From NCBI GenBank assembly GCA_965649765.1, contig OZ287748.1, forward strand, positions 41,292,001-41,356,000: a DNA stretch of 64,000 bases, given 5' to 3'. Position numbers and translations under genes: made by a program. Shown here one piece after another: positions 1 to 64,000 of this stretch (positions are counted from its first letter, which is position 1; each line of letters begins with the position of its first letter). The notes beneath the pieces are model-generated. The model did no database searches, was not told where the DNA came from, and worked only from the letters and a program-made list of their open reading frames with translations. Source of the stretch: Bispira polyomma. Its lineage: Eukaryota.

Positions 1-2685
1 ATGTGCTTCGTGTTCGTGCAAGTCTTTCTTGTAAGCTTGATCAAAGGCTTCAAAGCAAATTTTGCAAACAAAGATTTTATCGAGCTGGTGTACAGTTCGT
101 AAATGGACACGGTACCTAGTGATTCCTTTCTTTTCGTAGGATTCGCAGTATGGACACTTGACAGTGACAAGTGACTCATCAACTTTCAGTGAATGCTGTT
201 CCCTGTTGTGTTTCCTCCACATCTGAGGGGAAGCAAAGAGTAGGTTACACGTCTGACAGTAAGGAGCACCGCCGTGGTCACAGAAAAATTCATGATCTGT
301 CTGACTGAACTTGGTGCAAAAAATCAAAGGACATTTACTGCAATGATGCATCTCAGTGATTTGATGCTGATCTGAAAAATGTTCCACAAAATCTTTGAAT
401 TCTACAAACTGTGAACCACAATATAAACAAGTTACACCAATCGTTTCTGTACTACCAGTAATTGGGTCTACATTGTTGGCTTCAGTGCCACCAGCTTTTG
501 CAGAATCATTAATAATCATATTGAAGCCAATCACAAATTGGTCTGGTTTCTGACTGGTCTTCGCCTTTCGACCACATGTAAAACACTGAGAACCCTGCAG
601 GTGGGCGTGCTGTTGACTCATGTGTTCATCAAGGCACTCTGCGGATATATACTGATGACACAAGAAGCAGCGAAGAACTTTGGACATGCAGTTGTGCAGG
701 TTCTTTGCACACATTAAACATCGGGATTTCTGTTGAGCGTTTTCATTGATTAGTCCATGCTCTATCTCTGGAATATCTTCAAGGACATGAGGAGCAGCCA
801 GTGAGCTGTACTGGTGTAAAGCTACGGTCAGAAAGGAGGAATCGGTAGAGGCTTCAATGGAACCTCCTTTTTTGACTACAGCTGAACCCTGCCCATAGAC
901 ACAGTACTTGTAATGTTTATCTCTCATAGCCACAGTTTTAAACACATCTTTGCAGGCTTTACAAGAAAACACGATCTTCACATTATGTTCATATCTGCAA
1001 TGCTTTCCAAACGTTGTTATTCCAGTACACTGTTCTGAACACAAAGAACACTCCAAGCGACATTTTGAGGATGTCAATGATTCAGATGCCTCATCTACAG
1101 CAGATGCCATGTCTGAGACGTGTTTACCAAGCACAAGCTCCACTTGAGATTTCTTGTTAGCTCCTTCCTTTGCAGAAACATCTTTGCATCTGAACATAAA
1201 ATGATACGTAGGGCTGTATTTATGACAAGATTGTATATGACTTAACAGTTCATCTTTTGACATAACCAGTAAGCACAGCATACATTCAACATGTTCACCT
1301 GAACATCCAGGCCCACACTTCATACATTCTGCGATCTTAACTCTTGGATTTCCCTGGATTTCTACAGGAGTTTTGCTGGCTATGTCCCCTGTCTTTCTGA
1401 TATCCTCATGTTCCGTACGAACATGGATCCACAAAGATTTCAGCCCATCCAAAACTTTAAAGCACTGATCACATTTCATAGGTTCTCCGCCAGTGCAGAA
1501 ATGTTTATGTTCCCTTTTGGTGCCTGGATTTTTAAACACGTCCCCACAGGTTTCACACATGTAACACTTAGGTATCTCATGGTCATTTGCTAAATGTTCC
1601 CTCATTGCCTCAGCTGCATTTTCTCTGCACTTACAGATAGAGCACTGAAAAGTTGTAGATCTGTCCACACTGTCATCTGTCTTGGCATATATCTTCTCTG
1701 CTACAACACGATCTCTCAACTCCCCCAGAACTGCAGAATTGTGCCTGTAACCACAAGACATCCAGCAGCTGACATGACCATAAAATGGATGCTCAAGTGC
1801 CATATGGTCTCTCATATTGTCCCTTGGCAGTCTCTCTAAGCACAGTAAACACTTTACAAAAGCAGCTGAACACTGCAACCCGCACGACATGCACTTGATG
1901 ACTAAATCCTCATTCATTACTGGTACAACCGTCTGTTCAGGATCCTTCGATTCCATATCCTTCCTTCCCACTGTTATTTTCTTGCTTTCTTTTGACTTCT
2001 TTTCCAGCATCTTCAGTTTTTGGAGAACTGCACGAGAGATTTTGTGTATCTTCCGTGGAGAGGGTATATCTCCACCAATCTCAGCTGGTTCCTCAGTACC
2101 AGCAGTTGTATTGTCTTCTGATAATAATTCCTTTGTAACAGTCTGTGTTTCATCAGTTTCTTCAATACCAGCATCTTCAGTCTTTATGTCAATATTGATT
2201 TCTCGACAAACCTGTGTTGCGTTACACCACATCTTGTCAACACTTTTTAGGTCATTGACATCCTCTGGATCTTCAGCAACATCGCCTTCATAAGAGACTG
2301 TTGGAACGTTTTCAAGTATGTTATCCTTTGTTTTTGATAGTTCCTCATCAACACACATACTTCTGTCCACATCTGTTTCATCAAGGTTTACTTCCACAAC
2401 TGACTGGCATGCATAGTCATCTTTAACAAGCTGTTTTCTGCCAACCCTAGTTTTTTTTCGGATGCTCCTGTTATCAATGAGAAAATGATTCAGTTCCTTT
2501 GGCATTGTTCTTTTCCGCTTGGGCCTGATGTAAATAAGTTTCTGCGATTCAGTGGGGCTTGTTTCCCCAGTCTTTTGTGCGGTACCTATGGCTGCACACT
2601 CAGGGTTGTCTTCAGTTTCTGTTGTAGAAGCAACATCACTATTTTCCTCCATTTTTATCTTTCCTGGTGACATAACCTCTGCTGG
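1..2685 (-). CDS. BTB-zinc finger gene, large third coding exon (acidic/basic linker plus multiple C2H2-like fingers); continues beyond the window start
   Basis: Acceptor tttttgtag|CCAGCAGAG at 2685, phase 0. Spot translations in this frame give PAEVMSPGKIKMEE..., IRPKRKRT (NLS-like), and near the edge VKCPYCESYEKKGITRYRVHLRTVH and FVCKICFEAFDQAYKKDLHEHEAH (C2H2 spacing). It is probably absent from the ORF track because no stop falls inside the window. Confidence 0.88.
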
Positions 2686-3497
2686 CTACAAAAATATAAA
2701 TTCAAAGAAAAATTTTATATTTTGAACAATTACAAATACAGTGTTTCCAATGACCAATATTAGTGTTCTTCCATATTGTCTCAGCCCCGGCTGTCTTTTC
2801 CTATAACAAGTTGTTGAAGTTGTCTAGTAAAGCTTTGATGTGACTTTGTTTGCTGTCATGAGACCTCTGCAACCTCCCATTCAGTGTTATCACCCCCTTG
2901 GTTATTAATCATTAAGTTTGGTTTCTGAAACCACATCACCAACAAAATCATGTCACTGTATTATAAAAATCTAAAACTACTTGGGGGGAAAAGTCACAGT
3001 CCTAACAAATTTATGTGCAACAGCAATTCAGTTCACAGTCTAAATCACTATATAATTTTCTTCTAACCATAATTCTATTAATTAATAATTATACTAAATT
3101 CCAACATTTCTTTGTAATTTTATTACATTTAAAAGGGTTTATCTATGACTAAGACAACTTAGATTTGATATATTGAGATTGCTTCTAATTTTGACCAACA
3201 TGAGATGAGAAGCATATTTTTTTTATTCATTTAAGGTTATAGGTTATACATCATATGCAATTTACAAATAGATTTCAGTAAGAATACATTTGCACTAATT
3301 GACAATAATGATGAGGTAGAGCAAGATAAAATTAATTTTTAAATTATTCTTGTATCAGCATTTATATGTACAAAGAATACAGCTTTTCACATTAAATTTT
3401 CATTGTGACAAAATTATATTCACTAGATTTATAGTTCTTCCATAGGTAAAGATATACTACACTGTTAGTAGTATAATGGTGACTATTAATAACTTAC

Positions 3498-3805
3498 CTC
3501 GTAAGTTGTTAATGTATTATCTTTTTGTTGGGAATCAAGTACTACCCATTTTATACTTGTTACATCATCCTCTACTTTTTGCACTTCTTCCATTTTAATG
3601 TCACCATCCACACTGCAGAGCCATTTGCCTAGTTCCTGTTTCAATATGGGATGTAACTGTAGCAACTCTGCGCTTTTGGTGTATGCAAGTGGACTGAGGG
3701 GTTTTATGGGTGATTTCAAAATGTGCATAGTGCCAGAATAGATAAGGTCCAAGAGAACACCTAGGACATCACTCTGAATGTCTGGAAAACTGAGGGTGGT
3801 ATTTC
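3498..3805 (-). CDS. BTB-zinc finger gene, second coding exon (C-terminal half of the BTB/POZ domain)
   Basis: Acceptor ttttag|GA at 3805 and donor GAG|gtaagt at 3498; 308 nt, phase 1 to 0. Encodes FPDIQSDVLGVLLDLIYSGTM...AELLQL, which is BTB-like. Confidence 0.85.
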
Positions 3806-3838
3806 CTAAAAGAGTAAGGCACAGTACAGTTATGCAAA

Positions 3839-3997
3839 CAGTCAAACCCCTGTAAGAAGCAATCTGATAAGTTGAAAAACCTGTATAGTAGAAGTTATTT
3901 CAAGGTCTCGCTGCTATATTTCAAATTTAAGTTTACCCTGTTAAGTAGAATTTCTGTTAAGTATTAGAAATATTTATGGTCCCTTCAGATTTGACTG
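3839..3997. mobile_element. Short non-autonomous DNA transposon (MITE, CAGT-ended family)
   Basis: Termini cagtcaaac...atttgactg followed by TA. Related copies lie at 38549-38723, about 39508-39631, about 34853-34998 and about 55441-55600. Confidence 0.55.
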
Positions 3998-4192
3998 TAT
4001 TACATAACTAAAACACTGATAAAACATTTACAGCTTTTTTTCACAGGAGGTATACCTAATTAAATTTAAGAATATTGAACTTAAGTTTTATCTTGGTAGA
4101 AATTGAGAATGTGAAAAGTTGAAAATAGGTATCCAGAAATTTTCCATATATATTTCCGCAACCACTGGATCTATACATATATAAACTAGTAC

Positions 4193-4361
4193 CTTGTAAA
4201 ACAAGTTCCATGATTACAGGACTTGCAACAGCTATGACCAATGAATGTACAGCAAACTGAGTAGTGTCTCCAGATATAAATGTCATGTCACACAGCTTCC
4301 CATCATTCCTTAACATTCTGAATGCTTCCAGCATAGAAATCTCCCAATACTCTGTTGCCAT
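4193..4361 (-). CDS. BTB-zinc finger gene, first coding exon (N-terminal half of the BTB/POZ domain)
   Basis: ATG at 4361, acceptor ttctttcag at 4391 and donor CAAG|gtacta at 4193. Encodes LRNDGKLCDMTFISGDTTQFAVHSLVIAVASP, the classic BTB start. Confidence 0.85.
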
Positions 4362-7305
4362 GGTCAAGATAATCTCCTTTGGGATATTTATCTGAAAGAA
4401 AGGGGGCAACTTTTACCAACTTCTGCACAGTTGGGTTCCAGCATAAATAGATCTATAAATCATTATTTTTGCAAAAATTCAACTTTAGAGAATAACAGTT
4501 AATTTTACAATTTACATAGGTAAGTTTAATAAATAAGAACTTATGGCTAGAATTTGTAACTAATAATAGTTAATTTCACAATTGACATTATGTTGGTTTA
4601 ATAAATAAGAACACATGGCTCTTATTTGTAATTAGTGCATAATTACAGCACTGTTAAGAACTGAAGATTGTGTCTGTGCATACAGTAACGTTATCGTGAG
4701 TGCTCCAGTTGTGATAACAGTAAATACAGTGTAGTCCCTCAGTCCCCACCACTAGCTTTATTTGTAAATATAAATCACATGTACTGAAGACATTAGCCTC
4801 AATTTCAATTTTAGAAATATGTCCTTCTCATTGGATTGGTATTACATCAAAAATATTGAAATCTACTCCATATGGATAATTGATACAACTTTTCAATTAT
4901 TTGACTCACTCAGCAATATATATAGTCAATAGAAGGGATCGTTTTTGGAAAAGATCGATTTTAAGGGTGTCTGGATTTGCAAGGGGTGACTAGTCCAGGG
5001 ACCATATTCGTAAAAGATCTCCAGGTCAGTCTTAAATTTGAATATGTCCTGATAGGGTGATCTTGAGGGGCTATAAAGGTAAACACTGAAATTCGCTGAC
5101 AAGATATTATGCTGAGTTTACGAATTTTAATTTTAGTATATATATCTAATATAAAAGCCTTAAAATGGTTCTTTAGTGACCGTTTTAAACAGATTTATAC
5201 ACAAATATCATTTGAAACTTTATTATTTTGTTGAGCAGCCCTGACGATTCTTGTATTGTGACGTCACACAATTTAAAATCTATGGTGGAATGTCATATTT
5301 GTAAACAAATCTCACAGAGGCCTTTCTATTGTGACATATTATGGATATTGATCCAGCATATATCACTACATTATGTACACCAGCTTACTTTAGAAAACAT
5401 GTAAATTATTTTGAATGATTTTTTTTTAAAATATATTTCTATACTTTATGGAAAAATGTGAATATAACTTAATGTTCACTTTGCACTATATTACCTCTGT
5501 GTATTTCCAAAATAACAGAGTTTATTGAATTTTATTGAAAAAGTAAATCTAACAAAATAATGCTGAAGTGTTTGTTAAGCTTGTGGTGTGCAATATTGTA
5601 GTATTGATTTCTTATATGTATTTCTTTGTGTCACATTTGTGAAGGGTGTACTCAGACAAACATCTATATTTTTCTTACAAACTTGCATCTTTTTATATGT
5701 AATATATGTAATATGGGTTGCTGATAAATTGTTAAAATGGATGTTAAAATTCATAAAACAGAACTTGAATTGCTATTAAATCCCTTCTGTATCTTTTTTA
5801 TTCTCCATAAGTTAAAAATTAAAATGAGAAATTGACTTTGAGGCCTGCCTAACAAAGTAATGTATGTTTCAAGACAGTTTTTTATTGATAACATGGTTTA
5901 GCAGCGATCGTTTTTTGTGTTTATGTTACTAGCCCCTAAAGTAAATCTCATTGCATATTTCAATTCAGCAATGAAATCTGTTAAAATGAATGGTCACAAG
6001 TATAGAAATATGAAGAAATATTTATTTCAAATTTATAATTTTCAGAAATGTAAACATGTATGTGGAGCCAATATCTACAAGCCAATATCACAATATCAAT
6101 ATAGTTTTGATGTAGTGTCTTAAAACCCATCTCTTTAAGCTTCTTTACCCTCTATGGACATTTTCCTTCTTCATGCTGCCTCTAGGATCACAAACTTGCG
6201 TTACTAAGGACTATGATTTTCACCATATCATTAAAGTTGTTGCACTTTAGAAGATGCCTGGCATCAATTAGTCACATTAAAAATGTATCATATCATCAAC
6301 ATACCCTTGTTTGGGGATTTTTTGTGTGACTTACATTTTTGTGGTAGATGTTTATATGATGACTATTTATGTAAAAACAATGAATTATAATTGAACAATA
6401 TTAAGTGGTACACCGCAATTAACAAACACAACAGATGTTTATATAACAAACACAACAGATGTTTATATTTTACCAAGTGCTACAAAATAATTTAAAGAAC
6501 ATACTGCTGCTTAATTTACGTCTGCCACAAAAAGGTAAATGACACAATATTTGCAAATATTTATAAGGCGGTAATCGATTGATATATCATTAATGGTCTG
6601 CCACCACTACTATAAGGATTTCTACTGCCTTATTAGACATTTTCGCCATCGGCAAAATTTACATCATTTTAATCAAAGGAAAAACATGGAAATTACATCA
6701 ACTATTATTACACAACAGGTCAATATATAACAACACTACCAAAGCAAGCTTACAGTATGGTTGTGCAATGTTATTTCGACGTATTATACAGATTTACGGC
6801 ATATCACATTTCCACTCCTTATTAAATATTTACATTGTCATTAAAGCCAATTTAATTAAATAAAATATTTTTCATTGAATGTCCGTTTGCCTATTAACAT
6901 AGTTATAGTAAATTAATAATGTCAAAAACGCTGGATGGTCCTGCCATCGATTTGCGCCAAATCTTAAATTCCAACTTTCATATCTGCCATTTTATTGTTG
7001 ATAAGGGCACTTTATTGAATCGACGTAATCGAGAAAATGTATAATTTATTAACTTATTGTCTTATATTATACATATTTGTTTTGATAAATATCTTACATG
7101 TACACATCTATTCACGCCTATATGATCAATGATAAAATACTGCCTTATATATGCACAAGTTCTATAGTTTCTAAAGCACTCTCCAGATGGCAGCAAATAC
7201 GAAAACAATAAAGTAAATAAACAAATCTAAAAATGGCTACCCGTATATAAACTTGAATATCTCCGTCATTTCTCAACAGATTTGGATGCAACAAAAAGCA
7301 CTGTA

Positions 7306-7979
7306 CTGCCTTGTGAGGCATTATCGGCAGGTTTTGCTGTAAAAGTGCTTTTATTTTGAAAACGAAGCATTGAAAAAATTATCAAATTACATACATTAAT
7401 GAATGAGACCTGAAGATATATTATGCTTTATTTGTTTGAAGTTTTTTTTTGTAAAAAGACAATATTTTAGGGTAGAATATTTATTTATCGCTCACTTCTC
7501 CCGTTTGTAAACAATAGATATTATCGGCAACAGAAATGACCAGCCACGTGTATGTGAGAGACAATGAAAAAATTTTATGCAAATTAGGTCGGCTATCATC
7601 GGAGAGAGCACCGGGAAGTACCGACTTCCATATAAGGAAATTTACTCGTCTTCGGCAAATGACTCGGCCAGAAGCGCCAACGATGTGCTACATATTGTTT
7701 TATGAACAACGAAAATGACACCACGTACATGAGCTAGTTATTAGTTTATTTTAATTATTATGTTATAGGTGCTCATATTTTATGAAAAAGGTTAGCAATC
7801 CTTTAAAAGTTGTCTTTATGGTAATATATTCATATATCGCCGAGTGTGTACGTGACACACTTCGGTTCTTTTCTTCGTCAATTTCCGTTTGTCTTCGGTT
7901 CAAAACATGACCTTAACACTACGAGTAAACTTCTGTGATGCCGATAATGTCTTCTTGCCGATAATACCTTGCAAGGCAG
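7306..7979. mobile_element. Non-autonomous TIR DNA transposon of about 670 bp with a TA target duplication
   Basis: Left end ta|ctgccttgtgaggcattatcggca and right end tgccgataataccttgcaaggcag|ta form an imperfect inverted repeat of about 25 bp. No transposase ORF is present. Confidence 0.7.
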
Positions 7980-10343
7980 TATAATCGCAATAAAATAAGC
8001 TTACTCACCATATTTTTAGAACATTTTTAGCTTTAGTAATTTCTGAGTTATTAATACATTATCAGCAATTTGAATTTATACGTCGAAGTTATATATGCAT
8101 CGAAATAACATAAGAAGACCATACTGAGTAATGTTGTCAATTTTAAGGGAAAATTTAATGACGAAAATATCTGGCAAGGCAGTAGCCAGTATTCACCAAC
8201 AGACTTAGCCAAGTCTTAAATCTAGCACAAACGTATACTAGATTTAATGATTTAGCTGAGCCCGTTAGTGAAAACGGGCCCTGACTTTGAAAAGTATGGT
8301 ACGGACCGTATAGTAGGCGATAAATGGGGAAAAGTGATACAATTACAATCCAACGCACCCATCCCACAATCAATTACAAAAAATTAAAGCCTACTAATAG
8401 TTGATCGTGACATATAAATATATAGTGTAGCTAACATTGCATCCCACGGTACATAAGTAACAGAAAACAAAATAAAAACAAAAAGCAAATAATTGGGTAC
8501 CTTCTAAAACTCGGAGGTGGAACTGGTTTCTTCTAAAACTTGGAGGTGATCGCCTCCGTTACGGAGACTACTGCACTTTATACAAGGTTAAAAAGAATCG
8601 ACCAACATCGCCTAAATCCACAGAGGTAGATTGAAAATCGTCTAAATCTTGGGAGGCAGTAAAGGGTATAATCTCTTGGGATAATTTATAAGCCCCACCT
8701 TTCACAATACATTGGCTGAATATAATTTAGTTTATGTATACTTGCCAGTATTTTTTTATCTCTATTAATTAATACCTGATTTATACAATTTTGTACCATC
8801 TGGATCTGTTTCCACTTGTATATGGACATTATGGAGTCATTAGGTCCCACTTTAACTTACAATATCTCAGTGATTATTGAAGGGTTTTCTTATTCTGTAA
8901 AAACTAGTGGGCAAATCTAAAATATAATTTGGGATTTATTTCTGCATGTAAAATAAATTTCTTGTATAACATGCATTTTAACATAATAGGCAAATTCAAA
9001 CTTCTTTTATGTATGTTTGTCAAGACTATGATCCTTAACATGAAAGGATAATTAAATCTTGCTTAACTTTTTTGATGAGGATTTCTGTTAGTCAAAGAAT
9101 CGAATCTCATGAGACAGAAATAATTGCAATCACCTTTAAACTTTAAAGTGGTACCCAATTATGAGGGTATACCCTGCATCAGCACTTCTAATCACCTAAT
9201 TAGATATTTAAAGCTTGCATAACTTCTTTAATGAGGATTTTTGTTCATTATTCACATAATGAGACATCATATGGATGAAAAAGACTTAATGTGGCTAGTT
9301 AATCATCGCTTGTAAAATAATGAGACAATTCAGTAAATACTTGAACTTACTCTACCCAAAAAACAGTAAGTACGCTTCTTTTTTAGGGATTACACGTATT
9401 TACTGATTTTAATATTTATTGTAACATATACAAAGTAAATGTAAACATTAAAGTGACCGAGGCCAAGGGTAGGCCGAAAAGCATTTTACAATTATATGAA
9501 TACATATTTTACACATATAGTTTTTATGAACACATATTTTCGTTACATTCATTTTTATTATAATTTAAAGAAATCTTTTAACAGTGATAATGTATGCCAT
9601 TAAAATAATTTAAGGAATTCTTTCAACAGTGATAATATATGCCAAGTACATATGTACTGAGGGATGTTCACTTAGATTTATTTGACCATACAGTGGTTAA
9701 CCTTTTACAATATAATACTTGAATCATAAACTTATTATAAAGACGATTTTAACTAAGTTTAATAATATAGCTACACTCCATGTAAACATATAAGTTACTC
9801 TTCTATTTTTAATAAAAACCTATCAGTCACCACACTCCAATTTTCAAGTAGACCTCTACGTATTTTACTTGGAGAAGTGAGGTAGTTGAACCAGTGTTCA
9901 TATATGTTGTGTGTACGGCATAACAAAACAGACTTTATAAGCTATAGTTTATATTAACCTAATATATATTTAGTTAAGGAATTAATAACATAATAAAAGA
10001 CATTCTTTTTTATAAAGTCTGTGGGTACACAACCTCAGCCAGAGTTTAGATTAAAAGACTGACTGTAGTGATTTTATAAGGTAGTATTTATAGGAGGTCA
10101 TTGTACTTCTTGTAGTTTATACAGTTTTTGAGATAGGAATATAATTTGACCAATTGCCTTCCTCATGATATTATGAATTGTTGTTTAATGGCATGTTATT
10201 GTCTTTACTATCTTCTCTCTGTCTTTTTTGGTGACCTCCCTGTCTCCATGATATGACATAGTGTCTCTTTTGGACCCTCGTTATTATTTAAAGAGCGGTT
10301 TAAATATCCAACAATTTAACTTTGTTCCTTCCTCTCCTCTGAA

Positions 10344-10598
10344 GGGGTTGCGGTGGCCTTGTGGTTAGCAAGCATTGTGCTTCAAAATCACTGGTCTCTC
10401 ACCTATGGAGATCAAACGGTCGGGAGTTCAACTCCCGTCAATGTCTATGTGGGAAAGGTGGTAGTTCCTTACTGTAGGCTGCTGGTTTCAGTGCAGAACC
10501 TTGACCAACTGTATGCAGTGTTTCTTCCAGTGTTCCAACTACCTGTCCGAGTATAACCGAATTAAAGGTACTAGAGTGGACGTTAAATATCCAAATTC
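10344..10598 (+). mobile_element. tRNA-derived SINE
   Basis: Starts ggggttgcggtggccttgtggttag (A-box-like) and contains gagttcaactccc (B-box-like). It is collinear along its whole length with the inverted copy at 33310-33560. Confidence 0.8.
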
Positions 10599-12619
10599 GC
10601 CAAATTTTGGCATAGGGGATGTTTGCCTTTGTCATACCATTGTGCCTGAAAATCATATTGCAGCATAGTACAATATTTATGCTGTATTCACAGTGTGTAT
10701 TGCAAAATTTTGGATCATATTCGCGCAATACATTTGCAAAAAAAAAAAGCGACACCGACCTAGTATTGGGTGAATATTCTTCTAGTAATGCCCTTTGTGC
10801 TGATGATAATTAAATCTATAATTGTACAAGGTATCACTAACAGTTTTAAATAATAAAATTCACCAATCTCACATTTACAGTGTCACAATGTACTCTTTAT
10901 GTGTTGTAATACAAATTTAGAGCCCATAACGTCCTCATTCACACCTGTAATGTGCTGTGTTTCACTTCGCATTTGTTTTGATCTGGTCGTTTTTACCTCA
11001 TGTATATGCATCCATTTGTTTGTTTGTATAATTTAAATATATTAAAGTTAACCTATTGTTGAATAAAGTTATAAACCCTAATTTAGATAATATATTTATA
11101 GTATTATATTTCTAATCTTTGTACAACACAATATATAACAAATTGGAAGTAAATGAAAAAGAACAATTCAGAAATGTATTTTCACTTTTATATCTACAAG
11201 CAATACACAACATAAAAGAAGAAGTATTAAATAATAATTCAGGTAGCAAATCTATTACATTTAGAAATATATCAAAGAAATATTTATAGTTTGAGCTGAT
11301 ATCAGCTCTTAGTCTTATGGTGTCACAATGTACTTTTTTTATGTTTCCCAATTCTGTATTACAGTCTACAATGTCCTTAGTAAGATTATTTGAGGAGTGC
11401 AGTGAATTCCATAAAATTGAATTAAAGAGCATGTTTAGTAGAGTCTAAAAGATTAAACTATGTATATGGGCTACTGTTTTGTTACTGTTATACTTTTATG
11501 TACATGTAATTCTATAAATATCTCATATCCCTTTGTACAAGGCAATGTTAGTGCATAGTCTGACTACAATTTGATTTTGAGTCTGTAACCTTGGCATTAA
11601 ATATTTTATTCAAAAAGGTCATTTATAAACTTCAATTTGTGAATATAGATAATTATTTGTTGTAGTCCTTGATATTTGTTTCTTCTTAAAATTATAGGAA
11701 GCATTACCATCCTTCTTTCCAATCCAAACAAAATAACTAGTGGTTAGACGGGTCTTTCACCAATCTTGGTTCGATTGCCATAGGTCATTGGTTTAAATTG
11801 CTTCAGCACTAATTTCTTTTACCATTAAATCTGGCCATCATGATATGACTTAAGCTGTTAAAAGCGACGTAAAACTCAACTAACGGTAAAAGTACAAAGT
11901 GCATTTGAAAAGAGAGGCTCAACCCAAACTAATATCATCAAAAGGTCAAAGGTCAAAACTATATCCCTTGAACATTAAAATGTTCAAGATTAATTATGGT
12001 GCTTTGAAGTTCAACCATTAACCAAGAAGACAAATAATTAAATATAAAGAATTATATTTTAGATGGTATGCCTTTAACATGCTGTTCATCAATATAAAGT
12101 AAAAATACAGTGCACATGTAGTTCATAAAAAAAAAACAGAAATCTGAATAAAGAATTTTATTAATTCAAAAATATATAACTTATGATCACAATTACTTTA
12201 TACTCAAAATGAAGGAAAATGGGTTTTATGATTATATTATGTAGCGTTTTTTACATAACCAAAATATTATGAATAATAAGTTGCTGCTTGCTGTTTAAAA
12301 ACCATAATAATAAGAAACCAAACTATGTCACATTATGCCTGCAACAACAGATTTAATTTAATATAATATCTCTGGCCAGAAAAAGATAAAGTTTAAAAAG
12401 TTAAAAATATCTTATTATCGAAAGATATGTTATACAGAGACAAGCAATATATGCTGGTTGTTATATGTGTAACCCTTATCCCGGTAATTACAAAAGAGTT
12501 TAACATTAAATATATCACACACTTAGAAGGCATACTTATATTTAATTACAGTGTACAGGTTTCTGAGTATTAAATACTGAAGATATGAAAACACCTCAGT
12601 TGTAATTAATAGTTTACGA

Positions 12620-12795
12620 TGCTATACATCTTTGGTCAAGCATTAAAAGATAATCAGATCACTTGGTAAGACATTAAAAATAATATCACATCACTTGGTC
12701 AGGCATTAGGAATAATATCACATCACTTGGTCAGGCATTATATAATATTATTACATCTCTTGGTCAGTCATTTTGAAACATTATTACATCTCTTG
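12620..12795. repeat. Degenerate minisatellite, unit about 35 bp, about 5 copies
   Basis: Recurrent catcacttggtcaggcatta...taatatca. Confidence 0.7.
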
Positions 12796-13292
12796 ATCCT
12801 GTTCCTGTGTCAATTAGTATTTGTATATAATATATTTGCTACTTTGCAACTATGTCATTGATGGACGAGTTATTTACAAAATTATTTTAAAATAATTCCT
12901 TGTTTACATCATTTTATGATGTATATAAGCAATATTATTATTTTGTTGTTCATGTGTTTTTCTGAGAGTTGTCACTTGGCACAGTTCCATGGATGCTGAT
13001 GTAATAGTATGATCTTTAGAGGGTCAGTTTCTTCCGGCAACAGTAGGATTATAAACTATTTTTTAGTAAAGTGAGGAAAGTTGCATCTATTTTTATTGAA
13101 ATAGATTTGTCAGACACTTGTATAAGAGTATCAACAATATTTTCTAAAAAAATTGTATGTAACATAACTTTCTGTATTGTATACTAAATTATTAGCTGAT
13201 TGTCAAAACACCATCCGCTACATATCTGGGTGGCATTTCAAAACAGGTACCAACATGGCACTTAACATAAGTTACTCCTAAATTGACTAATA

Positions 13293-13401
13293 CAGTAGAA
13301 CCTCTATTGTCTGAACATATTAGGAGAGCCATGTTTTGTTTATATAATAGAAGGATAATAGGAAAACATAAATTTGCGAGAGTGACATTGAGGTTCTACT
13401 G
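13293..13401. mobile_element. 109-bp MITE with a perfect 12-bp TIR and TA flanks
   Basis: ta|cagtagaacctc ... gaggttctactg|ta. Confidence 0.75.
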
Positions 13402-14635
13402 TACTAGCTTACAAAAAACATCATTTTCATGGTAATTCCTGCTCAAAACATTTCATTTTTCCTTTCATAATATTGCAAACAGAAGGGTACAAAGGATACA
13501 TAATATTATATTGATCATAAAAAATGCTTATACATCAAAGATGCAATTAAGTAGTTAATAACTTAAGCTAAACATCTACAATATTATTAACTTGTGTGTT
13601 TATAAGGCGTTGCAAGCATTTAAGGCCACAATTTTTGGTGTTGATTGAAACATTGGGCTCTAGAAAATACTTATCTTAACTTCCAAATATACGGTAAGTG
13701 TTTTCGTTCATAAAGATGGCCATTTGTGACTTAATATTCTGCTTCTGCTATATGTGTCAGACAACATGCAAATTATGGGTAAATAATATCAGCTTGGTAA
13801 TTCACTGTCATAATTTATCTATTCATTTTGTCACAAAAGTATGGTTTTCTTTCTTCAAATACATACCTGTGGCATGGGCAGCTTGGAGTTAAAAATTACA
13901 AAAAAATTAATAATATAATCATGTTTGTTACACAGGTGTCGGAATGAGTATAAATTGATAGTGATTGCTCGTATGTGTAGTTATATTGATTTTTATTCAA
14001 CGTTTTGGTGCACTTTTGTTCACCATATTATCCCTGTTATTTACATTTCACACAAAACCCTTCACTAATTTGTAAGCAGTGAATACAAAATATACATTGA
14101 TTTTAATTAATATTTTAGTTCACTTTTGTTAACCCCATTATACCTGTAATATACATTTCACACAAATGTCTTGTATATCAAAATATATACTATTTAAAAT
14201 AACAGAACAAAATCTATGTCTTTTATGTCAAAATAACTTTTCACTGTAAAACAATTTTTTAAATTAAAAACCCAGTTAGATTTCTTCATTTTTCTTATTT
14301 CATAAGTCATGTTATATGTTATAATGGATACGAGTTGATCTTCTGGTTTGGGCTGGTAACAACAATAGACTCTGTATATGTCAAAAGTTTAAGATCCAAA
14401 AAAACATTTGGTTCTAGTTATGGCTTACTTCCACTTGTACTTGAATTTAAACTAATATTTGGGAATTTGAGGAATATAAAATTGGTCGTAGCGCTACAGA
14501 AATTCAACTTATACATTTGGTTTGTGTCAGGGAGTATATCACTGTCAAAAGATTCTTCAAATTTAAAACAAAAAATATTCAGACTTTTTTCACTTGTCCT
14601 ACTCTTCATCTCCCACCACATGTGTATCAGAGAGT

Positions 14636-15075
14636 TTATCTTGATTCAGGTAAGGGAGTGCTGCGTCCACTGCCACTGTAACCACTAACAAGACTTCCCT
14701 GCCTGGTCATCACTACTTGCCTTCCCATCATATGATGCTGATGCTGATGGTGACTTTCTCTGCTACTTTCAGATCTCAGTATTCTGGGGCTGTATACACG
14801 TAAACTGGGTCTGCGATCCAGTAACAAGGGGCGTGCACTGTTAGGTGTATTACCACCAGTAGTTGGGGAGCTCATACAACTACCGCTATCTAACTGCAGT
14901 GGGTAGCTGTATCCTGGAGACCGCCGTGTGCTGCTACTATGGGGAGAGATCCGACTAAAGCTCTTCTCACTATAGAGGATCCTCCTGGACGGGACCTGGT
15001 TTTTAACTATGATCTCTCTACTGCCAGACATTTCAGACCTGCCATCACTTTTCAGTCGACCAAGCAGTGATCGCC
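14636..15075 (-). CDS. PKHD1L1-like distal terminal exon Z2 (intact Ser/Arg/Pro-rich cytoplasmic tail)
   Basis: Acceptor aaacag|GGCGATCA at 15075, phase 1, matching the T2 donor. Open to TAA at 14636: GRSLLGRLKSDG...STPLPESR*. Confidence 0.8.
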
Positions 15076-18000
15076 CTGTTTTTAATGAAAAAAACAACAA
15101 GTCGAGATGAATAGATTAAATAAAACCAGAAGTGATCTTCTTATTGTAAATGAAAAGAAACAAGTCAATTTGAATATATCTAAACAAGCAGCAGTAATCT
15201 TCCTATTATATGTTGAATATATCTAAACAAGCAGCAGTGATCTTCCTATTATATGTTGAATAGATCTAAACAAGCAGCAGTGATCTTTCTATTATAAGTT
15301 GAATATATCTAAACAAGCAGTAGTGATCTTCCTATTATAAGTTGAATATATCTAAACAAGCAGTAGTGATCTTCCTATTATAAGTTGAATATATCTAAAC
15401 AAGCAGCAGTGATCTTCCTATTATAAGTTAAAGAAACAAGTCAATTTGATTATATATATAAAACAATCAGTGTTCTTCCTATTGCAAATTAAAAACACAA
15501 CTCAATTAAAAAATATATAAAATAAGAAGTAAACTTCCTAGTGTAAGATTTAAAAACAACATCTGAATGCCTAAACGGAGATCAGATTCCTTCTCATCGA
15601 TGACTCTATCTCGCACTGTTTCCGAGATAACAGACGTTTCCCGGTAAGACTTGAAAAAGACTTGTAGGCCAAAAATGAGGTTGAATCGCTCTATGTCGTA
15701 TTTCTGAGATAACAAACGTTTCCAGAGAAGATGCAAAAATTCAAGATGGCCGCCAAAATTGTAAAATTTATGAAAAGTTGTCGTAGACCTTGAAAATGAT
15801 GCCCTGTGGTAAAAAAGAGAGGTTGAAATTGCTCCATCTCGCCCCGTTTCCTTGATAGCAGACGTTTTCATTTTCATTGGCAATATATACAAAACTTTAC
15901 AAGCTCTTAAAAATCTGTTTGACAAAAAAAGTGATGTTTGTACAGGAAATATCTTTTTTTGAAGATCCTGATGACATGAACAATTTTTTATCCTTGGTAC
16001 CTGAAAATAATCAGGAAGTCTGTAACATCTGTAGTTTTGGAGAAGAATCTGTTGAGGTCTACGCATCTCCATAGGAATAAGTCAGTGACTTTATCAGCTG
16101 ACTTCAAAATCACTTAGAAAATACAGGTATCTCTTAACATATATACAGCAGATCATTTTGCTTATGCAAACTTCTAAATACTACCTATAATACCCACTTT
16201 ACATGTGTGAATTTTAACAAGAGTGGCGCATGGGGCCACATCAGCAGATGCTTTTTTGGATGTTTCTGAAAGGAGAGGTATTAGAGTAAAATGTTCCTAT
16301 GTTGTGAGAGGATTTTGTTACAAGTTATAGATCGATAAATTATAATATGTACTATCCCAACCATGACAGCATATTAAATCTTAATTCATTAAACCCAGAT
16401 ACGGTAAATTTAGTAAATGAGGAAGAAACATTATTTCACTGACATATATTTGCATAAGGTATCTATCATATATTTATATATTTCATTTTAATAATAATCT
16501 AATTCACAAATTTAATTAATTGGACTGTCAAGCTAAAAGTAAATCCACCTTATATTATGAAAATTGTGTGTAAAACAAACGTGAAAGTATTTTACCGACA
16601 TACATTTTAATATATTTTTTATTGCCCTATATAATTAATATAAATACATTCCTTTATGCAAAACCTGTTAAATTAATAAATTGTTAAAAGGGTAAATAAT
16701 GACAACATATAAAAGAACAATGACTTTGAACAATACAAAGACATACACACACAAAAATAGCCCTCCCCCCATGACCTTGTTTATAAAGAGAGAAAAAGAG
16801 AGAAAAAAAGAGATCAAAGGAAAAGTGGCTGGTTTGCCCCTCACAATCAATATATAGGGTGACCATGACTAAGCTTTTTTCCAGGCACACAACCAAAATG
16901 GCAGCCAAGGCGGAGAGGAGGACAGTTATTTGTGTAGCAATTGGCCTTTGAGAAAAGAAAAGGCCTATATTGATTTTTATATGCAGCCAAATATATATTA
17001 ATTTGAAAAAACCAATCAAACATCTTTGCCTTAGCAATGGGAGGGGGGGGGGGAATACCCCCAAATGTAACAATAAGGGCTATAAATCCTAAACTAACAG
17101 AGATAACAAATTTTTTTTACCCTATCTACAAGACATAACAAGTACACACAAAATGTTTCAGTCCAAAGTCCCAAAGATGAGCGATTCCAGCCTGTTCTCA
17201 CAAATCACTAGGTGTATTCACTATTCCATGTGATCACGACAGAGATGTCACAACGGCACTCTGTTCCAGTATGACGCATCTGCTGCAAAAACTAAAATGC
17301 CTCTTTTATTTAATCAATCTCTCCCAACATGTTTGGATAACAAAGGTTGTACTGCATTATGGTCAGAGATTAGCATTTTATTTCTTTACATATATGTTAC
17401 CACAAAAATTAAATTTTCTGTATATCTCTGGTTATTCCTTAATTGCAGCCTATATTTTACCTGATTTTGTGCCCTTTAATAACAGCACTACAAAAAGGGC
17501 CAGAACAAGTCCTACAGCAACTACACCAAGTACTCCAATAACAGCAGGATGTAGTCCACCACTGTCGTCCAACTCCTAAAATATATGTAAAAAATATCAT
17601 GTTAAATTTAACCAAATAATGTCAAAATAAAACTTTGTAAAAATAATATTTAGTGTCACATTTCATAATTGTGTTGGTCTTAAAATACATATAAAAAGAA
17701 TATTTTGTGTCACATTTCACAAACTTTTTTTCTCATTTAATTGATGACTAAAAACTGAGTCCTTAAGTGCATTTAAAATAGACTAACTAATGTCTTCTAA
17801 AATACATATGAAAGAATATTTAGTGTCACATTTCATGAACACTTTTTTCTTTACAGTTGTAACGTTACTTTTCAGCACATCTTGTGTCATATCATGATGT
17901 AATAGACTGCTACTTAAAGGGGTTAGACTCTATTTAAAAGTCCTAGAGGTATAATTTGCAAACTAAATTGCAAGCACACTGAGGAGAGAACAGATTTAAA

Positions 18001-21000
18001 AGTACCAGACGTATAAATTACAAACTACATTGCAAGCACACTGAGGAGAGAACAGAAGTTCCTGTGCATTTGTAAACATCAGGTCACTTCTATTTGAGCA
18101 GTAAAGTGAGAACATCACCACTGCTGTGATATGCATATATGGTCATGCTCATAAGTCCTAACAAGAACAGAGTGCCTTGGTGGCCCCATCGTGAGAATCC
18201 TACTAGAAAGCAAGTTACTGCCCATGCATCTACAATGCGTTCTTGATGACAAAGAGTCCCGAAAATAGCGTACCAGTCGCTAGTTAATGCATTCCCTTGA
18301 AATGTCTTCTATTTTTGCTCACTCAAGATCGTTTGATAAAATATAACCTTAAATAGCACTTGTACAAATGCATTTTTGTAGAATCCTAACTTGCGTTTTC
18401 ATATTTCTCTGTTTACAGATTAGGTGTACACTTTAACAATCAAAATATTTGACATATTCTATACCATTGATGCAAGATGATAATGCTCTACTAAGGTTGG
18501 TTTTTCCTGGAAAAGACTTTCACTAGCAGTATTGAAACTGACGTCATACCGCCTTGAATGTGTGTATTAATTAATAATACCACAGTTTCCAAGTTCATGA
18601 ATACCAAATATATTCCTGTTACTAGTCTACACCACTACAGCAGGAAGCTTACATTTTAACCATAATAAGATTAAAATGTTATTGACCCTTTATTTGTATA
18701 GACGGGAAATGATATGAATTAGGAAACCAAGTTAGAAAAGCCAGATGGAATAAATCACCCTGAAATGGTGAAAAATATTGTAGTCCTCTGATTGACCGAT
18801 TAAAGTGTACTTGCCTTTCAAGGAACAGATGATGCCCCACTTTTATTGATTAACCAATAGAGTATACTATACTTCATTCCTAAAACGCTCACATGATATT
18901 CTGAGCATGAACATTCCTGTTTTGGAAGTAACAGCATTCTCATGCAAAAACTCTATAATTACAAATATTAAGACAAATGAGATACTTTAGCACAATTATT
19001 TGGGTACTGCGTGAGTGTAACAAACCTCCTCATCAGCTGGCCACCTTTCTTCTCCATCAACTTCCATAAAAGGCTCGGCCTGAATACTGTGGTTATCATA
19101 GGTGAAAACCAAACCATTCTCCAGGTCTATCCGCAGTGATTCTATAGCGCCCTCTACTGCACTAGTTTGACCACCAATAAAGAAGCTAACCACAATACTA
19201 CCTACAGGTAGAAGAAGTAAATCTCCTATCTAAACATCCAGGGGTAGTATTCTCGAACAAGTGAAAATTCATTACTTAATTAGATTTCAACTGTACTGGT
19301 GTTCTTGATTTTTTACTCACTGAGATACAATTTGTAAAAATTTTATTGTAATTTATCTTTTTGTAAGACAAATACTTACCTTATCCTCACTAAGTGCTTT
19401 TATTCATTTTGAATAATTGCTTGACCAAAAGTCTTTTTTATAAAAACTATTCTTGTTTCTTAATTTTTACCTGTCTCTCGACAACGAGGCCCGCGCATGC
19501 GCAGGAAGTGTTTTCACTTCTGTTAGTGCTTGCACGCCTCAGATTCAATTTTGGAAAGCCTGGCCACACAAATAAGTGGGGTTTGGTGGGAGGGCATCTG
19601 ACTAGTGAGGATAAGGTAAGTATTTATCTTACAAAAAGATAAATTACAATAAAATTTTTACATTTTATTGCGATAAATATCCTTACCTTATCCTCACTAA
19701 GTGCTTGATTACAACCTTTATGGTGGAGGGTATTTGTGTGACAGAACCTCACCTAAAGGATTATGTGTAATGCACTTTGTCGAGAGAATTAAGAAACTTG
19801 AACTGTAGAAGAAACTTAGAGATAATTAGGTCAGCTATTACATAGGCCTACTGTAATTCCCTATTGTAAATCAGAAATGATTAGGTAAACGTTTCATAGG
19901 AATACCTTAAACAAGACTATTCTTACTCATTGTACTCTACTGTACTAGTATTCTTGTATTTCCTTATACTTGACAGATTAAGCATATGATTAGCAACTGA
20001 GAAGGATGAAGCTATGGCTTACCTAACTCATCTATTGCTATGCTGATCCTCCTCTTGGGAAGATCCTAAATATTCTTTATAACGATGATCCCCCTCTTGT
20101 GAAGATCGTAACATTGGTGCATCTGTACATGTGGTGTGATGAACAAATTGGTTGGGCAGTTGCTGTCATCTGTTGTCAGGTGTTACCGTCATGATGATGG
20201 CAGCAATTGCCCAAGCCGACACTGGTCTTCTTAAGAAACTAGGAGGCCTGAAATAGAAGATAAACATATATCATCAGCATATAGTGAATCCATGCTGTAG
20301 TTAAGTACATTTTCCAATTCCTAGAAACGATAATGTGTCACAAGAAGTCTAAAATGCACTCACTAAAGTAAGGTGGACAATGTGTTGTGCAGAGACTACC
20401 GGACATAAGGAAAAATCTGCATCATCCCTAGATTGCCAAGCTACATCTTTCAAGTAGAAGTTAGTGAAGGTGTTATGTGACTTCCAGAAGCAAGCTCCCA
20501 GTATCTGGTCTAAAGAGACCCCCTTTAAAGGCCAATGAGGCCACCATTGATCTCTAATCGTGGGCCTTAACTTGACACAGATTTTCAATTTCAGTGTCAG
20601 CATGCTGGTAGGCCAAAATGATGATTTGCTTAAGCCAGGATGAGATAGTAGATCTCTGTATATCTTTACTAAAGCCCTCCCGGAAAGATATGAATAGTAA
20701 ATGTTTTCCTTTTCTGAGATCCTGAGTACGTTTGAGGTAATGTTTGAGAGATCTCACAGGGCACAAAGTGATCTCTTCAACTAAGGTGTCATCCAAAAAT
20801 GGACTCAACGCTGGGATGACCACAGGCTTAATGGTATCAGGACCCTGGGAAGCCAATTGGTTTTTAGCTAAAAATACTGGTGAGGGAGCTACTGTGACCT
20901 CTTTCCAGTGTGGTTTATGTTTGAGTGATTTAAAGGTCCAGGCATGTATTTCATCTCTTCTTTTGCCAGAAGCTAAGGCCATCAAAAATACCGTTTTGAA

Positions 21001-24000
21001 GGTAACAAGTTTCAGGGAAGCCTCTTTGATTGGTTCAAAAGGAGGCTTAGTTAAAGCCAATAGTACCAATGATAGATCCCAACTAGGAATACCTCTGTCT
21101 TTGGTAGGTTTGTCCCTATAGAAGCTAACTAGAAGTCTGTTCAGATCAAGACTTTTCGAGACTTCTAGTCCTGAGGTGCCTAAATGATCTGCAATAGCAG
21201 TTCTGTATCCGGCTATTGTAGCAAGTTTGACATTTTGTTTCTGAAACAGGAATAGTAAGAAATCTGCTATTTGAGCTATACTAGCTGAGGAGCTGACCAC
21301 CTTATTCTCTGAAGCCCATTGTTCAAATAAGGCCCACCTTGATTCATACACTCGTCTAGAGGATGGTCTCTGAGGTGCCTTAATTCGTTCTTCCACTAAT
21401 CTGGAATACTGGGATTCTGTTTGCATGGAGATTCCAGTATCCAGACATGGAGATTTAGATATGGCAGGTTTTGGTGATATTGGAGGCCGAATGGTTGCTT
21501 TAGCAGATGAGGCCACTGAGGTATTAAGAGTGGTGGTCTTATCGATACATCCACTAGATCCCAAAACCATGTCATCCCTGGCCATCCCGGAGCTAAGACC
21601 ATTATTCGACACTGGTAAGTCAGAACTTTCTGAACCAGCTTGGGTAAAAGAGGTACTGGACAAAAGGCATAGCCGTCCAGACCCTCCCAGGAGATGTTCA
21701 ATGCATCTACCTCCAGGGCATGGGCATCTGGTATTGGGGACACATACAGAGGTAGCTTGTGATTTTTGGATGTGGCAAACAGGTCTACTTGAGGTGTGTA
21801 TAAGCTTTGACATAGGAGCTTGAACATTTTTGGGTGGAAAGACCACTCGGTTTGAATTATTTTGTCTTTCCGAGATAGGCTGTCTGCTATCACATTCAGT
21901 GACCCCTGTATATGACGGGCTCGAACCCTGATCTTTCTGGGGTTGCAAAATGCAAGTATCCGCCAAACCATGAGACACATCTCTAGTGAACGAGTGCCCC
22001 CTTGTTTGTTCAGATATGACACGACAGATGAGTTGTCTGAGGCTATTAGAACTCTTTGTTGCCAAATTTGGTTTTGGAAAGTTTTTAGAGCAAGATATAC
22101 TGCCTTTAGTTCTAGCAGGTTTATATGTAAACCTCTTTCTAGACTTGATCAGTGACCACTGGCGGTCAATTTGCCTAGATGTGCCCCCCAACCTGTGTTG
22201 GATGCGTCTGTGAATAGAAGAAGATTGTGCTCTCTTGGATGCAAATCTTCTCCTATCATGACATTCAAGGGGTCTTCCCACCATTGAAGATGGTTCCTTA
22301 ACTGGGCTAAAACTGGGATCTGCATGTCCAAAGACTGGGGATGTTTCCAATGGGATTTTAGGTACCACTGGCAAGGTCTCATATGTAGCCTGCCAAACGG
22401 TACTTTTTTGTCCATGCTGGCCATCATGCCTATCAAGGACATTAGTATTCTGGGAGTAATGACCTTGGAGTTTTTGACCTTGTTCACTAGAAGCAAGAGT
22501 TTCGACCATTTCTTTTCGGTTGGTTTGACTAGGCCCGCCTTTAAATCGAAATGGTACCCCAGGAAATCGATCACTTGAGTGGGCTGGAGTTCTGACTTTT
22601 TGAAATTGATTAGCCAGCCCATTTGTTGTACTATTGAAATCATCTTCGGTATCTGTATTCGACTCTGTTCGATAGATGGGGATCGAATTAACCAGTCGTC
22701 TATATACTGGTGAATTCTGATTCCTTGTGACTGGAGTACTAGCTTTGTTTCTTTCACGACCCGTGTAAATTCTAGTGGGGCTGTGGCAATGCCAAACGGA
22801 AGCGCCTGGAACTGATAAGACTGTTGATCGACATTGAATCGCAGGAATTTTTGAGAATTTGGATGGATCGGTATATGGAAGTAGGCGTCTGTTAGATCTA
22901 TGGACGCTACCCACTCCCCCTTTCTCAGTGAACTGCGAATAACCTCTGCCGTCTCCATCTTGAATGTTGGGACATGGAGATTTCTGTTTAAGACACTCAA
23001 ATCGATCACTGGCCGCCATTTTTTCAACGGTTTGGGTACTAAAAATAGTCGGCTGTAAAACCCTAAAGTTGTTGAATGTTTTACCTTGCAAATCGCTCGT
23101 TTTTCTAGCATTTGAGCCACACATTGTTTGAGAAAAGCCTGCTTCTCTTTGTCTTTGTAACCGCTCAAAACATCCGGGTTTCTGGTTAACGACACTCTGA
23201 TTTCCGGCAATATTTGGTACCCGTATCTCAGAATTTGCACAACTCGGGGATGGCACTTAAAATTTTCCCATACCTGCCTGTAGTCTGCTAAGCGGCCCCC
23301 ACCAGATCCTTGATTGTCACGTACGCCGCCCACTACCCCTTGCGCCTCGTGTGCTGGTGTGACTCTGGTAACCCGTGGACTTCTTGAAATCACTTCCACG
23401 CCCTTTCGACCAGTTCTGGCTCTGATTGGGCTTGAATGTAGAACTTTTACTGTGGTAAGTCTGTTGATAACTCTTGTTGTAAGACGCCTTGGAATCAGAG
23501 TATCTGGGTCTTTTTGGAGAAGGTTGTTTAAATCTGGCTTTCGCCTGTTTCTTCTCAATGTCATTCAAGGTGGTTGGATTGAAAAGATCAGCAGTGAGGA
23601 AACCCTTCCTCCTAAGTCTGTTAGAGTCATGTTCATCCAAGGGCGAACAGCATGTCTTTAAAATGGAATCTCTATGGGCTAACTGTAAATTGCACGCCAA
23701 GGCAATGGAAGTGTCCACTGTTGTCTCCAGTACTTTGTCCACTGACCCCAAAATGGCGCCAGCAATTTGGAGGTTATCGCCCACCTTGATAGTACGTCTG
23801 GTGGCCTCATCTTCCTTCACTAAATCCGCCAAGGCCAGTACATTTGCGTTAGAATCAGAGAGAGTCTTGTCTAATGCCCTTACAAAATGAGATACATAGC
23901 TCAGTACCTGTACGTTCTCTCTTAACACCGTCTCCATTTGGGCGACCTGCTTCATAGGAATATGGACATTATAAGGCTGTGAGGTGTTTTTCGCCGTGAT

Positions 24001-27000
24001 GCATTTGAAGGCGTCCTGACACTTCGGCGCTGTGATGGAAAATGCATTAGAGGTCGATCGGTAGAACCTCATGGCTGGTCTGGAGTAGTTGATAAAACTA
24101 CCTCTGTTGATGGGCGTCGAATCTAACACTTTAGTATTCTTAGGATCGGGACGTCCCGCAGCCAGGTCTTCATAAAACTTCCAACGAACCACTACCTTGT
24201 CAACAGGCGGCAGAGTAAGGGGAAGTACAGGTTGTTTCTGACTTCTATCTCTGTTACCAAAGATTTTCGCAGGTTTTTTGGAGGTTTCTGACGGGGTCTC
24301 AAGCTCCAACAAGGATCTCACTGTCCCCAAAAGCTGTCTATAAGAGGGGTCCTCCTCTTTGTCTACCACGTGGTCACTCTCGTTCGTCTGATTAACCTCC
24401 ATGGGTGACTCAGATCTCTTCCTTCTATGTCTAGAAGACTGGACCTCTTCTTCGGACTCCTCATTCCTCGAGAAAGTACTGGTTTTTGAGGACCTGCCTC
24501 TACCTTCGACTTTCTCCAACCTTTGAGAAAGGTGACCTAGCTCCGCTAGAATTAACTGAAGAGAATCATCTTTATTCATGGGCGTTGGAGATGCTTCATC
24601 CAGAAGCTTATCATTAAAGGCATCAGCAGCCGGAAGCTTGTGAAACTTCAACCTTCTAGCTTGAATACGTCTGGTCTGGTCCGTCGTCATCTGCGTACAT
24701 AAGTAACAATCCTCAGGACTGGAAGACACACAGACATCAGCACCAAGACCCTTGTCCCTGCATGTAAGGCAATGACCATGGTGGTCAAACTCATACACTT
24801 CATGTCCACACTTCGGAGCAAGCCTCTGACAGGAGACGGAAGAAATCAGTTCGTTTTCCGCCATAGCACAGTAAATACTCATAAAAAAATAAAACCCTAT
24901 CTCAAAACCGGTCAATATGGAAAATTGGCCGAGCAAAATGGAGGTCAGCGTTAACCGACGACCAAAATGAATCTGAGGCGTGCAAGCACTAACAGAAGTG
25001 AAAACACTTCCTGCGCATGCGCGGGCCTCGTTGTCGAGAGACAGGTAAAAATTAAGAAATAAGAATAGTCTTTATAAAAAAGACTTTTGGTCGAGCAATT
25101 ATTCAAAATGAATAAAAGCACTTAGTGAGGATAAGGTAAGGATATTTATCGCAATAAAAATGTGGTATTCTTAATAATTACTTTGTAGATGCAAACTCAG
25201 ATGAAAACTCAGAATCATTAAATACCAATATTTCAGCCACTACTACACTGAAATTAGTAAGTTGTTGACAATCTTAAAATTGTATGATCATGATGTTATG
25301 TTATACCCCCACATATTAACATTGTTATCTTTTATAATAACCTCCTTTTTGGATAAATGCAAAGCCTCTGGGCAGAGATTTTATTATAGACATTACAGTA
25401 TGTCGGACTAAAAGCGCACATACCTTCAGACGTGGTGAAGTTATCCATGAATAAATCTTCAGAGAGATATTTGTTTATAAGAAAGTTCTTCATTACTGCA
25501 CTGAAAATGTCTTCTTCATCTTGAACTATCTCACGAAAGTTCTCTTTAAATACAAAACGTATTTCTCGGATAACTTCCACTATTGGTAAGCTTTCTGTCG
25601 TCACCGAAATCAAATCAGAGTAGACCATAAAGCTGTATTCACTGACTGGGCTGGTCACACATTCAAAGGTGAAAGCCAGATCTCCGTATTTGTTAAGTGT
25701 GAGGTCGCTGAAGGTCACTACACTATTCTCATTGATACTGACTGTGTTCTCTCTCACACTGTATATGCCAAGGTAGCCAGTCTTATCATACTTCTCAACG
25801 GTACACGTCCATGTATGACCCTGTATAAAACAGTAAATTCATTGATAGTTTAACGGAAAAACATGAAACACTGAATGATGTTATAGTCCTAGGTAGCCAG
25901 TTTTATCATACTTCTCAATGGTACATGTCCATGTATGAGCCTGGATAATACAGAAAATTCATTGATAGTTAATGGAAACACATAAAACACTGACTCGTAT
26001 ATTATAGAAATCACATGATACTATAAAAGGGAAATAACAGAGTTAACTTAAAGGGATTTCAATCTAGAAGGTATCTTTATAAATTAATTAGATTATTTCC
26101 AAATTTCCAGTACACTGTATAAATAGAAACAGCTGTCACTCAGCTAAAACTAATAGTTTTGGGGTCCATACACCTACATACCTCTATTATTCAAAATTCT
26201 ATTATATCAATAATAAATTTTACATGAACTCACTTCCACTCTACCAAATTCACATTTTCCTATTGTTTATAACAACATATTTCTTCTATTACATAGAACA
26301 ATCTTTAAGGTATTTGAGCACACACATGACATACCTTCCAGTGTATATTACTAGCTCTGGCTTCAGTCTCTGTATCTATCAGTTCTAGTGTGATGTCCAA
26401 GCTTTGTCCTATTGATATGCTCCTTGGCAGGTCCATCGTTCTTGCTGACAAGACTCTGCTGTTTATGGTGACCGGTCCCATTAACAGTCGAAGGAAACTG
26501 ACGTTACTGGGTCGTGTCACCTCAAACTCAATCATATATCTACACACAACAAGAAACACAATACAGTAGAACTTCTTAAGTCGAACATCAAGGACCCTAA
26601 AGCAACACCATAACTGTACATTTCCATGTGCACAGCTTATAGTTTCGGTCATATTTCTGTAAGAGATATCATATACCAAACATGGTATATATTCTAAAGG
26701 TTGTGTTTTTCTTCTTTCTGGTAAGTTTCTTAAGGCTGTATCTTTCTTATTTCTTGACTAACTTTTTCAAAATTTTAACTAGAATAATAAGATGAAAAAT
26801 TTGTTTCCAAATAACCTTATAAACATTAAAGAAAAAAGGAGTATTTTATTATTATTTATTATTATGAATTTTTCACACGCTTTATTGATACTAGGCATCT
26901 TCTAAAGCGCAACAACAGAATTATTGGTTCAATCATTAAGTCCATGGACATTGCAAAGTCGTAAGGAAGGAAGTGGGAACATGCACGAGGGAAGATAAGG

Positions 27001-30000
27001 TGGGTAGGCAAGGTTAAAAAGATAGATATTAAGCTTTTTTCCTAAAACCGATAAGTGTGTCAACTGATCTGAGGTCGACTGGGAGATTGTTCCATAACCG
27101 TGGAGCTGCAGTGGAGAATGCTCTGGATCCCGTCTTCCTGATTGGTCTGACCGAAGAGACAGAGAGTCTGTTGCCTCTCTTGCGGTTACTGAAGGAGAGA
27201 AGGGAGGCAAGGTAGGAGGCTGTTGAGTGACTACAGCCTTAAAAGTAGTAACGTGAATCTTGAACACAATGCAAGAATGAATGGGCAGCCAGCGTTATTA
27301 TTTTTAGGTAAGGAGTGACGTCTGTGCGACAACCCAGACGAAAAATGACCCTACATAGGTAGTTTTGGAGTGACTGGAGCTGTCTAATGTGTGACTTGTT
27401 TGCTCCATACAAGAGAGAGTTGCAGTAGTCAAAACGGCTACTCACAAGGGCATTTGCCACAGTTATCGCTGTGTCCATCGACAGGTGGTTTCTGATTCTT
27501 TTGATGTCGCATATATGGTAAAAGCAGGAGTGACAGATGTTGGCAATATGAGTGTCGAACAAAAAAGCTGAATCAAAAGTGACACCCAGGTTTTTGGCAT
27601 TTTAGATGGGAAACAAAGATTTTAGGAGTTCACTGTTTTTCTTGTTTCCTAGGAGGATGAATTCTGTTTTGTCCGGGTTAAGTTTTAGTTTGGAGTAGTT
27701 CATCCATGCCTGGACATCAGACAGACAGTCTGCAAGTAGGTCTATGTTTGTGTTTGCATTTTGTGGATTGAGAGAGAGAGATAGACTCGAGTGTCATCTG
27801 CATACATGTGGTGTTTTATATTATGTTTATTGATGAGAGTGTTGAGAGGATGTGTATAAAGGGTGAAAAGTAGAGGCCAAGGACGATCCCTGGGTAGCTA
27901 CATATGGTAGCTTTATGGAAGATGACAGGTGATCATCTAATTTAATTCTTTGTGCCCTAAGAGTAAGTAGGATCTGATCCATTTAAGGGCACTGCCATTT
28001 ATACCAAACCACTGCTTGAGAGTGTTGCAGAGCAGGACATGATCAATAGTGTTGAATGCAGCTGAGAGATCCAGAAGGGTGAGGGCTACTGTGTCGTTGT
28101 GGTCCAGTGCAAGATTGATATCATTGCTGATGGAAAAAAGGGCACTTTCTGTAGAGTGGATTTTTTTTTTCTGTACTTCTGGCTTACGAATAGCACAAAA
28201 TTTGATCCAACATCAAATTTTGTCGCATCTGCAAGCCACATACATGAAAATACTTCCTCTATTATATTCAAAAACAATTTTATAACTGTAAGCCATGCCC
28301 GCAAGTCTCAACTGCAAGGCACATATACAGAAACACCCACTTACATGAAAAGGAAGTCGACTTAACATAGTTCTAGTGTTTGACTATGAAAAATGCAATT
28401 ATTTTTCAATATAACCATTATAACATCATAAAATAGATATAACTATAACATACAAATATCATTTCTGCAAGATTACTATGCCTTGAAAAGTAAAGAGTCA
28501 CTTTATGACAATGACTCTTCAATTTTATGTTGGAAGGTAGTCTTGGTAAAACCCGCTGGTTTACAGAATAGATTTCAAACCTTGACCAATTACCCTGTTC
28601 TGATTACCTTTTACCAGTGAACTGTCTGTCATGATATGACACTAATGTGTCGAAAGTGACGTTAACCCAAAATAACACTAAACTTCTATTTTATGAATCT
28701 TTTTACCCTGTTCCGCTGTGAGTAATTGCCAGGTCTTTGAAATTAGCAAATTCTGACACAAAGTCTATCATCTGAGTACCAATGAGCATTGCCCTTTCAT
28801 CTGTGCCGCTTCCACTCACTAATTGTGCTGTAATCTGCCATGGTGAACTGATAGATCCTAACATGGTTATTGGGTCTCCCTGTAATAACCAACAATAGTG
28901 CTCCTTGTTTTAAAACGTAATACATGTATATATATATAATTTAACCATTTATAGAGCGCCAAATTGATGAGAACATCCTCTAAGGCACTGATATCCAAAA
29001 AGGGAAGGTCCAGAGGCAAGCACAAGGTCAGCAGAGACTAAGGAGGGGTTAGGCCAATCTGAACAGGTAAGTTTTGAGATGGCGTCTAAAACGAATTGTA
29101 TTGTGTGATCTTACAACAGACAGTCTGCTCCGTTCAACAGGAGACGCGACAGCAAAGTAGCAATTTTCTCGGGTAATGCTACTAGACTTAATACTGTATA
29201 CCAGGAAGTGCCACTAATTTACAACTTTTGAGAAGTTCACTGAAATAAATTTTCCACTTTATATGCTAGTTTTTAATTAAAATATGGATACAAATTCAAA
29301 TTGCCAATGGGAATTAGTTTTCACTATCACAACTCATTAGCTATAATGCCTTATTAATTTTTTCAATATGAATATATATAAATATTTCAATTTTGGGTTT
29401 TTTTTTTATGATACAAGTAAAATGACAATGAATATTAATAATTACATAGTTGACATGGTAAAAATAACTTACTGCATGTGAGTTACTTATATAATCCCAA
29501 TAGAATGATATTGTAGCTCAATGGTTATTTGACAAAATGTGAGTCACAGTCAACAAAGTGAGTTTTTTTGTATAATTTTTCAAACTTATAAATCACTTGG
29601 GCCATAAGACCCAAGGGCTGATATTGATTCATTGAGGGATCCTGATAATCTATAAGGCCTGTCACAATCATGCTATTACTATTATTATGTATTACTATGT
29701 AGAGATTTCTAACTTTGGTCAAAGTTAAATTTCAACCTTACTTTAAAACTACTGAAATTTATACAATAATACATTGAAGTATCATAAATTCAGTGAAACA
29801 AAATGTTCTTTATCCTATTCTAGGCAATAAAATACAAAAATTATGAGGCCAACTTATTCTATATTGCATACAAATATATATATACTCACTTGTAATACCA
29901 AAAACATCAGTTTTATAAAAGGATCTACTAGGATTGCAGGGTGAGGGACACTAATGTCACTAGCAGCCCTCGGACCTGCTGAGTAAATCAACATTCAAAA

Positions 30001-33000
30001 CTATGGACCCGGTATTGTCATGACAATCTGCTAGTAATGCCCTGCTTTTTGGTAATAATTGTCAATATGCTAGACCTACCTGTGCATCTGTCACTCTTAA
30101 CACTGGTGTTATGTCAAATCCAACTCCCTCGATCCCTTCACTAGCGGCTGATACCGCCTCCAAGATACTTGGTACCTGGTTGATCTACAAGGTTGTGTGC
30201 ACCGAGTAATAATTAAATTTTTTTTATTGATACAATTTTTGAAATTTTTAGTATAATTTTGACTGATTATTAATCAAATTGTTTTCTTGTTACAATACAT
30301 TTATTTGACAGCCCTAGTATAATTTACAATCTGATAGCAAGAAAACTGAGGAGAGAACAAAAGTTCCTTGGGATTTGTAAACATCAGCTGACTTATACAT
30401 CAGCAGTAAAGTGAGAATATGATCACTGCTGAGATGCATACATGGTCCTGCTTATAAATTGTAAAAATTTACGAAAAAAACAAATTGGGACGAATGAGAT
30501 TCTTTAGTACAAGCATTTGGGCATTGGTTCATTGTAACAAACCTCGTTATCAGCTGGCAACCATTCTTCTCCATCAACTTCCACATAAGGATCGGCCTGA
30601 ATACTGCGGCTATCATAGGTAAACACCAAACCATTCTCCAGGTCTACCCACAATGATTCTAGAGTGCTCTCCACTGCACTAGTTTGACCACCAATAAAGA
30701 AGGTAACCACAATACTACCTACAGGTAGAAGTAAATCTCTTATCTAAACATCCAGGGGTAGTATTCTTGAACAAATGAAAGTTCATTACTTACTTAATTA
30801 GATGTCAAGTATACTAGCGTTCTTGATTTTTTTACTCACTGAGATATAATTAAGTGGTATTCTTGATAATTACTTTGTAGATAAAAACTTACTTAAAATC
30901 ATTAAATACCAATATTTCCGCAGCTACTGCCCTGAAATTAGTAAATTGTTGACAATCTTAAAATTGTGACCTGTATTAGATAATTATGTGCTAATTATTT
31001 TAACAAACATAATAAAACTCTCATGTAAAGTTTATCACATAAGCGTCTAACCATCCTGTGGATAGTTTAATTGCTACATATGATCATGACATTATGTTAT
31101 ACCCCCACATATCAACATTGTTATATGTTATAATGACCCCTTTGTTGGAAAAACGCAAAGCCGCTGGCCAGGGATTTTATTACATTACAGTATGTAAGAC
31201 TAAAAGCACACATACCTTCAGACGTGGTAAAATTATCCATGAATAAATCTTCAGAGAGATATTTGGTGATGAAAAAGTTCTTCATTGCTGCATTAAAAAT
31301 GTCTTCTTCATCTTGAACTATGTCGCGAAAGTTCTCTTTAAATACAAAACGTGTTTCTCGGATAATTTCCACTATTGGAAAGCTTTCTGTCGTCACCGAA
31401 ATCAAATCAGAGTAGACCATAAAGCTGTATTCACTGACTGGGCTGGTCACACATTCAAAGGTGAAAGCCACATCTCCGTATTTGTTAAGTGTGAGGTCGC
31501 TGAAGGTCACTACACTATTCTCATTGATACTGACCGTGTTTTCGGTCACACTGTATACACCTAAGTAGCCAGTCTTATCATACTTCTCAATGGTACAAGT
31601 CCATGTATGACCCTGTATAAAACAGTGAATTCATTGATAGTTTAATGGAAACACATGAAACACTCATGGTATACGTGCATGTATGACCCGAAATAATACA
31701 GTAAATTAATTGATAGTTTAAGGAAACACATGAAACACAGGATGATATTATAGTCCTAGATAGCCAGTCTTATCATACTTCTCAATGGTACATGTCCATG
31801 TATGACCCTGGATAATACAGTAGATTCATTGATAGTTTAGGGAAACACATGAAACACTGACTCATATATTATAGCAATCACATGGCACTCCTGCAAAATT
31901 ACAGTATAACTATTTATGCTTCACATAAAAGGGAAATATCAGAGCTCTACTTGACGGGATTTGAATGTAGAAAGTTTCTTTATAAATTAATTAGATTATT
32001 CTCAAATTTTCAGTGCACTCTCTTCCACTCTACCAAAATTCACATTTTTCTACTGTTTATAGCAACACAACTTTGCTAGTACATAGAACAATATGTGAGG
32101 TATTTGAGACATCACATACCTTCCAGTGTATATTACTAGCTCTGGCTTTAGTCCCTATATCTATCAGTTCTAGTGTGATGTTAAAGTTTTGTCCTATTGA
32201 TACGCTCCTTGGAACGTCTATCGTTCTTGCTGACAGAACTCTGCTGTTTATGGTGAACGGTCCCATTAACAGTCGGAGTAAACTGGCGTTACTGGGTCGT
32301 GTCACCTCAAACTCAATCATATATCTACACAAAACAAGAAATACAATACAGTAAAATCTCTCACCATTGAACTTTTTTCCCCATTTTAACCAGACGAATA
32401 AGACAAATAATTTCTAACCAAATAACCTTATAAACATTGAAGAAAAGGTGAGTATTATGTCATAAAATTCTACACCACAGCAAATTTTGCTGCATACGTA
32501 AGCCACATTCATGGAAATACTTCTTCTATTTAATCAGGTTCAAGTTTATAACCACAAGCCAAGCCTGCAAGCCTCAACTGCAAGCTGCATACATGAAAAC
32601 CCTGCTTGCACAAAATGGAAATCGTCTTAACATAGTTATAGTTTGACTATATATGACTGCAATTTTTTTTAACAATGCAGTGATTGCATATATCAGTGAA
32701 AAGGTAAATATGTTCAGCTTATTGATACAAAGTATAATTGTCTTATACCTTGTGAAACTAAGTTATCTACTGAAAACATTTACCAGCATTTTGTTAAAAT
32801 CTAAAAATTATATTTTGTTTACAAATGTTTACACTAAAATGATAAATGGAAAAGTAAATTTGGACAGATTTTAAACCTTGACCAATTGCCCTATTCTGAT
32901 TATGCCGAAAGTGACGTTAACCCAAAATAACACTAAACTTCTATTTTAAGAATCTTTTTACCCTGTTCCACTGTAAGTAATTGCCAGGTCTGTGAAATTA

Positions 33001-33945
33001 GCATATCCAAACACAACGTTTATCATCGTAGTACCAATGAGCAATGCCCTCTCATCTGTGCCACTTCCACTTACTAATTGTGCTGTAATCTGCCATGGTG
33101 AACTGATAGATCCCAACATGGATATTGGGTCTCCCTGTAATCACCAACAATAGTGCTCCATGTTATAAAACTTAACATACATATATAGTTTAAACATTTA
33201 TAGAGTGCCAAATTGATGAGAACATCCTGTAAGGTGTTGATATTCAAAAAGGGAAGGTCTAGGGCCAAGGTCGTTGCCAAAAAGCATCCAAAAGGGAAGA
33301 GACTGAGAATTTGAATTTGGATATTTAACGTCCATTCTAGTACCTTTTAGTAGGTTATATTGGGACCGGTAGTTGGAAACGCTGGAGGAAACACTGAATA
33401 CAGTCGGTCAAGGTTCTGCAGAGAAACCAGCGGCCCACAGTAAGGAACTACCACCTTTCCCACATAGGCATCGATGGGATTCAAACTCATGCCGCCCAGA
33501 GGTGAGAGACCAGTGATTGTGAAGCGCAATGCTTGCTAACCACTAGGCCACCGCAGCCCCGGAAGAGACTGAGAAAGGGGTAGGCCAATCTGAACAGGTA
33601 AGTTTTAAGATGGTTTCTGAAACCAATGATTGTATTGTGTGATCTTTTGACAGACAGTCTGTGGGAGCTCGTTCCATTCAACAGGAGACGCGACAGCAAA
33701 GTAGCAATTTTCCCTGGTAATGCTACTGGACTTAATACTGTATACCAGGAACTGTCACTAAGTTACAATTTTTGAGAAGTTCACTGAAATTAATTGAATT
33801 TATTAGCTATAATAGTTAAAAGTTAATTCCTGGTAAACATTTACAGCTGTTCTGTAGTACATTATATTAAAAATATTAAAGTTATTTGTGTGTGAGAGAG
33901 GATTTGTGTTGCTCCAACAAATGCCTTGTATACATATTTTTAATA

Positions 33946-33990
<45 letters not shown>

Positions 33991-36900
33991 ATTTTCTTAT
34001 GGAAACATTATATTTATATCTACTGATAGCTGATACAAGTAAAATGACAATGAATATCAATAATTGCATAGTTGACATGGTGAAAATAACTTACTGCATG
34101 TGAGTTACTGATATAATCCCAATAGAATGATATTGTAGCTCAATGTTTATTTGACAAATGTGAGTTACAGTCAACAAGTGAGTTTTTGTATATAATTTTT
34201 CAAACTTATAAATCACTTGGGCCATAAGACCTACGGGCTGATATTGATTCATAGAGGGATCCCGGTAATCTATAAGGCCTGTCAGATTTCAACCTTACTT
34301 TGAAACAACTAAAATTAATACAATAATACATTGAAGTATCATAAATTCAGTAAAACAAAATGTTCTTTACCCTATTCTAGGCAATAAAATACAAAAATTA
34401 TGATGCCAACTTATTCTATATTGCATACAAATATATATATACTCACTTGTAATACCAAAAACATCAGTTTTATAAAAGGATCTACTAGGATTGCAGGGTG
34501 AGGGACACTAATGTCACTAGCAGCCCTCGGACCTGCTGAGTAAATCAACATTCAAAACTATGGACCCGGTATTGTCATGACAATCTGCTAGTAATGCCCT
34601 GCTTTTTGGTAATAATTGTCAATATGCTAGACCTACCTGGGCGTCTGTCACTCTTAACACTGGTGTTATGTCAAATCCAACTCCCTCGATCCCTTCACTA
34701 GAGGCTGATACTGCCTCCAAGATACTTGGTACCTGGATCATCTACAAGGTTGTGTGCACTGATTAATAATTTTTTTTTTTATTGATACAATATTTGAAAT
34801 TTGTAATATAATTTCCACGGATTGTTAATTGACTTGTTTTCTTGTTACAATAAAGTTGAATCCCTTTAAGTCTACTTAAGCAAGATTTCCATTTAGTAGG
34901 GTAGATTTAAAAAGAAAATGCATTAGTGTGCCTACAGATTCCTTACCACCTGCAAGGTAATTTGACTTAACAGAGTTCCACTTAAAAAGTTCAACTGTAT
35001 TTGAAATTCCTAGTATCATTTTCACTGATTAATAATTGAATTGTTTTCTTGTTACATGTATTTGAAATTCCTGGTATAATTTCCAAATTAATTGCTAGCA
35101 CTGAAAAGAAAACAGAAGTTCCTGTGCATTTGTAAACATATGCTCACTCAAATTTGAGCAGAATAGTCAGACTATCACCACTGCAGAGATGCATATATAT
35201 GTCCCACTCAAAAGTCCTCAAAACTCTAAATTTACAAAAAACAAATTGGGACAAATGAGATTCTTTAGTACAAGCATTAGGACAATAGTTTATTCTAACA
35301 AACCTCCTCATCTGATGGTAACCACTCTTCTCCATCAACTTCGATATATGGCTCGGCCTGAATACTACGGTTATCATAGGTGAACACCAAACCATTGTCC
35401 AGGTCTCCCCACAGTGATTCCATAGTACTCTCTACTGCACTAGTTTGACCACTAATAAGGAAGGTAACCACAATACTACCTAGAAGTAAATCTGTTAACA
35501 ACACATGCAGGGGTAGTATTCTTGAACAAGTAAAAATGTATTACTTACTTAATTTGAGTTCAAGTACTTTCTTGATTTTTTTATATACTTTGATACAAGT
35601 AGTATTCTTGATAATTACTTTTGAAGATGAAACCTTACTTAGAATCATTAAATACAAATATTTCAGCAGCTACCACACTGAAATTGGTAAATCTCCCCAT
35701 CGGGTAGTGTTGGGAATCCTAAAATCATGACCTGTATCAGATAATTATGTGCTAATTAATGTAAATTCATTATATTTGGTTAAGCATCGAAAGACTCTGT
35801 GGATAGTTTAATTGATACATATGATCATGATTTTTTTAAACATTATGTTGTACCCACAAACATCAACATTGTTATCTGTAGTAATAGCCCCATATTTAAA
35901 GATATTACAGTATGTATTACTAAAAGCACACATACCTTCAGACGTGATGGTGAAATCATCCATGAATAAATCTTCAGAGAGGTATTTATTAATGAGAAAG
36001 TTCTTCATTCTTGCACTAAAAATGGCTTCTTCATCTTGAACTACCTCGCGAAAATTCTCCTTAAATACAAAACTTATTTCTTGGATAATTTCCACTATAG
36101 GTAAGCTTTCTGTTGTCACAGAAATCACATCAGAGTAGACCATAAAGCTGTATTCACTGTCTGGGCTGGTCACACATTCAAAGGTGAAGGCCAGATCCCC
36201 GTATTCGCTGAGTGTGAGGTCATTGAAGGTCACTAGACTAGTCTCATTGATACCGACCGTGTTTTCGGTCACACTGTATAGGCCTAGGTAGCCAGTCTTA
36301 TCATACTTCTCAATGGTACAAGTCCATGTATGACCCTGTATAAAACAGTGAATTCATTGTAGTTTAATTGAAACACATGAAACACCCAAACAATGAAACA
36401 TTCATGGTACACGTTCATGTATGACCCTGGATAATATAGTAAATTCAATGATAATTTAATGGAAACTCATGACACACTGGATCATATATTATAGAAGCTA
36501 CATTGTCAAACTACAGTTAAAGTATTTCCTCATCAATATCTATGCTACTTGCTCTCCCAATGTTTACTTTCATTAACTCACTTTGACCCTCCCACATTAA
36601 AATTTTCCTACTGTTTATAACAATATGACTATTCTATTTTATGAACTCTTTGTTACCCTAATAAAATCTAGCACTCTGAACATAAAGGTTCTACTGTATA
36701 AAACAATCCGTGAGGTATTCGAGCACACACATGACATACCTTCCAGTGTATATCACTAGCTCTGGCATCAGTCTCTGTATCTATCAGTTCTAGTGTGATG
36801 TCCAAGCTTTGTCCTATTGATACGCTCCTTGGCAGGTCAATTGTTCTTGCTGACAAGACTCTGCTGTTTATAGTGACCGGTCCCATTAACAATCGGAGAA

Positions 36901-39900
36901 AACTGGCGTTACTGGGTCGTGTCACCTCAAACTCAATCATATATCTACACACAACAAGAAATACAATACAGTAGAACCTCTCAAGTCAAGAACCTTAATT
37001 CTACATTTCCAAGTGTGTGGTTTATGGTTGCAGCTTGTGGTCATATTTCTGTAGGAGATATCATATACCTATTTTATTCTGAAGGCTGTATCTTTCTGAT
37101 TTCTGGTGCAATTTTGGAACTTTTTTTATCATTTTAACCAGACGGATAAGAAAAACAATTTGTGTATTTCTGGCTTGTAATTGTTGCAAAATTTGATCAT
37201 ACAACAAATTTTGCTGCATCCGTAAGCCATGTTCATTGAAATATTTCTTTATTCAGGATCAACTTTATAACCACAAGCCAAGCCTGCAAGCCTCAACTGC
37301 AAACTGCATACATGAAACCCCTACTTACATAAAAGGGAAATCGTCTTGACATAGTTATAGTTTGACTATATATGAATGCAATTTTTGTTAAATACAGTGG
37401 TTGCATATATCAGTGAAAAAGGTAAATATGTTCAGCTTATTGATACAAAGTGAATAATTCTATAATTTAGTCCTACACCTTGTGAAATTACGTTAGTCAT
37501 AGACACAATTTACCATAATTTTCTTAAAATTATATTTTGTTTCCAAATATCTACACTAAAATGATCAAGCTTAATCAGTATCTAAGCAGGTTATACATGT
37601 ATTCAATTTAACCATTATAATATCATAAAATAGATATAATTATAACAGATAAATATAATTTCTACCTGAATTACTATGCCCTGAAAGGTGAAAAGTCACT
37701 TTATCATAAAGACACTTCAATTTTAAGTGGGAAATTAAACTTGGGACAGATTTTAAACCTTGACCAATTACCCTGTTCTGATTATGCCGAAAGCGACGTT
37801 AACCCAAAATAACATCAAACTTCTATTTTGAGAATCTTTTTACCCTGTTCCGCTGTGAGTAATTGCCATGACTGTGAAATTAGCATATCCAGACACAAAG
37901 TCCATCATCTGAGTACCAGTGAGCATTGCCCTATCATCTGTGCCGCTGCCATTCACTAATTGCGCTGTAATCTGCCATGGTGAACTGATAGATCCTAACA
38001 TGGTTATTGGGTCTCCCTATAATCACAAACAATAGTGCTCTATTTCATAAAACATATATGTATATATATACTATTATATATTATTGAAGCATTCATAGAG
38101 CACCTAATCAATGAGAACATCCTCTAAGGTGCTGATATCCAAAAAGGGAAGGTCCAGGGGTAAACAGAAGGTCGTTAGCAAAAAGCATCCACCAGGGAAG
38201 AGACTAAGAAGGGGTGTAGGCCAATCTGAACAGGTAAGTTTTGAGATGGCTTCTAAAACCAGTGAATATATTGTGTGAGACAGTCTGTGGGAGCTTGGTC
38301 CATTCAACAGGAGTCATGCGACAGCAAAGTAGCACCTCCAAAATTTTCCCGGTAATGCTACTAGACTTAATACTGTATACCAGGAAGAGCAAATGTTAGC
38401 TAGGAAGAACATGTCACTAATTTTAAAAATTTGAAAAGTTTACTGAAATAAATTTTCCACTATTGGCTAGTTTTCAATTAAATATGAATATAAATTAAAA
38501 TTTCCAATGGGAATAAGTTTTCACAATCCCAACTCATTGGCTATAATACAGTCGAACCCTGTTAAGTAGAACTTCAAGGGACCCCATACAATACTTTTAC
38601 TTTAGCCAGATTTCCTGTTAACAGGGTACGGTTTGTTTGAAAAGGTCTGGTTTGGACCACAAATTCACTTCTGTTTATCAGATAAGTCGACTTAACATAG
38701 TTCTACTTAAAGGGGTTTGACTGTGGTTAAAAGTTAATTCCTGGTTAAAAACTTTCACTTGTACTGTAGAATAATATATTTATATCTATTGATATACAAG
38801 TATAATGACATTTTTTTAATATGAATCATTACATGGTTGTCATGGTAAAAATAACTTACTGCATGTTACTTATTGATATAATCCCAATAGAATGATATTG
38901 CAGCTTAATGGTTATTTGAGTTACAGTCAACAAAGTGAGTTTAGTGTATCTTATTCCAACTTATAAAACACTTGGGCCACAAGGCCCGATATTGATTCAT
39001 AAAGGGACCCTGATAACCTATAAGGCCTGCCAAAATGATAGTGTTACTATTATTGTGGGTTACTATCTGGTGATTTTTAACTTTGGTCAAAGTTAGATTT
39101 CAACCTAACTTCAAAACAACTGAAGTATCATGACTTTAGTAAAAAAATTTGCACCTAGTCTAGGACATAAAAAAACCCATCCGTTTCATGAAAGGAACCA
39201 CTAAGATTGTAGTGCAGAGAGACATTAATGTCACTATTGGCCCTCGGACCTGCTGAGTAAATCAACATTCAAAACTATGGACCCGGTATTGTCATGACAA
39301 AATGCTAGTAATGCTCTGCTTTCTTGTAATAATTGTCAATATGCTAGACCTACCTGTGCGTCGGTCACTCTTAACACTGGTGCTATGTCAAATCCAAATA
39401 ACTCAACCCCTTCACTAGCTGTTGATACTGCCTCTAAGACACTTGGTACCTGGATCATCTACAAGGTTGTGTGTACTGATTAATAATTGAATTGATCGTT
39501 ACAATGCAGTTGAATCCTTTTAAATTTACCTAAGCAGGATTTGAATAGAAAAAGCATTAGTTTGCCTGCAGATTTCTCTCCACCTAAAGGGAATTTGACT
39601 TAACAGAGATCCACCCAAAGAGGTTCGACTGTATTTGAATTTCCTAGTATAATTTCTACAATTTATAGAAATTAAACTCTCTTCTTGTTACAATACATGT
39701 ATCTGAAAGTCCTATTGTAACAAACCTCAACTGGCAACCTCTCTTCTCCATCATCTACCATATACTTGCAGTTGAATTCTTTGAAGTATAAAGCAAAGTA
39801 TCTGGATGCAATGGGCTCATTTCAGGTGTACACTTAATTGTAATGGCTTCTCACCTAAATATTATTTCTAATGTTGTTCAAAGAAACATCAAATGTCATT

Positions 39901-42900
39901 CAATGTAATAATCAGTACCATGGATAAGTCAATTAAAAATTAATTTAAGGAAATTTAAAAACAAAAAAAATAAAAAAAGAATTCCAAATTGCTAGCCAAA
40001 TCGATAAACAAGACATGAATACTACCTTTTGACAAAGTAATTATCTTCTTAACTGGATTACAAAAGTAAAGTTCACATTTAAAGTTTACATTTGCTTTTA
40101 AAAACTTAAACATTTATTTACAATGTTAAATCTTTTTAGATTATATTTAAATATGATTTAAAAGTTTGACTTTGTACAAATTAATCAAATTTCAGATATT
40201 GTATAATAATGTTTAATATAATGATTACCTTGTATAATTTAAATATTTTTTCAGACGTTTTTTACTGAGAATATTATTTTCTGCATAGAATTGAAATTGT
40301 ATTTTAATTTAGACATAAACTACATTTACATCAACTTTCATATATGTGTTGGTTCAAAGTTGTTTCAATAAAGTTTCAAACATTGAAATAACTTTTGTAA
40401 ACTTAATTCAGGGAACATGCATATTCCCTGATTACACATATTCACTGTAAGATATACATAGATATGTATTTCATTGATGACACACAGCCTGTACATTTAT
40501 CATTCAATCATACATTCAATACATTATGTTACTGTTCATTGAGTTAAATAATAAGTTTTGTCTTTTTTCTAAGCATTTTATTATTTATTTCTTTTAATTT
40601 TTTGCAATTCTCTAAGAAAAAGCTACTGTTTTGTATTGTAAAATTGTACAAAAATTGTAAGCCTTTAAAACCAATTTCACTTAGTCCCACTCTACAGAGT
40701 CAAGGGCCTTGTCAAAATCGATCAGGAGCAACATCCCTGTGAGCTTTCTTTGGTTTATATAATGAAGAGAATCAGAAATATTTTTACCAGTGTATCCATC
40801 CTTAAGGAATCCTTTTTGCTGACTGGTAATTACTTTTGGATTACCTTTTTTATTCTGAGGGTACAAAACCCCTGATAAAAGTTTAAAATCAACATTTAAC
40901 ATGTGAGTGGGCGCAGGTTCTTCATTAACTCTATAGGTTTATTTCCTTTTGGAATAAGTGTTATCAAAATCTGCCTTTGTGTTACTGACAATTCCCCATT
41001 AGTAAAACATTCATTTATACTTTCTAAGACATAATTACCAATATTATTCTAAAGAGTTTAAAAAAAATTCAACCGTGATTCATCTGTTCGAGAGGCTTTT
41101 CCATTTTTCATATTCTTTTTATAATGACGGGGAAAAACATTCTACGTGTCGTAGGTACCGGTACCGGTAATGTTGATACATACTCCACACTGATTACATC
41201 TCATCCTCACCTATATAGTTGACACACACACAATCCTGATAAACACAAAAGTACTACCTAACTGATATTCAATATTATTCAGCCAGCATGTTTTTTGTAG
41301 TTTGTAGTGTAGTTTCTTCTAGTCAATTGTAGTCGTAAAACGTGTCCAGAATTTGCCATGCTTTGGACACGTCGTATGTACCCTAATCTTTGTCGTATAC
41401 TTTAACACAGTTTTAAATTCATTCTCCAATATAAGTCCCTGACATTTCATTTGTTCCAGTGGGCTTAATATTTTTCTATTATCTTTGTTAAGAAAGGGGT
41501 TTGGTCTATTATTTGGTTTTTGGCATGTCTATTTTGCTAAAGATTTTCATAATTCATTTAGAATGCCTTTTTGATCCGTGGTTATATTATCTCCCACTCT
41601 TACTCCATTGACTACCCTATTAACATATTTTTTTTCCAAATTGCAAAAAACCTTACAAAGTAGGTTTTTCGTAATCCAGATACATTTGTGCTCTTGTTCG
41701 TAACAACATACAGTTGATTTTCTCAAGACCATTAATTTTTTCGCCATTTTTTTCTAAACATAATAGTAGCTTGTTGTCCTTTGCATCAGTTGAGAGTAAA
41801 ATGTTTTTAAGATTTGTATTTTCGTTTTAATTGTTTGTTCCTTTTGTTTGAGTGTTTTCTTTTTATGCGAACAATAGGGAATAGTGGCACCTCTTATTCT
41901 AAGCTTTAATATATTTTTCATTTTTCTGTTTACGTTGACTCCAGGATTTTTTTGCTGGTAGCACAAAAGAAAAAATGATGATCAATTGTATTTAAATTAC
42001 AGTTTCTTTTTATTGAAAAGATTGAAGGTACAGTTCATTTACTATGAATTGGACCAAGGGCCACCCAGTATAATACCTTGTTATTTAACTTTGAGAAATC
42101 TAATAATTTACCTTTTAGTAGAATTTCTTGGCATTGCACTTCTTTTCGTATTTGATATTGACATGTTTTTAAAGCTTATTTCTAAGCCTGTGGTATTGAA
42201 CTAAAAATTATATTGTAAGTTAAAAAATTTATATTCAATCTAAACTTTCTGGCAAACTGTTTAAAATATAAAATGCTGCCATTATTTGATATTATTACTA
42301 AATTCTAGGTGTTAGCTTCCTGTAATTTAAAATAAAAAATAAATTTATTTAGGATTTTATCGTATGATTTTTGAGCTAGACCATGAAATTGCTCTCAAGA
42401 TTCAAATATCTGCCTGTGAAAAAGTGTAAGGAATTTAACCCTGTGTTGGTGGCAACTTTTTCTTTATTTTACTTTTTTCTATATTTAACAGGTTAAAAGT
42501 TTGCACTTTCCATGATTTCGAAGCAAGTTTTTTATTCATTTTATTTTGCATACTATATCAATAGCAAAGATATCAGGCATTTGAAGACCAGTCATTGCAT
42601 AGGAAGCAGTTATTGTAACTTTTGCAGGTTTATTGTCCAAAAAAAAATAAAATTAAATTCTGTCAATTCTTTTCAATATGTTTGTTGGACAAAAACATAC
42701 CGACAGTAAATAGGTTATCTTATGTGTAACTAGTGATTTTAATATCAAGATCTTGCCAATTTCCTGCTTGTCCAATATTTTTGTAAACCCAATTGCTTTT
42801 AGCTTATTTTCAAAATTCAGTGAAATTGATTTATTTAAATTATAGAAACCTATATGCCTTTAGTTTTAAAATTTGTTTAATTTATCGTAATTTTGTTTAT

Positions 42901-45900
42901 CGACCTTGGCAATTTTACTTTTTGAAACTTAGATGTACCAATTGGAATTACTTTGACCATTCCACACTATCAATAGCTTTTTCAAAATATAATAATACAA
43001 TATAGCCAGGCAAATTTCTCAAAACTGTGTAGGACATAATGTCTTCTATCAATCTAATATTTTCCCTATATATCTATTTTTATGTACCCTATTTGGTCAC
43101 AATCAATTAATCTTGGTAGGAGCAGTTGTGGCATATTTGCCAATGCCTTGAAGTTAAACTTTTGTAGTCAATATTGAGAATGCTTACTGGTCTCTAATTC
43201 TTTAAAATCTTAAATCTTTATTTGGTTTTGGAATAAGGTTAAGGATACCTCGCCACTGATCAGTTGTTTACAGTCCATTTTGAGAAGACTATTTAAAACT
43301 GTCAAATAATCTAATCTAATCTAATCTAGTCGTACTTTTATAGCGCTTAATCTTTGTACAACAAATTCTAAGGCGCAACAAACCCAAAACGTTAATCGCA
43401 AATCAAAAATAGTGGGCGGATGGAAGTCATAACCAGGGAGACTACCGTAGATGGTTGCGACGGCTAAGGTGGAAAAGCCTGTTCAAAAAGATAGGCCTTC
43501 AGCTTACTCCTGAAAGAGGAGAAAGTTTGAGCCAGGCGAACATGATCAGGTAGGCTGTTCCAAATGAGGGGGCCATCATGAGCTAGGCAGTGATTGAACT
43601 GAACTTTGGATTTGTGGATGCGAGGGTCGAAGGTGGGAATGTTAAGGTATAATTTATCAGGGTTACTGCGCCTAGTCCTGACTGAGCATGTATATTTGGA
43701 TAGATGGGGGCTAAAATAAGTGGGTAATCCAGAATTTAGAAATTTATATATTATTGTTGCTGTTTTGAAAGCAACACAATATTTTATTGGGAGCCAGTGC
43801 AGTGACTTGAGTACAGGAGTAATGTGGGAAAATTTAGATGTTTTGGTCACAATACGTGCCAATGAGTGTTGGATATTCTGAAGGCGTCTGAGATCACTAC
43901 GAGATAAGGAACGGAACAGAGAGTTGCAGTAATCAAGCCTGCTACTGACCAAAGCATTGGCAACAGTGACTGCAGTGGATTTGGAAAGATAGCGCCGAAT
44001 CCGCCTGAAATCACGGAGGCCAACAAAACATGATCTACACACTGATGCGACATGGTTCGAGAAGGAAAATTCAGAGTCGAACACCACGCCCAGGTTTCGT
44101 ACTTTTTCAGCTGGAAAAAACCTGCTGCCAAGAATGTCAAGTGGAAAACAGCTGGACAATTTTTCCCGTTGCGACTTGGAGCCAAACAAAATAAACTCAG
44201 TCTTCTCAGGGTTCAGCTTGAGTTTATTTGCTGCCATCCAGTGTTGTACATCGACAAGGCAGTTCTGTAAGGAAGTGAAAGCTACCTGGGCAGAGTCAGG
44301 TGTAAGGTGGATGTACAGTTGGGTATCATCAGCATAGAAGTGAAAGTTTGTTTTTGTATGCAGCAATAATCTTGCTGAGTGGGGTGGTGTACATGGAAAA
44401 CAAAATGGGACCCAGGACGGAACCTTGGGGAACACCAAATTTTAACCATGTTGGGTCGGATAAGATATTGCCAATTTTGACTGATTGGAATCTATCAGAT
44501 AAATATGCCGTGAACCACTTAAGCGCCATACCGCTGATACCGAACCAGGACGATAGGCATTCAAGAAGAACTTTGTGATCAATAGTATCAAAGGCTAATA
44601 ATAATAAGTTTCTGACATTTGCCAAAAAAAAATTATAAAAGTTTCTGGTAATTTTAGGAGACTATCACAGATTTGTTTTTCAATATCATTAAAGTGAGGT
44701 ATATGTTTCTCTTTTATGAATTATTCAATGCTTCCATCCTCATGAGTGAACTTAGAAAAGTATATGGTATAGTAGTACTTTCTTTCTTCTTCCAAAATTG
44801 CCTTAGGAGTTGCTATTTCAGATGTGTCATTACATATTAATTTTTGTATATATTTGGAATTATAGTTTCTTTTCTCTAAGTAAAGGAAACACACAGTATT
44901 CTTTTCTCATTTAAACCCATTACACCTTTGTCATAAGGATTGCCCTTCGACCGTTTTATTTTGTAATTGTTTTACCTAATTTTTACCTAGTTTTTACTTA
45001 ATTATATTTATTTAGATTTTCATTGTTTTTTTGCTATTCCATTTCAAAATTTTCTTGTTTTTGCTGTAAACACTTTTTATTTTCTGTGCTTTTCATTGCT
45101 CTTGATTTTAAATATGTTATAGTTATTGTTCTTATTTGACACTTGAGTTTTCTCTCTTGTAAATTTTAATTCAGTTGGATGTCTCAGTTTCCATATGTCA
45201 CTTAAATTATACTCTTCCATAATATTTATGATTCCTGCATATTTTATCAACTTTTCGTTACTTCCTCCTTCTAATTAAGTATTAAAATCTCCTCCAACAA
45301 TTACGCTCTTCTCAACAAGCTTTCCAAAAATCCAACTGTAAATTACCCTTATCTTTTGTTGGTGCATATAAATTTATTAGTAGAAATGGGTTGTCATCGA
45401 TTTCGCAATCTAAAATAATCCTCCTACCGTCATCATCTTTCTGCACATTCAAAATTGTTAATTTTACATTATTTGGTATTATAATTAATTACTTTGCTTG
45501 TTACCATGTGAGAAATAAATATCCCGTTCCATTCATCTTGCCACGTTGTTTATGTACTATAAGAAAATGAGTCTCCTGTAACATTACCAGGTCTCTATGT
45601 TTGGACAGTAACCACGTAAATAATGTACTTCTTTTCTTAACATCCCTTCACCCTCCGCAATTAACAGAGTTAGACGCCATCGCATTTTTATCTAAATACA
45701 TCTTCATCAAAGGATATCCATTTTATTTTTTAAATCATGTGATACAGCAAGAGTTTTAAACATGTTAAATACAATGATTTTTTTTTGCAATCTATTGTTC
45801 TCTATCTAAAGTAATATCACAGACATAGAAGGACATTGCAAATAAAGTAGACACAAAATATACATAAAAAACATCACATAACAGAGATAAAGAATACAAT

Positions 45901-48900
45901 AATAAAATATGTGACAACCAAATATCATTAAAAGTTACAGGTGTTTAGTCCTTATCTAAAAAAATATATTTGAGATAGAAAACTATATACATATAACAGT
46001 TTCCCAATTTTAATTTAATTAACCTTTTATTACATGCATAAACTCATGCGGTTCCATAACATTAAATCTACCATGTATTTTCATAATAAATGCTGCATAA
46101 AAGAAAATACATACGGAAATGGTTGAAGTTTTATAGATAATCAATAACATGTTAAAGCCATGCCAGGTTTTTTACAACCCATCTAAATACATTTTATCAG
46201 TAGAACAGGGATCAAAAACTTCTATGAATTGATGATAACACATATAAGCATGTTAAGCATGTTAGGTTTCATCAATTATAATTGTTTAAATACGCACACA
46301 TATTACTATGTTATCTGCCACTCTACGTTTTAACTATTTTATAATTATTGAAATTTCTGCCACTGATACTTTATAGAGTATTTACTGTATACATGCATAA
46401 TCTACTTATCAGAATTGTTAGTTATCTCTCACCATACATTTTCACATGTAAATATATTTTATCATTATTACAAAGGTTAAAATGTGACCTATTACAAGCA
46501 AGTTAGGGGCCAGATATTTTAATTGTTTAAATATACACATATTACTAGGTTATCTGCCACTATCGTTTTATGATTTTGTAATTAGTGAAATTTCTGCCAA
46601 ATTGATACTTTATAGAGTATGTACTATATACATGCATAATTTACTAAATATAATTGTTTAAGTATACACACATATTACTAAGTTATCTCTCCCTATTCAT
46701 TTTCACATGTAAATACATTTTATCAGTAGTACAAAGGTCAAAAACTTCTACTGAATTGATGAAAAAGCACATAGCAATACTAGTTAAATAGTGACCTATT
46801 ACAAGCCTGTTAGGGGCCAGCACTTTAGATACACACATAGAACTATGTTATCGGCCACCATAAATTTTAACTATTTTGTAATTACTGAAATTTCTTCCAC
46901 TGCCAATTTATTAAGTATGTACTATTTATATGCATAATCCACATATTGGTAGCCTTACAATTTGTTCGCTGATATTTCAGCATATGTACCATTCAATTTT
47001 ATTTTAAACCTAATTTGGTTAGCAAAAGGATGTATTTAAATATATTTAAGGATGTATTTAAATTTGACACTCTCATATTTACATAAAAAACTGTGTTAGA
47101 TACTGAATTTCATGTTATGTATCCCACACCACACAATGTATTCTACAGTACTTTGTCATATTGATATAAAGGAAGACCTTGAGTACTCAAAGTCTGATGT
47201 TAGAATAAAAATCAAAACTTGTAAATGAAAAAAATAGCAAAGTTTTAATATTAAAAAATTGTAATAAACTACACAACCAAAAATAACATAGAAATCAGGG
47301 CTATCTTTATTGGGGTCAAACATTACACACATCCAAAAGTTTTGTTTATTCATTTGTAAATCTAGGAGTAACAAATTACCGATCTCATCTGTTTCTGCCC
47401 CTATTATCTTATAATTCAGATTTTAATTAAACAATACAGCTACTGCTCAACTTACAGAGGACTTGGAAGAGATAATCATTTCAGATCGCCAGTTTCTTTC
47501 AAAAGCAGATTAATTTTTACTACTCACATGGACATCTTAAAGACAATAAATATCATTTTTTTTATTTTAGCAATTAAAAACACATTTTCTCTTAATAAAT
47601 CAGCTAAACCCCTGACATTCATGCTACCGATTCTCAAATTGTTAGAGTAAATATAAAACAAACCAACAACAACCAAAAATAAAAATATTATACGCAGTTT
47701 CCTAATGCTGTTGTATTGGAGCAGAGAGAAAGGTAAGTGGTGTACAGGAAGTCATAAAGGAGACACACTGTAAAATCATTTGGGTATTTATTAAACATTT
47801 ACACATTTCTACATTTACTATAATCCTCTTTAACATTAAGGTCACCCTATCCTAAGGCCATTGAGGCCTGTTTACATACATAAGGTGATCTTAACTTGAA
47901 GAGGTTTTAAAATACCTATCTATTTGTTAGTACTACTACAACTACTGAATATATAGCTTGGACCTTATCTAAAGCCTTACTGTTGAGGGAATTACAATAT
48001 AAGTTAGCCTCATTAAGGCTTGTTTGTGCCTGAGTTGCCTAACCTCTGTGAGGTTATTACATCACACTTTTCCAAGCCCTGCTGTTGCTTATACCTGTTT
48101 TATTGGGAACCGGGAGGGTGGAATTTTTTCATCGTACAGCCACCAAAAGATTAAATGAATATAAACCCTCTTGGGGCTGGTTTACCAGGAGTGGGTGGTT
48201 TTTGCGGCAAATCATTGTTTCCTTAATTAGAAGCTGATGAGTAAAGTAGATGGGGGTGTCTCCATTTGAGGGTGACACTTTGTTTGCAAGAATATCCTCA
48301 TAATATAAGGTTGATTTGAGTAAAGTCAGTTAAGGTAAGTGAGACTTGATGCTGCTTATACATCACACATTCAATTTATTATGAAAAGGTAATAAGGAGG
48401 GGGAGAGGGAAATGGAAAAAATAAATACATGACAAAAAACAACAACCTATATAAATACTGTACAAAGGTCAAAACATGTCCCATCACATGTGTATGACAG
48501 AGTGGATCTTCTTGGTTTATTTTGGTTCGGGCAAGGGAGTGCTGTTTCCACTGCCACTGTAACCACTAGAAAGACTTCCCTGCCTGGTCACCACTACTTG
48601 CCTTCCCCTCATATGATGCTGGTGATGCCTTTGCTGTTTTCAGATCTCAACAACAGGTTTGCACTGTTAGGTGTACTACCACCAGTACTTGGGGAGCTCG
48701 TAGGACTACTGCTATCAAACTGCAGTGGGTCACTGTACCCTGGAGACAGTGTGCTGCGACTATGGGAAGAGTGCTGACTAAAGCTCTTGTCATTATAGAG
48801 GATCCTCCTGGGTGGGGCCTGGTCTGTGACTATGATCTCTCTACTGCCAGACACTTCAGACCTGCCATCACTTTTCAGTCGAACAAGCAGTGATCGTCCT

Positions 48901-51130
48901 GTTTTAAATGAAAAGAAACCAGTCAAGATAATTTGGTATAGGAAACCAGAATTAATCTTCCTATTATTAATTTAAAAAAAAAACAAGTTTCTATATATAT
49001 AAAACATTAATCAGGAACCTTCCTATTGTAAGTTAGAAACACAAGTCAATATGAAGAATATGTATCAATAGGAAACAAGCAGTGGTCTTCCTTTTGTAAA
49101 TTAAAATAAATAAGCCAATTCATACATATATAAAACATGCAGTGATATTCCTAATGTATATTAATACACAAGTCAATCTAAATATACAGTGCAAACTCTA
49201 TTATCCAAACTTCTCTTATCCGAATATTCGATATTATGAACACATTTCCACCCTCCCAAATTTATTTTTTCCTAATGTTTTACAGATATGCATAAGCAGC
49301 ACATCATCTTTTATTCCAAATTCTAAATATGACCTGAATATCTACTTTTCTAACACATTTTTCTAACACATTAGATAAACCTTCCAAATAAAAATATAAG
49401 AAAGATTCTACTGCATTATGCTGTGGGTTATCATTAGCTTTTATCATCCATTATTTACATATATGTTACCACAAAAAATAAATTTTCCGTATATATCTAG
49501 TTATTCTTTAATTGCAGCCTATATTTACCTGATTTTGTGCCCTTTAGTAACAGCACCAGTATAAGGGCCAGAACAAGTCCTACAGCAACTACACCAAGTA
49601 CTCCAATAACAGCAGGATGTAGTCCACCACTGTCGTCCAACTCCTAAAATATACGTAAAAGAGATATGTTAAATTTAACTAAATAATGTCAAAATGAAGC
49701 TTTGTAAAAAGAATGTTTAGTGTCACATTTCATAAACATTTTTTTAGCAGGTGAAAACATTAAAAATGACAGTCAGCCGAACAGTTGAGCTTATGAGACA
49801 CTCTATATACATAAATTTTACACTTAATTAAGTTACAAATATTTACAAATATACATGGACACTGATTTTAACAATGTATACCACATATATTTGCTACCTG
49901 TGCATCCAAATTACAAATATAGTTAACATTTATGAAATAATAAAAAGTACTGATACTACATGTGCATACAAATCACAAATATATAGTTACCATTTAAGAA
50001 ATAATAAAAATAAGTACTCACAAAACATGTGCATACAAATCACAAAATGTGCATACAAATCACTAATATATAGTTACCATTTAAGAAATAATAAAAAGTA
50101 CTCATACGTCCAAAATCATATTTCTAGATAGTTCAAAAATTTCCGAAAAATATTTGCTGAAGTTTGAGATATTTTCTTTTTCTGTAGATTTATTGATTTT
50201 TTCAAATATTGACAAGTTATCCCATGTATGATATTTTTGCTTCATAATATTTTCGAGAGTTTAATATGAAAACCCTTCATGAAGTGGTTGGAAGCAATCA
50301 ACCTGGCAAAATTAATTAGGGGCCAGATTAATATTTCTCAAATATATTTTTGTCGGATCAGTTGTCGGGCGAAACCAGAGAAAGAAAAATGTCACAAATA
50401 CCTTTGATGTGGGAGTACAAGGGTAATTGAAGTTAGGGTCAATATGATAAAGGACACTCTAAAAGTAGATCCTAAAGTCATAGACCCTATGTTCTCCAAA
50501 TCAAACTCTCCGATTCAACCATCCCTTGCTTTGAAGCGAATAGATGAAGACTTTTTAATATGTTCGAACTCTCCAGACAATAGAAATGTCTTCACAGCTC
50601 ACACCTGTGAAATCTCAAACCATGATGAGGCCTCTTCTGCTCATGCATCACTCTTCCAAAACCAGAGGTAGCAAAGGCAACCCACAGAGTATATATTGGT
50701 ATTCGTATGAATCGCCAGTGGGCAAAGAAGATTTCTACGGCCATGATGATGATGGTGAATTCTCAGCCTCAAATTAAGGAATAACACATTCCAAAGCACG
50801 GTATACAGTAAGTTTTACTATTACTGGAGGAATAGTAACATGAATGATTTAAAAATGTACTGTAGTAATTAGGCAAGGTCTAAACCTTTTAAATTTCTTT
50901 TTTTATAAATACTGGTACAAATACTACAAGTTAACAACTAGTATCTACACGTTAGTAACTAAAAAAAAAAACAATTAAAAAAAAGTTAAAATATCGACAA
51001 GTTCTAAAGAGGTATCTACAAGTTAGTAAATAGTATCTACAAGTTAGTAAGGAGTATATACAAGTTAGTTACTAGTATCTACAAATTACTAACAAAACAA
51101 ACAAAACATAAAAGTTAATAGAAACTCTAA

Positions 51131-51169
<39 letters not shown>

Positions 51170-54100
51170 CTGAATCTGTTTTGAGAGGCCACAAAAGAAG
51201 AAATGTTATTATAAAAAACGTAGAATATAACAATTTGAGAATCAGTAGCATAAATATCAAGGGGTTTTGCAGATAAAATTAAGATAAAATATGTTTTTAG
51301 TGGTAAAAAGAAATCTACTGTCTGCAAGATGTCCATGTAAGTACTAAAGATAAAAACTTTTTGAAAGAGACTGGGGATCTGAAGTAATTATCTCTTCCAA
51401 ATCACCTTAAAGTCAAAGAGTAGTGGGCTTGTGTAATAAAAATCTAGATTATAAGAAAATAGGGGTGGAAACAGACAAGATCGGCTGTTTGTTACAAAAG
51501 GATTTACAAATAAATTAACAAAACTTTTGGATGCGTATAATGTATGGCTCCAATACAGAGAGCTAATTTTGGTGTAGATCTTATTTGCTACTTTTCTATA
51601 CTTTACAAAAACAATACTGAACGATCCTGTCAACAAGGTGACCCCCTGAGTCATTATATTTTTATTTCATTCAAAGTAAAAGAGTTCCAAATCAATGAAA
51701 ACCATGTTAAAATTGGACAATATCCAAATGACACCTTTCTTCTTTTAGATGGCTCAGACAATTATTTAAAAGAAAGTTAGTAACTAGTATCTACAAATTA
51801 GTAACTAAAACAAAACAATTAAAAAAAGGTTAGTAACTAGTATCTACAAACAGTGTATAGTGCAAAAAGATGGCTCAGACAATTATTTAAAAGAAAGTTA
51901 GTAACTAGTATCTACAAATTAGTAACTAAAACAAAACAATTTAAAAAGGTTAGTAACTAGTATCTACAAACAGTGCATAGTGCAAAAAGAAAATGCACCA
52001 TTTATTATATGTGGAGACCTGAATTTAGTAATGAATTACAAACTTAATACATATGGCTATATAAAAGAGAATAATGTTAAAACTAAAGACATAGTCAATA
52101 ATATGTGGGAGGGACTAGATCTAATAGATATTTGGAGATCAGAGAATAACTACTCAAAAAGATCCAGTTAGGTAAGTAGAAAAAAACCCGGTAAATATGG
52201 CAAGGCTTGACTTTTTTGGTAACCCCAGGCATTCATGCTAATATTAAAAGTAGAAGTTCAGTTCCTCGATCCCTGCTGAGAGAACCTAAATACATAGCTT
52301 CAGTTAAAAAGGAGTTAAAAAAAAACATTTTGTGCTTTTACTAATGTATCAATTACAAAACAAATGTTCTTTGAAGTATTAAAGCTTAGAATAAGAGGTG
52401 CCACTATCCCCTATTGTTCATATAGGAAGAAAAAACTTAAACATAATGAATAAATAATTAATAAGGAAACACAAAATATTGATTTTTTTTACTCTCAACT
52501 GATATAAAGGACAATGAACTACTAAAATGAAGAAAGAATTAAGGGGCTTACGAGAAAATCAGCTAAGAGGTATATATATTCCCATGAACAACAGCACAAA
52601 TGTATCTAAATTACGAAAAATTGGATTTTTTTTGTGTTAATAGGGTAGTCAATCGAATAAGAGGGTAAGATAATATCATCATGGATCCAAAAAGGCATTT
52701 TATATGAATTAAAAGATTTCTAACAAAATCTTTCACAAAGTTAATGTGCTGAAAACCCAATGGGGGACCCTAACCTCTTTGGGAACAAAGATAATATAAA
52801 AAGATTAAGCCCAACGAAATAAATGAAAAGTGATAAACATATTTCTGAAAATGAAATTAAAACCGTATTAAAGATTATGAAACATGAAAAATAACACAAA
52901 GACAGGGTTTGATAACACTTATTGCAAAAGGAAATAACCCTATAGAGTAAATAAAGAACTGGCTTCCAATATCATTGTTAAATGTTGATTATAAATTTTA
53001 CCAGAAGTTTTGGCCCTCAGAATGAAAGAGGTTATGCCAAATACAATTAATAGTGAGCAAAAACAATTCGTCCAGGATGGATACATTGGTGAAAATATTA
53101 GCACAGTTTTTTATTGTTTTTACATTACATAAACCAAAGAAAGCTCACAGGAATGTTGCTCCTGATCGATTTTGAAAAGGCTTTTGACTCTTTAGAGTGG
53201 GGCTATCTAAAATTGATTTCAAAGGCGTACAATTTTGGTGTAGATCTTATTTGCTGCTTTTCTATACTTTACAAAAACAATATTGAACGATCCTGTCAAC
53301 AAGGTGACCCCCTGAGTCATTATATTTTTATTTCATTCAAAGTAAAAGAGTTCCAAATCAATGAAAGCCATGTTAAAATTGGACAATATCCAAATGACAC
53401 CTTTCTTCTTTTAGATGGCTCAGACAATTATTTAAAAGAAAGTTTACATAGTTTGAAATCTTTTCACACCTATCCTGATCCTAAAATCAATATGGAAAAA
53501 CTCAAGTGATGTGGCTAAGCAATGTAAAAGGCAGAGATAACATAGTGTCACAAAATAGGGTAATTCGGTTTGACTTGCTAGGAATTATTTCCATGTTGAG
53601 CAAGATACAATGATCCAATTAAATTTTGAAAAAAAAACAACTTGAAGTGGACAAAGTATTAAACATGTACAGTAAATCAATCAACCTATCTATTTTAGAA
53701 AAGTTAAATGTCTTTAAAACCTCTTGCTCAACCAAAACTAGTATATATATTTGCAATATTGCCTAATTCACCCAAAAAGTGTTTTTGATGTGGTGGACAT
53801 GTTTTTTTCTATGCTGGAGTACAAGTACGGTAAAGATAAATAAAGGCAATTAAAAAACTTAAATATATTCCAGAAGGGGGTTTAAAATTAATAAATTTAT
53901 TAGATTGCAATAATGCATTAAAACTATCATACAGATGGCAGTTGGCAATCTAATTTTGAAGCATCATTTGGTTTGAAGTATCAATTTGTCTAAATAAAAA
54001 AATGGCTTGGGAGTTAGACATACAGTCTCTAGACAATAAGATGTATTAATAATTTTGTCAAACTTCAAATTGGATCATAGTCAAAATATAGATATCATAT

Positions 54101-57100
54101 ACTCTATGGAGGACTTACTTTATAAGAAATAAGAATTTGGTCAAAAGCTCTATGGAAATGAATTAAAATGGTATTGGCTATATAAATGACATTTTGACTG
54201 ATAGACGTAGGCCAGCGGGGTACTGTTAGTTTGTTAAAAAATATTAAGTGAAAATGACTTTTGGTGATTTTTATAGTTTGACCCATTCAGTTTCAAGCGA
54301 CTAGGTAATCAAAGACTTGAAACAAAGTTGGCAGAAAATAAAGTTAATCATTGGTTGGTACAAATCATTCTACAACAAAAGAATGTCAGCAACTGGGTGT
54401 ACAAAACAATTAGATCACTAGCAAATTCCTCTAGAGGTAATGAATAAATTGGACAAACCTACTTGGGACTAATTTAACACATATTGATTAGAAAAAGTTT
54501 TACTTAAATCACTTTCAATGTAATCTAGAGAGTTCTATGCATGCTTTCTAGTACAAGATTCTACTACGTTCATTACCAACCAAAAAGTTCTTCGAAAAAT
54601 GCAATCTGCGATATTTGCGATAAATGTTGGTTTTGTAAAGAAAATTTTGAAGGTATAGAACATCTTTCTGGTATTGCTTGACAGTACAAACTTTCTGGTT
54701 TCTAGTCTTGGATACAATGAATGCATCCGTAGAAATTAGAAACGAAGTAAAAGATCTAAACGTACTTTTGGGTGGAGCAAGGAGTAGATATAAAGACAGT
54801 TTGAACTTTCTTTTTACCTTGGTGAAAAGTATGTCTATAGAGCAAAAGCTTAAGAAGATATATATATTGGTTAAACATTGATGCCTTCAAGAATGTGTTA
54901 AAATATTATCACAATGTTGAAAAGTGGATAGTCGAAAATTTATATAGTAGTGTGAGGGGTTTCATAAAAAAATAGGAACTGCTAAGTTGAACCATGTAAA
55001 ATATTAATTAATGAACTTAATGTACAAATATGTAGTTTATTTCAAGTACCAGTAACCATTTGCATTCTTTAATTTAAAGTAATGAAATGTAATCTATATT
55101 ACTTATTTTTTTTTAATTAAAAGAAAAGAAATATAAATATATATATATACATATAAACATAAAAAAGTTTATATATGCAATAACTTTGTACTTTATCTGA
55201 TGTAAAGGTTAAATTTATTTTTAAATGCAATCGTGTGAGATGCCTACATTTGTACAGCTCTTGGTGAAAGGTTTTCACAGGAAGATTTATCTAACAGTAA
55301 GGTCATATCTGCAAACTGTACTGTCAGTTTATATATTATTCTATTCATTTTTCATAACCTGTGCAATATAAAAAAGAATATTTTCTATCTCTACAATGTG
55401 TGCACTCATATATTTATTGAATTGTTTTCTTTTTACAATACAGTTGAACCCCTGTAAGTCGAATCTCAAACGATCAGTAGAAATGACTCTACTAAAGCAG
55501 GATTTCCACTTGACACGATAGATTTGAACAGAAAATGCATTGGTGGGCCTGCAGATTTCTTTCTACATAAAAGATCATTTAACTTGAAAGAGTTCCACTT
55601 TCAAAGATATTTGAAATTTCTAGTATAATTTACAAAGTAATTGCAAGCAAACAGAAGTTTCTTGGCATTTGTAAACATATGGTTACTTTTATTTGAGCAG
55701 TAAAGTGGGAATATTATCTCTGTTGATATGCAAATATGGTCCTGCTCATCAATCCTAAAGATTCTAAATTTACAACAAAAAAGATATTGGGATAAATGAG
55801 ATTCTTTAGCACAAGCATTAGGACACTAGTTGATTGTAACAAACCTCCTCATCAGCTGGCCATCTTTCTTCTCCATCAACTTCCATATAAGGCTTGGCCT
55901 GAATACTGTGGTTATCATAGGTGAAAACCAAACCATTCTCCAGGTCTACCCACAATGATTCTATAGCGCTATCTACTGCTGTAGTTTGACCACCAATAAA
56001 GAAGGTCACCACAATACTACCTGTAGGTAGAAAAAGAGTAAATTTGTTAACAAAACATCTAGGGGTAGTATTCTCTAGCGAGTGAAAATTCGTTATTTCC
56101 TTAATTATTTTTTACAAACTTGATTTCCTACATACTAAGAAATGAGTGGTATTTTTGATGATGACTTTGTAGATGAAAACCTACTTAGAATCATAAAAAA
56201 CCACTGTACGCCCCACATCTTTCCTTACGACCTTGCTATGAACATAGACTTCACGATTAGATCGATGATTCTGCTGTTGCACTTTAGAAGATGCCTAGGA
56301 TCAATAAAGTGAGTTAAAAAATGCATAATAATATAATAATAATACTATTAATATTTCAGCAGCTACTACACTAAAATTGGTGAATCTCCCCATTGGGTAG
56401 TGTTGGGAATCTTAAAATCGTGACCTGTAGCAGATAATTATTGTTTTGTTTTGTATTGTATTGTGCATTTTTAACGGGCCTTATTGATGCTAGGCATCTT
56501 CTTAGGCGCAACATCAGAATCAATCAACCAATGAAAAAATGAAAAACACAGCCAGGTCGTAAGGATGGATGCGTCAGCGCCCAGTAAGAGGACTACGGTG
56601 GATAGGCGAGTCTGAAGAGATAGGTTTTAAGCTTTTTCCTAAAACCCAAAAGTGTTTCAAACAGTCTAGGTTCAGCTGGAAGACTTCCATAAACTAGGTG
56701 CGGCGGATGCTGTTAATGTGAGGAAGAAATGAAAAAGCAGGGTCGATAGTGACACCTAGGTTTTTGACCTGGTCTGAATGTTGAATCTCATTACGCACCA
56801 GTGTGATTGGAAAAAGTGATCACTGTGTTTTTTATTTCCAATTAGGATGAATTCAGTTTTGTCAATTATGTGCTAATTCATGTAAATAAACATGTAAAGT
56901 TCAACACATATGTACATATGATCATGATTGTTTTTCAACATTATGTTATACCTCCACATATCGACATTGTTATCTGTTGTTATATTGTTTTTAAGAGATA
57001 TTACAGTATGTACTCAAAGCAAACATACCTTCAGATGTAGTAAAATTATCCATAAATAAATCTTCAGAGGGATATTTGTTTCTGAATAAGTTCTTCATTC

Positions 57101-60100
57101 CTGCACTGAAAATGTCTTCTTCATCTTGAACTATCTCACCAAAGTCCGCTTCGAATACTATACGGATTTCTTTCATAATTTCCACTATGGGCAAGCTATG
57201 TGTTGTCACTGAAATCACATTGGAGTGGACCACAAAGCTGTATTCACTGTCTGGGCTGGTCACACATTCAAAGGTGAAGGCCACATCTCCGTATTCGCTG
57301 AGTGTGAGGTCACTGAAGGTCACTAGGCCAGTCTCATTGATACTGACCGTGTCTTCTGTCACGTTGTATACACCTAGGTAGCCAGTCTTATCATACTTTT
57401 CAATGGTACAAGTCCATGTATGACCCTGTATAAAACAGTGAATTCATTGAGATTTCAAAGGAAACACATGAAACACTTGATGATATAAAAGTCCTAGGTA
57501 GCCAGTCTTATCATACTTCTTAATGGTACAAGTCCATGTATGACCCTGTATAAAACAGTGAATTCATTGAGAGTTTAGAGAAAACACATGAAACACTGAA
57601 TGATATAAAAGTCCTAGGTAGCCAGTCTCATCATACTTCTTAATGGTACAAGTCCATGTATGACCCTGTACAAAACAGTGAATTCATTGAGAATTTAGGG
57701 AACACACATGAAACACTGGAGATATAAACTTCCTAGGTAGCCAGTCTTATCATATTTCATAATGGTACAAGTCCATGTATGACCCTGGATATTACAGTGC
57801 ATTCATTAAGAGCTAAATAGAACCACATTATCTAAATTACATTTATTTGGGCTTTACGTCACTTTTAACAGCTTAGGTCATATTTTGACGGAATCACATG
57901 ACACAGTAGTACTCCTGTGAAACTACAGTAGAACTGTATTGTTCCACATAGAAAGGAATTGATTTATCAGAGCTCTACTTAAAGAGATTTCACGATAGAA
58001 AGTATCTTCATATTTAAATAAGATTATTTACAAAGAGAGTAAGTAGACTCTCTGTATGTAGAGCCGTAACTCAAATGTTAGCACAGCTAACACTAAAATA
58101 GTTTGGTGGTCCATGCACTCAGATACAGCTGAACCTCTATCACTTATAATTACAGCTGTAACTCAAATGTTAGCACAGCTAAAACTTAAGTAGTTTGGTG
58201 GTCCATGCACTCAGATACAGCTGAACCTCTATCACTTATAATTAGAGCTGTAACTCAAATGTTAGCACAGCTAAAACTTAACTAGTTTGGTGGTCCATGC
58301 ACTCAGATACAGCTGAACCTCTATCACTTATAATTAGAGCTGTAACTCAAATGTTAGCACAGCTAACACTAAAATAGTTTGGTGGTCCATGCACTCAGAT
58401 ACAGCTGAACCTCTATCACTTATAATTAGAGTTGTAACTCAAATGTTAGCACAGCTAAAACTTAACTAGTTTGGTGGTCCATGCACTCAGATACAGCTGA
58501 ACCTCTATTATTTATACTTGTATTATTTCCAGTATTACATGAACTCACTTTCACTCTCCCAAATTGACATTTTCCTTCTGTCTATTAGCAACACATGACT
58601 CTTCTATGTCATGAACTCTTTTATTACCCTAATCAAATTTTACACTCTGAACATAGAGGTTTTACTCTATAGAATAATACAGGAGGTATTCAAGCACACA
58701 AATGACATACCTTCCAGTGTATATCACTAGGTCTGGCTTCAGTCCATGTATCTATCAGTTCTAGTGTGATGCTGAAGCTTTGTCCTATTGATACACTTCG
58801 TGACAGGTCCATCGTTCTTGCTGACAAAACTCTGCTGTTTATGTTGAATGGTCCCATTGACAGTCGGAGAAAACTGGCTTCACTGGGTTGTGTCACCTCG
58901 AACTCAATCATATATCTATAAATAAGAAGAAACATAATACAGGATAAATAGTTATTTTGAGACATACAATGAATACAGCAGAGTGTAAAATTGTAAATAA
59001 ACTGGCTAATATTTTCAAAGTACATGCTTCACGTGACACAACTCACATACCAAGAAAGAATCAATACTGAGTATTGTGCCTGACAAGAAAAAAGGAAAAA
59101 ATCAGCATCATTTTAAATGAATTCGTTTTCCAATAAAAGCACAAAAAACAGGGATAATTTTAGAAAAACATTAAGTTACACTCTTAACATAGTTTCAATG
59201 TTCGATTATATATTAATGTAATTGTTTTTAACAATGCATTGGTTGAATATGTTTGGCTTAAAGGGGTTTTATGAACTACGATTTCAACAACTTTGTCAAT
59301 GATGTTGGAAGATGCCTGGCATCAATTAGGCGCATTAAAAATCTATCATATCATATCATTTTACTGTATATTGATGCTAAATACAGTTGATAATCTTGAA
59401 CAACTAGTATGCACTGCTTTACCCCACCAGTAAAACTGCCAGTTATGATGTGACCAAAACAATGCATTTAAAGCGATGTTAAACATAATCAACCAATCAA
59501 TATACCTTGGGAAATTAAGGTATCCATACAAACAATTAACAAGCATTTTGTTAAAATCTAAAAAAATCTATTTTAGTTTGCGAATGTTGACACTATAATG
59601 AAAAGGCTTAATCAGTATTTCAAAATAGGTTACACATAAATTCAATAGAACCATTTTAACATCATAAAAAATATATAATTATGACAAACAAATATAATTC
59701 AAATCTCAGTTAATATCAAAAGTGAAGAGTCACTTTACGACAATGACTCTTCCATTTTATGTGGGAAGCTAGACTTGGTAAAGGCCGCTGGTTTACAAAA
59801 CAGATTTTAAACGTTGACAAATTACTATGTTCTGATTACCTTCACCAGTGAACTGTCTGTTTTGTGTGATATGACACAAATGTGTGAAAAGCGACATTAC
59901 CTCAAATTAACACTTAAACTTCTATTTTAACAATCTTTTTACCCTGTTCCGCTGTGAGTAATTGTCAGGTCTGTGAAATTAGCATATCCAAACAAGAAGC
60001 CCATAGTCAGAGTACCAGCGAGCAATGCCCTATCATCTGTGCCACTGCCATTCACCAATCGCGCTGTAATCTGCCATGGTGAACTAATAGATCCTAACTG

Positions 60101-63100
60101 GGTTACTAGGTCTCCCTGAAATCACCAACAATAGTGCTCCATGCTATAGAATATGACATATTATATACTGTATATACCGGGCAGAAGAAATGTTAGCTGG
60201 AAAAACAAAATCACTAATTTACAACTGTTGACAAGTTCACTGGAATAATTTTTCCACTATTGGCTAGTATTTTGTTAAAATATCAATACAAATTCAAATT
60301 TCCATTGCAAACTAGTTTTCACTGTCATAAGGCATTGGCTATAAGAGCTTAAAATAATTCCTGGTAAAAATATCCAGCTTTATGGTTATTTCACAAAATT
60401 AAAATGCGAGTTACAGTCAATAAAGTTAGTTCTTGTATATAGTTTTCCAAACTTACAAATTACTTGGGCCGTTAAGGAAAGGATCCTAATAACCTATAAG
60501 GCCTGTTAAAATCTAGGCAGTATATTATTATCAGTTAGTGTTTAGAGCTTTCTAACTTTGGAAAGTTAGAAAACTTCAAAGTTATAAATCAGCCTAACTT
60601 TAAAACAACTCAAATGCCTACAATAATACATTGAAGTATCATAACTTTTGTGAGACAAATCTTTGTATTTGACGGATATTTTTGAAATTTTTTTTATCCT
60701 ATTTTAGGCCACAGAATAAAAATTATTGTATGAAACTTATGATACCAACTTACTCTTTATTGCATAAATATATACTTGTAATGCAACAAAACATCAGTTT
60801 TGTGAAAGGAACCAATAGGATTGCAGGTCTGAGGGGCACTAATATCACTAGCAGCCCTTGGCCTTGCTGGGTAAATCAACATTCAAAACTATGGAGTCGG
60901 TATTGTCATGACAATCTGCTTGCTAGTAATTCCCTGCTTTCTGGTAATAATTGTCAATATGCTAAACCTACCAGTTCGTCTGTCACTTTTAACGCTGGCG
61001 TTATGTCAAATCCAACTCCCTCGACCCCTTCACTCCCGGCTGATACTGCTCCCAAGAGACTTGGTATCCGGATTGATGTCAAGGTTACTGTGCCCTCCGA
61101 GAGACTTTCGCTGACTTCCTCCCATGCTGGATCATCCGAAGAAGGCATAGGCTCGATCACATTTGCTCTGAGTAATGTTATATTTAGAATACCACTCAGT
61201 GTGCCCAGCTGAACTTCTGTGATTATCTTACTTGAGATATTAAGAATGTTACCCTGTATCATTTCTGCGGAGTCAGTTCCGTTTTCTAAGTTCAATATCG
61301 GCGGCTCACTGATTTCGAGATCCACCGATCCCTCGGATTGTCTCTTTTTCTTCTTCTTGGATTCCTCCCTGACAATATTGACCACTTTTATTCTGGAGGG
61401 ATCTATCCCCAAGAATGTGGCCAAGTTACCCACTAAATTCTCCCCAAAGAACTCGTCGATTGTCATAGCGGGTACACTGAATGATATGACCACTATAGGG
61501 GCTATCACAATGTCGACTGGGCCCGGCCCTTTTAGTGTCACGTACAACATTTTAGACTCGCGGTCAAAGTAATTGGTTCCAGATACTTGTGTAAAAGTAG
61601 GTTGATATTCAGACTCATATGATGGTTCACTGTATACAATTTGTCCATCATCATTCAGATCCGAGTTGGCAGGAGACACGTACACACCATTTTTGTAAAC
61701 ATCTAGGCGCTGTGGATTTGCGTAGTACACTGCAATTGTTATTGCTTGGTCAGCATCCGTATTCAAGAGGTAAAAACGCGTCTTTTGAGGATTTGTACTT
61801 GACAGGTAAATGTCGTAATGTTTATCTGAAAAAAAAATCACATGTCACAGTCAAATATGATAACACAATGTACAATCCTGTTAAAATATTCAGTAAGAGC
61901 CTCCACTAGACTTGCCTGTTGCTGTTGTGTCTGCACAAGGTGGAGCTAGTGGTACTTTAATCAATGCTACAATGTGAAGACACAGCAAACTTCCGAAAAC
62001 AAGTGTACAGATTTCCATTTCTCGCTGTTTTGAATTATTTTGTAAACCGTGATTACCAGCAGTTGAATTTTTATAGAATTGGCTAGGTGAAGCTGCAGTC
62101 ACTTTTAACAATGGCACTTTACTCAATACTCGTTACAATAGAAGGTATGCATGCAGACATGTTATGTAGTTTTGAAAGGTGACAACAAACTTCAAAATAT
62201 TTATATAAATATGAATTAATAAAATGAAAACATTTTTCATTGCTTTTCATACAGTATAAATTTAAATATTGTTAAATGGAGTAGTGTGTATTCATGTTGT
62301 TACATGACTTGGATCTAATATGGCTGCAGCCACAATAGATATTGCTCTTTGGTGAGGTGTTAAAAAATCAAATAAAATGCCTCAATTAGTAAAATTCTGA
62401 CTTAAAAAAAATAATATTTGTGTGCACTGACTAAAATTAAATAGCTTTGACGAAATAAAAATAAATATTATAAGGTGAAAATCAAACATAGATAACGCAC
62501 ATGCATGCCTGCTGAAGTATTTATTTAAACAGATTACAGTTCATTTAAAAGTGGTGAGGTCATTTGACATTTAGCACTCTCAACCATTCAAAATGGCTAT
62601 AACCTGAAATCCATAATTTTATATTTCATCGGACTGGATCCGAATACACAGAAGTGGGGGAATTTGGGAGGTCACTTAACAGTCCATAGTCATGTATGTG
62701 GCTAGCTGTAGTAATGAGACACATTGATAAGCCACTTTAATTTGCTTCTTGCCACTTTACTAGCCGATTACTAGGCGATTCTTTAATTTCCCGCAATTTA
62801 CAGAGCAAAAAATAATATGGGTCAACTCCTCTCCAAAGAAAATTTGACCATCAAGTTTTAACAAACTTCTTGACAAACTTAGCACCAAACCAATTCATCA
62901 AAGAAAAAAAAAACAAATTTATTTTAATAAGATTAATATTTCTCCTTATATAACATAAGTGAATATTCTGTTGCAACATAATGTAGTGACATTCCTATAG
63001 GGTCTGTCATGCAATCAAGATTAACTGAAAAATAAGAATTCAAGGTAAGGTACTTATAATGTCAGTTGCAACAAGTTTGCCCTGTTAAAAACGTGTCCAA

Positions 63101-63684
63101 GTTCATCAGACTTTGTTGGTGCTGAGTTTGTTGGTGTGATGATTTAAGCACATACACTGGCAAAAAAGACAGGCACCTCATATGACCTTAAGCAGTCTAT
63201 AATCTAATCTAATCTAGTCATCCTTTTTATAGTGCTTAATCTTTGTACAACAAATTCTAGGGCGGGACAAACCTAAGGATATATCAAAAAATAAAAAATT
63301 GGTGGATGTAGGGTGGTCATAACTAGGAAGACTACCGGAATGGTTGCGACGGCTAAGGTGGAAAGGCCTGTTCAAGAAGGTAGGCCTTCAGCTTACTCCT
63401 GAAAGAGAAGATAGTTTGAGCCACGCTATAATATATACCTGTGGCTACTAGTGCCATGAATGTTGAGATCCTCTCCTGACATGTGTAACCATCACACCAC
63501 CCATGATCCTGTGGTCCATTAATTAGGTCAAGGTAGCCATCTCCCAGAATAGCCACAGGGCTGACTCGTCGCTTCTCTGTGTCTTTGTCCAAGCTTTCTA
63601 GAATGAGCATCTCATAGTTGGCATCCGGACACCAGTAAGCTTGCCAATGAGTATTGTACTCACAGCCTTGGTTTCTTATTATTC
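14636..63684 (-). CDS. PKHD1L1: Fibrocystin-L (PKHD1L1)-like gene, 3' portion; multi-exon, with a four-fold exon cassette and two TM/tail endings; the 5' part lies beyond the window end
   Basis: The exon at 63439-63684 encodes GIIRNQGCEYNTHWQAYWC...ILESLDKDTEKRRVSPVA...LINGPQDHGWCDGYTCQERISTF, and the exon at 60972-61825 encodes ...PQRLDVY...GTNYFDR...LATFLGI. I recognise these as the conserved C-terminal ectodomain of the PKHD1L1 family. All downstream exons join with matching phases. Orthology versus lineage-specific paralogy was not tested. Confidence 0.85.
15170..15430. repeat. Minisatellite, unit about 44 bp, about 6 copies
   Basis: Unit tgaatatatctaaacaagcagcagtgatcttcctattataagt, head to tail with no spacers. 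Confidence 0.9.
17461..17575 (-). CDS. PKHD1L1-like distal transmembrane exon T2
   Basis: ttttag|GAG...TCAG|gtaaaa, 115 nt. Encodes ELDDSGGLHPAVIGVLGVVAVGLVLALFVVLLLKGTKS (hydrophobic helix followed by Lys). Confidence 0.85.
19026..30184 (-). CDS. PKHD1L1-like stalk module 4 (exons A4-E4)
   Basis: A4 30080-30184, B4 28707-28879, C4 26335-26539, D4 25424-25820, E4 19026-19201. All have AG/GT borders and open frames, with phases 0-0-2-0-1-0. Confidence 0.82.
19375..19554. repeat. DIRS 3' inverted terminal repeat
   Basis: Reverse complement of 24962-25140, with about 3 substitutions and 1 indel by hand comparison. Confidence 0.95.
19603..19706. repeat. DIRS internal complementary region (ICR)
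   Basis: The first half is complementary to the element end at 19333-19393 and the second half to the end at about 25117-25163. The halves join at aca 19660-19662. Confidence 0.92.
20349..23256 (-). pseudogene. DIRS tyrosine recombinase ORF (long N-terminal part overlaps pol), disrupted
   Basis: LASGKRRDEIHA, LCPVRSLKHYL, and KAHD*RSMVAS with an in-frame TAG at 20554-20556. A frameshift in the G-run at 20519-20523 then precedes GVSLDQILGACFWKSHNTFTNFYLKD, which carries the catalytic Tyr region. Confidence 0.9.
21396..23564 (-). pseudogene. DIRS pol: reverse transcriptase + RNase H + DNA N6-adenine-methyltransferase-like domain, one nonsense codon
   Basis: WRPVIDL, IDLTDAYFHIP, LPFG, YIDDWL, FTDASNTGWGA. 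The TGA at 22149-22151 sits where Trp is expected. The same frame resumes HINLLELKAV...SDNSS...NVIADSLSR...VDLFAT...YAFCP. Confidence 0.92.
23317..24864 (-). CDS. DIRS gag-like ORF1 with an N-terminal Cys/His cluster
   Basis: Open frame, probably from the ATG at 24864. It contains CGH...DHHGHCLTCRDKG...C...CYLC and a basic C-terminus, lies first in the element and overlaps pol. Confidence 0.85.
   Translation of the reverse strand: MAENELISSVSCQRLAPKCGHEVYEFDHHGHCLTCRDKGLGADVCVSSSPEDCYLCTQMTTDQTRRIQARRLKFHKLPAADAFNDKLLDEASPTPMNKDDSLQLILAELGHLSQRLEKVEGRGRSSKTSTFSRNEESEEEVQSSRHRRKRSESPMEVNQTNESDHVVDKEEDPSYRQLLGTVRSLLELETPSETSKKPAKIFGNRDRSQKQPVLPLTLPPVDKVVVRWKFYEDLAAGRPDPKNTKVLDSTPINRGSFINYSRPAMRFYRSTSNAFSITAPKCQDAFKCITAKNTSQPYNVHIPMKQVAQMETVLRENVQVLSYVSHFVRALDKTLSDSNANVLALADLVKEDEATRRTIKVGDNLQIAGAILGSVDKVLETTVDTSIALACNLQLAHRDSILKTCCSPLDEHDSNRLRRKGFLTADLFNPTTLNDIEKKQAKARFKQPSPKRPRYSDSKASYNKSYQQTYHSKSSTFKPNQSQNWSKGRGSDFKKSTGYQSHTSTRGARGSGRRT
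24962..25140. repeat. DIRS 5' inverted terminal repeat (presumed promoter)
   Basis: Inverted copy of 19375-19554, immediately upstream of gag. Confidence 0.95.
26846..28160 (-). mobile_element. 5'-truncated L2/CR1-group LINE, decayed
   Basis: Fragments LLDLSAAFNTIDH, YADD, ANALVSSRFDYCNSLL and YLFNLAYPP, with a (TAA)n-like 3' tail at about 26846-26863. Present only in module 4. Confidence 0.88.
28945..29200 (-). mobile_element. Old L2/CR1-group 3' fragment shared by the A-B introns of modules 2-4 (also about 33195-33745 and about 38090-38380)
   Basis: Translates to ...FRNHLKTYLFRLAY, a LINE ORF2 C-terminus. It sits at the same position in three cassettes and is missing at about 60140-60180. 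Confidence 0.7.
30543..34741 (-). CDS. PKHD1L1-like stalk module 3 (exons A3-E3)
   Basis: A3 34637-34741, B3 32962-33134, C3 32120-32324, D3 31216-31612, E3 30543-30718. Canonical splice sites and open frames. Confidence 0.82.
33310..33560 (-). mobile_element. tRNA-derived SINE with a 15-bp target-site duplication
   Basis: TSD ggaagagactgagaa at 33295-33309 and 33561-33575, an A/B-box-like head, and the same family as 10344-10598. Confidence 0.9.
33950..33987. repeat. (AT)n microsatellite
   Basis: Pure dinucleotide run. Confidence 0.95.
35304..39458 (-). CDS. PKHD1L1-like stalk module 2 (exons A2-E2)
   Basis: A2 39354-39458, B2 37844-38016, C2 36740-36944, D2 35936-36335 (400 nt, one extra codon), E2 35304-35479. 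Canonical sites and open frames. Confidence 0.82.
38549..38723. mobile_element. MITE (CAGT-ended) specific to module 2
   Basis: ta|cagtcgaaccc...gggtttgactg|tg. The empty site tagctataatagttaaaag is seen at about 33804-33822. Confidence 0.75.
39716..39765 (-). pseudogene. Remnant 3' end of an additional exon E
   Basis: GATGGAGAAGAGAGGTTGCCAGTTGAG|gtttgttacaat matches the E-exon end and donor. No matching 5' part or acceptor is present. Confidence 0.7.
43305..44595 (-). mobile_element. 5'-truncated, relatively young L2/CR1-group LINE inserted into L1-like element b
   Basis: AFDTIDH, GVPQGSVLGPILF, FYADDTQLY, LKLNPEKTE, RLDYCNSL, LHWLPI. One frameshift near 44350 and an (ATTAG)n 3' tail. Confidence 0.92.
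46190..46945. repeat. Degenerate tandem repeat block
   Basis: Recurrent cacatattactatgttatctgccac...gaaatttctgccactgatactttatagagta...catgcataat units. Confidence 0.6.
48517..48898 (-). CDS. PKHD1L1-like proximal terminal exon Z1 (frameshifted tail; actual stop at 48609, ancestral stop at 48517)
   Basis: Acceptor aaacag|GACGATCA at 48898; paralogous to Z2. After ENSK the frame shifts, and the homologous HHQHHMRGRQVVVTRQGSL...PLPEPK* lies in another frame. Confidence 0.75.
49529..49643 (-). CDS. PKHD1L1-like proximal transmembrane exon T1
   Basis: ttttag|GAG...TCAG|gtaaat, 115 nt. Encodes ELDDSGGLHPAVIGVLGVVAVGLVLALILVLLLKGTKS, 2 aa different from T2. Confidence 0.85.
50925..51165. repeat. 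Degenerate repeat of about 22 bp (tagtatctacaagttagtaac) followed by (AT)n
   Basis: Visible units at 50925-51095 and an AT run at 51133-51165. Confidence 0.75.
51230..54950 (+). mobile_element. Decayed L1/Tx1-like LINE ORF2 (endonuclease to RT and C-terminal region)
   Basis: LRISSINIKG, FIICGDLNLV...LIDIWR, LLLIDFEKAFDSLEW, QQGDPLS. Same family as element a at 40681-47640 but in the opposite orientation. Confidence 0.8.
55845..60115 (-). CDS. PKHD1L1-like stalk module 1 (exons B1-E1; its A segment is the 3' end of the 60972-61825 exon)
   Basis: B1 59943-60115, C1 58711-58915, D1 57029-57425, E1 55845-56020. Canonical sites and open frames. Confidence 0.88.
56440..56865 (-). mobile_element. 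Short, internally deleted L2/CR1-group 3' fragment
   Basis: DKTEFILIG...KNLGVT and FRKKLKTYLFRLAYPP, with a (CAATA)n tail. The 3' end resembles 26860-26915. Present only in module 1. Confidence 0.75.
57373..57810. repeat. Tandem repeat of about 120 bp, 4 copies, spanning the exon D1 acceptor
   Basis: The unit contains about 52 nt of exon D plus the upstream intron. AG copies lie at 57426-57427 (true), 57546-57547, 57666-57667 and 57785-57786. Confidence 0.9.
58060..58510. repeat. Minisatellite, unit about 92 bp, about 5 copies
   Basis: Unit gtaactcaaatgttagcacagctaa...ggtccatgcactcagatacagctgaacctctatcacttataattagagct, near-identical with no spacers. Confidence 0.92.
60972..61825 (-). CDS. 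PKHD1L1: PKHD1L1-like conserved ectodomain exon X2
   Basis: ttttcag|ATAAACAT at 61825 (phase 1) and CTG|gtaggt at 60972 (phase 0). Contains PQRLDVY, GTNYFDR and a polybasic KKKKKRQS. Confidence 0.9.
63200..63423 (-). mobile_element. 3'-end fragment of the same L2/CR1-group family as 43305-44595
   Basis: SFRSKLKAYLLEQAFPP*, and a 3' UTR and (ATTAG)n tail collinear with 43305-43533. Confidence 0.88.
63439..63684 (-). CDS. PKHD1L1: PKHD1L1-like conserved ectodomain exon X1
   Basis: ttcaag|GAATAATA at 63684 and ACAG|gtatat at 63439. Contains the GPQDHGWCDGYTCQER signature. Confidence 0.9.
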
Positions 63685-64000
63685 CTTGAATACAATATGA
63701 AATACAGTGGAATTAACCTATATTATAATTTTAAAATAGCAATAAAATACTTCCAACTCTTATTTATGCGCATACTGAATACCCACTGTGGTCCTCCCTT
63801 TGAACCCTTTTTTCTGGTGGAAATAAATACAGACAAATGTCTAAACTCATTTCCAAATTTACATTTTCCTATTGTGTCATACAGAAATAACTCACTAATT
63901 TTTTGAAACTTCTACTATCTGATGATAAAATCTGATTGTAAACCTTTCATAGTAAGTAATATGAGAAAAAACCAAGAAATTGCAGGGGTTCCTTATCCCT

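What the first reader, a model, noticed from the sequence alone, without database searches (positions are those of the whole stretch)
14636..61080. Variable-length stalk system: a four-fold, phase-symmetric five-exon cassette with two alternative membrane anchors and tails in a fibrocystin-L-like gene
Seen: in transcription order the gene reads X2(A1)-B1-C1-D1-E1, T1, Z1, then [A-B-C-D-E] x3, T2, Z2. Every E exon ends in phase 0, and both the A exons and the TM exons start in phase 0. All cassette exons keep their AG/GT sites and open frames although the copies have diverged (exon C1 vs C2: 12 of 68 aa differ by hand count). The only coding indel is one whole codon in D2, while the surrounding introns are full of indels and TE insertions. 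Inference: the distal block has no signal peptide or PKHD1L1 N-terminus of its own, so it is probably reached by splicing E1 to A2 across T1/Z1. One locus could then encode receptors with 1 to 4 modules of about 352 aa and two different tails. Equivalent exons could also be joined across modules (for example B2 to C3) in frame to give chimeric modules. I do not know of this arrangement being described for the family, but I could not search the literature.
Basis: partly seen in the sequence, partly recalled or inferred. Interest (0 to 1): 0.88.

Follow-up and report, generated by a model that had tools for sequence, protein, structure and literature searches.

The report
Quadruplicated stalk in a fibrocystin-L gene
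An invertebrate copy of the giant surface receptor fibrocystin-L has repeated its membrane-proximal stalk four times and its membrane anchor twice; the extra copies are kept intact by selection, so the gene probably makes a long form and perhaps a short one, but no RNA data yet show this.

Summary
The anatomy is real. Four 352-aa five-exon modules and two TM/tail exon pairs have intact splice sites and open frames, and short-read DNA contigs support the assembly. The gene is a fibrocystin-L (PKHD1L1) homolog. Each module is two Ig-like domains plus a SEA-like domain with a GSIVV/GSVVV-type motif. Modules evolved under purifying selection (omega about 0.55; p about 2e-4 for the distal three). 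A relative and 31 of 32 homologs carry one module.

New points: only Z2 keeps the ancestral tail, while Z1 is frameshifted. A decayed E remnant lies just upstream of A2, so A2 lost its own upstream exon long ago yet stayed intact. Both favour a long, four-module product made by splicing past T1/Z1 (about 0.68). Whether T1/Z1 is a live alternative end or decaying is open. Forms with 2-3 modules and chimeric modules have no support: phase symmetry follows automatically from tandem duplication. No RNA run was available, so no junction is shown. The scan noted this only on this window. Verdict: a new variant of a known kind, of moderate interest.

The parts
63439..63684 (-). exon X1 (conserved PKHD1L1 region)
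60972..61825 (-). exon X2: first SEA/MAD-like region with a polybasic KKKKKR site at ~61358; last 105 nt = A1
   Evidence: position compared with mouse site in PMC11527881 (inference)
59943..60115 (-). B1 (Ig-like domain 1)
58711..58915 (-). C1
57029..57425 (-). D1 (Ig-like domain 2 and first half of SEA-like domain)
55845..56020 (-). E1 (second half of SEA-like domain; G|SIVV across D/E); closest to E4
55391..55844 (-). proximal 450 nt of the E-T intron, homologous to the inter-module introns up to the duplication junction
49529..49643 (-). T1, transmembrane exon
48517..48898 (-). Z1, tail exon; in-frame stop at 48609 after a 10-nt gap; ancestral frame continues untranslated to 48517
39726..39797 (-). 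E0: decayed 3' remnant of an E exon (21-28% mismatch, 3-4 gaps, GT donor kept)
39354..39458 (-). A2, entry exon of the distal block
37844..38016 (-). B2
36740..36944 (-). C2
35936..36335 (-). D2 (one extra codon)
35304..35479 (-). E2
30543..34741 (-). module 3: A3 34741-34637, B3 33134-32962, C3 32324-32120, D3 31612-31216, E3 30718-30543
19026..30184 (-). module 4: A4 30184-30080, B4 28879-28707, C4 26539-26335, D4 25820-25424, E4 19201-19026
19333..25159 (-). retroelement with ~190-bp inverted terminal repeats and an RT ORF, inside intron D4-E4
17461..17575 (-). T2, transmembrane exon
14636..15075 (-). Z2, full ancestral-type cytoplasmic tail

Best explanation
A fibrocystin-L gene duplicated its last ectodomain unit (from mid-X2 to ~450 nt past E) in tandem and expanded it to four copies. 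A further duplication or unequal exchange placed a copy of E-T-Z after module 1 and left the old upstream E as a dead remnant. The distal block is still used: the pre-mRNA is spliced past T1/Z1, most simply E1 to A2. This gives a type I receptor whose stalk is ~1,057 aa longer, with four Ig-Ig-SEA units, each carrying a possible self-cleavage motif, and the ancestral tail Z2. T1/Z1 is either an alternative last-exon pair giving a one-module form with a shortened tail (about 0.4 overall) or a decaying, mostly skipped copy (about 0.28). Shown: exon anatomy, homology, selection, ancestral state, and the fold of a homolog. Inferred: the history, every splice junction, and SEA cleavage.
For: ML omega is ~0.55, with 2dL=18.7 against omega=1 for four modules and 14.2 for the distal three alone. 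Under neutrality modules 2-4 should carry ~7 stops, ~4 splice-site hits and ~20 frameshifts; none is seen. E0, 267 nt upstream of A2, has 21-28% mismatches and 3-4 gaps, whereas live E exons differ by 3-15% with no gaps. No A-D, X1 or X2 remnants lie in 39.5-48.5 kb. The A2 acceptor region matches A3 at 29/30 nt while that intron is otherwise ~72% alike. The single-module ortholog's tail aligns with Z2 to its last residue, including two segments Z1 lost. Upstream exons of a full fibrocystin-L are collinear over ~85 kb.
Against: No RNA run holds the region. Long-form splicing must bypass a T1 exon with good splice sites and several AATAAA hexamers after Z1 (such hexamers occur at chance frequency in this window). 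The A acceptors have poor pyrimidine tracts. Omega of 0.55 is relaxed and records past selection only. The date of the T/Z duplication is loose (pS about 0.10; flanking introns 7-25% diverged).
Confidence: 0.68

Rival explanations
1. The distal block is an orphan: the 3' end of a former multi-module gene or allele that lost its 5' part and has only recently become silent. The gene now makes only the one-module T1/Z1 form.
For: No expression evidence. Default splicing would take T1 and end at Z1. Omega is only ~0.5.
Against: E0 has decayed heavily while the adjacent A2 and all 16 downstream exons are intact, so disconnection from E0 is old. The sole product would then carry the frameshifted tail.
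Confidence: 0.12
2. The distal block is a separate transcription unit with its own promoter or first exon in the 8.7-kb TE-rich gap, making a headless Ig-SEA repeat membrane protein.
For: A2 and A3 begin with ATG; E0 keeps a phase-0 donor. A crude scan found 7 hydrophobic ATG..GT candidates at about 4 places, against 0-3 hits in shuffles.
Against: A2 does not encode a signal peptide, and by inspection none of the candidates looks like a canonical one; one lies in a recent repeat. Without one, ~1,050 aa could not be translocated ahead of T2 (established knowledge).
Confidence: 0.1
3. The first reader's fuller reading, an extension of the best explanation: regulated skipping yields 1, 2, 3 or 4 modules and chimeric modules (for example B2 to C3), a small combinatorial system.
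For: All such joins are in frame.
Against: Frame compatibility is inherited from the duplication and needs no selection. No RNA data. Inter-module introns are short (360-560 nt), which favours consecutive splicing (inference).
Confidence: 0.1
4. Mis-assembly or tandem placement of two haplotypes.
For: The three runs may include the individual that was assembled.
Against: Copies differ by 10-20% with private insertions. One short-read contig spans 45190-49225 with no difference in three runs, and T1 and T2 contigs have the same depth as it (94, 98 and 97 in X2, where nearby pieces fall to 53-62). The runs hold 81-84% of the words of 34400-39900.
Confidence: 0.02

Closest known systems
Invertebrate and amphioxus fibrocystin-L (PKHD1L1), e.g. 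Branchiostoma lanceolatum PKHD1L1 (P0035), Lingula anatina fibrocystin-L (P0039)
   Same: Collinear IPT, G8 and beta-helix region, then polybasic SEA/MAD region, Ig-Ig-SEA unit, TM and tail; GS[IV][IV]x motif.
   Different: They have one unit and one anchor; 31 of 32 full-length homologs with this SEA domain have a single copy.
Argopecten irradians fibrocystin-L-like XP_069115782.1 (P0007)
   Same: Independent duplication of the membrane-proximal unit in the same family.
   Different: Only Ig2+SEA is doubled, with a Thr-rich linker; two copies; no TM exon found between them.
Vertebrate PKHD1L1 and PKHD1
   Same: SEA/MAD domain with a predicted or known cleavage site (PMC11527881, PMC13424714); mouse Pkhd1 is extensively alternatively spliced (PMC13424714).
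   Different: The vertebrate PKHD1L1 proteins in my set lack Ig2 and the second SEA domain and have a 9-aa tail (PMC13424714); no verified PKHD1L1 isoforms are reported (PMC11527881).
MUC16 and MUC1 SEA mucins
   Same: Tandem SEA domains in a stalk (MUC16, ~56) and the GSVVV autoproteolysis site (MUC1) (PMC4456727); fold match to MUC16 SEA5 at Z 7.5.
   Different: Unrelated proteins. Here the repeat is Ig-Ig-SEA. MUC16's analogous site was not found to be cut (PMC4456727), so the motif alone does not prove cleavage.
Repeat-number and alternative-anchor receptors (CR1 long homologous repeats, Dscam alternative TM exons, PCDH15 alternative tails); from my own knowledge, not checked here
   Same: Multi-exon tandem units lengthen an ectodomain; alternative 3' exons give different anchors or tails.
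   Different: Here an anchor-plus-tail pair sits inside the repeat array, so the choice of 3' end would set stalk length.

Membership tests
fibrocystin-L / PKHD1L1 | IPT/TIG repeats, two G8 domains and beta-helix regions in order | tested here: met
   tblastn of two full-length homologs gives collinear hits from residue ~125 to ~4340 over window coordinates 146 kb to 57 kb, covering 64-70%; domain names come from the homologs' Pfam annotation
fibrocystin-L / PKHD1L1 | best protein relatives are annotated fibrocystin-L | tested here: met
   X1 is 46-78% and X2 28-43% identical to annotated homologs
fibrocystin-L / PKHD1L1 | N-terminal signal peptide | not tested
   first exon not located
fibrocystin-L / PKHD1L1 | single C-terminal TM helix and tail | tested here: met
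   T1 and T2 each encode a hydrophobic segment; any one product would carry one
SEA domain | ferredoxin-like beta-alpha-beta-beta-alpha-beta fold next to the membrane | tested here: met
   AlphaFold model of the scallop homolog's domain, pLDDT 91; top matches TROP-2 Z 9.1, SorCS2 8.2, MUC16 SEA 7.5-7.6, but other ferredoxin-like folds score 6.5-8.0; linked to the window exon by exon
SEA domain | match to a curated SEA sequence profile | tested here: not met
   no Pfam SEA hit for 32 homologous segments or window exons; divergent, SEA-like
autoproteolytic SEA (MUC1 type) | G-S-V/I-V-V at the beta2-beta3 turn | tested here: met
   GSIVV in all four modules; G invariant and S in at least 90% of 32 homologous segments, at the hairpin in the model
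autoproteolytic SEA (MUC1 type) | cleavage between G and S | not testable with these tools
   needs expressed protein
alternative last-exon isoform system | both 3' ends transcribed and polyadenylated from one gene | not testable with these tools
   no RNA run
functional tandem exon-array duplication | copies under purifying selection with intact splice sites | tested here: met
Dscam-like combinatorial splicing | mutually exclusive use of duplicated exons | not testable with these tools
   only frame compatibility shown

The most novel reading that the evidence does not exclude
One gene switches, by choice of last exons, between a short-stalk receptor with a truncated tail and a receptor projected ~1,050 residues further by three extra Ig-Ig-SEA units with serial self-cleavage points and the full signalling tail. 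This would couple reach, shedding and signalling in a single splicing or polyadenylation decision.
Probability: 0.35. Interest if true: 0.65.

Novelty: new variant of a known kind. Interest (0 to 1): 0.48.

Why it matters
The function of fibrocystin-L is poorly understood in any animal, and SEA-domain cleavage is proposed for the human deafness and kidney-disease members (PMC11527881, PMC13424714). This locus shows that the membrane-proximal unit can be multiplied and kept by selection, and a scallop did something similar independently, which suggests that stalk length matters. It also captures how an internal duplication that includes the anchor exons can turn into alternative 3' ends. The mechanisms involved are known from other receptors, so the interest is for specialists unless RNA data show a regulated switch.

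Tried and rejected
The search for homologous proteins with exon D1 returned nothing although a 61% relative exists; treated as a tool miss. The ESM Atlas gave no hit for X2. Pfam and PDB sequence searches did not name the module. The poly(A) hexamer count is at chance level. The 3' flanks of Z1 and Z2 are alike for only ~45 nt past the ancestral stop, and neither matches the relative, so which copy kept the old 3' UTR is unknown. T+Z shows pN about equal to pS (0.11 vs 0.10), so selection on T1/Z1 could not be shown; T1 has two silent and no amino-acid changes against the relative, too few to decide. The organism could not be placed: the X2 tree is the quick version, the careful search did not finish, and it resolves only orthology and paralogy. 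One script was killed and one E0 slice was mis-cut (redone). PMC5326570 was not held. Paper searches found no description of this arrangement, in a library that lacks most subscription journals. The joined search and fold were left out, and homolog proteins were folded instead. Joined codons were used only inside local scripts for statistics.
Full report
Observation. A self-comparison of the window shows four blocks of similar sequence and two copies of a downstream pair. I fixed all exon boundaries on the minus strand. Each module has exons of 105, 173, 205, 397 and 176 nt, giving 352 codons with no stop; D2 has one extra codon. The 19 separate cassette exons have AG and GT; A1 is the end of the large exon X2. 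E donors, A acceptors and T acceptors are all phase 0. A genome-wide search found four D copies here and one in a neighbouring paralog, and only two Z copies.

The gene. Exons upstream match full-length fibrocystin-L proteins of amphioxus and Lingula in order over about 85 kb. The closest annotated proteins are all fibrocystin-L. A convergent paralog with one module lies just left of the window. A contig of a related animal carries both genes in the same orientation, and a quick tree pairs each with its counterpart. The organism was not identified.

The module. AlphaFold on a scallop homolog gives two beta-sandwich domains and an alpha/beta domain; structure searches match Ig-like folds. The last domain folded alone has pLDDT 91. 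It matches TROP-2, SorCS2 and MUC16 SEA domains at Z 7.5-9.1, a modest lead over other ferredoxin-like folds. The window's D and E exons align to that homolog separately. GSIVV spans the D/E junction in all four modules, and the G and S are nearly invariant in 32 homologous segments. The motif resembles the MUC1 GSVVV self-cleavage site, but the analogous MUC16 site was not cut (PMC4456727), so cleavage is inferred only. This domain is additional to the SEA/MAD-like region with a polybasic site in X2, which by position corresponds to the one described in mouse (PMC11527881).

Ancestral state. The relative has one module followed directly by T and Z. It is 58-60% identical to each module, and the tree is (M1,(M2,(M3,M4))), so the expansion postdates the split. 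About 92 kb of the relative's locus was not seen. Of 32 full-length homologs with this SEA domain, 31 have one; a scallop protein has an independent Ig2+SEA duplication with no TM exon found between the copies.

Selection. Nei-Gojobori ratios are 0.37-0.57, against 0.83 expected under neutrality with transition bias. Codon models give omega near 0.55 and reject 1 for four modules (2dL 18.7) and for modules 2-4 alone (14.2). Aligned introns carry 7-19 frame-breaking gaps per kb; the exons have none. Neutral evolution of modules 2-4 would give about 7 stops and 4 splice-site hits before counting indels (P about 1e-5).

Two findings that change the picture. First, the tails are unequal. The relative's tail aligns with Z2 to its last residue. 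Z1 lacks a 15-residue segment and is frameshifted by a 10-nt gap, losing about the last 30 conserved residues. Contigs from three DNA runs reproduce 45190-49225 without a difference, so the frameshift is not an assembly error, and T1 and T2 occur at equal depth. These runs come from at most two samples of one study and may include the assembled animal. Second, a remnant of an E exon with its GT donor lies 267 nt upstream of A2, followed by the usual inter-module intron. The match is well above chance (score 67; shuffles at most 34). It has 21-28% mismatches and 3-4 gaps, against 3-15% and no gaps among live E exons. So A2 once had its own upstream E, which died long ago while A2 and everything after it stayed intact. 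No other remnants lie in the gap.

History (inferred). The intron after E1 matches the inter-module introns for about 450 nt, right up to the A junction, which defines the first duplicated unit. The AG used by A2-A4 has two possible sources: the E1 intron has TTGTAG in the same register, and the relative has a CAG codon at the same coding position. It was therefore probably recruited rather than newly made. E1 is closest to E4 (6.8%), T1 and T2 differ by 4.3% and Z1 and Z2 by 12.3%. This fits a later event that copied the terminal E-T-Z behind module 1.

How it most likely works. The distal block needs a signal peptide and has none, has lost its local upstream exon, is under selection, and holds the only complete tail. 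Splicing past T1/Z1, most simply E1 to A2, explains all four facts (0.68). The conserved A2 acceptor (29/30 nt as in A3) points to A2 as the entry, though with weak statistics (P 0.01-0.06). T1/Z1 may be a working alternative end or a decaying copy; its splice sites are intact, but its sequence changes fit neutrality. No RNA run holds this region, so no junction has been seen.

Verdict. A real, selected, lineage-specific expansion of a known receptor's stalk, with a duplicated anchor inside the array. I found no paper describing it, but its mechanisms are familiar from other genes. New variant of a known kind; interest 0.48, rising to about 0.65 if a regulated short/long switch is shown.

Noticed in passing
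window 19333-25159: 5.8-kb retroelement with ~190-bp inverted terminal repeats, overlapping long ORFs and an RT domain; DIRS-like by anatomy, recombinase not detected by Pfam. An 88% identical copy lies in an upstream intron of the same gene (about 95.4-101.4 kb in window coordinates).
   Followed up: partly
window 57373-57812, also near 31550-31870 and 25760-26000: A 120-bp tandem repeat copies the D acceptor and the first ~60 nt of D several times; read on from a copied acceptor next to D1, the frame soon stops. These are possible decoy acceptors that splicing must avoid.
   Followed up: no
window 55391: The E1 intron has TTGTAG in register with the A acceptor, followed at once by an Arg codon and a stop; if used, it would give an anchorless, secreted form.
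   Followed up: no
G000:C1 ~41.268-41.287 Mb (L010-L012), + strand: Convergent fibrocystin-L paralog with one module, its own TM exon and a different tail; same arrangement in the relative. More distant homologs lie on C12 near 6.0 and 6.14 Mb.
   Followed up: partly
L019:80366-90825 (Argopecten irradians): Independent duplication of Ig2+SEA with a long Thr-rich linker; the second copy has GNVIV in place of the GS motif.
   Followed up: partly
alignment A3: A membrane-proximal SEA-like domain with a conserved GS[IV][IV] motif is general in mollusc, brachiopod, crinoid and amphioxus fibrocystin-L, absent from the vertebrate proteins in the set, and not recognised by Pfam.
   Followed up: yes
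window 3486-4409 (-): Exons of a BTB-domain gene (PF00651, E 7e-6 for one piece).
   Followed up: no
window 43290-44596: 1.3-kb RT-bearing repeat with at least 39 copies of 99% identity across the genome: a very recent expansion. Neighbouring pieces are at about half depth in run X2.
   Followed up: no

Follow-up and report, generated by a model that had tools for sequence, protein, structure and literature searches.

Our analyses suggest, at a probability that we put near 60%, that an intragenic tandem duplication in the animal gene described here fused the intron following exon E to the middle of exon X2, likely recruiting an intronic TTGTAG as an in-frame splice acceptor and so generating whole Ig-Ig-SEA units. 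The gene is a full-length PKHD1L1/fibrocystin-L-like gene of Bispira polyomma, on the minus strand of contig OZ287748.1; the window, by which we mean the whole stretch of DNA analyzed, spans 64,000 nt, and positions are those of the window. Exon X2 (854 nt, 61825-60972) matched a protein named fibrocystin-L-like with an E value of 2.5e-30, and tblastn with seven homologs of 4200-5000 aa yielded 41 blocks over ∼90 kb, with homology running along the whole length of the ectodomain.

The membrane-proximal stalk unit is encoded by exons A to E, comprises 352 aa and is present in four copies (modules 1 to 4), in a tandem duplication that lies inside one gene. Module 1 (60115-55845) consists of B1 (60115-59943), C1 (58915-58711), D1 (57425-57029) and E1 (56020-55845), and has no separate exon A; the last 105 nt of X2 (61076-60972) represent the unfused parent of that exon. 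Exons B2 to E2 of module 2 (38016-35304) have an open frame, with one additional codon in D2, and are followed by B3 to E3 of module 3 (33134-30543) and by module 4 (28879-19026), in which B4 to D4 (28879-25424) are separated from E4 (19201-19026) by an intron that contains a 5.8-kb transposon. All module edges are in phase 0, and translation of the long form from X2 to G4 gave 1842 codons with a sole, terminal stop. The 5′ part of X2 is single copy in genome G000. Among 54 homologs of at least 600 aa with a module match, 52 lacked module repeats and the other two had partial extras with no full second module.

Each module comprises two Ig-like domains and a likely SEA domain. The Pfam scan matched the module to no family, SEA included; an Atlas search gave only leads below 0.9, to Ig-like clusters; Foldseek with the whole model returned generic Ig-chain matches only; and none of 80 candidates from a word-based homolog search with D1 matched. 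SEA domains have a ferredoxin-like α/β fold; in the predicted model of a homolog, residues 448 to 542 adopt a β-α-β-β-α-β arrangement that matched Trop2 with a Z score of 8.8 (rmsd 2.9, 94 aligned residues). SEA autoproteolysis occurs at the motif GS(I/V)VV. GSIVV is present in all four modules, with its G and S 85% conserved among homologs, and marks a putative cleavage site in each.

The three junctions ahead of modules 2 to 4 retain the imprint of two parents. Specifically, AACCTTGTAG ends on the minus strand at 39459, 34742 and 30185, in junctions J2 (39480-39354; AG 39460-39459, exon A2 39458-39354), J3 (34765-34637; AG 34743-34742, exon A3 34741-34637) and J4 (30210-30080; AG 30186-30185, exon A4 30184-30080). 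The intron after E1 contains the counterpart gtgcacacattgtag (55405-55391, within 55410-55387; AG 55392-55391), with no exon A after it. The preliminary description had placed these sequences and the X2 tail (about 61095-61060) correctly on the minus strand, and its view that the junction resembles both parents was borne out: up to and including TTGTAGA-GAT, J2 to J4 can be aligned to the post-E1 intron (0, 1 and 0 of 500 shuffles attained the local score), and from GCACA on they match X2 (0 of 500 shuffles for each junction). Consequently, each junction has ∼24 nt that resemble both of its parents. These alignments identify the junction as a duplication breakpoint at which intron is fused in frame to the middle of an exon, as had been proposed. 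In the intronic flank, the remnant of a MITE-like repeat (55438-55600, unstranded) is common to the introns after E1, before A2 and before A3, and is missing before A4; the repeat itself is a genome-wide, high-copy element, with 1169 candidates and, of 40 that were scored, 38 matches.

Compared with random 30-mers from the window, the 7-nt match AACCTTG of the junction to X2 in register has a chance probability of 0.008, TTGTAG within an 11-nt slot one of 0.003, and the 8/9 similarity of the post-E1 intron to X2 in register one of 0.017. The last value makes the microhomology modest and the earlier proposal that it guided the duplication only suggestive; when the parents are aligned locally without a fixed register, their match is not significant (912 of 2000 shuffles reach its score). 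The junction has since diverged, which bears on this microhomology comparison. The post-E1 intron, which has TTGTAG in register, is a candidate for the ancestral intronic parent; two small deletions (ACC and T) are needed for it to match the junction. The AG of TTGTAG most likely came from the intron, rather than being created at the breakpoint as the preliminary description had it. The putative acceptor has no counterpart in the parent copy (module 1) or in any of three paralogs.

A different origin for the AG would be point changes in X2-derived sequence after a GCACA crossover, with the post-E1 site a broken former junction and the two parents consequently not independent. A gapped alignment to X2 indeed accounts for the junction with few changes, AACC is found in the junction and X2 and is missing from the post-E1 site, and the first 80 nt of the post-E1 intron are nearer to the post-E2 intron (0.091) than to the post-E4 intron (0.291). 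In addition, the E1-F1 intron beyond the junction point has no significant homology to the E4-F4 intron (its score was attained in 6 of 30 shuffles and in 45 of 300). However, this origin requires a later break within ∼5 nt of the junction and a nonfunctional intermediate, whereas unequal exchange between the E-J and E-F introns gives the mosaic without such a coincidence, and E1 itself is nearest to E4 (0.068; 5 of 6 informative sites). We therefore regard it as distinctly improbable. Exons and introns give mosaic module trees, which do not settle the order of events.

The split before exon A is derived, since all three paralogs in the same genome have one module and no intron at this position, being read through in one open frame; the unfused state is thus ancestral among the paralogs examined, as had been predicted. 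The converse, an ancestral intron before A that module 1 lost, found no support: it conflicts with the three open paralogs and with the intron before A being a copy of the post-E intron, complete with a remnant of the end of E, and we consider it scarcely credible.

Whether the junction AG serves as a splice acceptor is answered differently by its local context and by the exon that it would define. By context, it is poor: the 16 positions from −20 to −5 contain 3 T, versus 7 to 11 in each of the other 21 acceptors in the window, which represent 7 distinct sites plus copies of them; the local-PWM scores of the three junction acceptors are −6.6, −6.6 and −9.1, versus 2.4 to 11.1 for 16 real sites, and they rank 23/33, 13/17 and 22/41 among nearby AGs, no better than the median. 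The acceptor set drawn from tblastn blocks, taken as the T-richest YAG per block and hence biased (38 of 39 with at least 6 T), served as support only. Moreover, the B acceptor and the E donor are both in phase 0, so that E can splice to B in frame. B to E is thus already a symmetric cassette and the new site is not needed for frame; in terms of frame, the earlier claim that the fusion made the cassette amplifiable is not supported. These features would suit splicing of E directly to the next B, with A2 to A4 as intronic leftovers and the first Ig domain of modules 2 to 4 lacking two strands. The exon itself points the other way. Exon A corresponds to residues 203 to 237 of homolog P0084 and, in its model, carries the two opening strands of an Ig-like domain starting at 205 to 208. 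The breakpoint is in frame, four codons before this domain's first conserved residue and at most ∼5 residues from its start, whereas equivalent positions in exon and intron cover ∼1.7 kb. A2 to A4 have no stop and no indel, retain all seven family-conserved residues present in A1, score 23 to 28 against the family profile (A1, 21) and have intact donors. Thus, the domain-edge breakpoint and the retained family residues favor inclusion of exon A, and use of the junction AG is likely, although an in-frame CAG 9 nt downstream of the TAG could serve instead.

Substitution patterns indicate that modules 2 to 4 are under purifying selection. The dN/dS values were 0.43 (0.29-0.65) for M2-M3, 0.36 (0.25-0.57) for M2-M4 and 0.53 (0.34-0.91) for M3-M4; omega = 1 was rejected for M2-M4 (2ΔlnL of 13.8), and no frameshift was observed among modules 2 to 4, versus 7.7 to 18.7 per pair predicted from intron rates. 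Tested per branch, selection was significant for M2 alone (P = 0.011; M3, 0.38; M4, 0.066). For exon A by itself it was not significant: of 17 changes, 7 were synonymous, and the probability of at least that many together with the absence of a stop is 0.077. Varying columns made up 2 of 9 conserved and 7 of 26 other columns, and over 185 nt of the neighboring intron modules 2 to 4 show a single indel. Exon B, which supplies the rest of the Ig domain begun in A, is weakly constrained and altered at conserved columns: M2 carries D84V and L85M, and M4 carries G78E, at a column that is 98% conserved. The weak constraint on B and the lack of significant constraint on A alone add to the case for an unused AG, but most core residues of B are kept, and on balance we judge that A2 to A4 are unlikely to be leftovers.

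The duplication with a recruited acceptor leads to the following scenario. The post-E intron was joined to a point inside X2, four codons before the first conserved residue of the Ig-like domain, the parents having possibly paired at a short, imperfect microhomology; the TTGTAG already in the intron would likely have been recruited as acceptor, and each additional copy would then encode a whole Ig-Ig-SEA unit. Unequal exchange and conversion may have amplified the module to four. Exon A would be included through the TAG or the downstream CAG, aided by its intact donor, and the new site would keep the first Ig domain complete, frame being safe anyway. A selective filter is visible here: although frame was already safe, the surviving breakpoint is at a domain edge next to a usable AG.

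The gene has two pairs of terminal exons. F1 (49643-49529), encoding the transmembrane segment, differs from its second copy F4 (17575-17461) at 5 of 115 nt, and G1 (48898-48511), encoding the cytoplasmic tail, has a 10-nt frameshifting deletion relative to G4 (15075-14636), whose frame is intact to the stop. The hydrophobic run in F1 and F4 forms a single transmembrane segment near the C terminus, corresponding to a helix at residues 560 to 587 of the homolog model. F1-G1 (49643-48511) and the decayed 3′ end of a copy of exon E (about 39765-39725, ahead of J2), features that the preliminary description did not mention, lie between module 1 and A2; a later copy of E-F-G may have placed F1-G1 there. 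Because F1-G1 lie between modules 1 and 2, a four-module transcript must skip this pair and would splice E1 past it. No remnants of upstream exons were found between G1 and A2, and so modules 2 to 4 most simply join the transcript of the same gene. That a full terminus precedes A2 would also fit a dead partial gene copy, or a second haplotype or assembly duplication placed in tandem. In read contigs, which were checked over 48380-49760 only (three runs of one study, behaving as DNA), G1 was identical in all three runs, and F1 and F4 had similar depths, each about half that of the 91 nt they share, as two haplotypes would give. But the copies differ by a dS of 0.11 to 0.27 and their introns by 10 to 18%, the decayed E end marks an old rearrangement, and the frames of modules 2 to 4 and F4-G4 are intact whereas that of G1 is shifted, making a haplotype, artifact or dead copy highly improbable. 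More tentatively, and with doubt, terminal-exon choice could yield two receptors, one carrying a single unit and a truncated tail, the other four units and as many as five SEA-type cleavage sites, the deliberately weak breakpoint-born acceptor acting as the switch that tunes ∼1050 aa of stalk. If true, the gene would have a splice-tunable stalk whose origin is readable in sequence.

Protein modules can be amplified as sets of exons of symmetric phase, and alternative last exons can be duplicated. The Bispira gene resembles such cases in its phase 0-0 cassette, which matches domain borders, and in its two homologous terminal-exon pairs, and differs in that the intron at the 5′ border was made by the duplication itself rather than being pre-existing. 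Internal gene duplications that activate latent splice sites have been described (Gao and Lynch 2009, cited in PMC3443670 and PMC4974935). As set out there, the duplication is tandem within a gene, latent sequence in or close to the duplicated segment provides the new site, and the coding sequence is lengthened. The tandem duplication and the lengthening apply here, and the latent source of the site probably does; the differences are that the donor is old, that only the acceptor is new, intron-derived and at a domain edge, and that amplification followed with a 4.5-kb, five-exon unit. We consider this likely to be a clean new example, AG use being itself likely. The same papers also cover the Rogers model of intron gain by tandem genomic duplication, with a potato RdRp case that likewise recruits one cryptic site. 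The new exon-intron boundary from a tandem duplication is shared with that model, but no duplicated exonic AGGT provides both sites: the donor is the old E donor, the acceptor region aligns to intron and the protein is altered, by 352 aa for each unit added. Splice-site births with both parents still readable are few, and the case, from one gene in one genome, is a textbook-quality example of a known route of gene growth, not a new mechanism.

Our literature search, thin on subscription papers, returned no report of a junction of the J2-J4 type or of a multi-module invertebrate PKHD1L1. PKHD1L1 is described in PMC11527881 and PMC13755561 as a very large single-pass protein with a SEA (MAD-like) domain and a basic cleavage site ahead of the membrane-proximal part, and the Bispira protein is comparable in these respects, its SEA domain being a likely one. 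Homologs of the invertebrate type have one Ig-Ig-SEA unit after the first SEA, whereas the Bispira gene has four, together with two alternative transmembrane-tail ends, an unusual fibrocystin-L architecture unseen among the homologs examined. The tail of ∼130 to 150 aa (∼146 aa encoded by G4) is unlike the 6 aa of mouse; since many homologs have long C-terminal parts, the 6-aa tail appears to be a vertebrate trait rather than a limit of the family.

The window (G000:C1:41292001-41356000), from a 1.035-Gb animal genome, carries the 3′-terminal part of a gene that runs on the minus strand. Its 854-nt exon X2 (61825-60972) matches a protein named fibrocystin-L-like (E 2.5e-30), and 41 blocks of the gene, spanning the end of the window and ∼90 kb upstream, match seven homologs of 4200-5000 aa. 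Comparison of the window with itself revealed that a unit of 4.5-5.6 kb occurs four times, each time encoding a module of two Ig-like domains and a likely SEA domain that carries the putative autoproteolysis motif GSIVV. Exons B, C, D, and E have canonical splice sites in all four units, and translation is stop-free in 4/4 modules (352-353 aa). The 105-nt exon A is separate in copies 2 to 4, and in copy 1 the same sequence forms the tail of X2.

The intron/exon-A junctions of modules 2 to 4 (J2, J3, and J4, with AGs at 39460-39459, 34743-34742, and 30186-30185) each align with the intron following E1 up to TTGTAGA-GAT and, from GCACA onward, with X2; in each case 0-1 of 500 shuffles reached the score. 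A preliminary description had proposed that a splice acceptor was created at a duplication breakpoint. The motifs it quoted were found where it had placed them, and the junctions do resemble both parents, ∼24 nt being alike to the post-E1 intron (TTGTAG site, 55410-55387) and X2. In register, the 7-nt junction match to X2 has a chance probability of 0.008 and the 8/9 likeness of the post-E1 site and X2 one of 0.017, and the probability of TTGTAG falling in its slot by chance is 0.003; without register, the parent–parent likeness is not significant (912 of 2000 shuffles reach it). The introns after E1 and before A2 and A3 also share the MITE remnant noted previously, which is a genome-wide repeat. 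Positions 29729-30297 and 34286-34852 are 95% identical, with no differences in the 180 nt after exon A3/A4 and ∼10% divergence elsewhere. This tract likely reflects recent gene conversion, and J3 and J4 are therefore not independent of each other. That the AG instead evolved after the event, with the post-E1 site being a broken junction, would accord with the intron beyond that site, which lacks a detectable homolog after E4; we regard this as quite improbable.

Searching the same genome with a protein query, we identified three paralogs of the gene. One (G000:C1:41279300-41284600; plus strand) lies 12 kb beyond the window start, tail to tail with the gene, and has 45% identity in X2 and a single module with matching exon borders. 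The others, ∼150 kb apart on contig C12 (5993001-6013000 and 6140001-6160000), both have additional introns in the X2 region and an intronless E-to-transmembrane stretch. All three contain one module, with exon matches breaking at the same B-E borders, and in all three the reading frame stays open across the point corresponding to the start of A. The homolog set comprised 157 proteins, namely the best 150 of 459 matches of a rotifer-seeded search plus earlier matches. Among these 157 proteins, 54 are at least 600 aa and match a module profile (35 with a near-complete module); the module repeat is absent in 52 of the 54, two have partial extra domains, and none has a full second module. P0036 and P0123 carry independent partial repeats of module domains (Ig2+SEA in P0036). 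Because the three paralogs read through and the homologs lack a full second module, these comparisons indicate that a single, unfused module is the ancestral state; intron loss in module 1 was rejected on the same grounds.

The three pairs of modules 2 to 4 have dN/dS values of 0.43, 0.36, and 0.53, with all intervals below 1, and a codon model rejected ω = 1 (2ΔlnL 13.8, κ on a four-value grid). In aligned introns, frameshifting indels occur at 7-18 per kb, a rate that predicts 7.7-18.7 for each module pair; none was observed in modules 2 to 4, whose sole exonic indel is a whole codon. The branch-wise selection signal is significant for module 2 only, exon B is loosely constrained, and exon A taken alone shows no significant selection (0.077). 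Judged from their sequence, modules 2 to 4 are, or until lately were, translated.

Several properties of the breakpoint AG count against its use and would suit an alternative in which exon A is skipped. Its positions −20 to −5 hold 3 T, versus 7-11 in all 21 other acceptors; it scores −6.6 to −9.1, versus 2.4-11.1 for real sites (16-site local matrix), and it ranks in the lower half of neighboring AGs. Splicing from an E donor to a B acceptor, both of phase 0, keeps the frame even when A is skipped; as far as frame is concerned, and contrary to the preliminary description, amplification of the cassette did not depend on the new site. In module theory, symmetric-phase exons allow amplification of protein modules. 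A second in-frame AG 9 nt downstream (CAG|GT, common to J2-J4; CGG in X2) scores slightly better. The loose constraint on exon B and the non-significant selection on exon A alone also weigh against AG use. For homolog P0084, the fold predicted from 42 aligned rows (pLDDT 78.6 on average, 85-98 within the module) contains Ig-like β-sandwiches at residues ∼205-323 and 323-438 and an α/β domain at 446-544. Because exon A maps to residues 203-237, the first two strands of the first Ig-like domain in this predicted fold, the break lies at most ∼5 residues from the domain start, in frame and four codons ahead of the first conserved residue, favoring AG use. Use is likewise favored by the retention in A2-A4 of all seven family residues of A1 and by a family-profile fit at least equal to that of A1. 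We consider inclusion of exon A, through either AG, quite probable and its skipping unlikely.

Absent from the earlier account is a second terminus: transmembrane and cytoplasmic-tail exons follow both E1 (F1, G1) and E4 (F4, G4). J2 is preceded by a decayed end of exon E, besides which no exon remnant was found in the G1-to-A2 interval. A 10-nt deletion in G1 removes ∼30 residues, which can still be read up to the same stop in the old frame, and G1 is identical in contigs of 3/3 runs (two samples from one study, possibly the source). Because E1-E4 (p 0.068), F1-F4 (5/115 differences), and G1-G4 (dS 0.11) are closer than module 1 is to modules 2 to 4 elsewhere (dS 0.22-0.27), the second terminus probably arose after the junction, with introns giving mixed trees. 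The four-module form, from X2 to the G4 stop, is 1842 codons and, as F1-G1 lies between E1 and A2, must skip this pair and the AATAAA sites behind it. The boldest reading, that splicing switches the gene between a one-unit and a four-unit receptor, is less likely than not.

Our best reading, with a probability of roughly 0.6, is that an exchange joined the post-E intron to mid-X2, that the intronic TTGTAG became an acceptor, and that the unit was amplified to four, the upstream terminus being added later. The exchange would have been non-allelic, perhaps helped by the imperfect GAG-GCACA...TTG likeness, and TTGTAG would have become usable probably by exon definition from the intact A donor. 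Selection may have retained the breakpoint because each copy then encodes a complete Ig-Ig-SEA unit; the unit number would next have risen to four by unequal exchange and conversion, and a later E-F-G copy would have supplied the upstream terminus. Of this scenario, the data show the junction, its polarity, the open frames, the selection, and the domain borders, and the pairing of the parents, the sequence of events, and the splicing are inferred. From the original interpretation, the intron–X2 breakpoint and the unfused ancestor are kept, and the idea that the new site made the cassette amplifiable is, as regards frame, unsupported.

Imprecise intron gain by tandem duplication via latent splice sites is called common in PMC3443670, which cites Gao and Lynch 2009, and an instance with one recruited cryptic splice site is described in PMC4974935. 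The junction would work like the duplications described there and shares with them tandem duplication inside one gene and a splice site missing from the parent copy and the paralogs, but it does not fit the Rogers AGGT model. It would add a further case to known splice-site recruitment by internal duplication; literature searches found no published account of the locus. Vertebrate PKHD1L1 and fibrocystin have a SEA domain and a basic cleavage site, according to PMC11527881 and PMC13755561, the former noting no verified alternative PKHD1L1 isoforms in human or mouse.

A second instance of duplication across a splice site within the gene is seen at the D acceptor, which with its first ∼54 coding nt is tandemly repeated in 120-bp units (57373-57828, 36277-36485, 31554-31874, and 25762-26001), four copies in module 1 and 2-3 in the others. 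Only the last acceptor is productive because the upstream copies run into stops. The C1-D1 intron alone has five 92-bp tandem repeats (58059-58519). The D4-E4 intron holds a 5.8-kb element (19335-25150) that resembles a young DIRS-type retrotransposon. Its terminal repeats are inverted/split, and its long ORFs, of 584, 471+250, and 900 aa, overlap; a related copy sits upstream on the other strand. Another minus-strand gene, at 1-4412, has an 895-codon open stretch and, from its motifs, presumably encodes a BTB-like, multi-zinc-finger protein.
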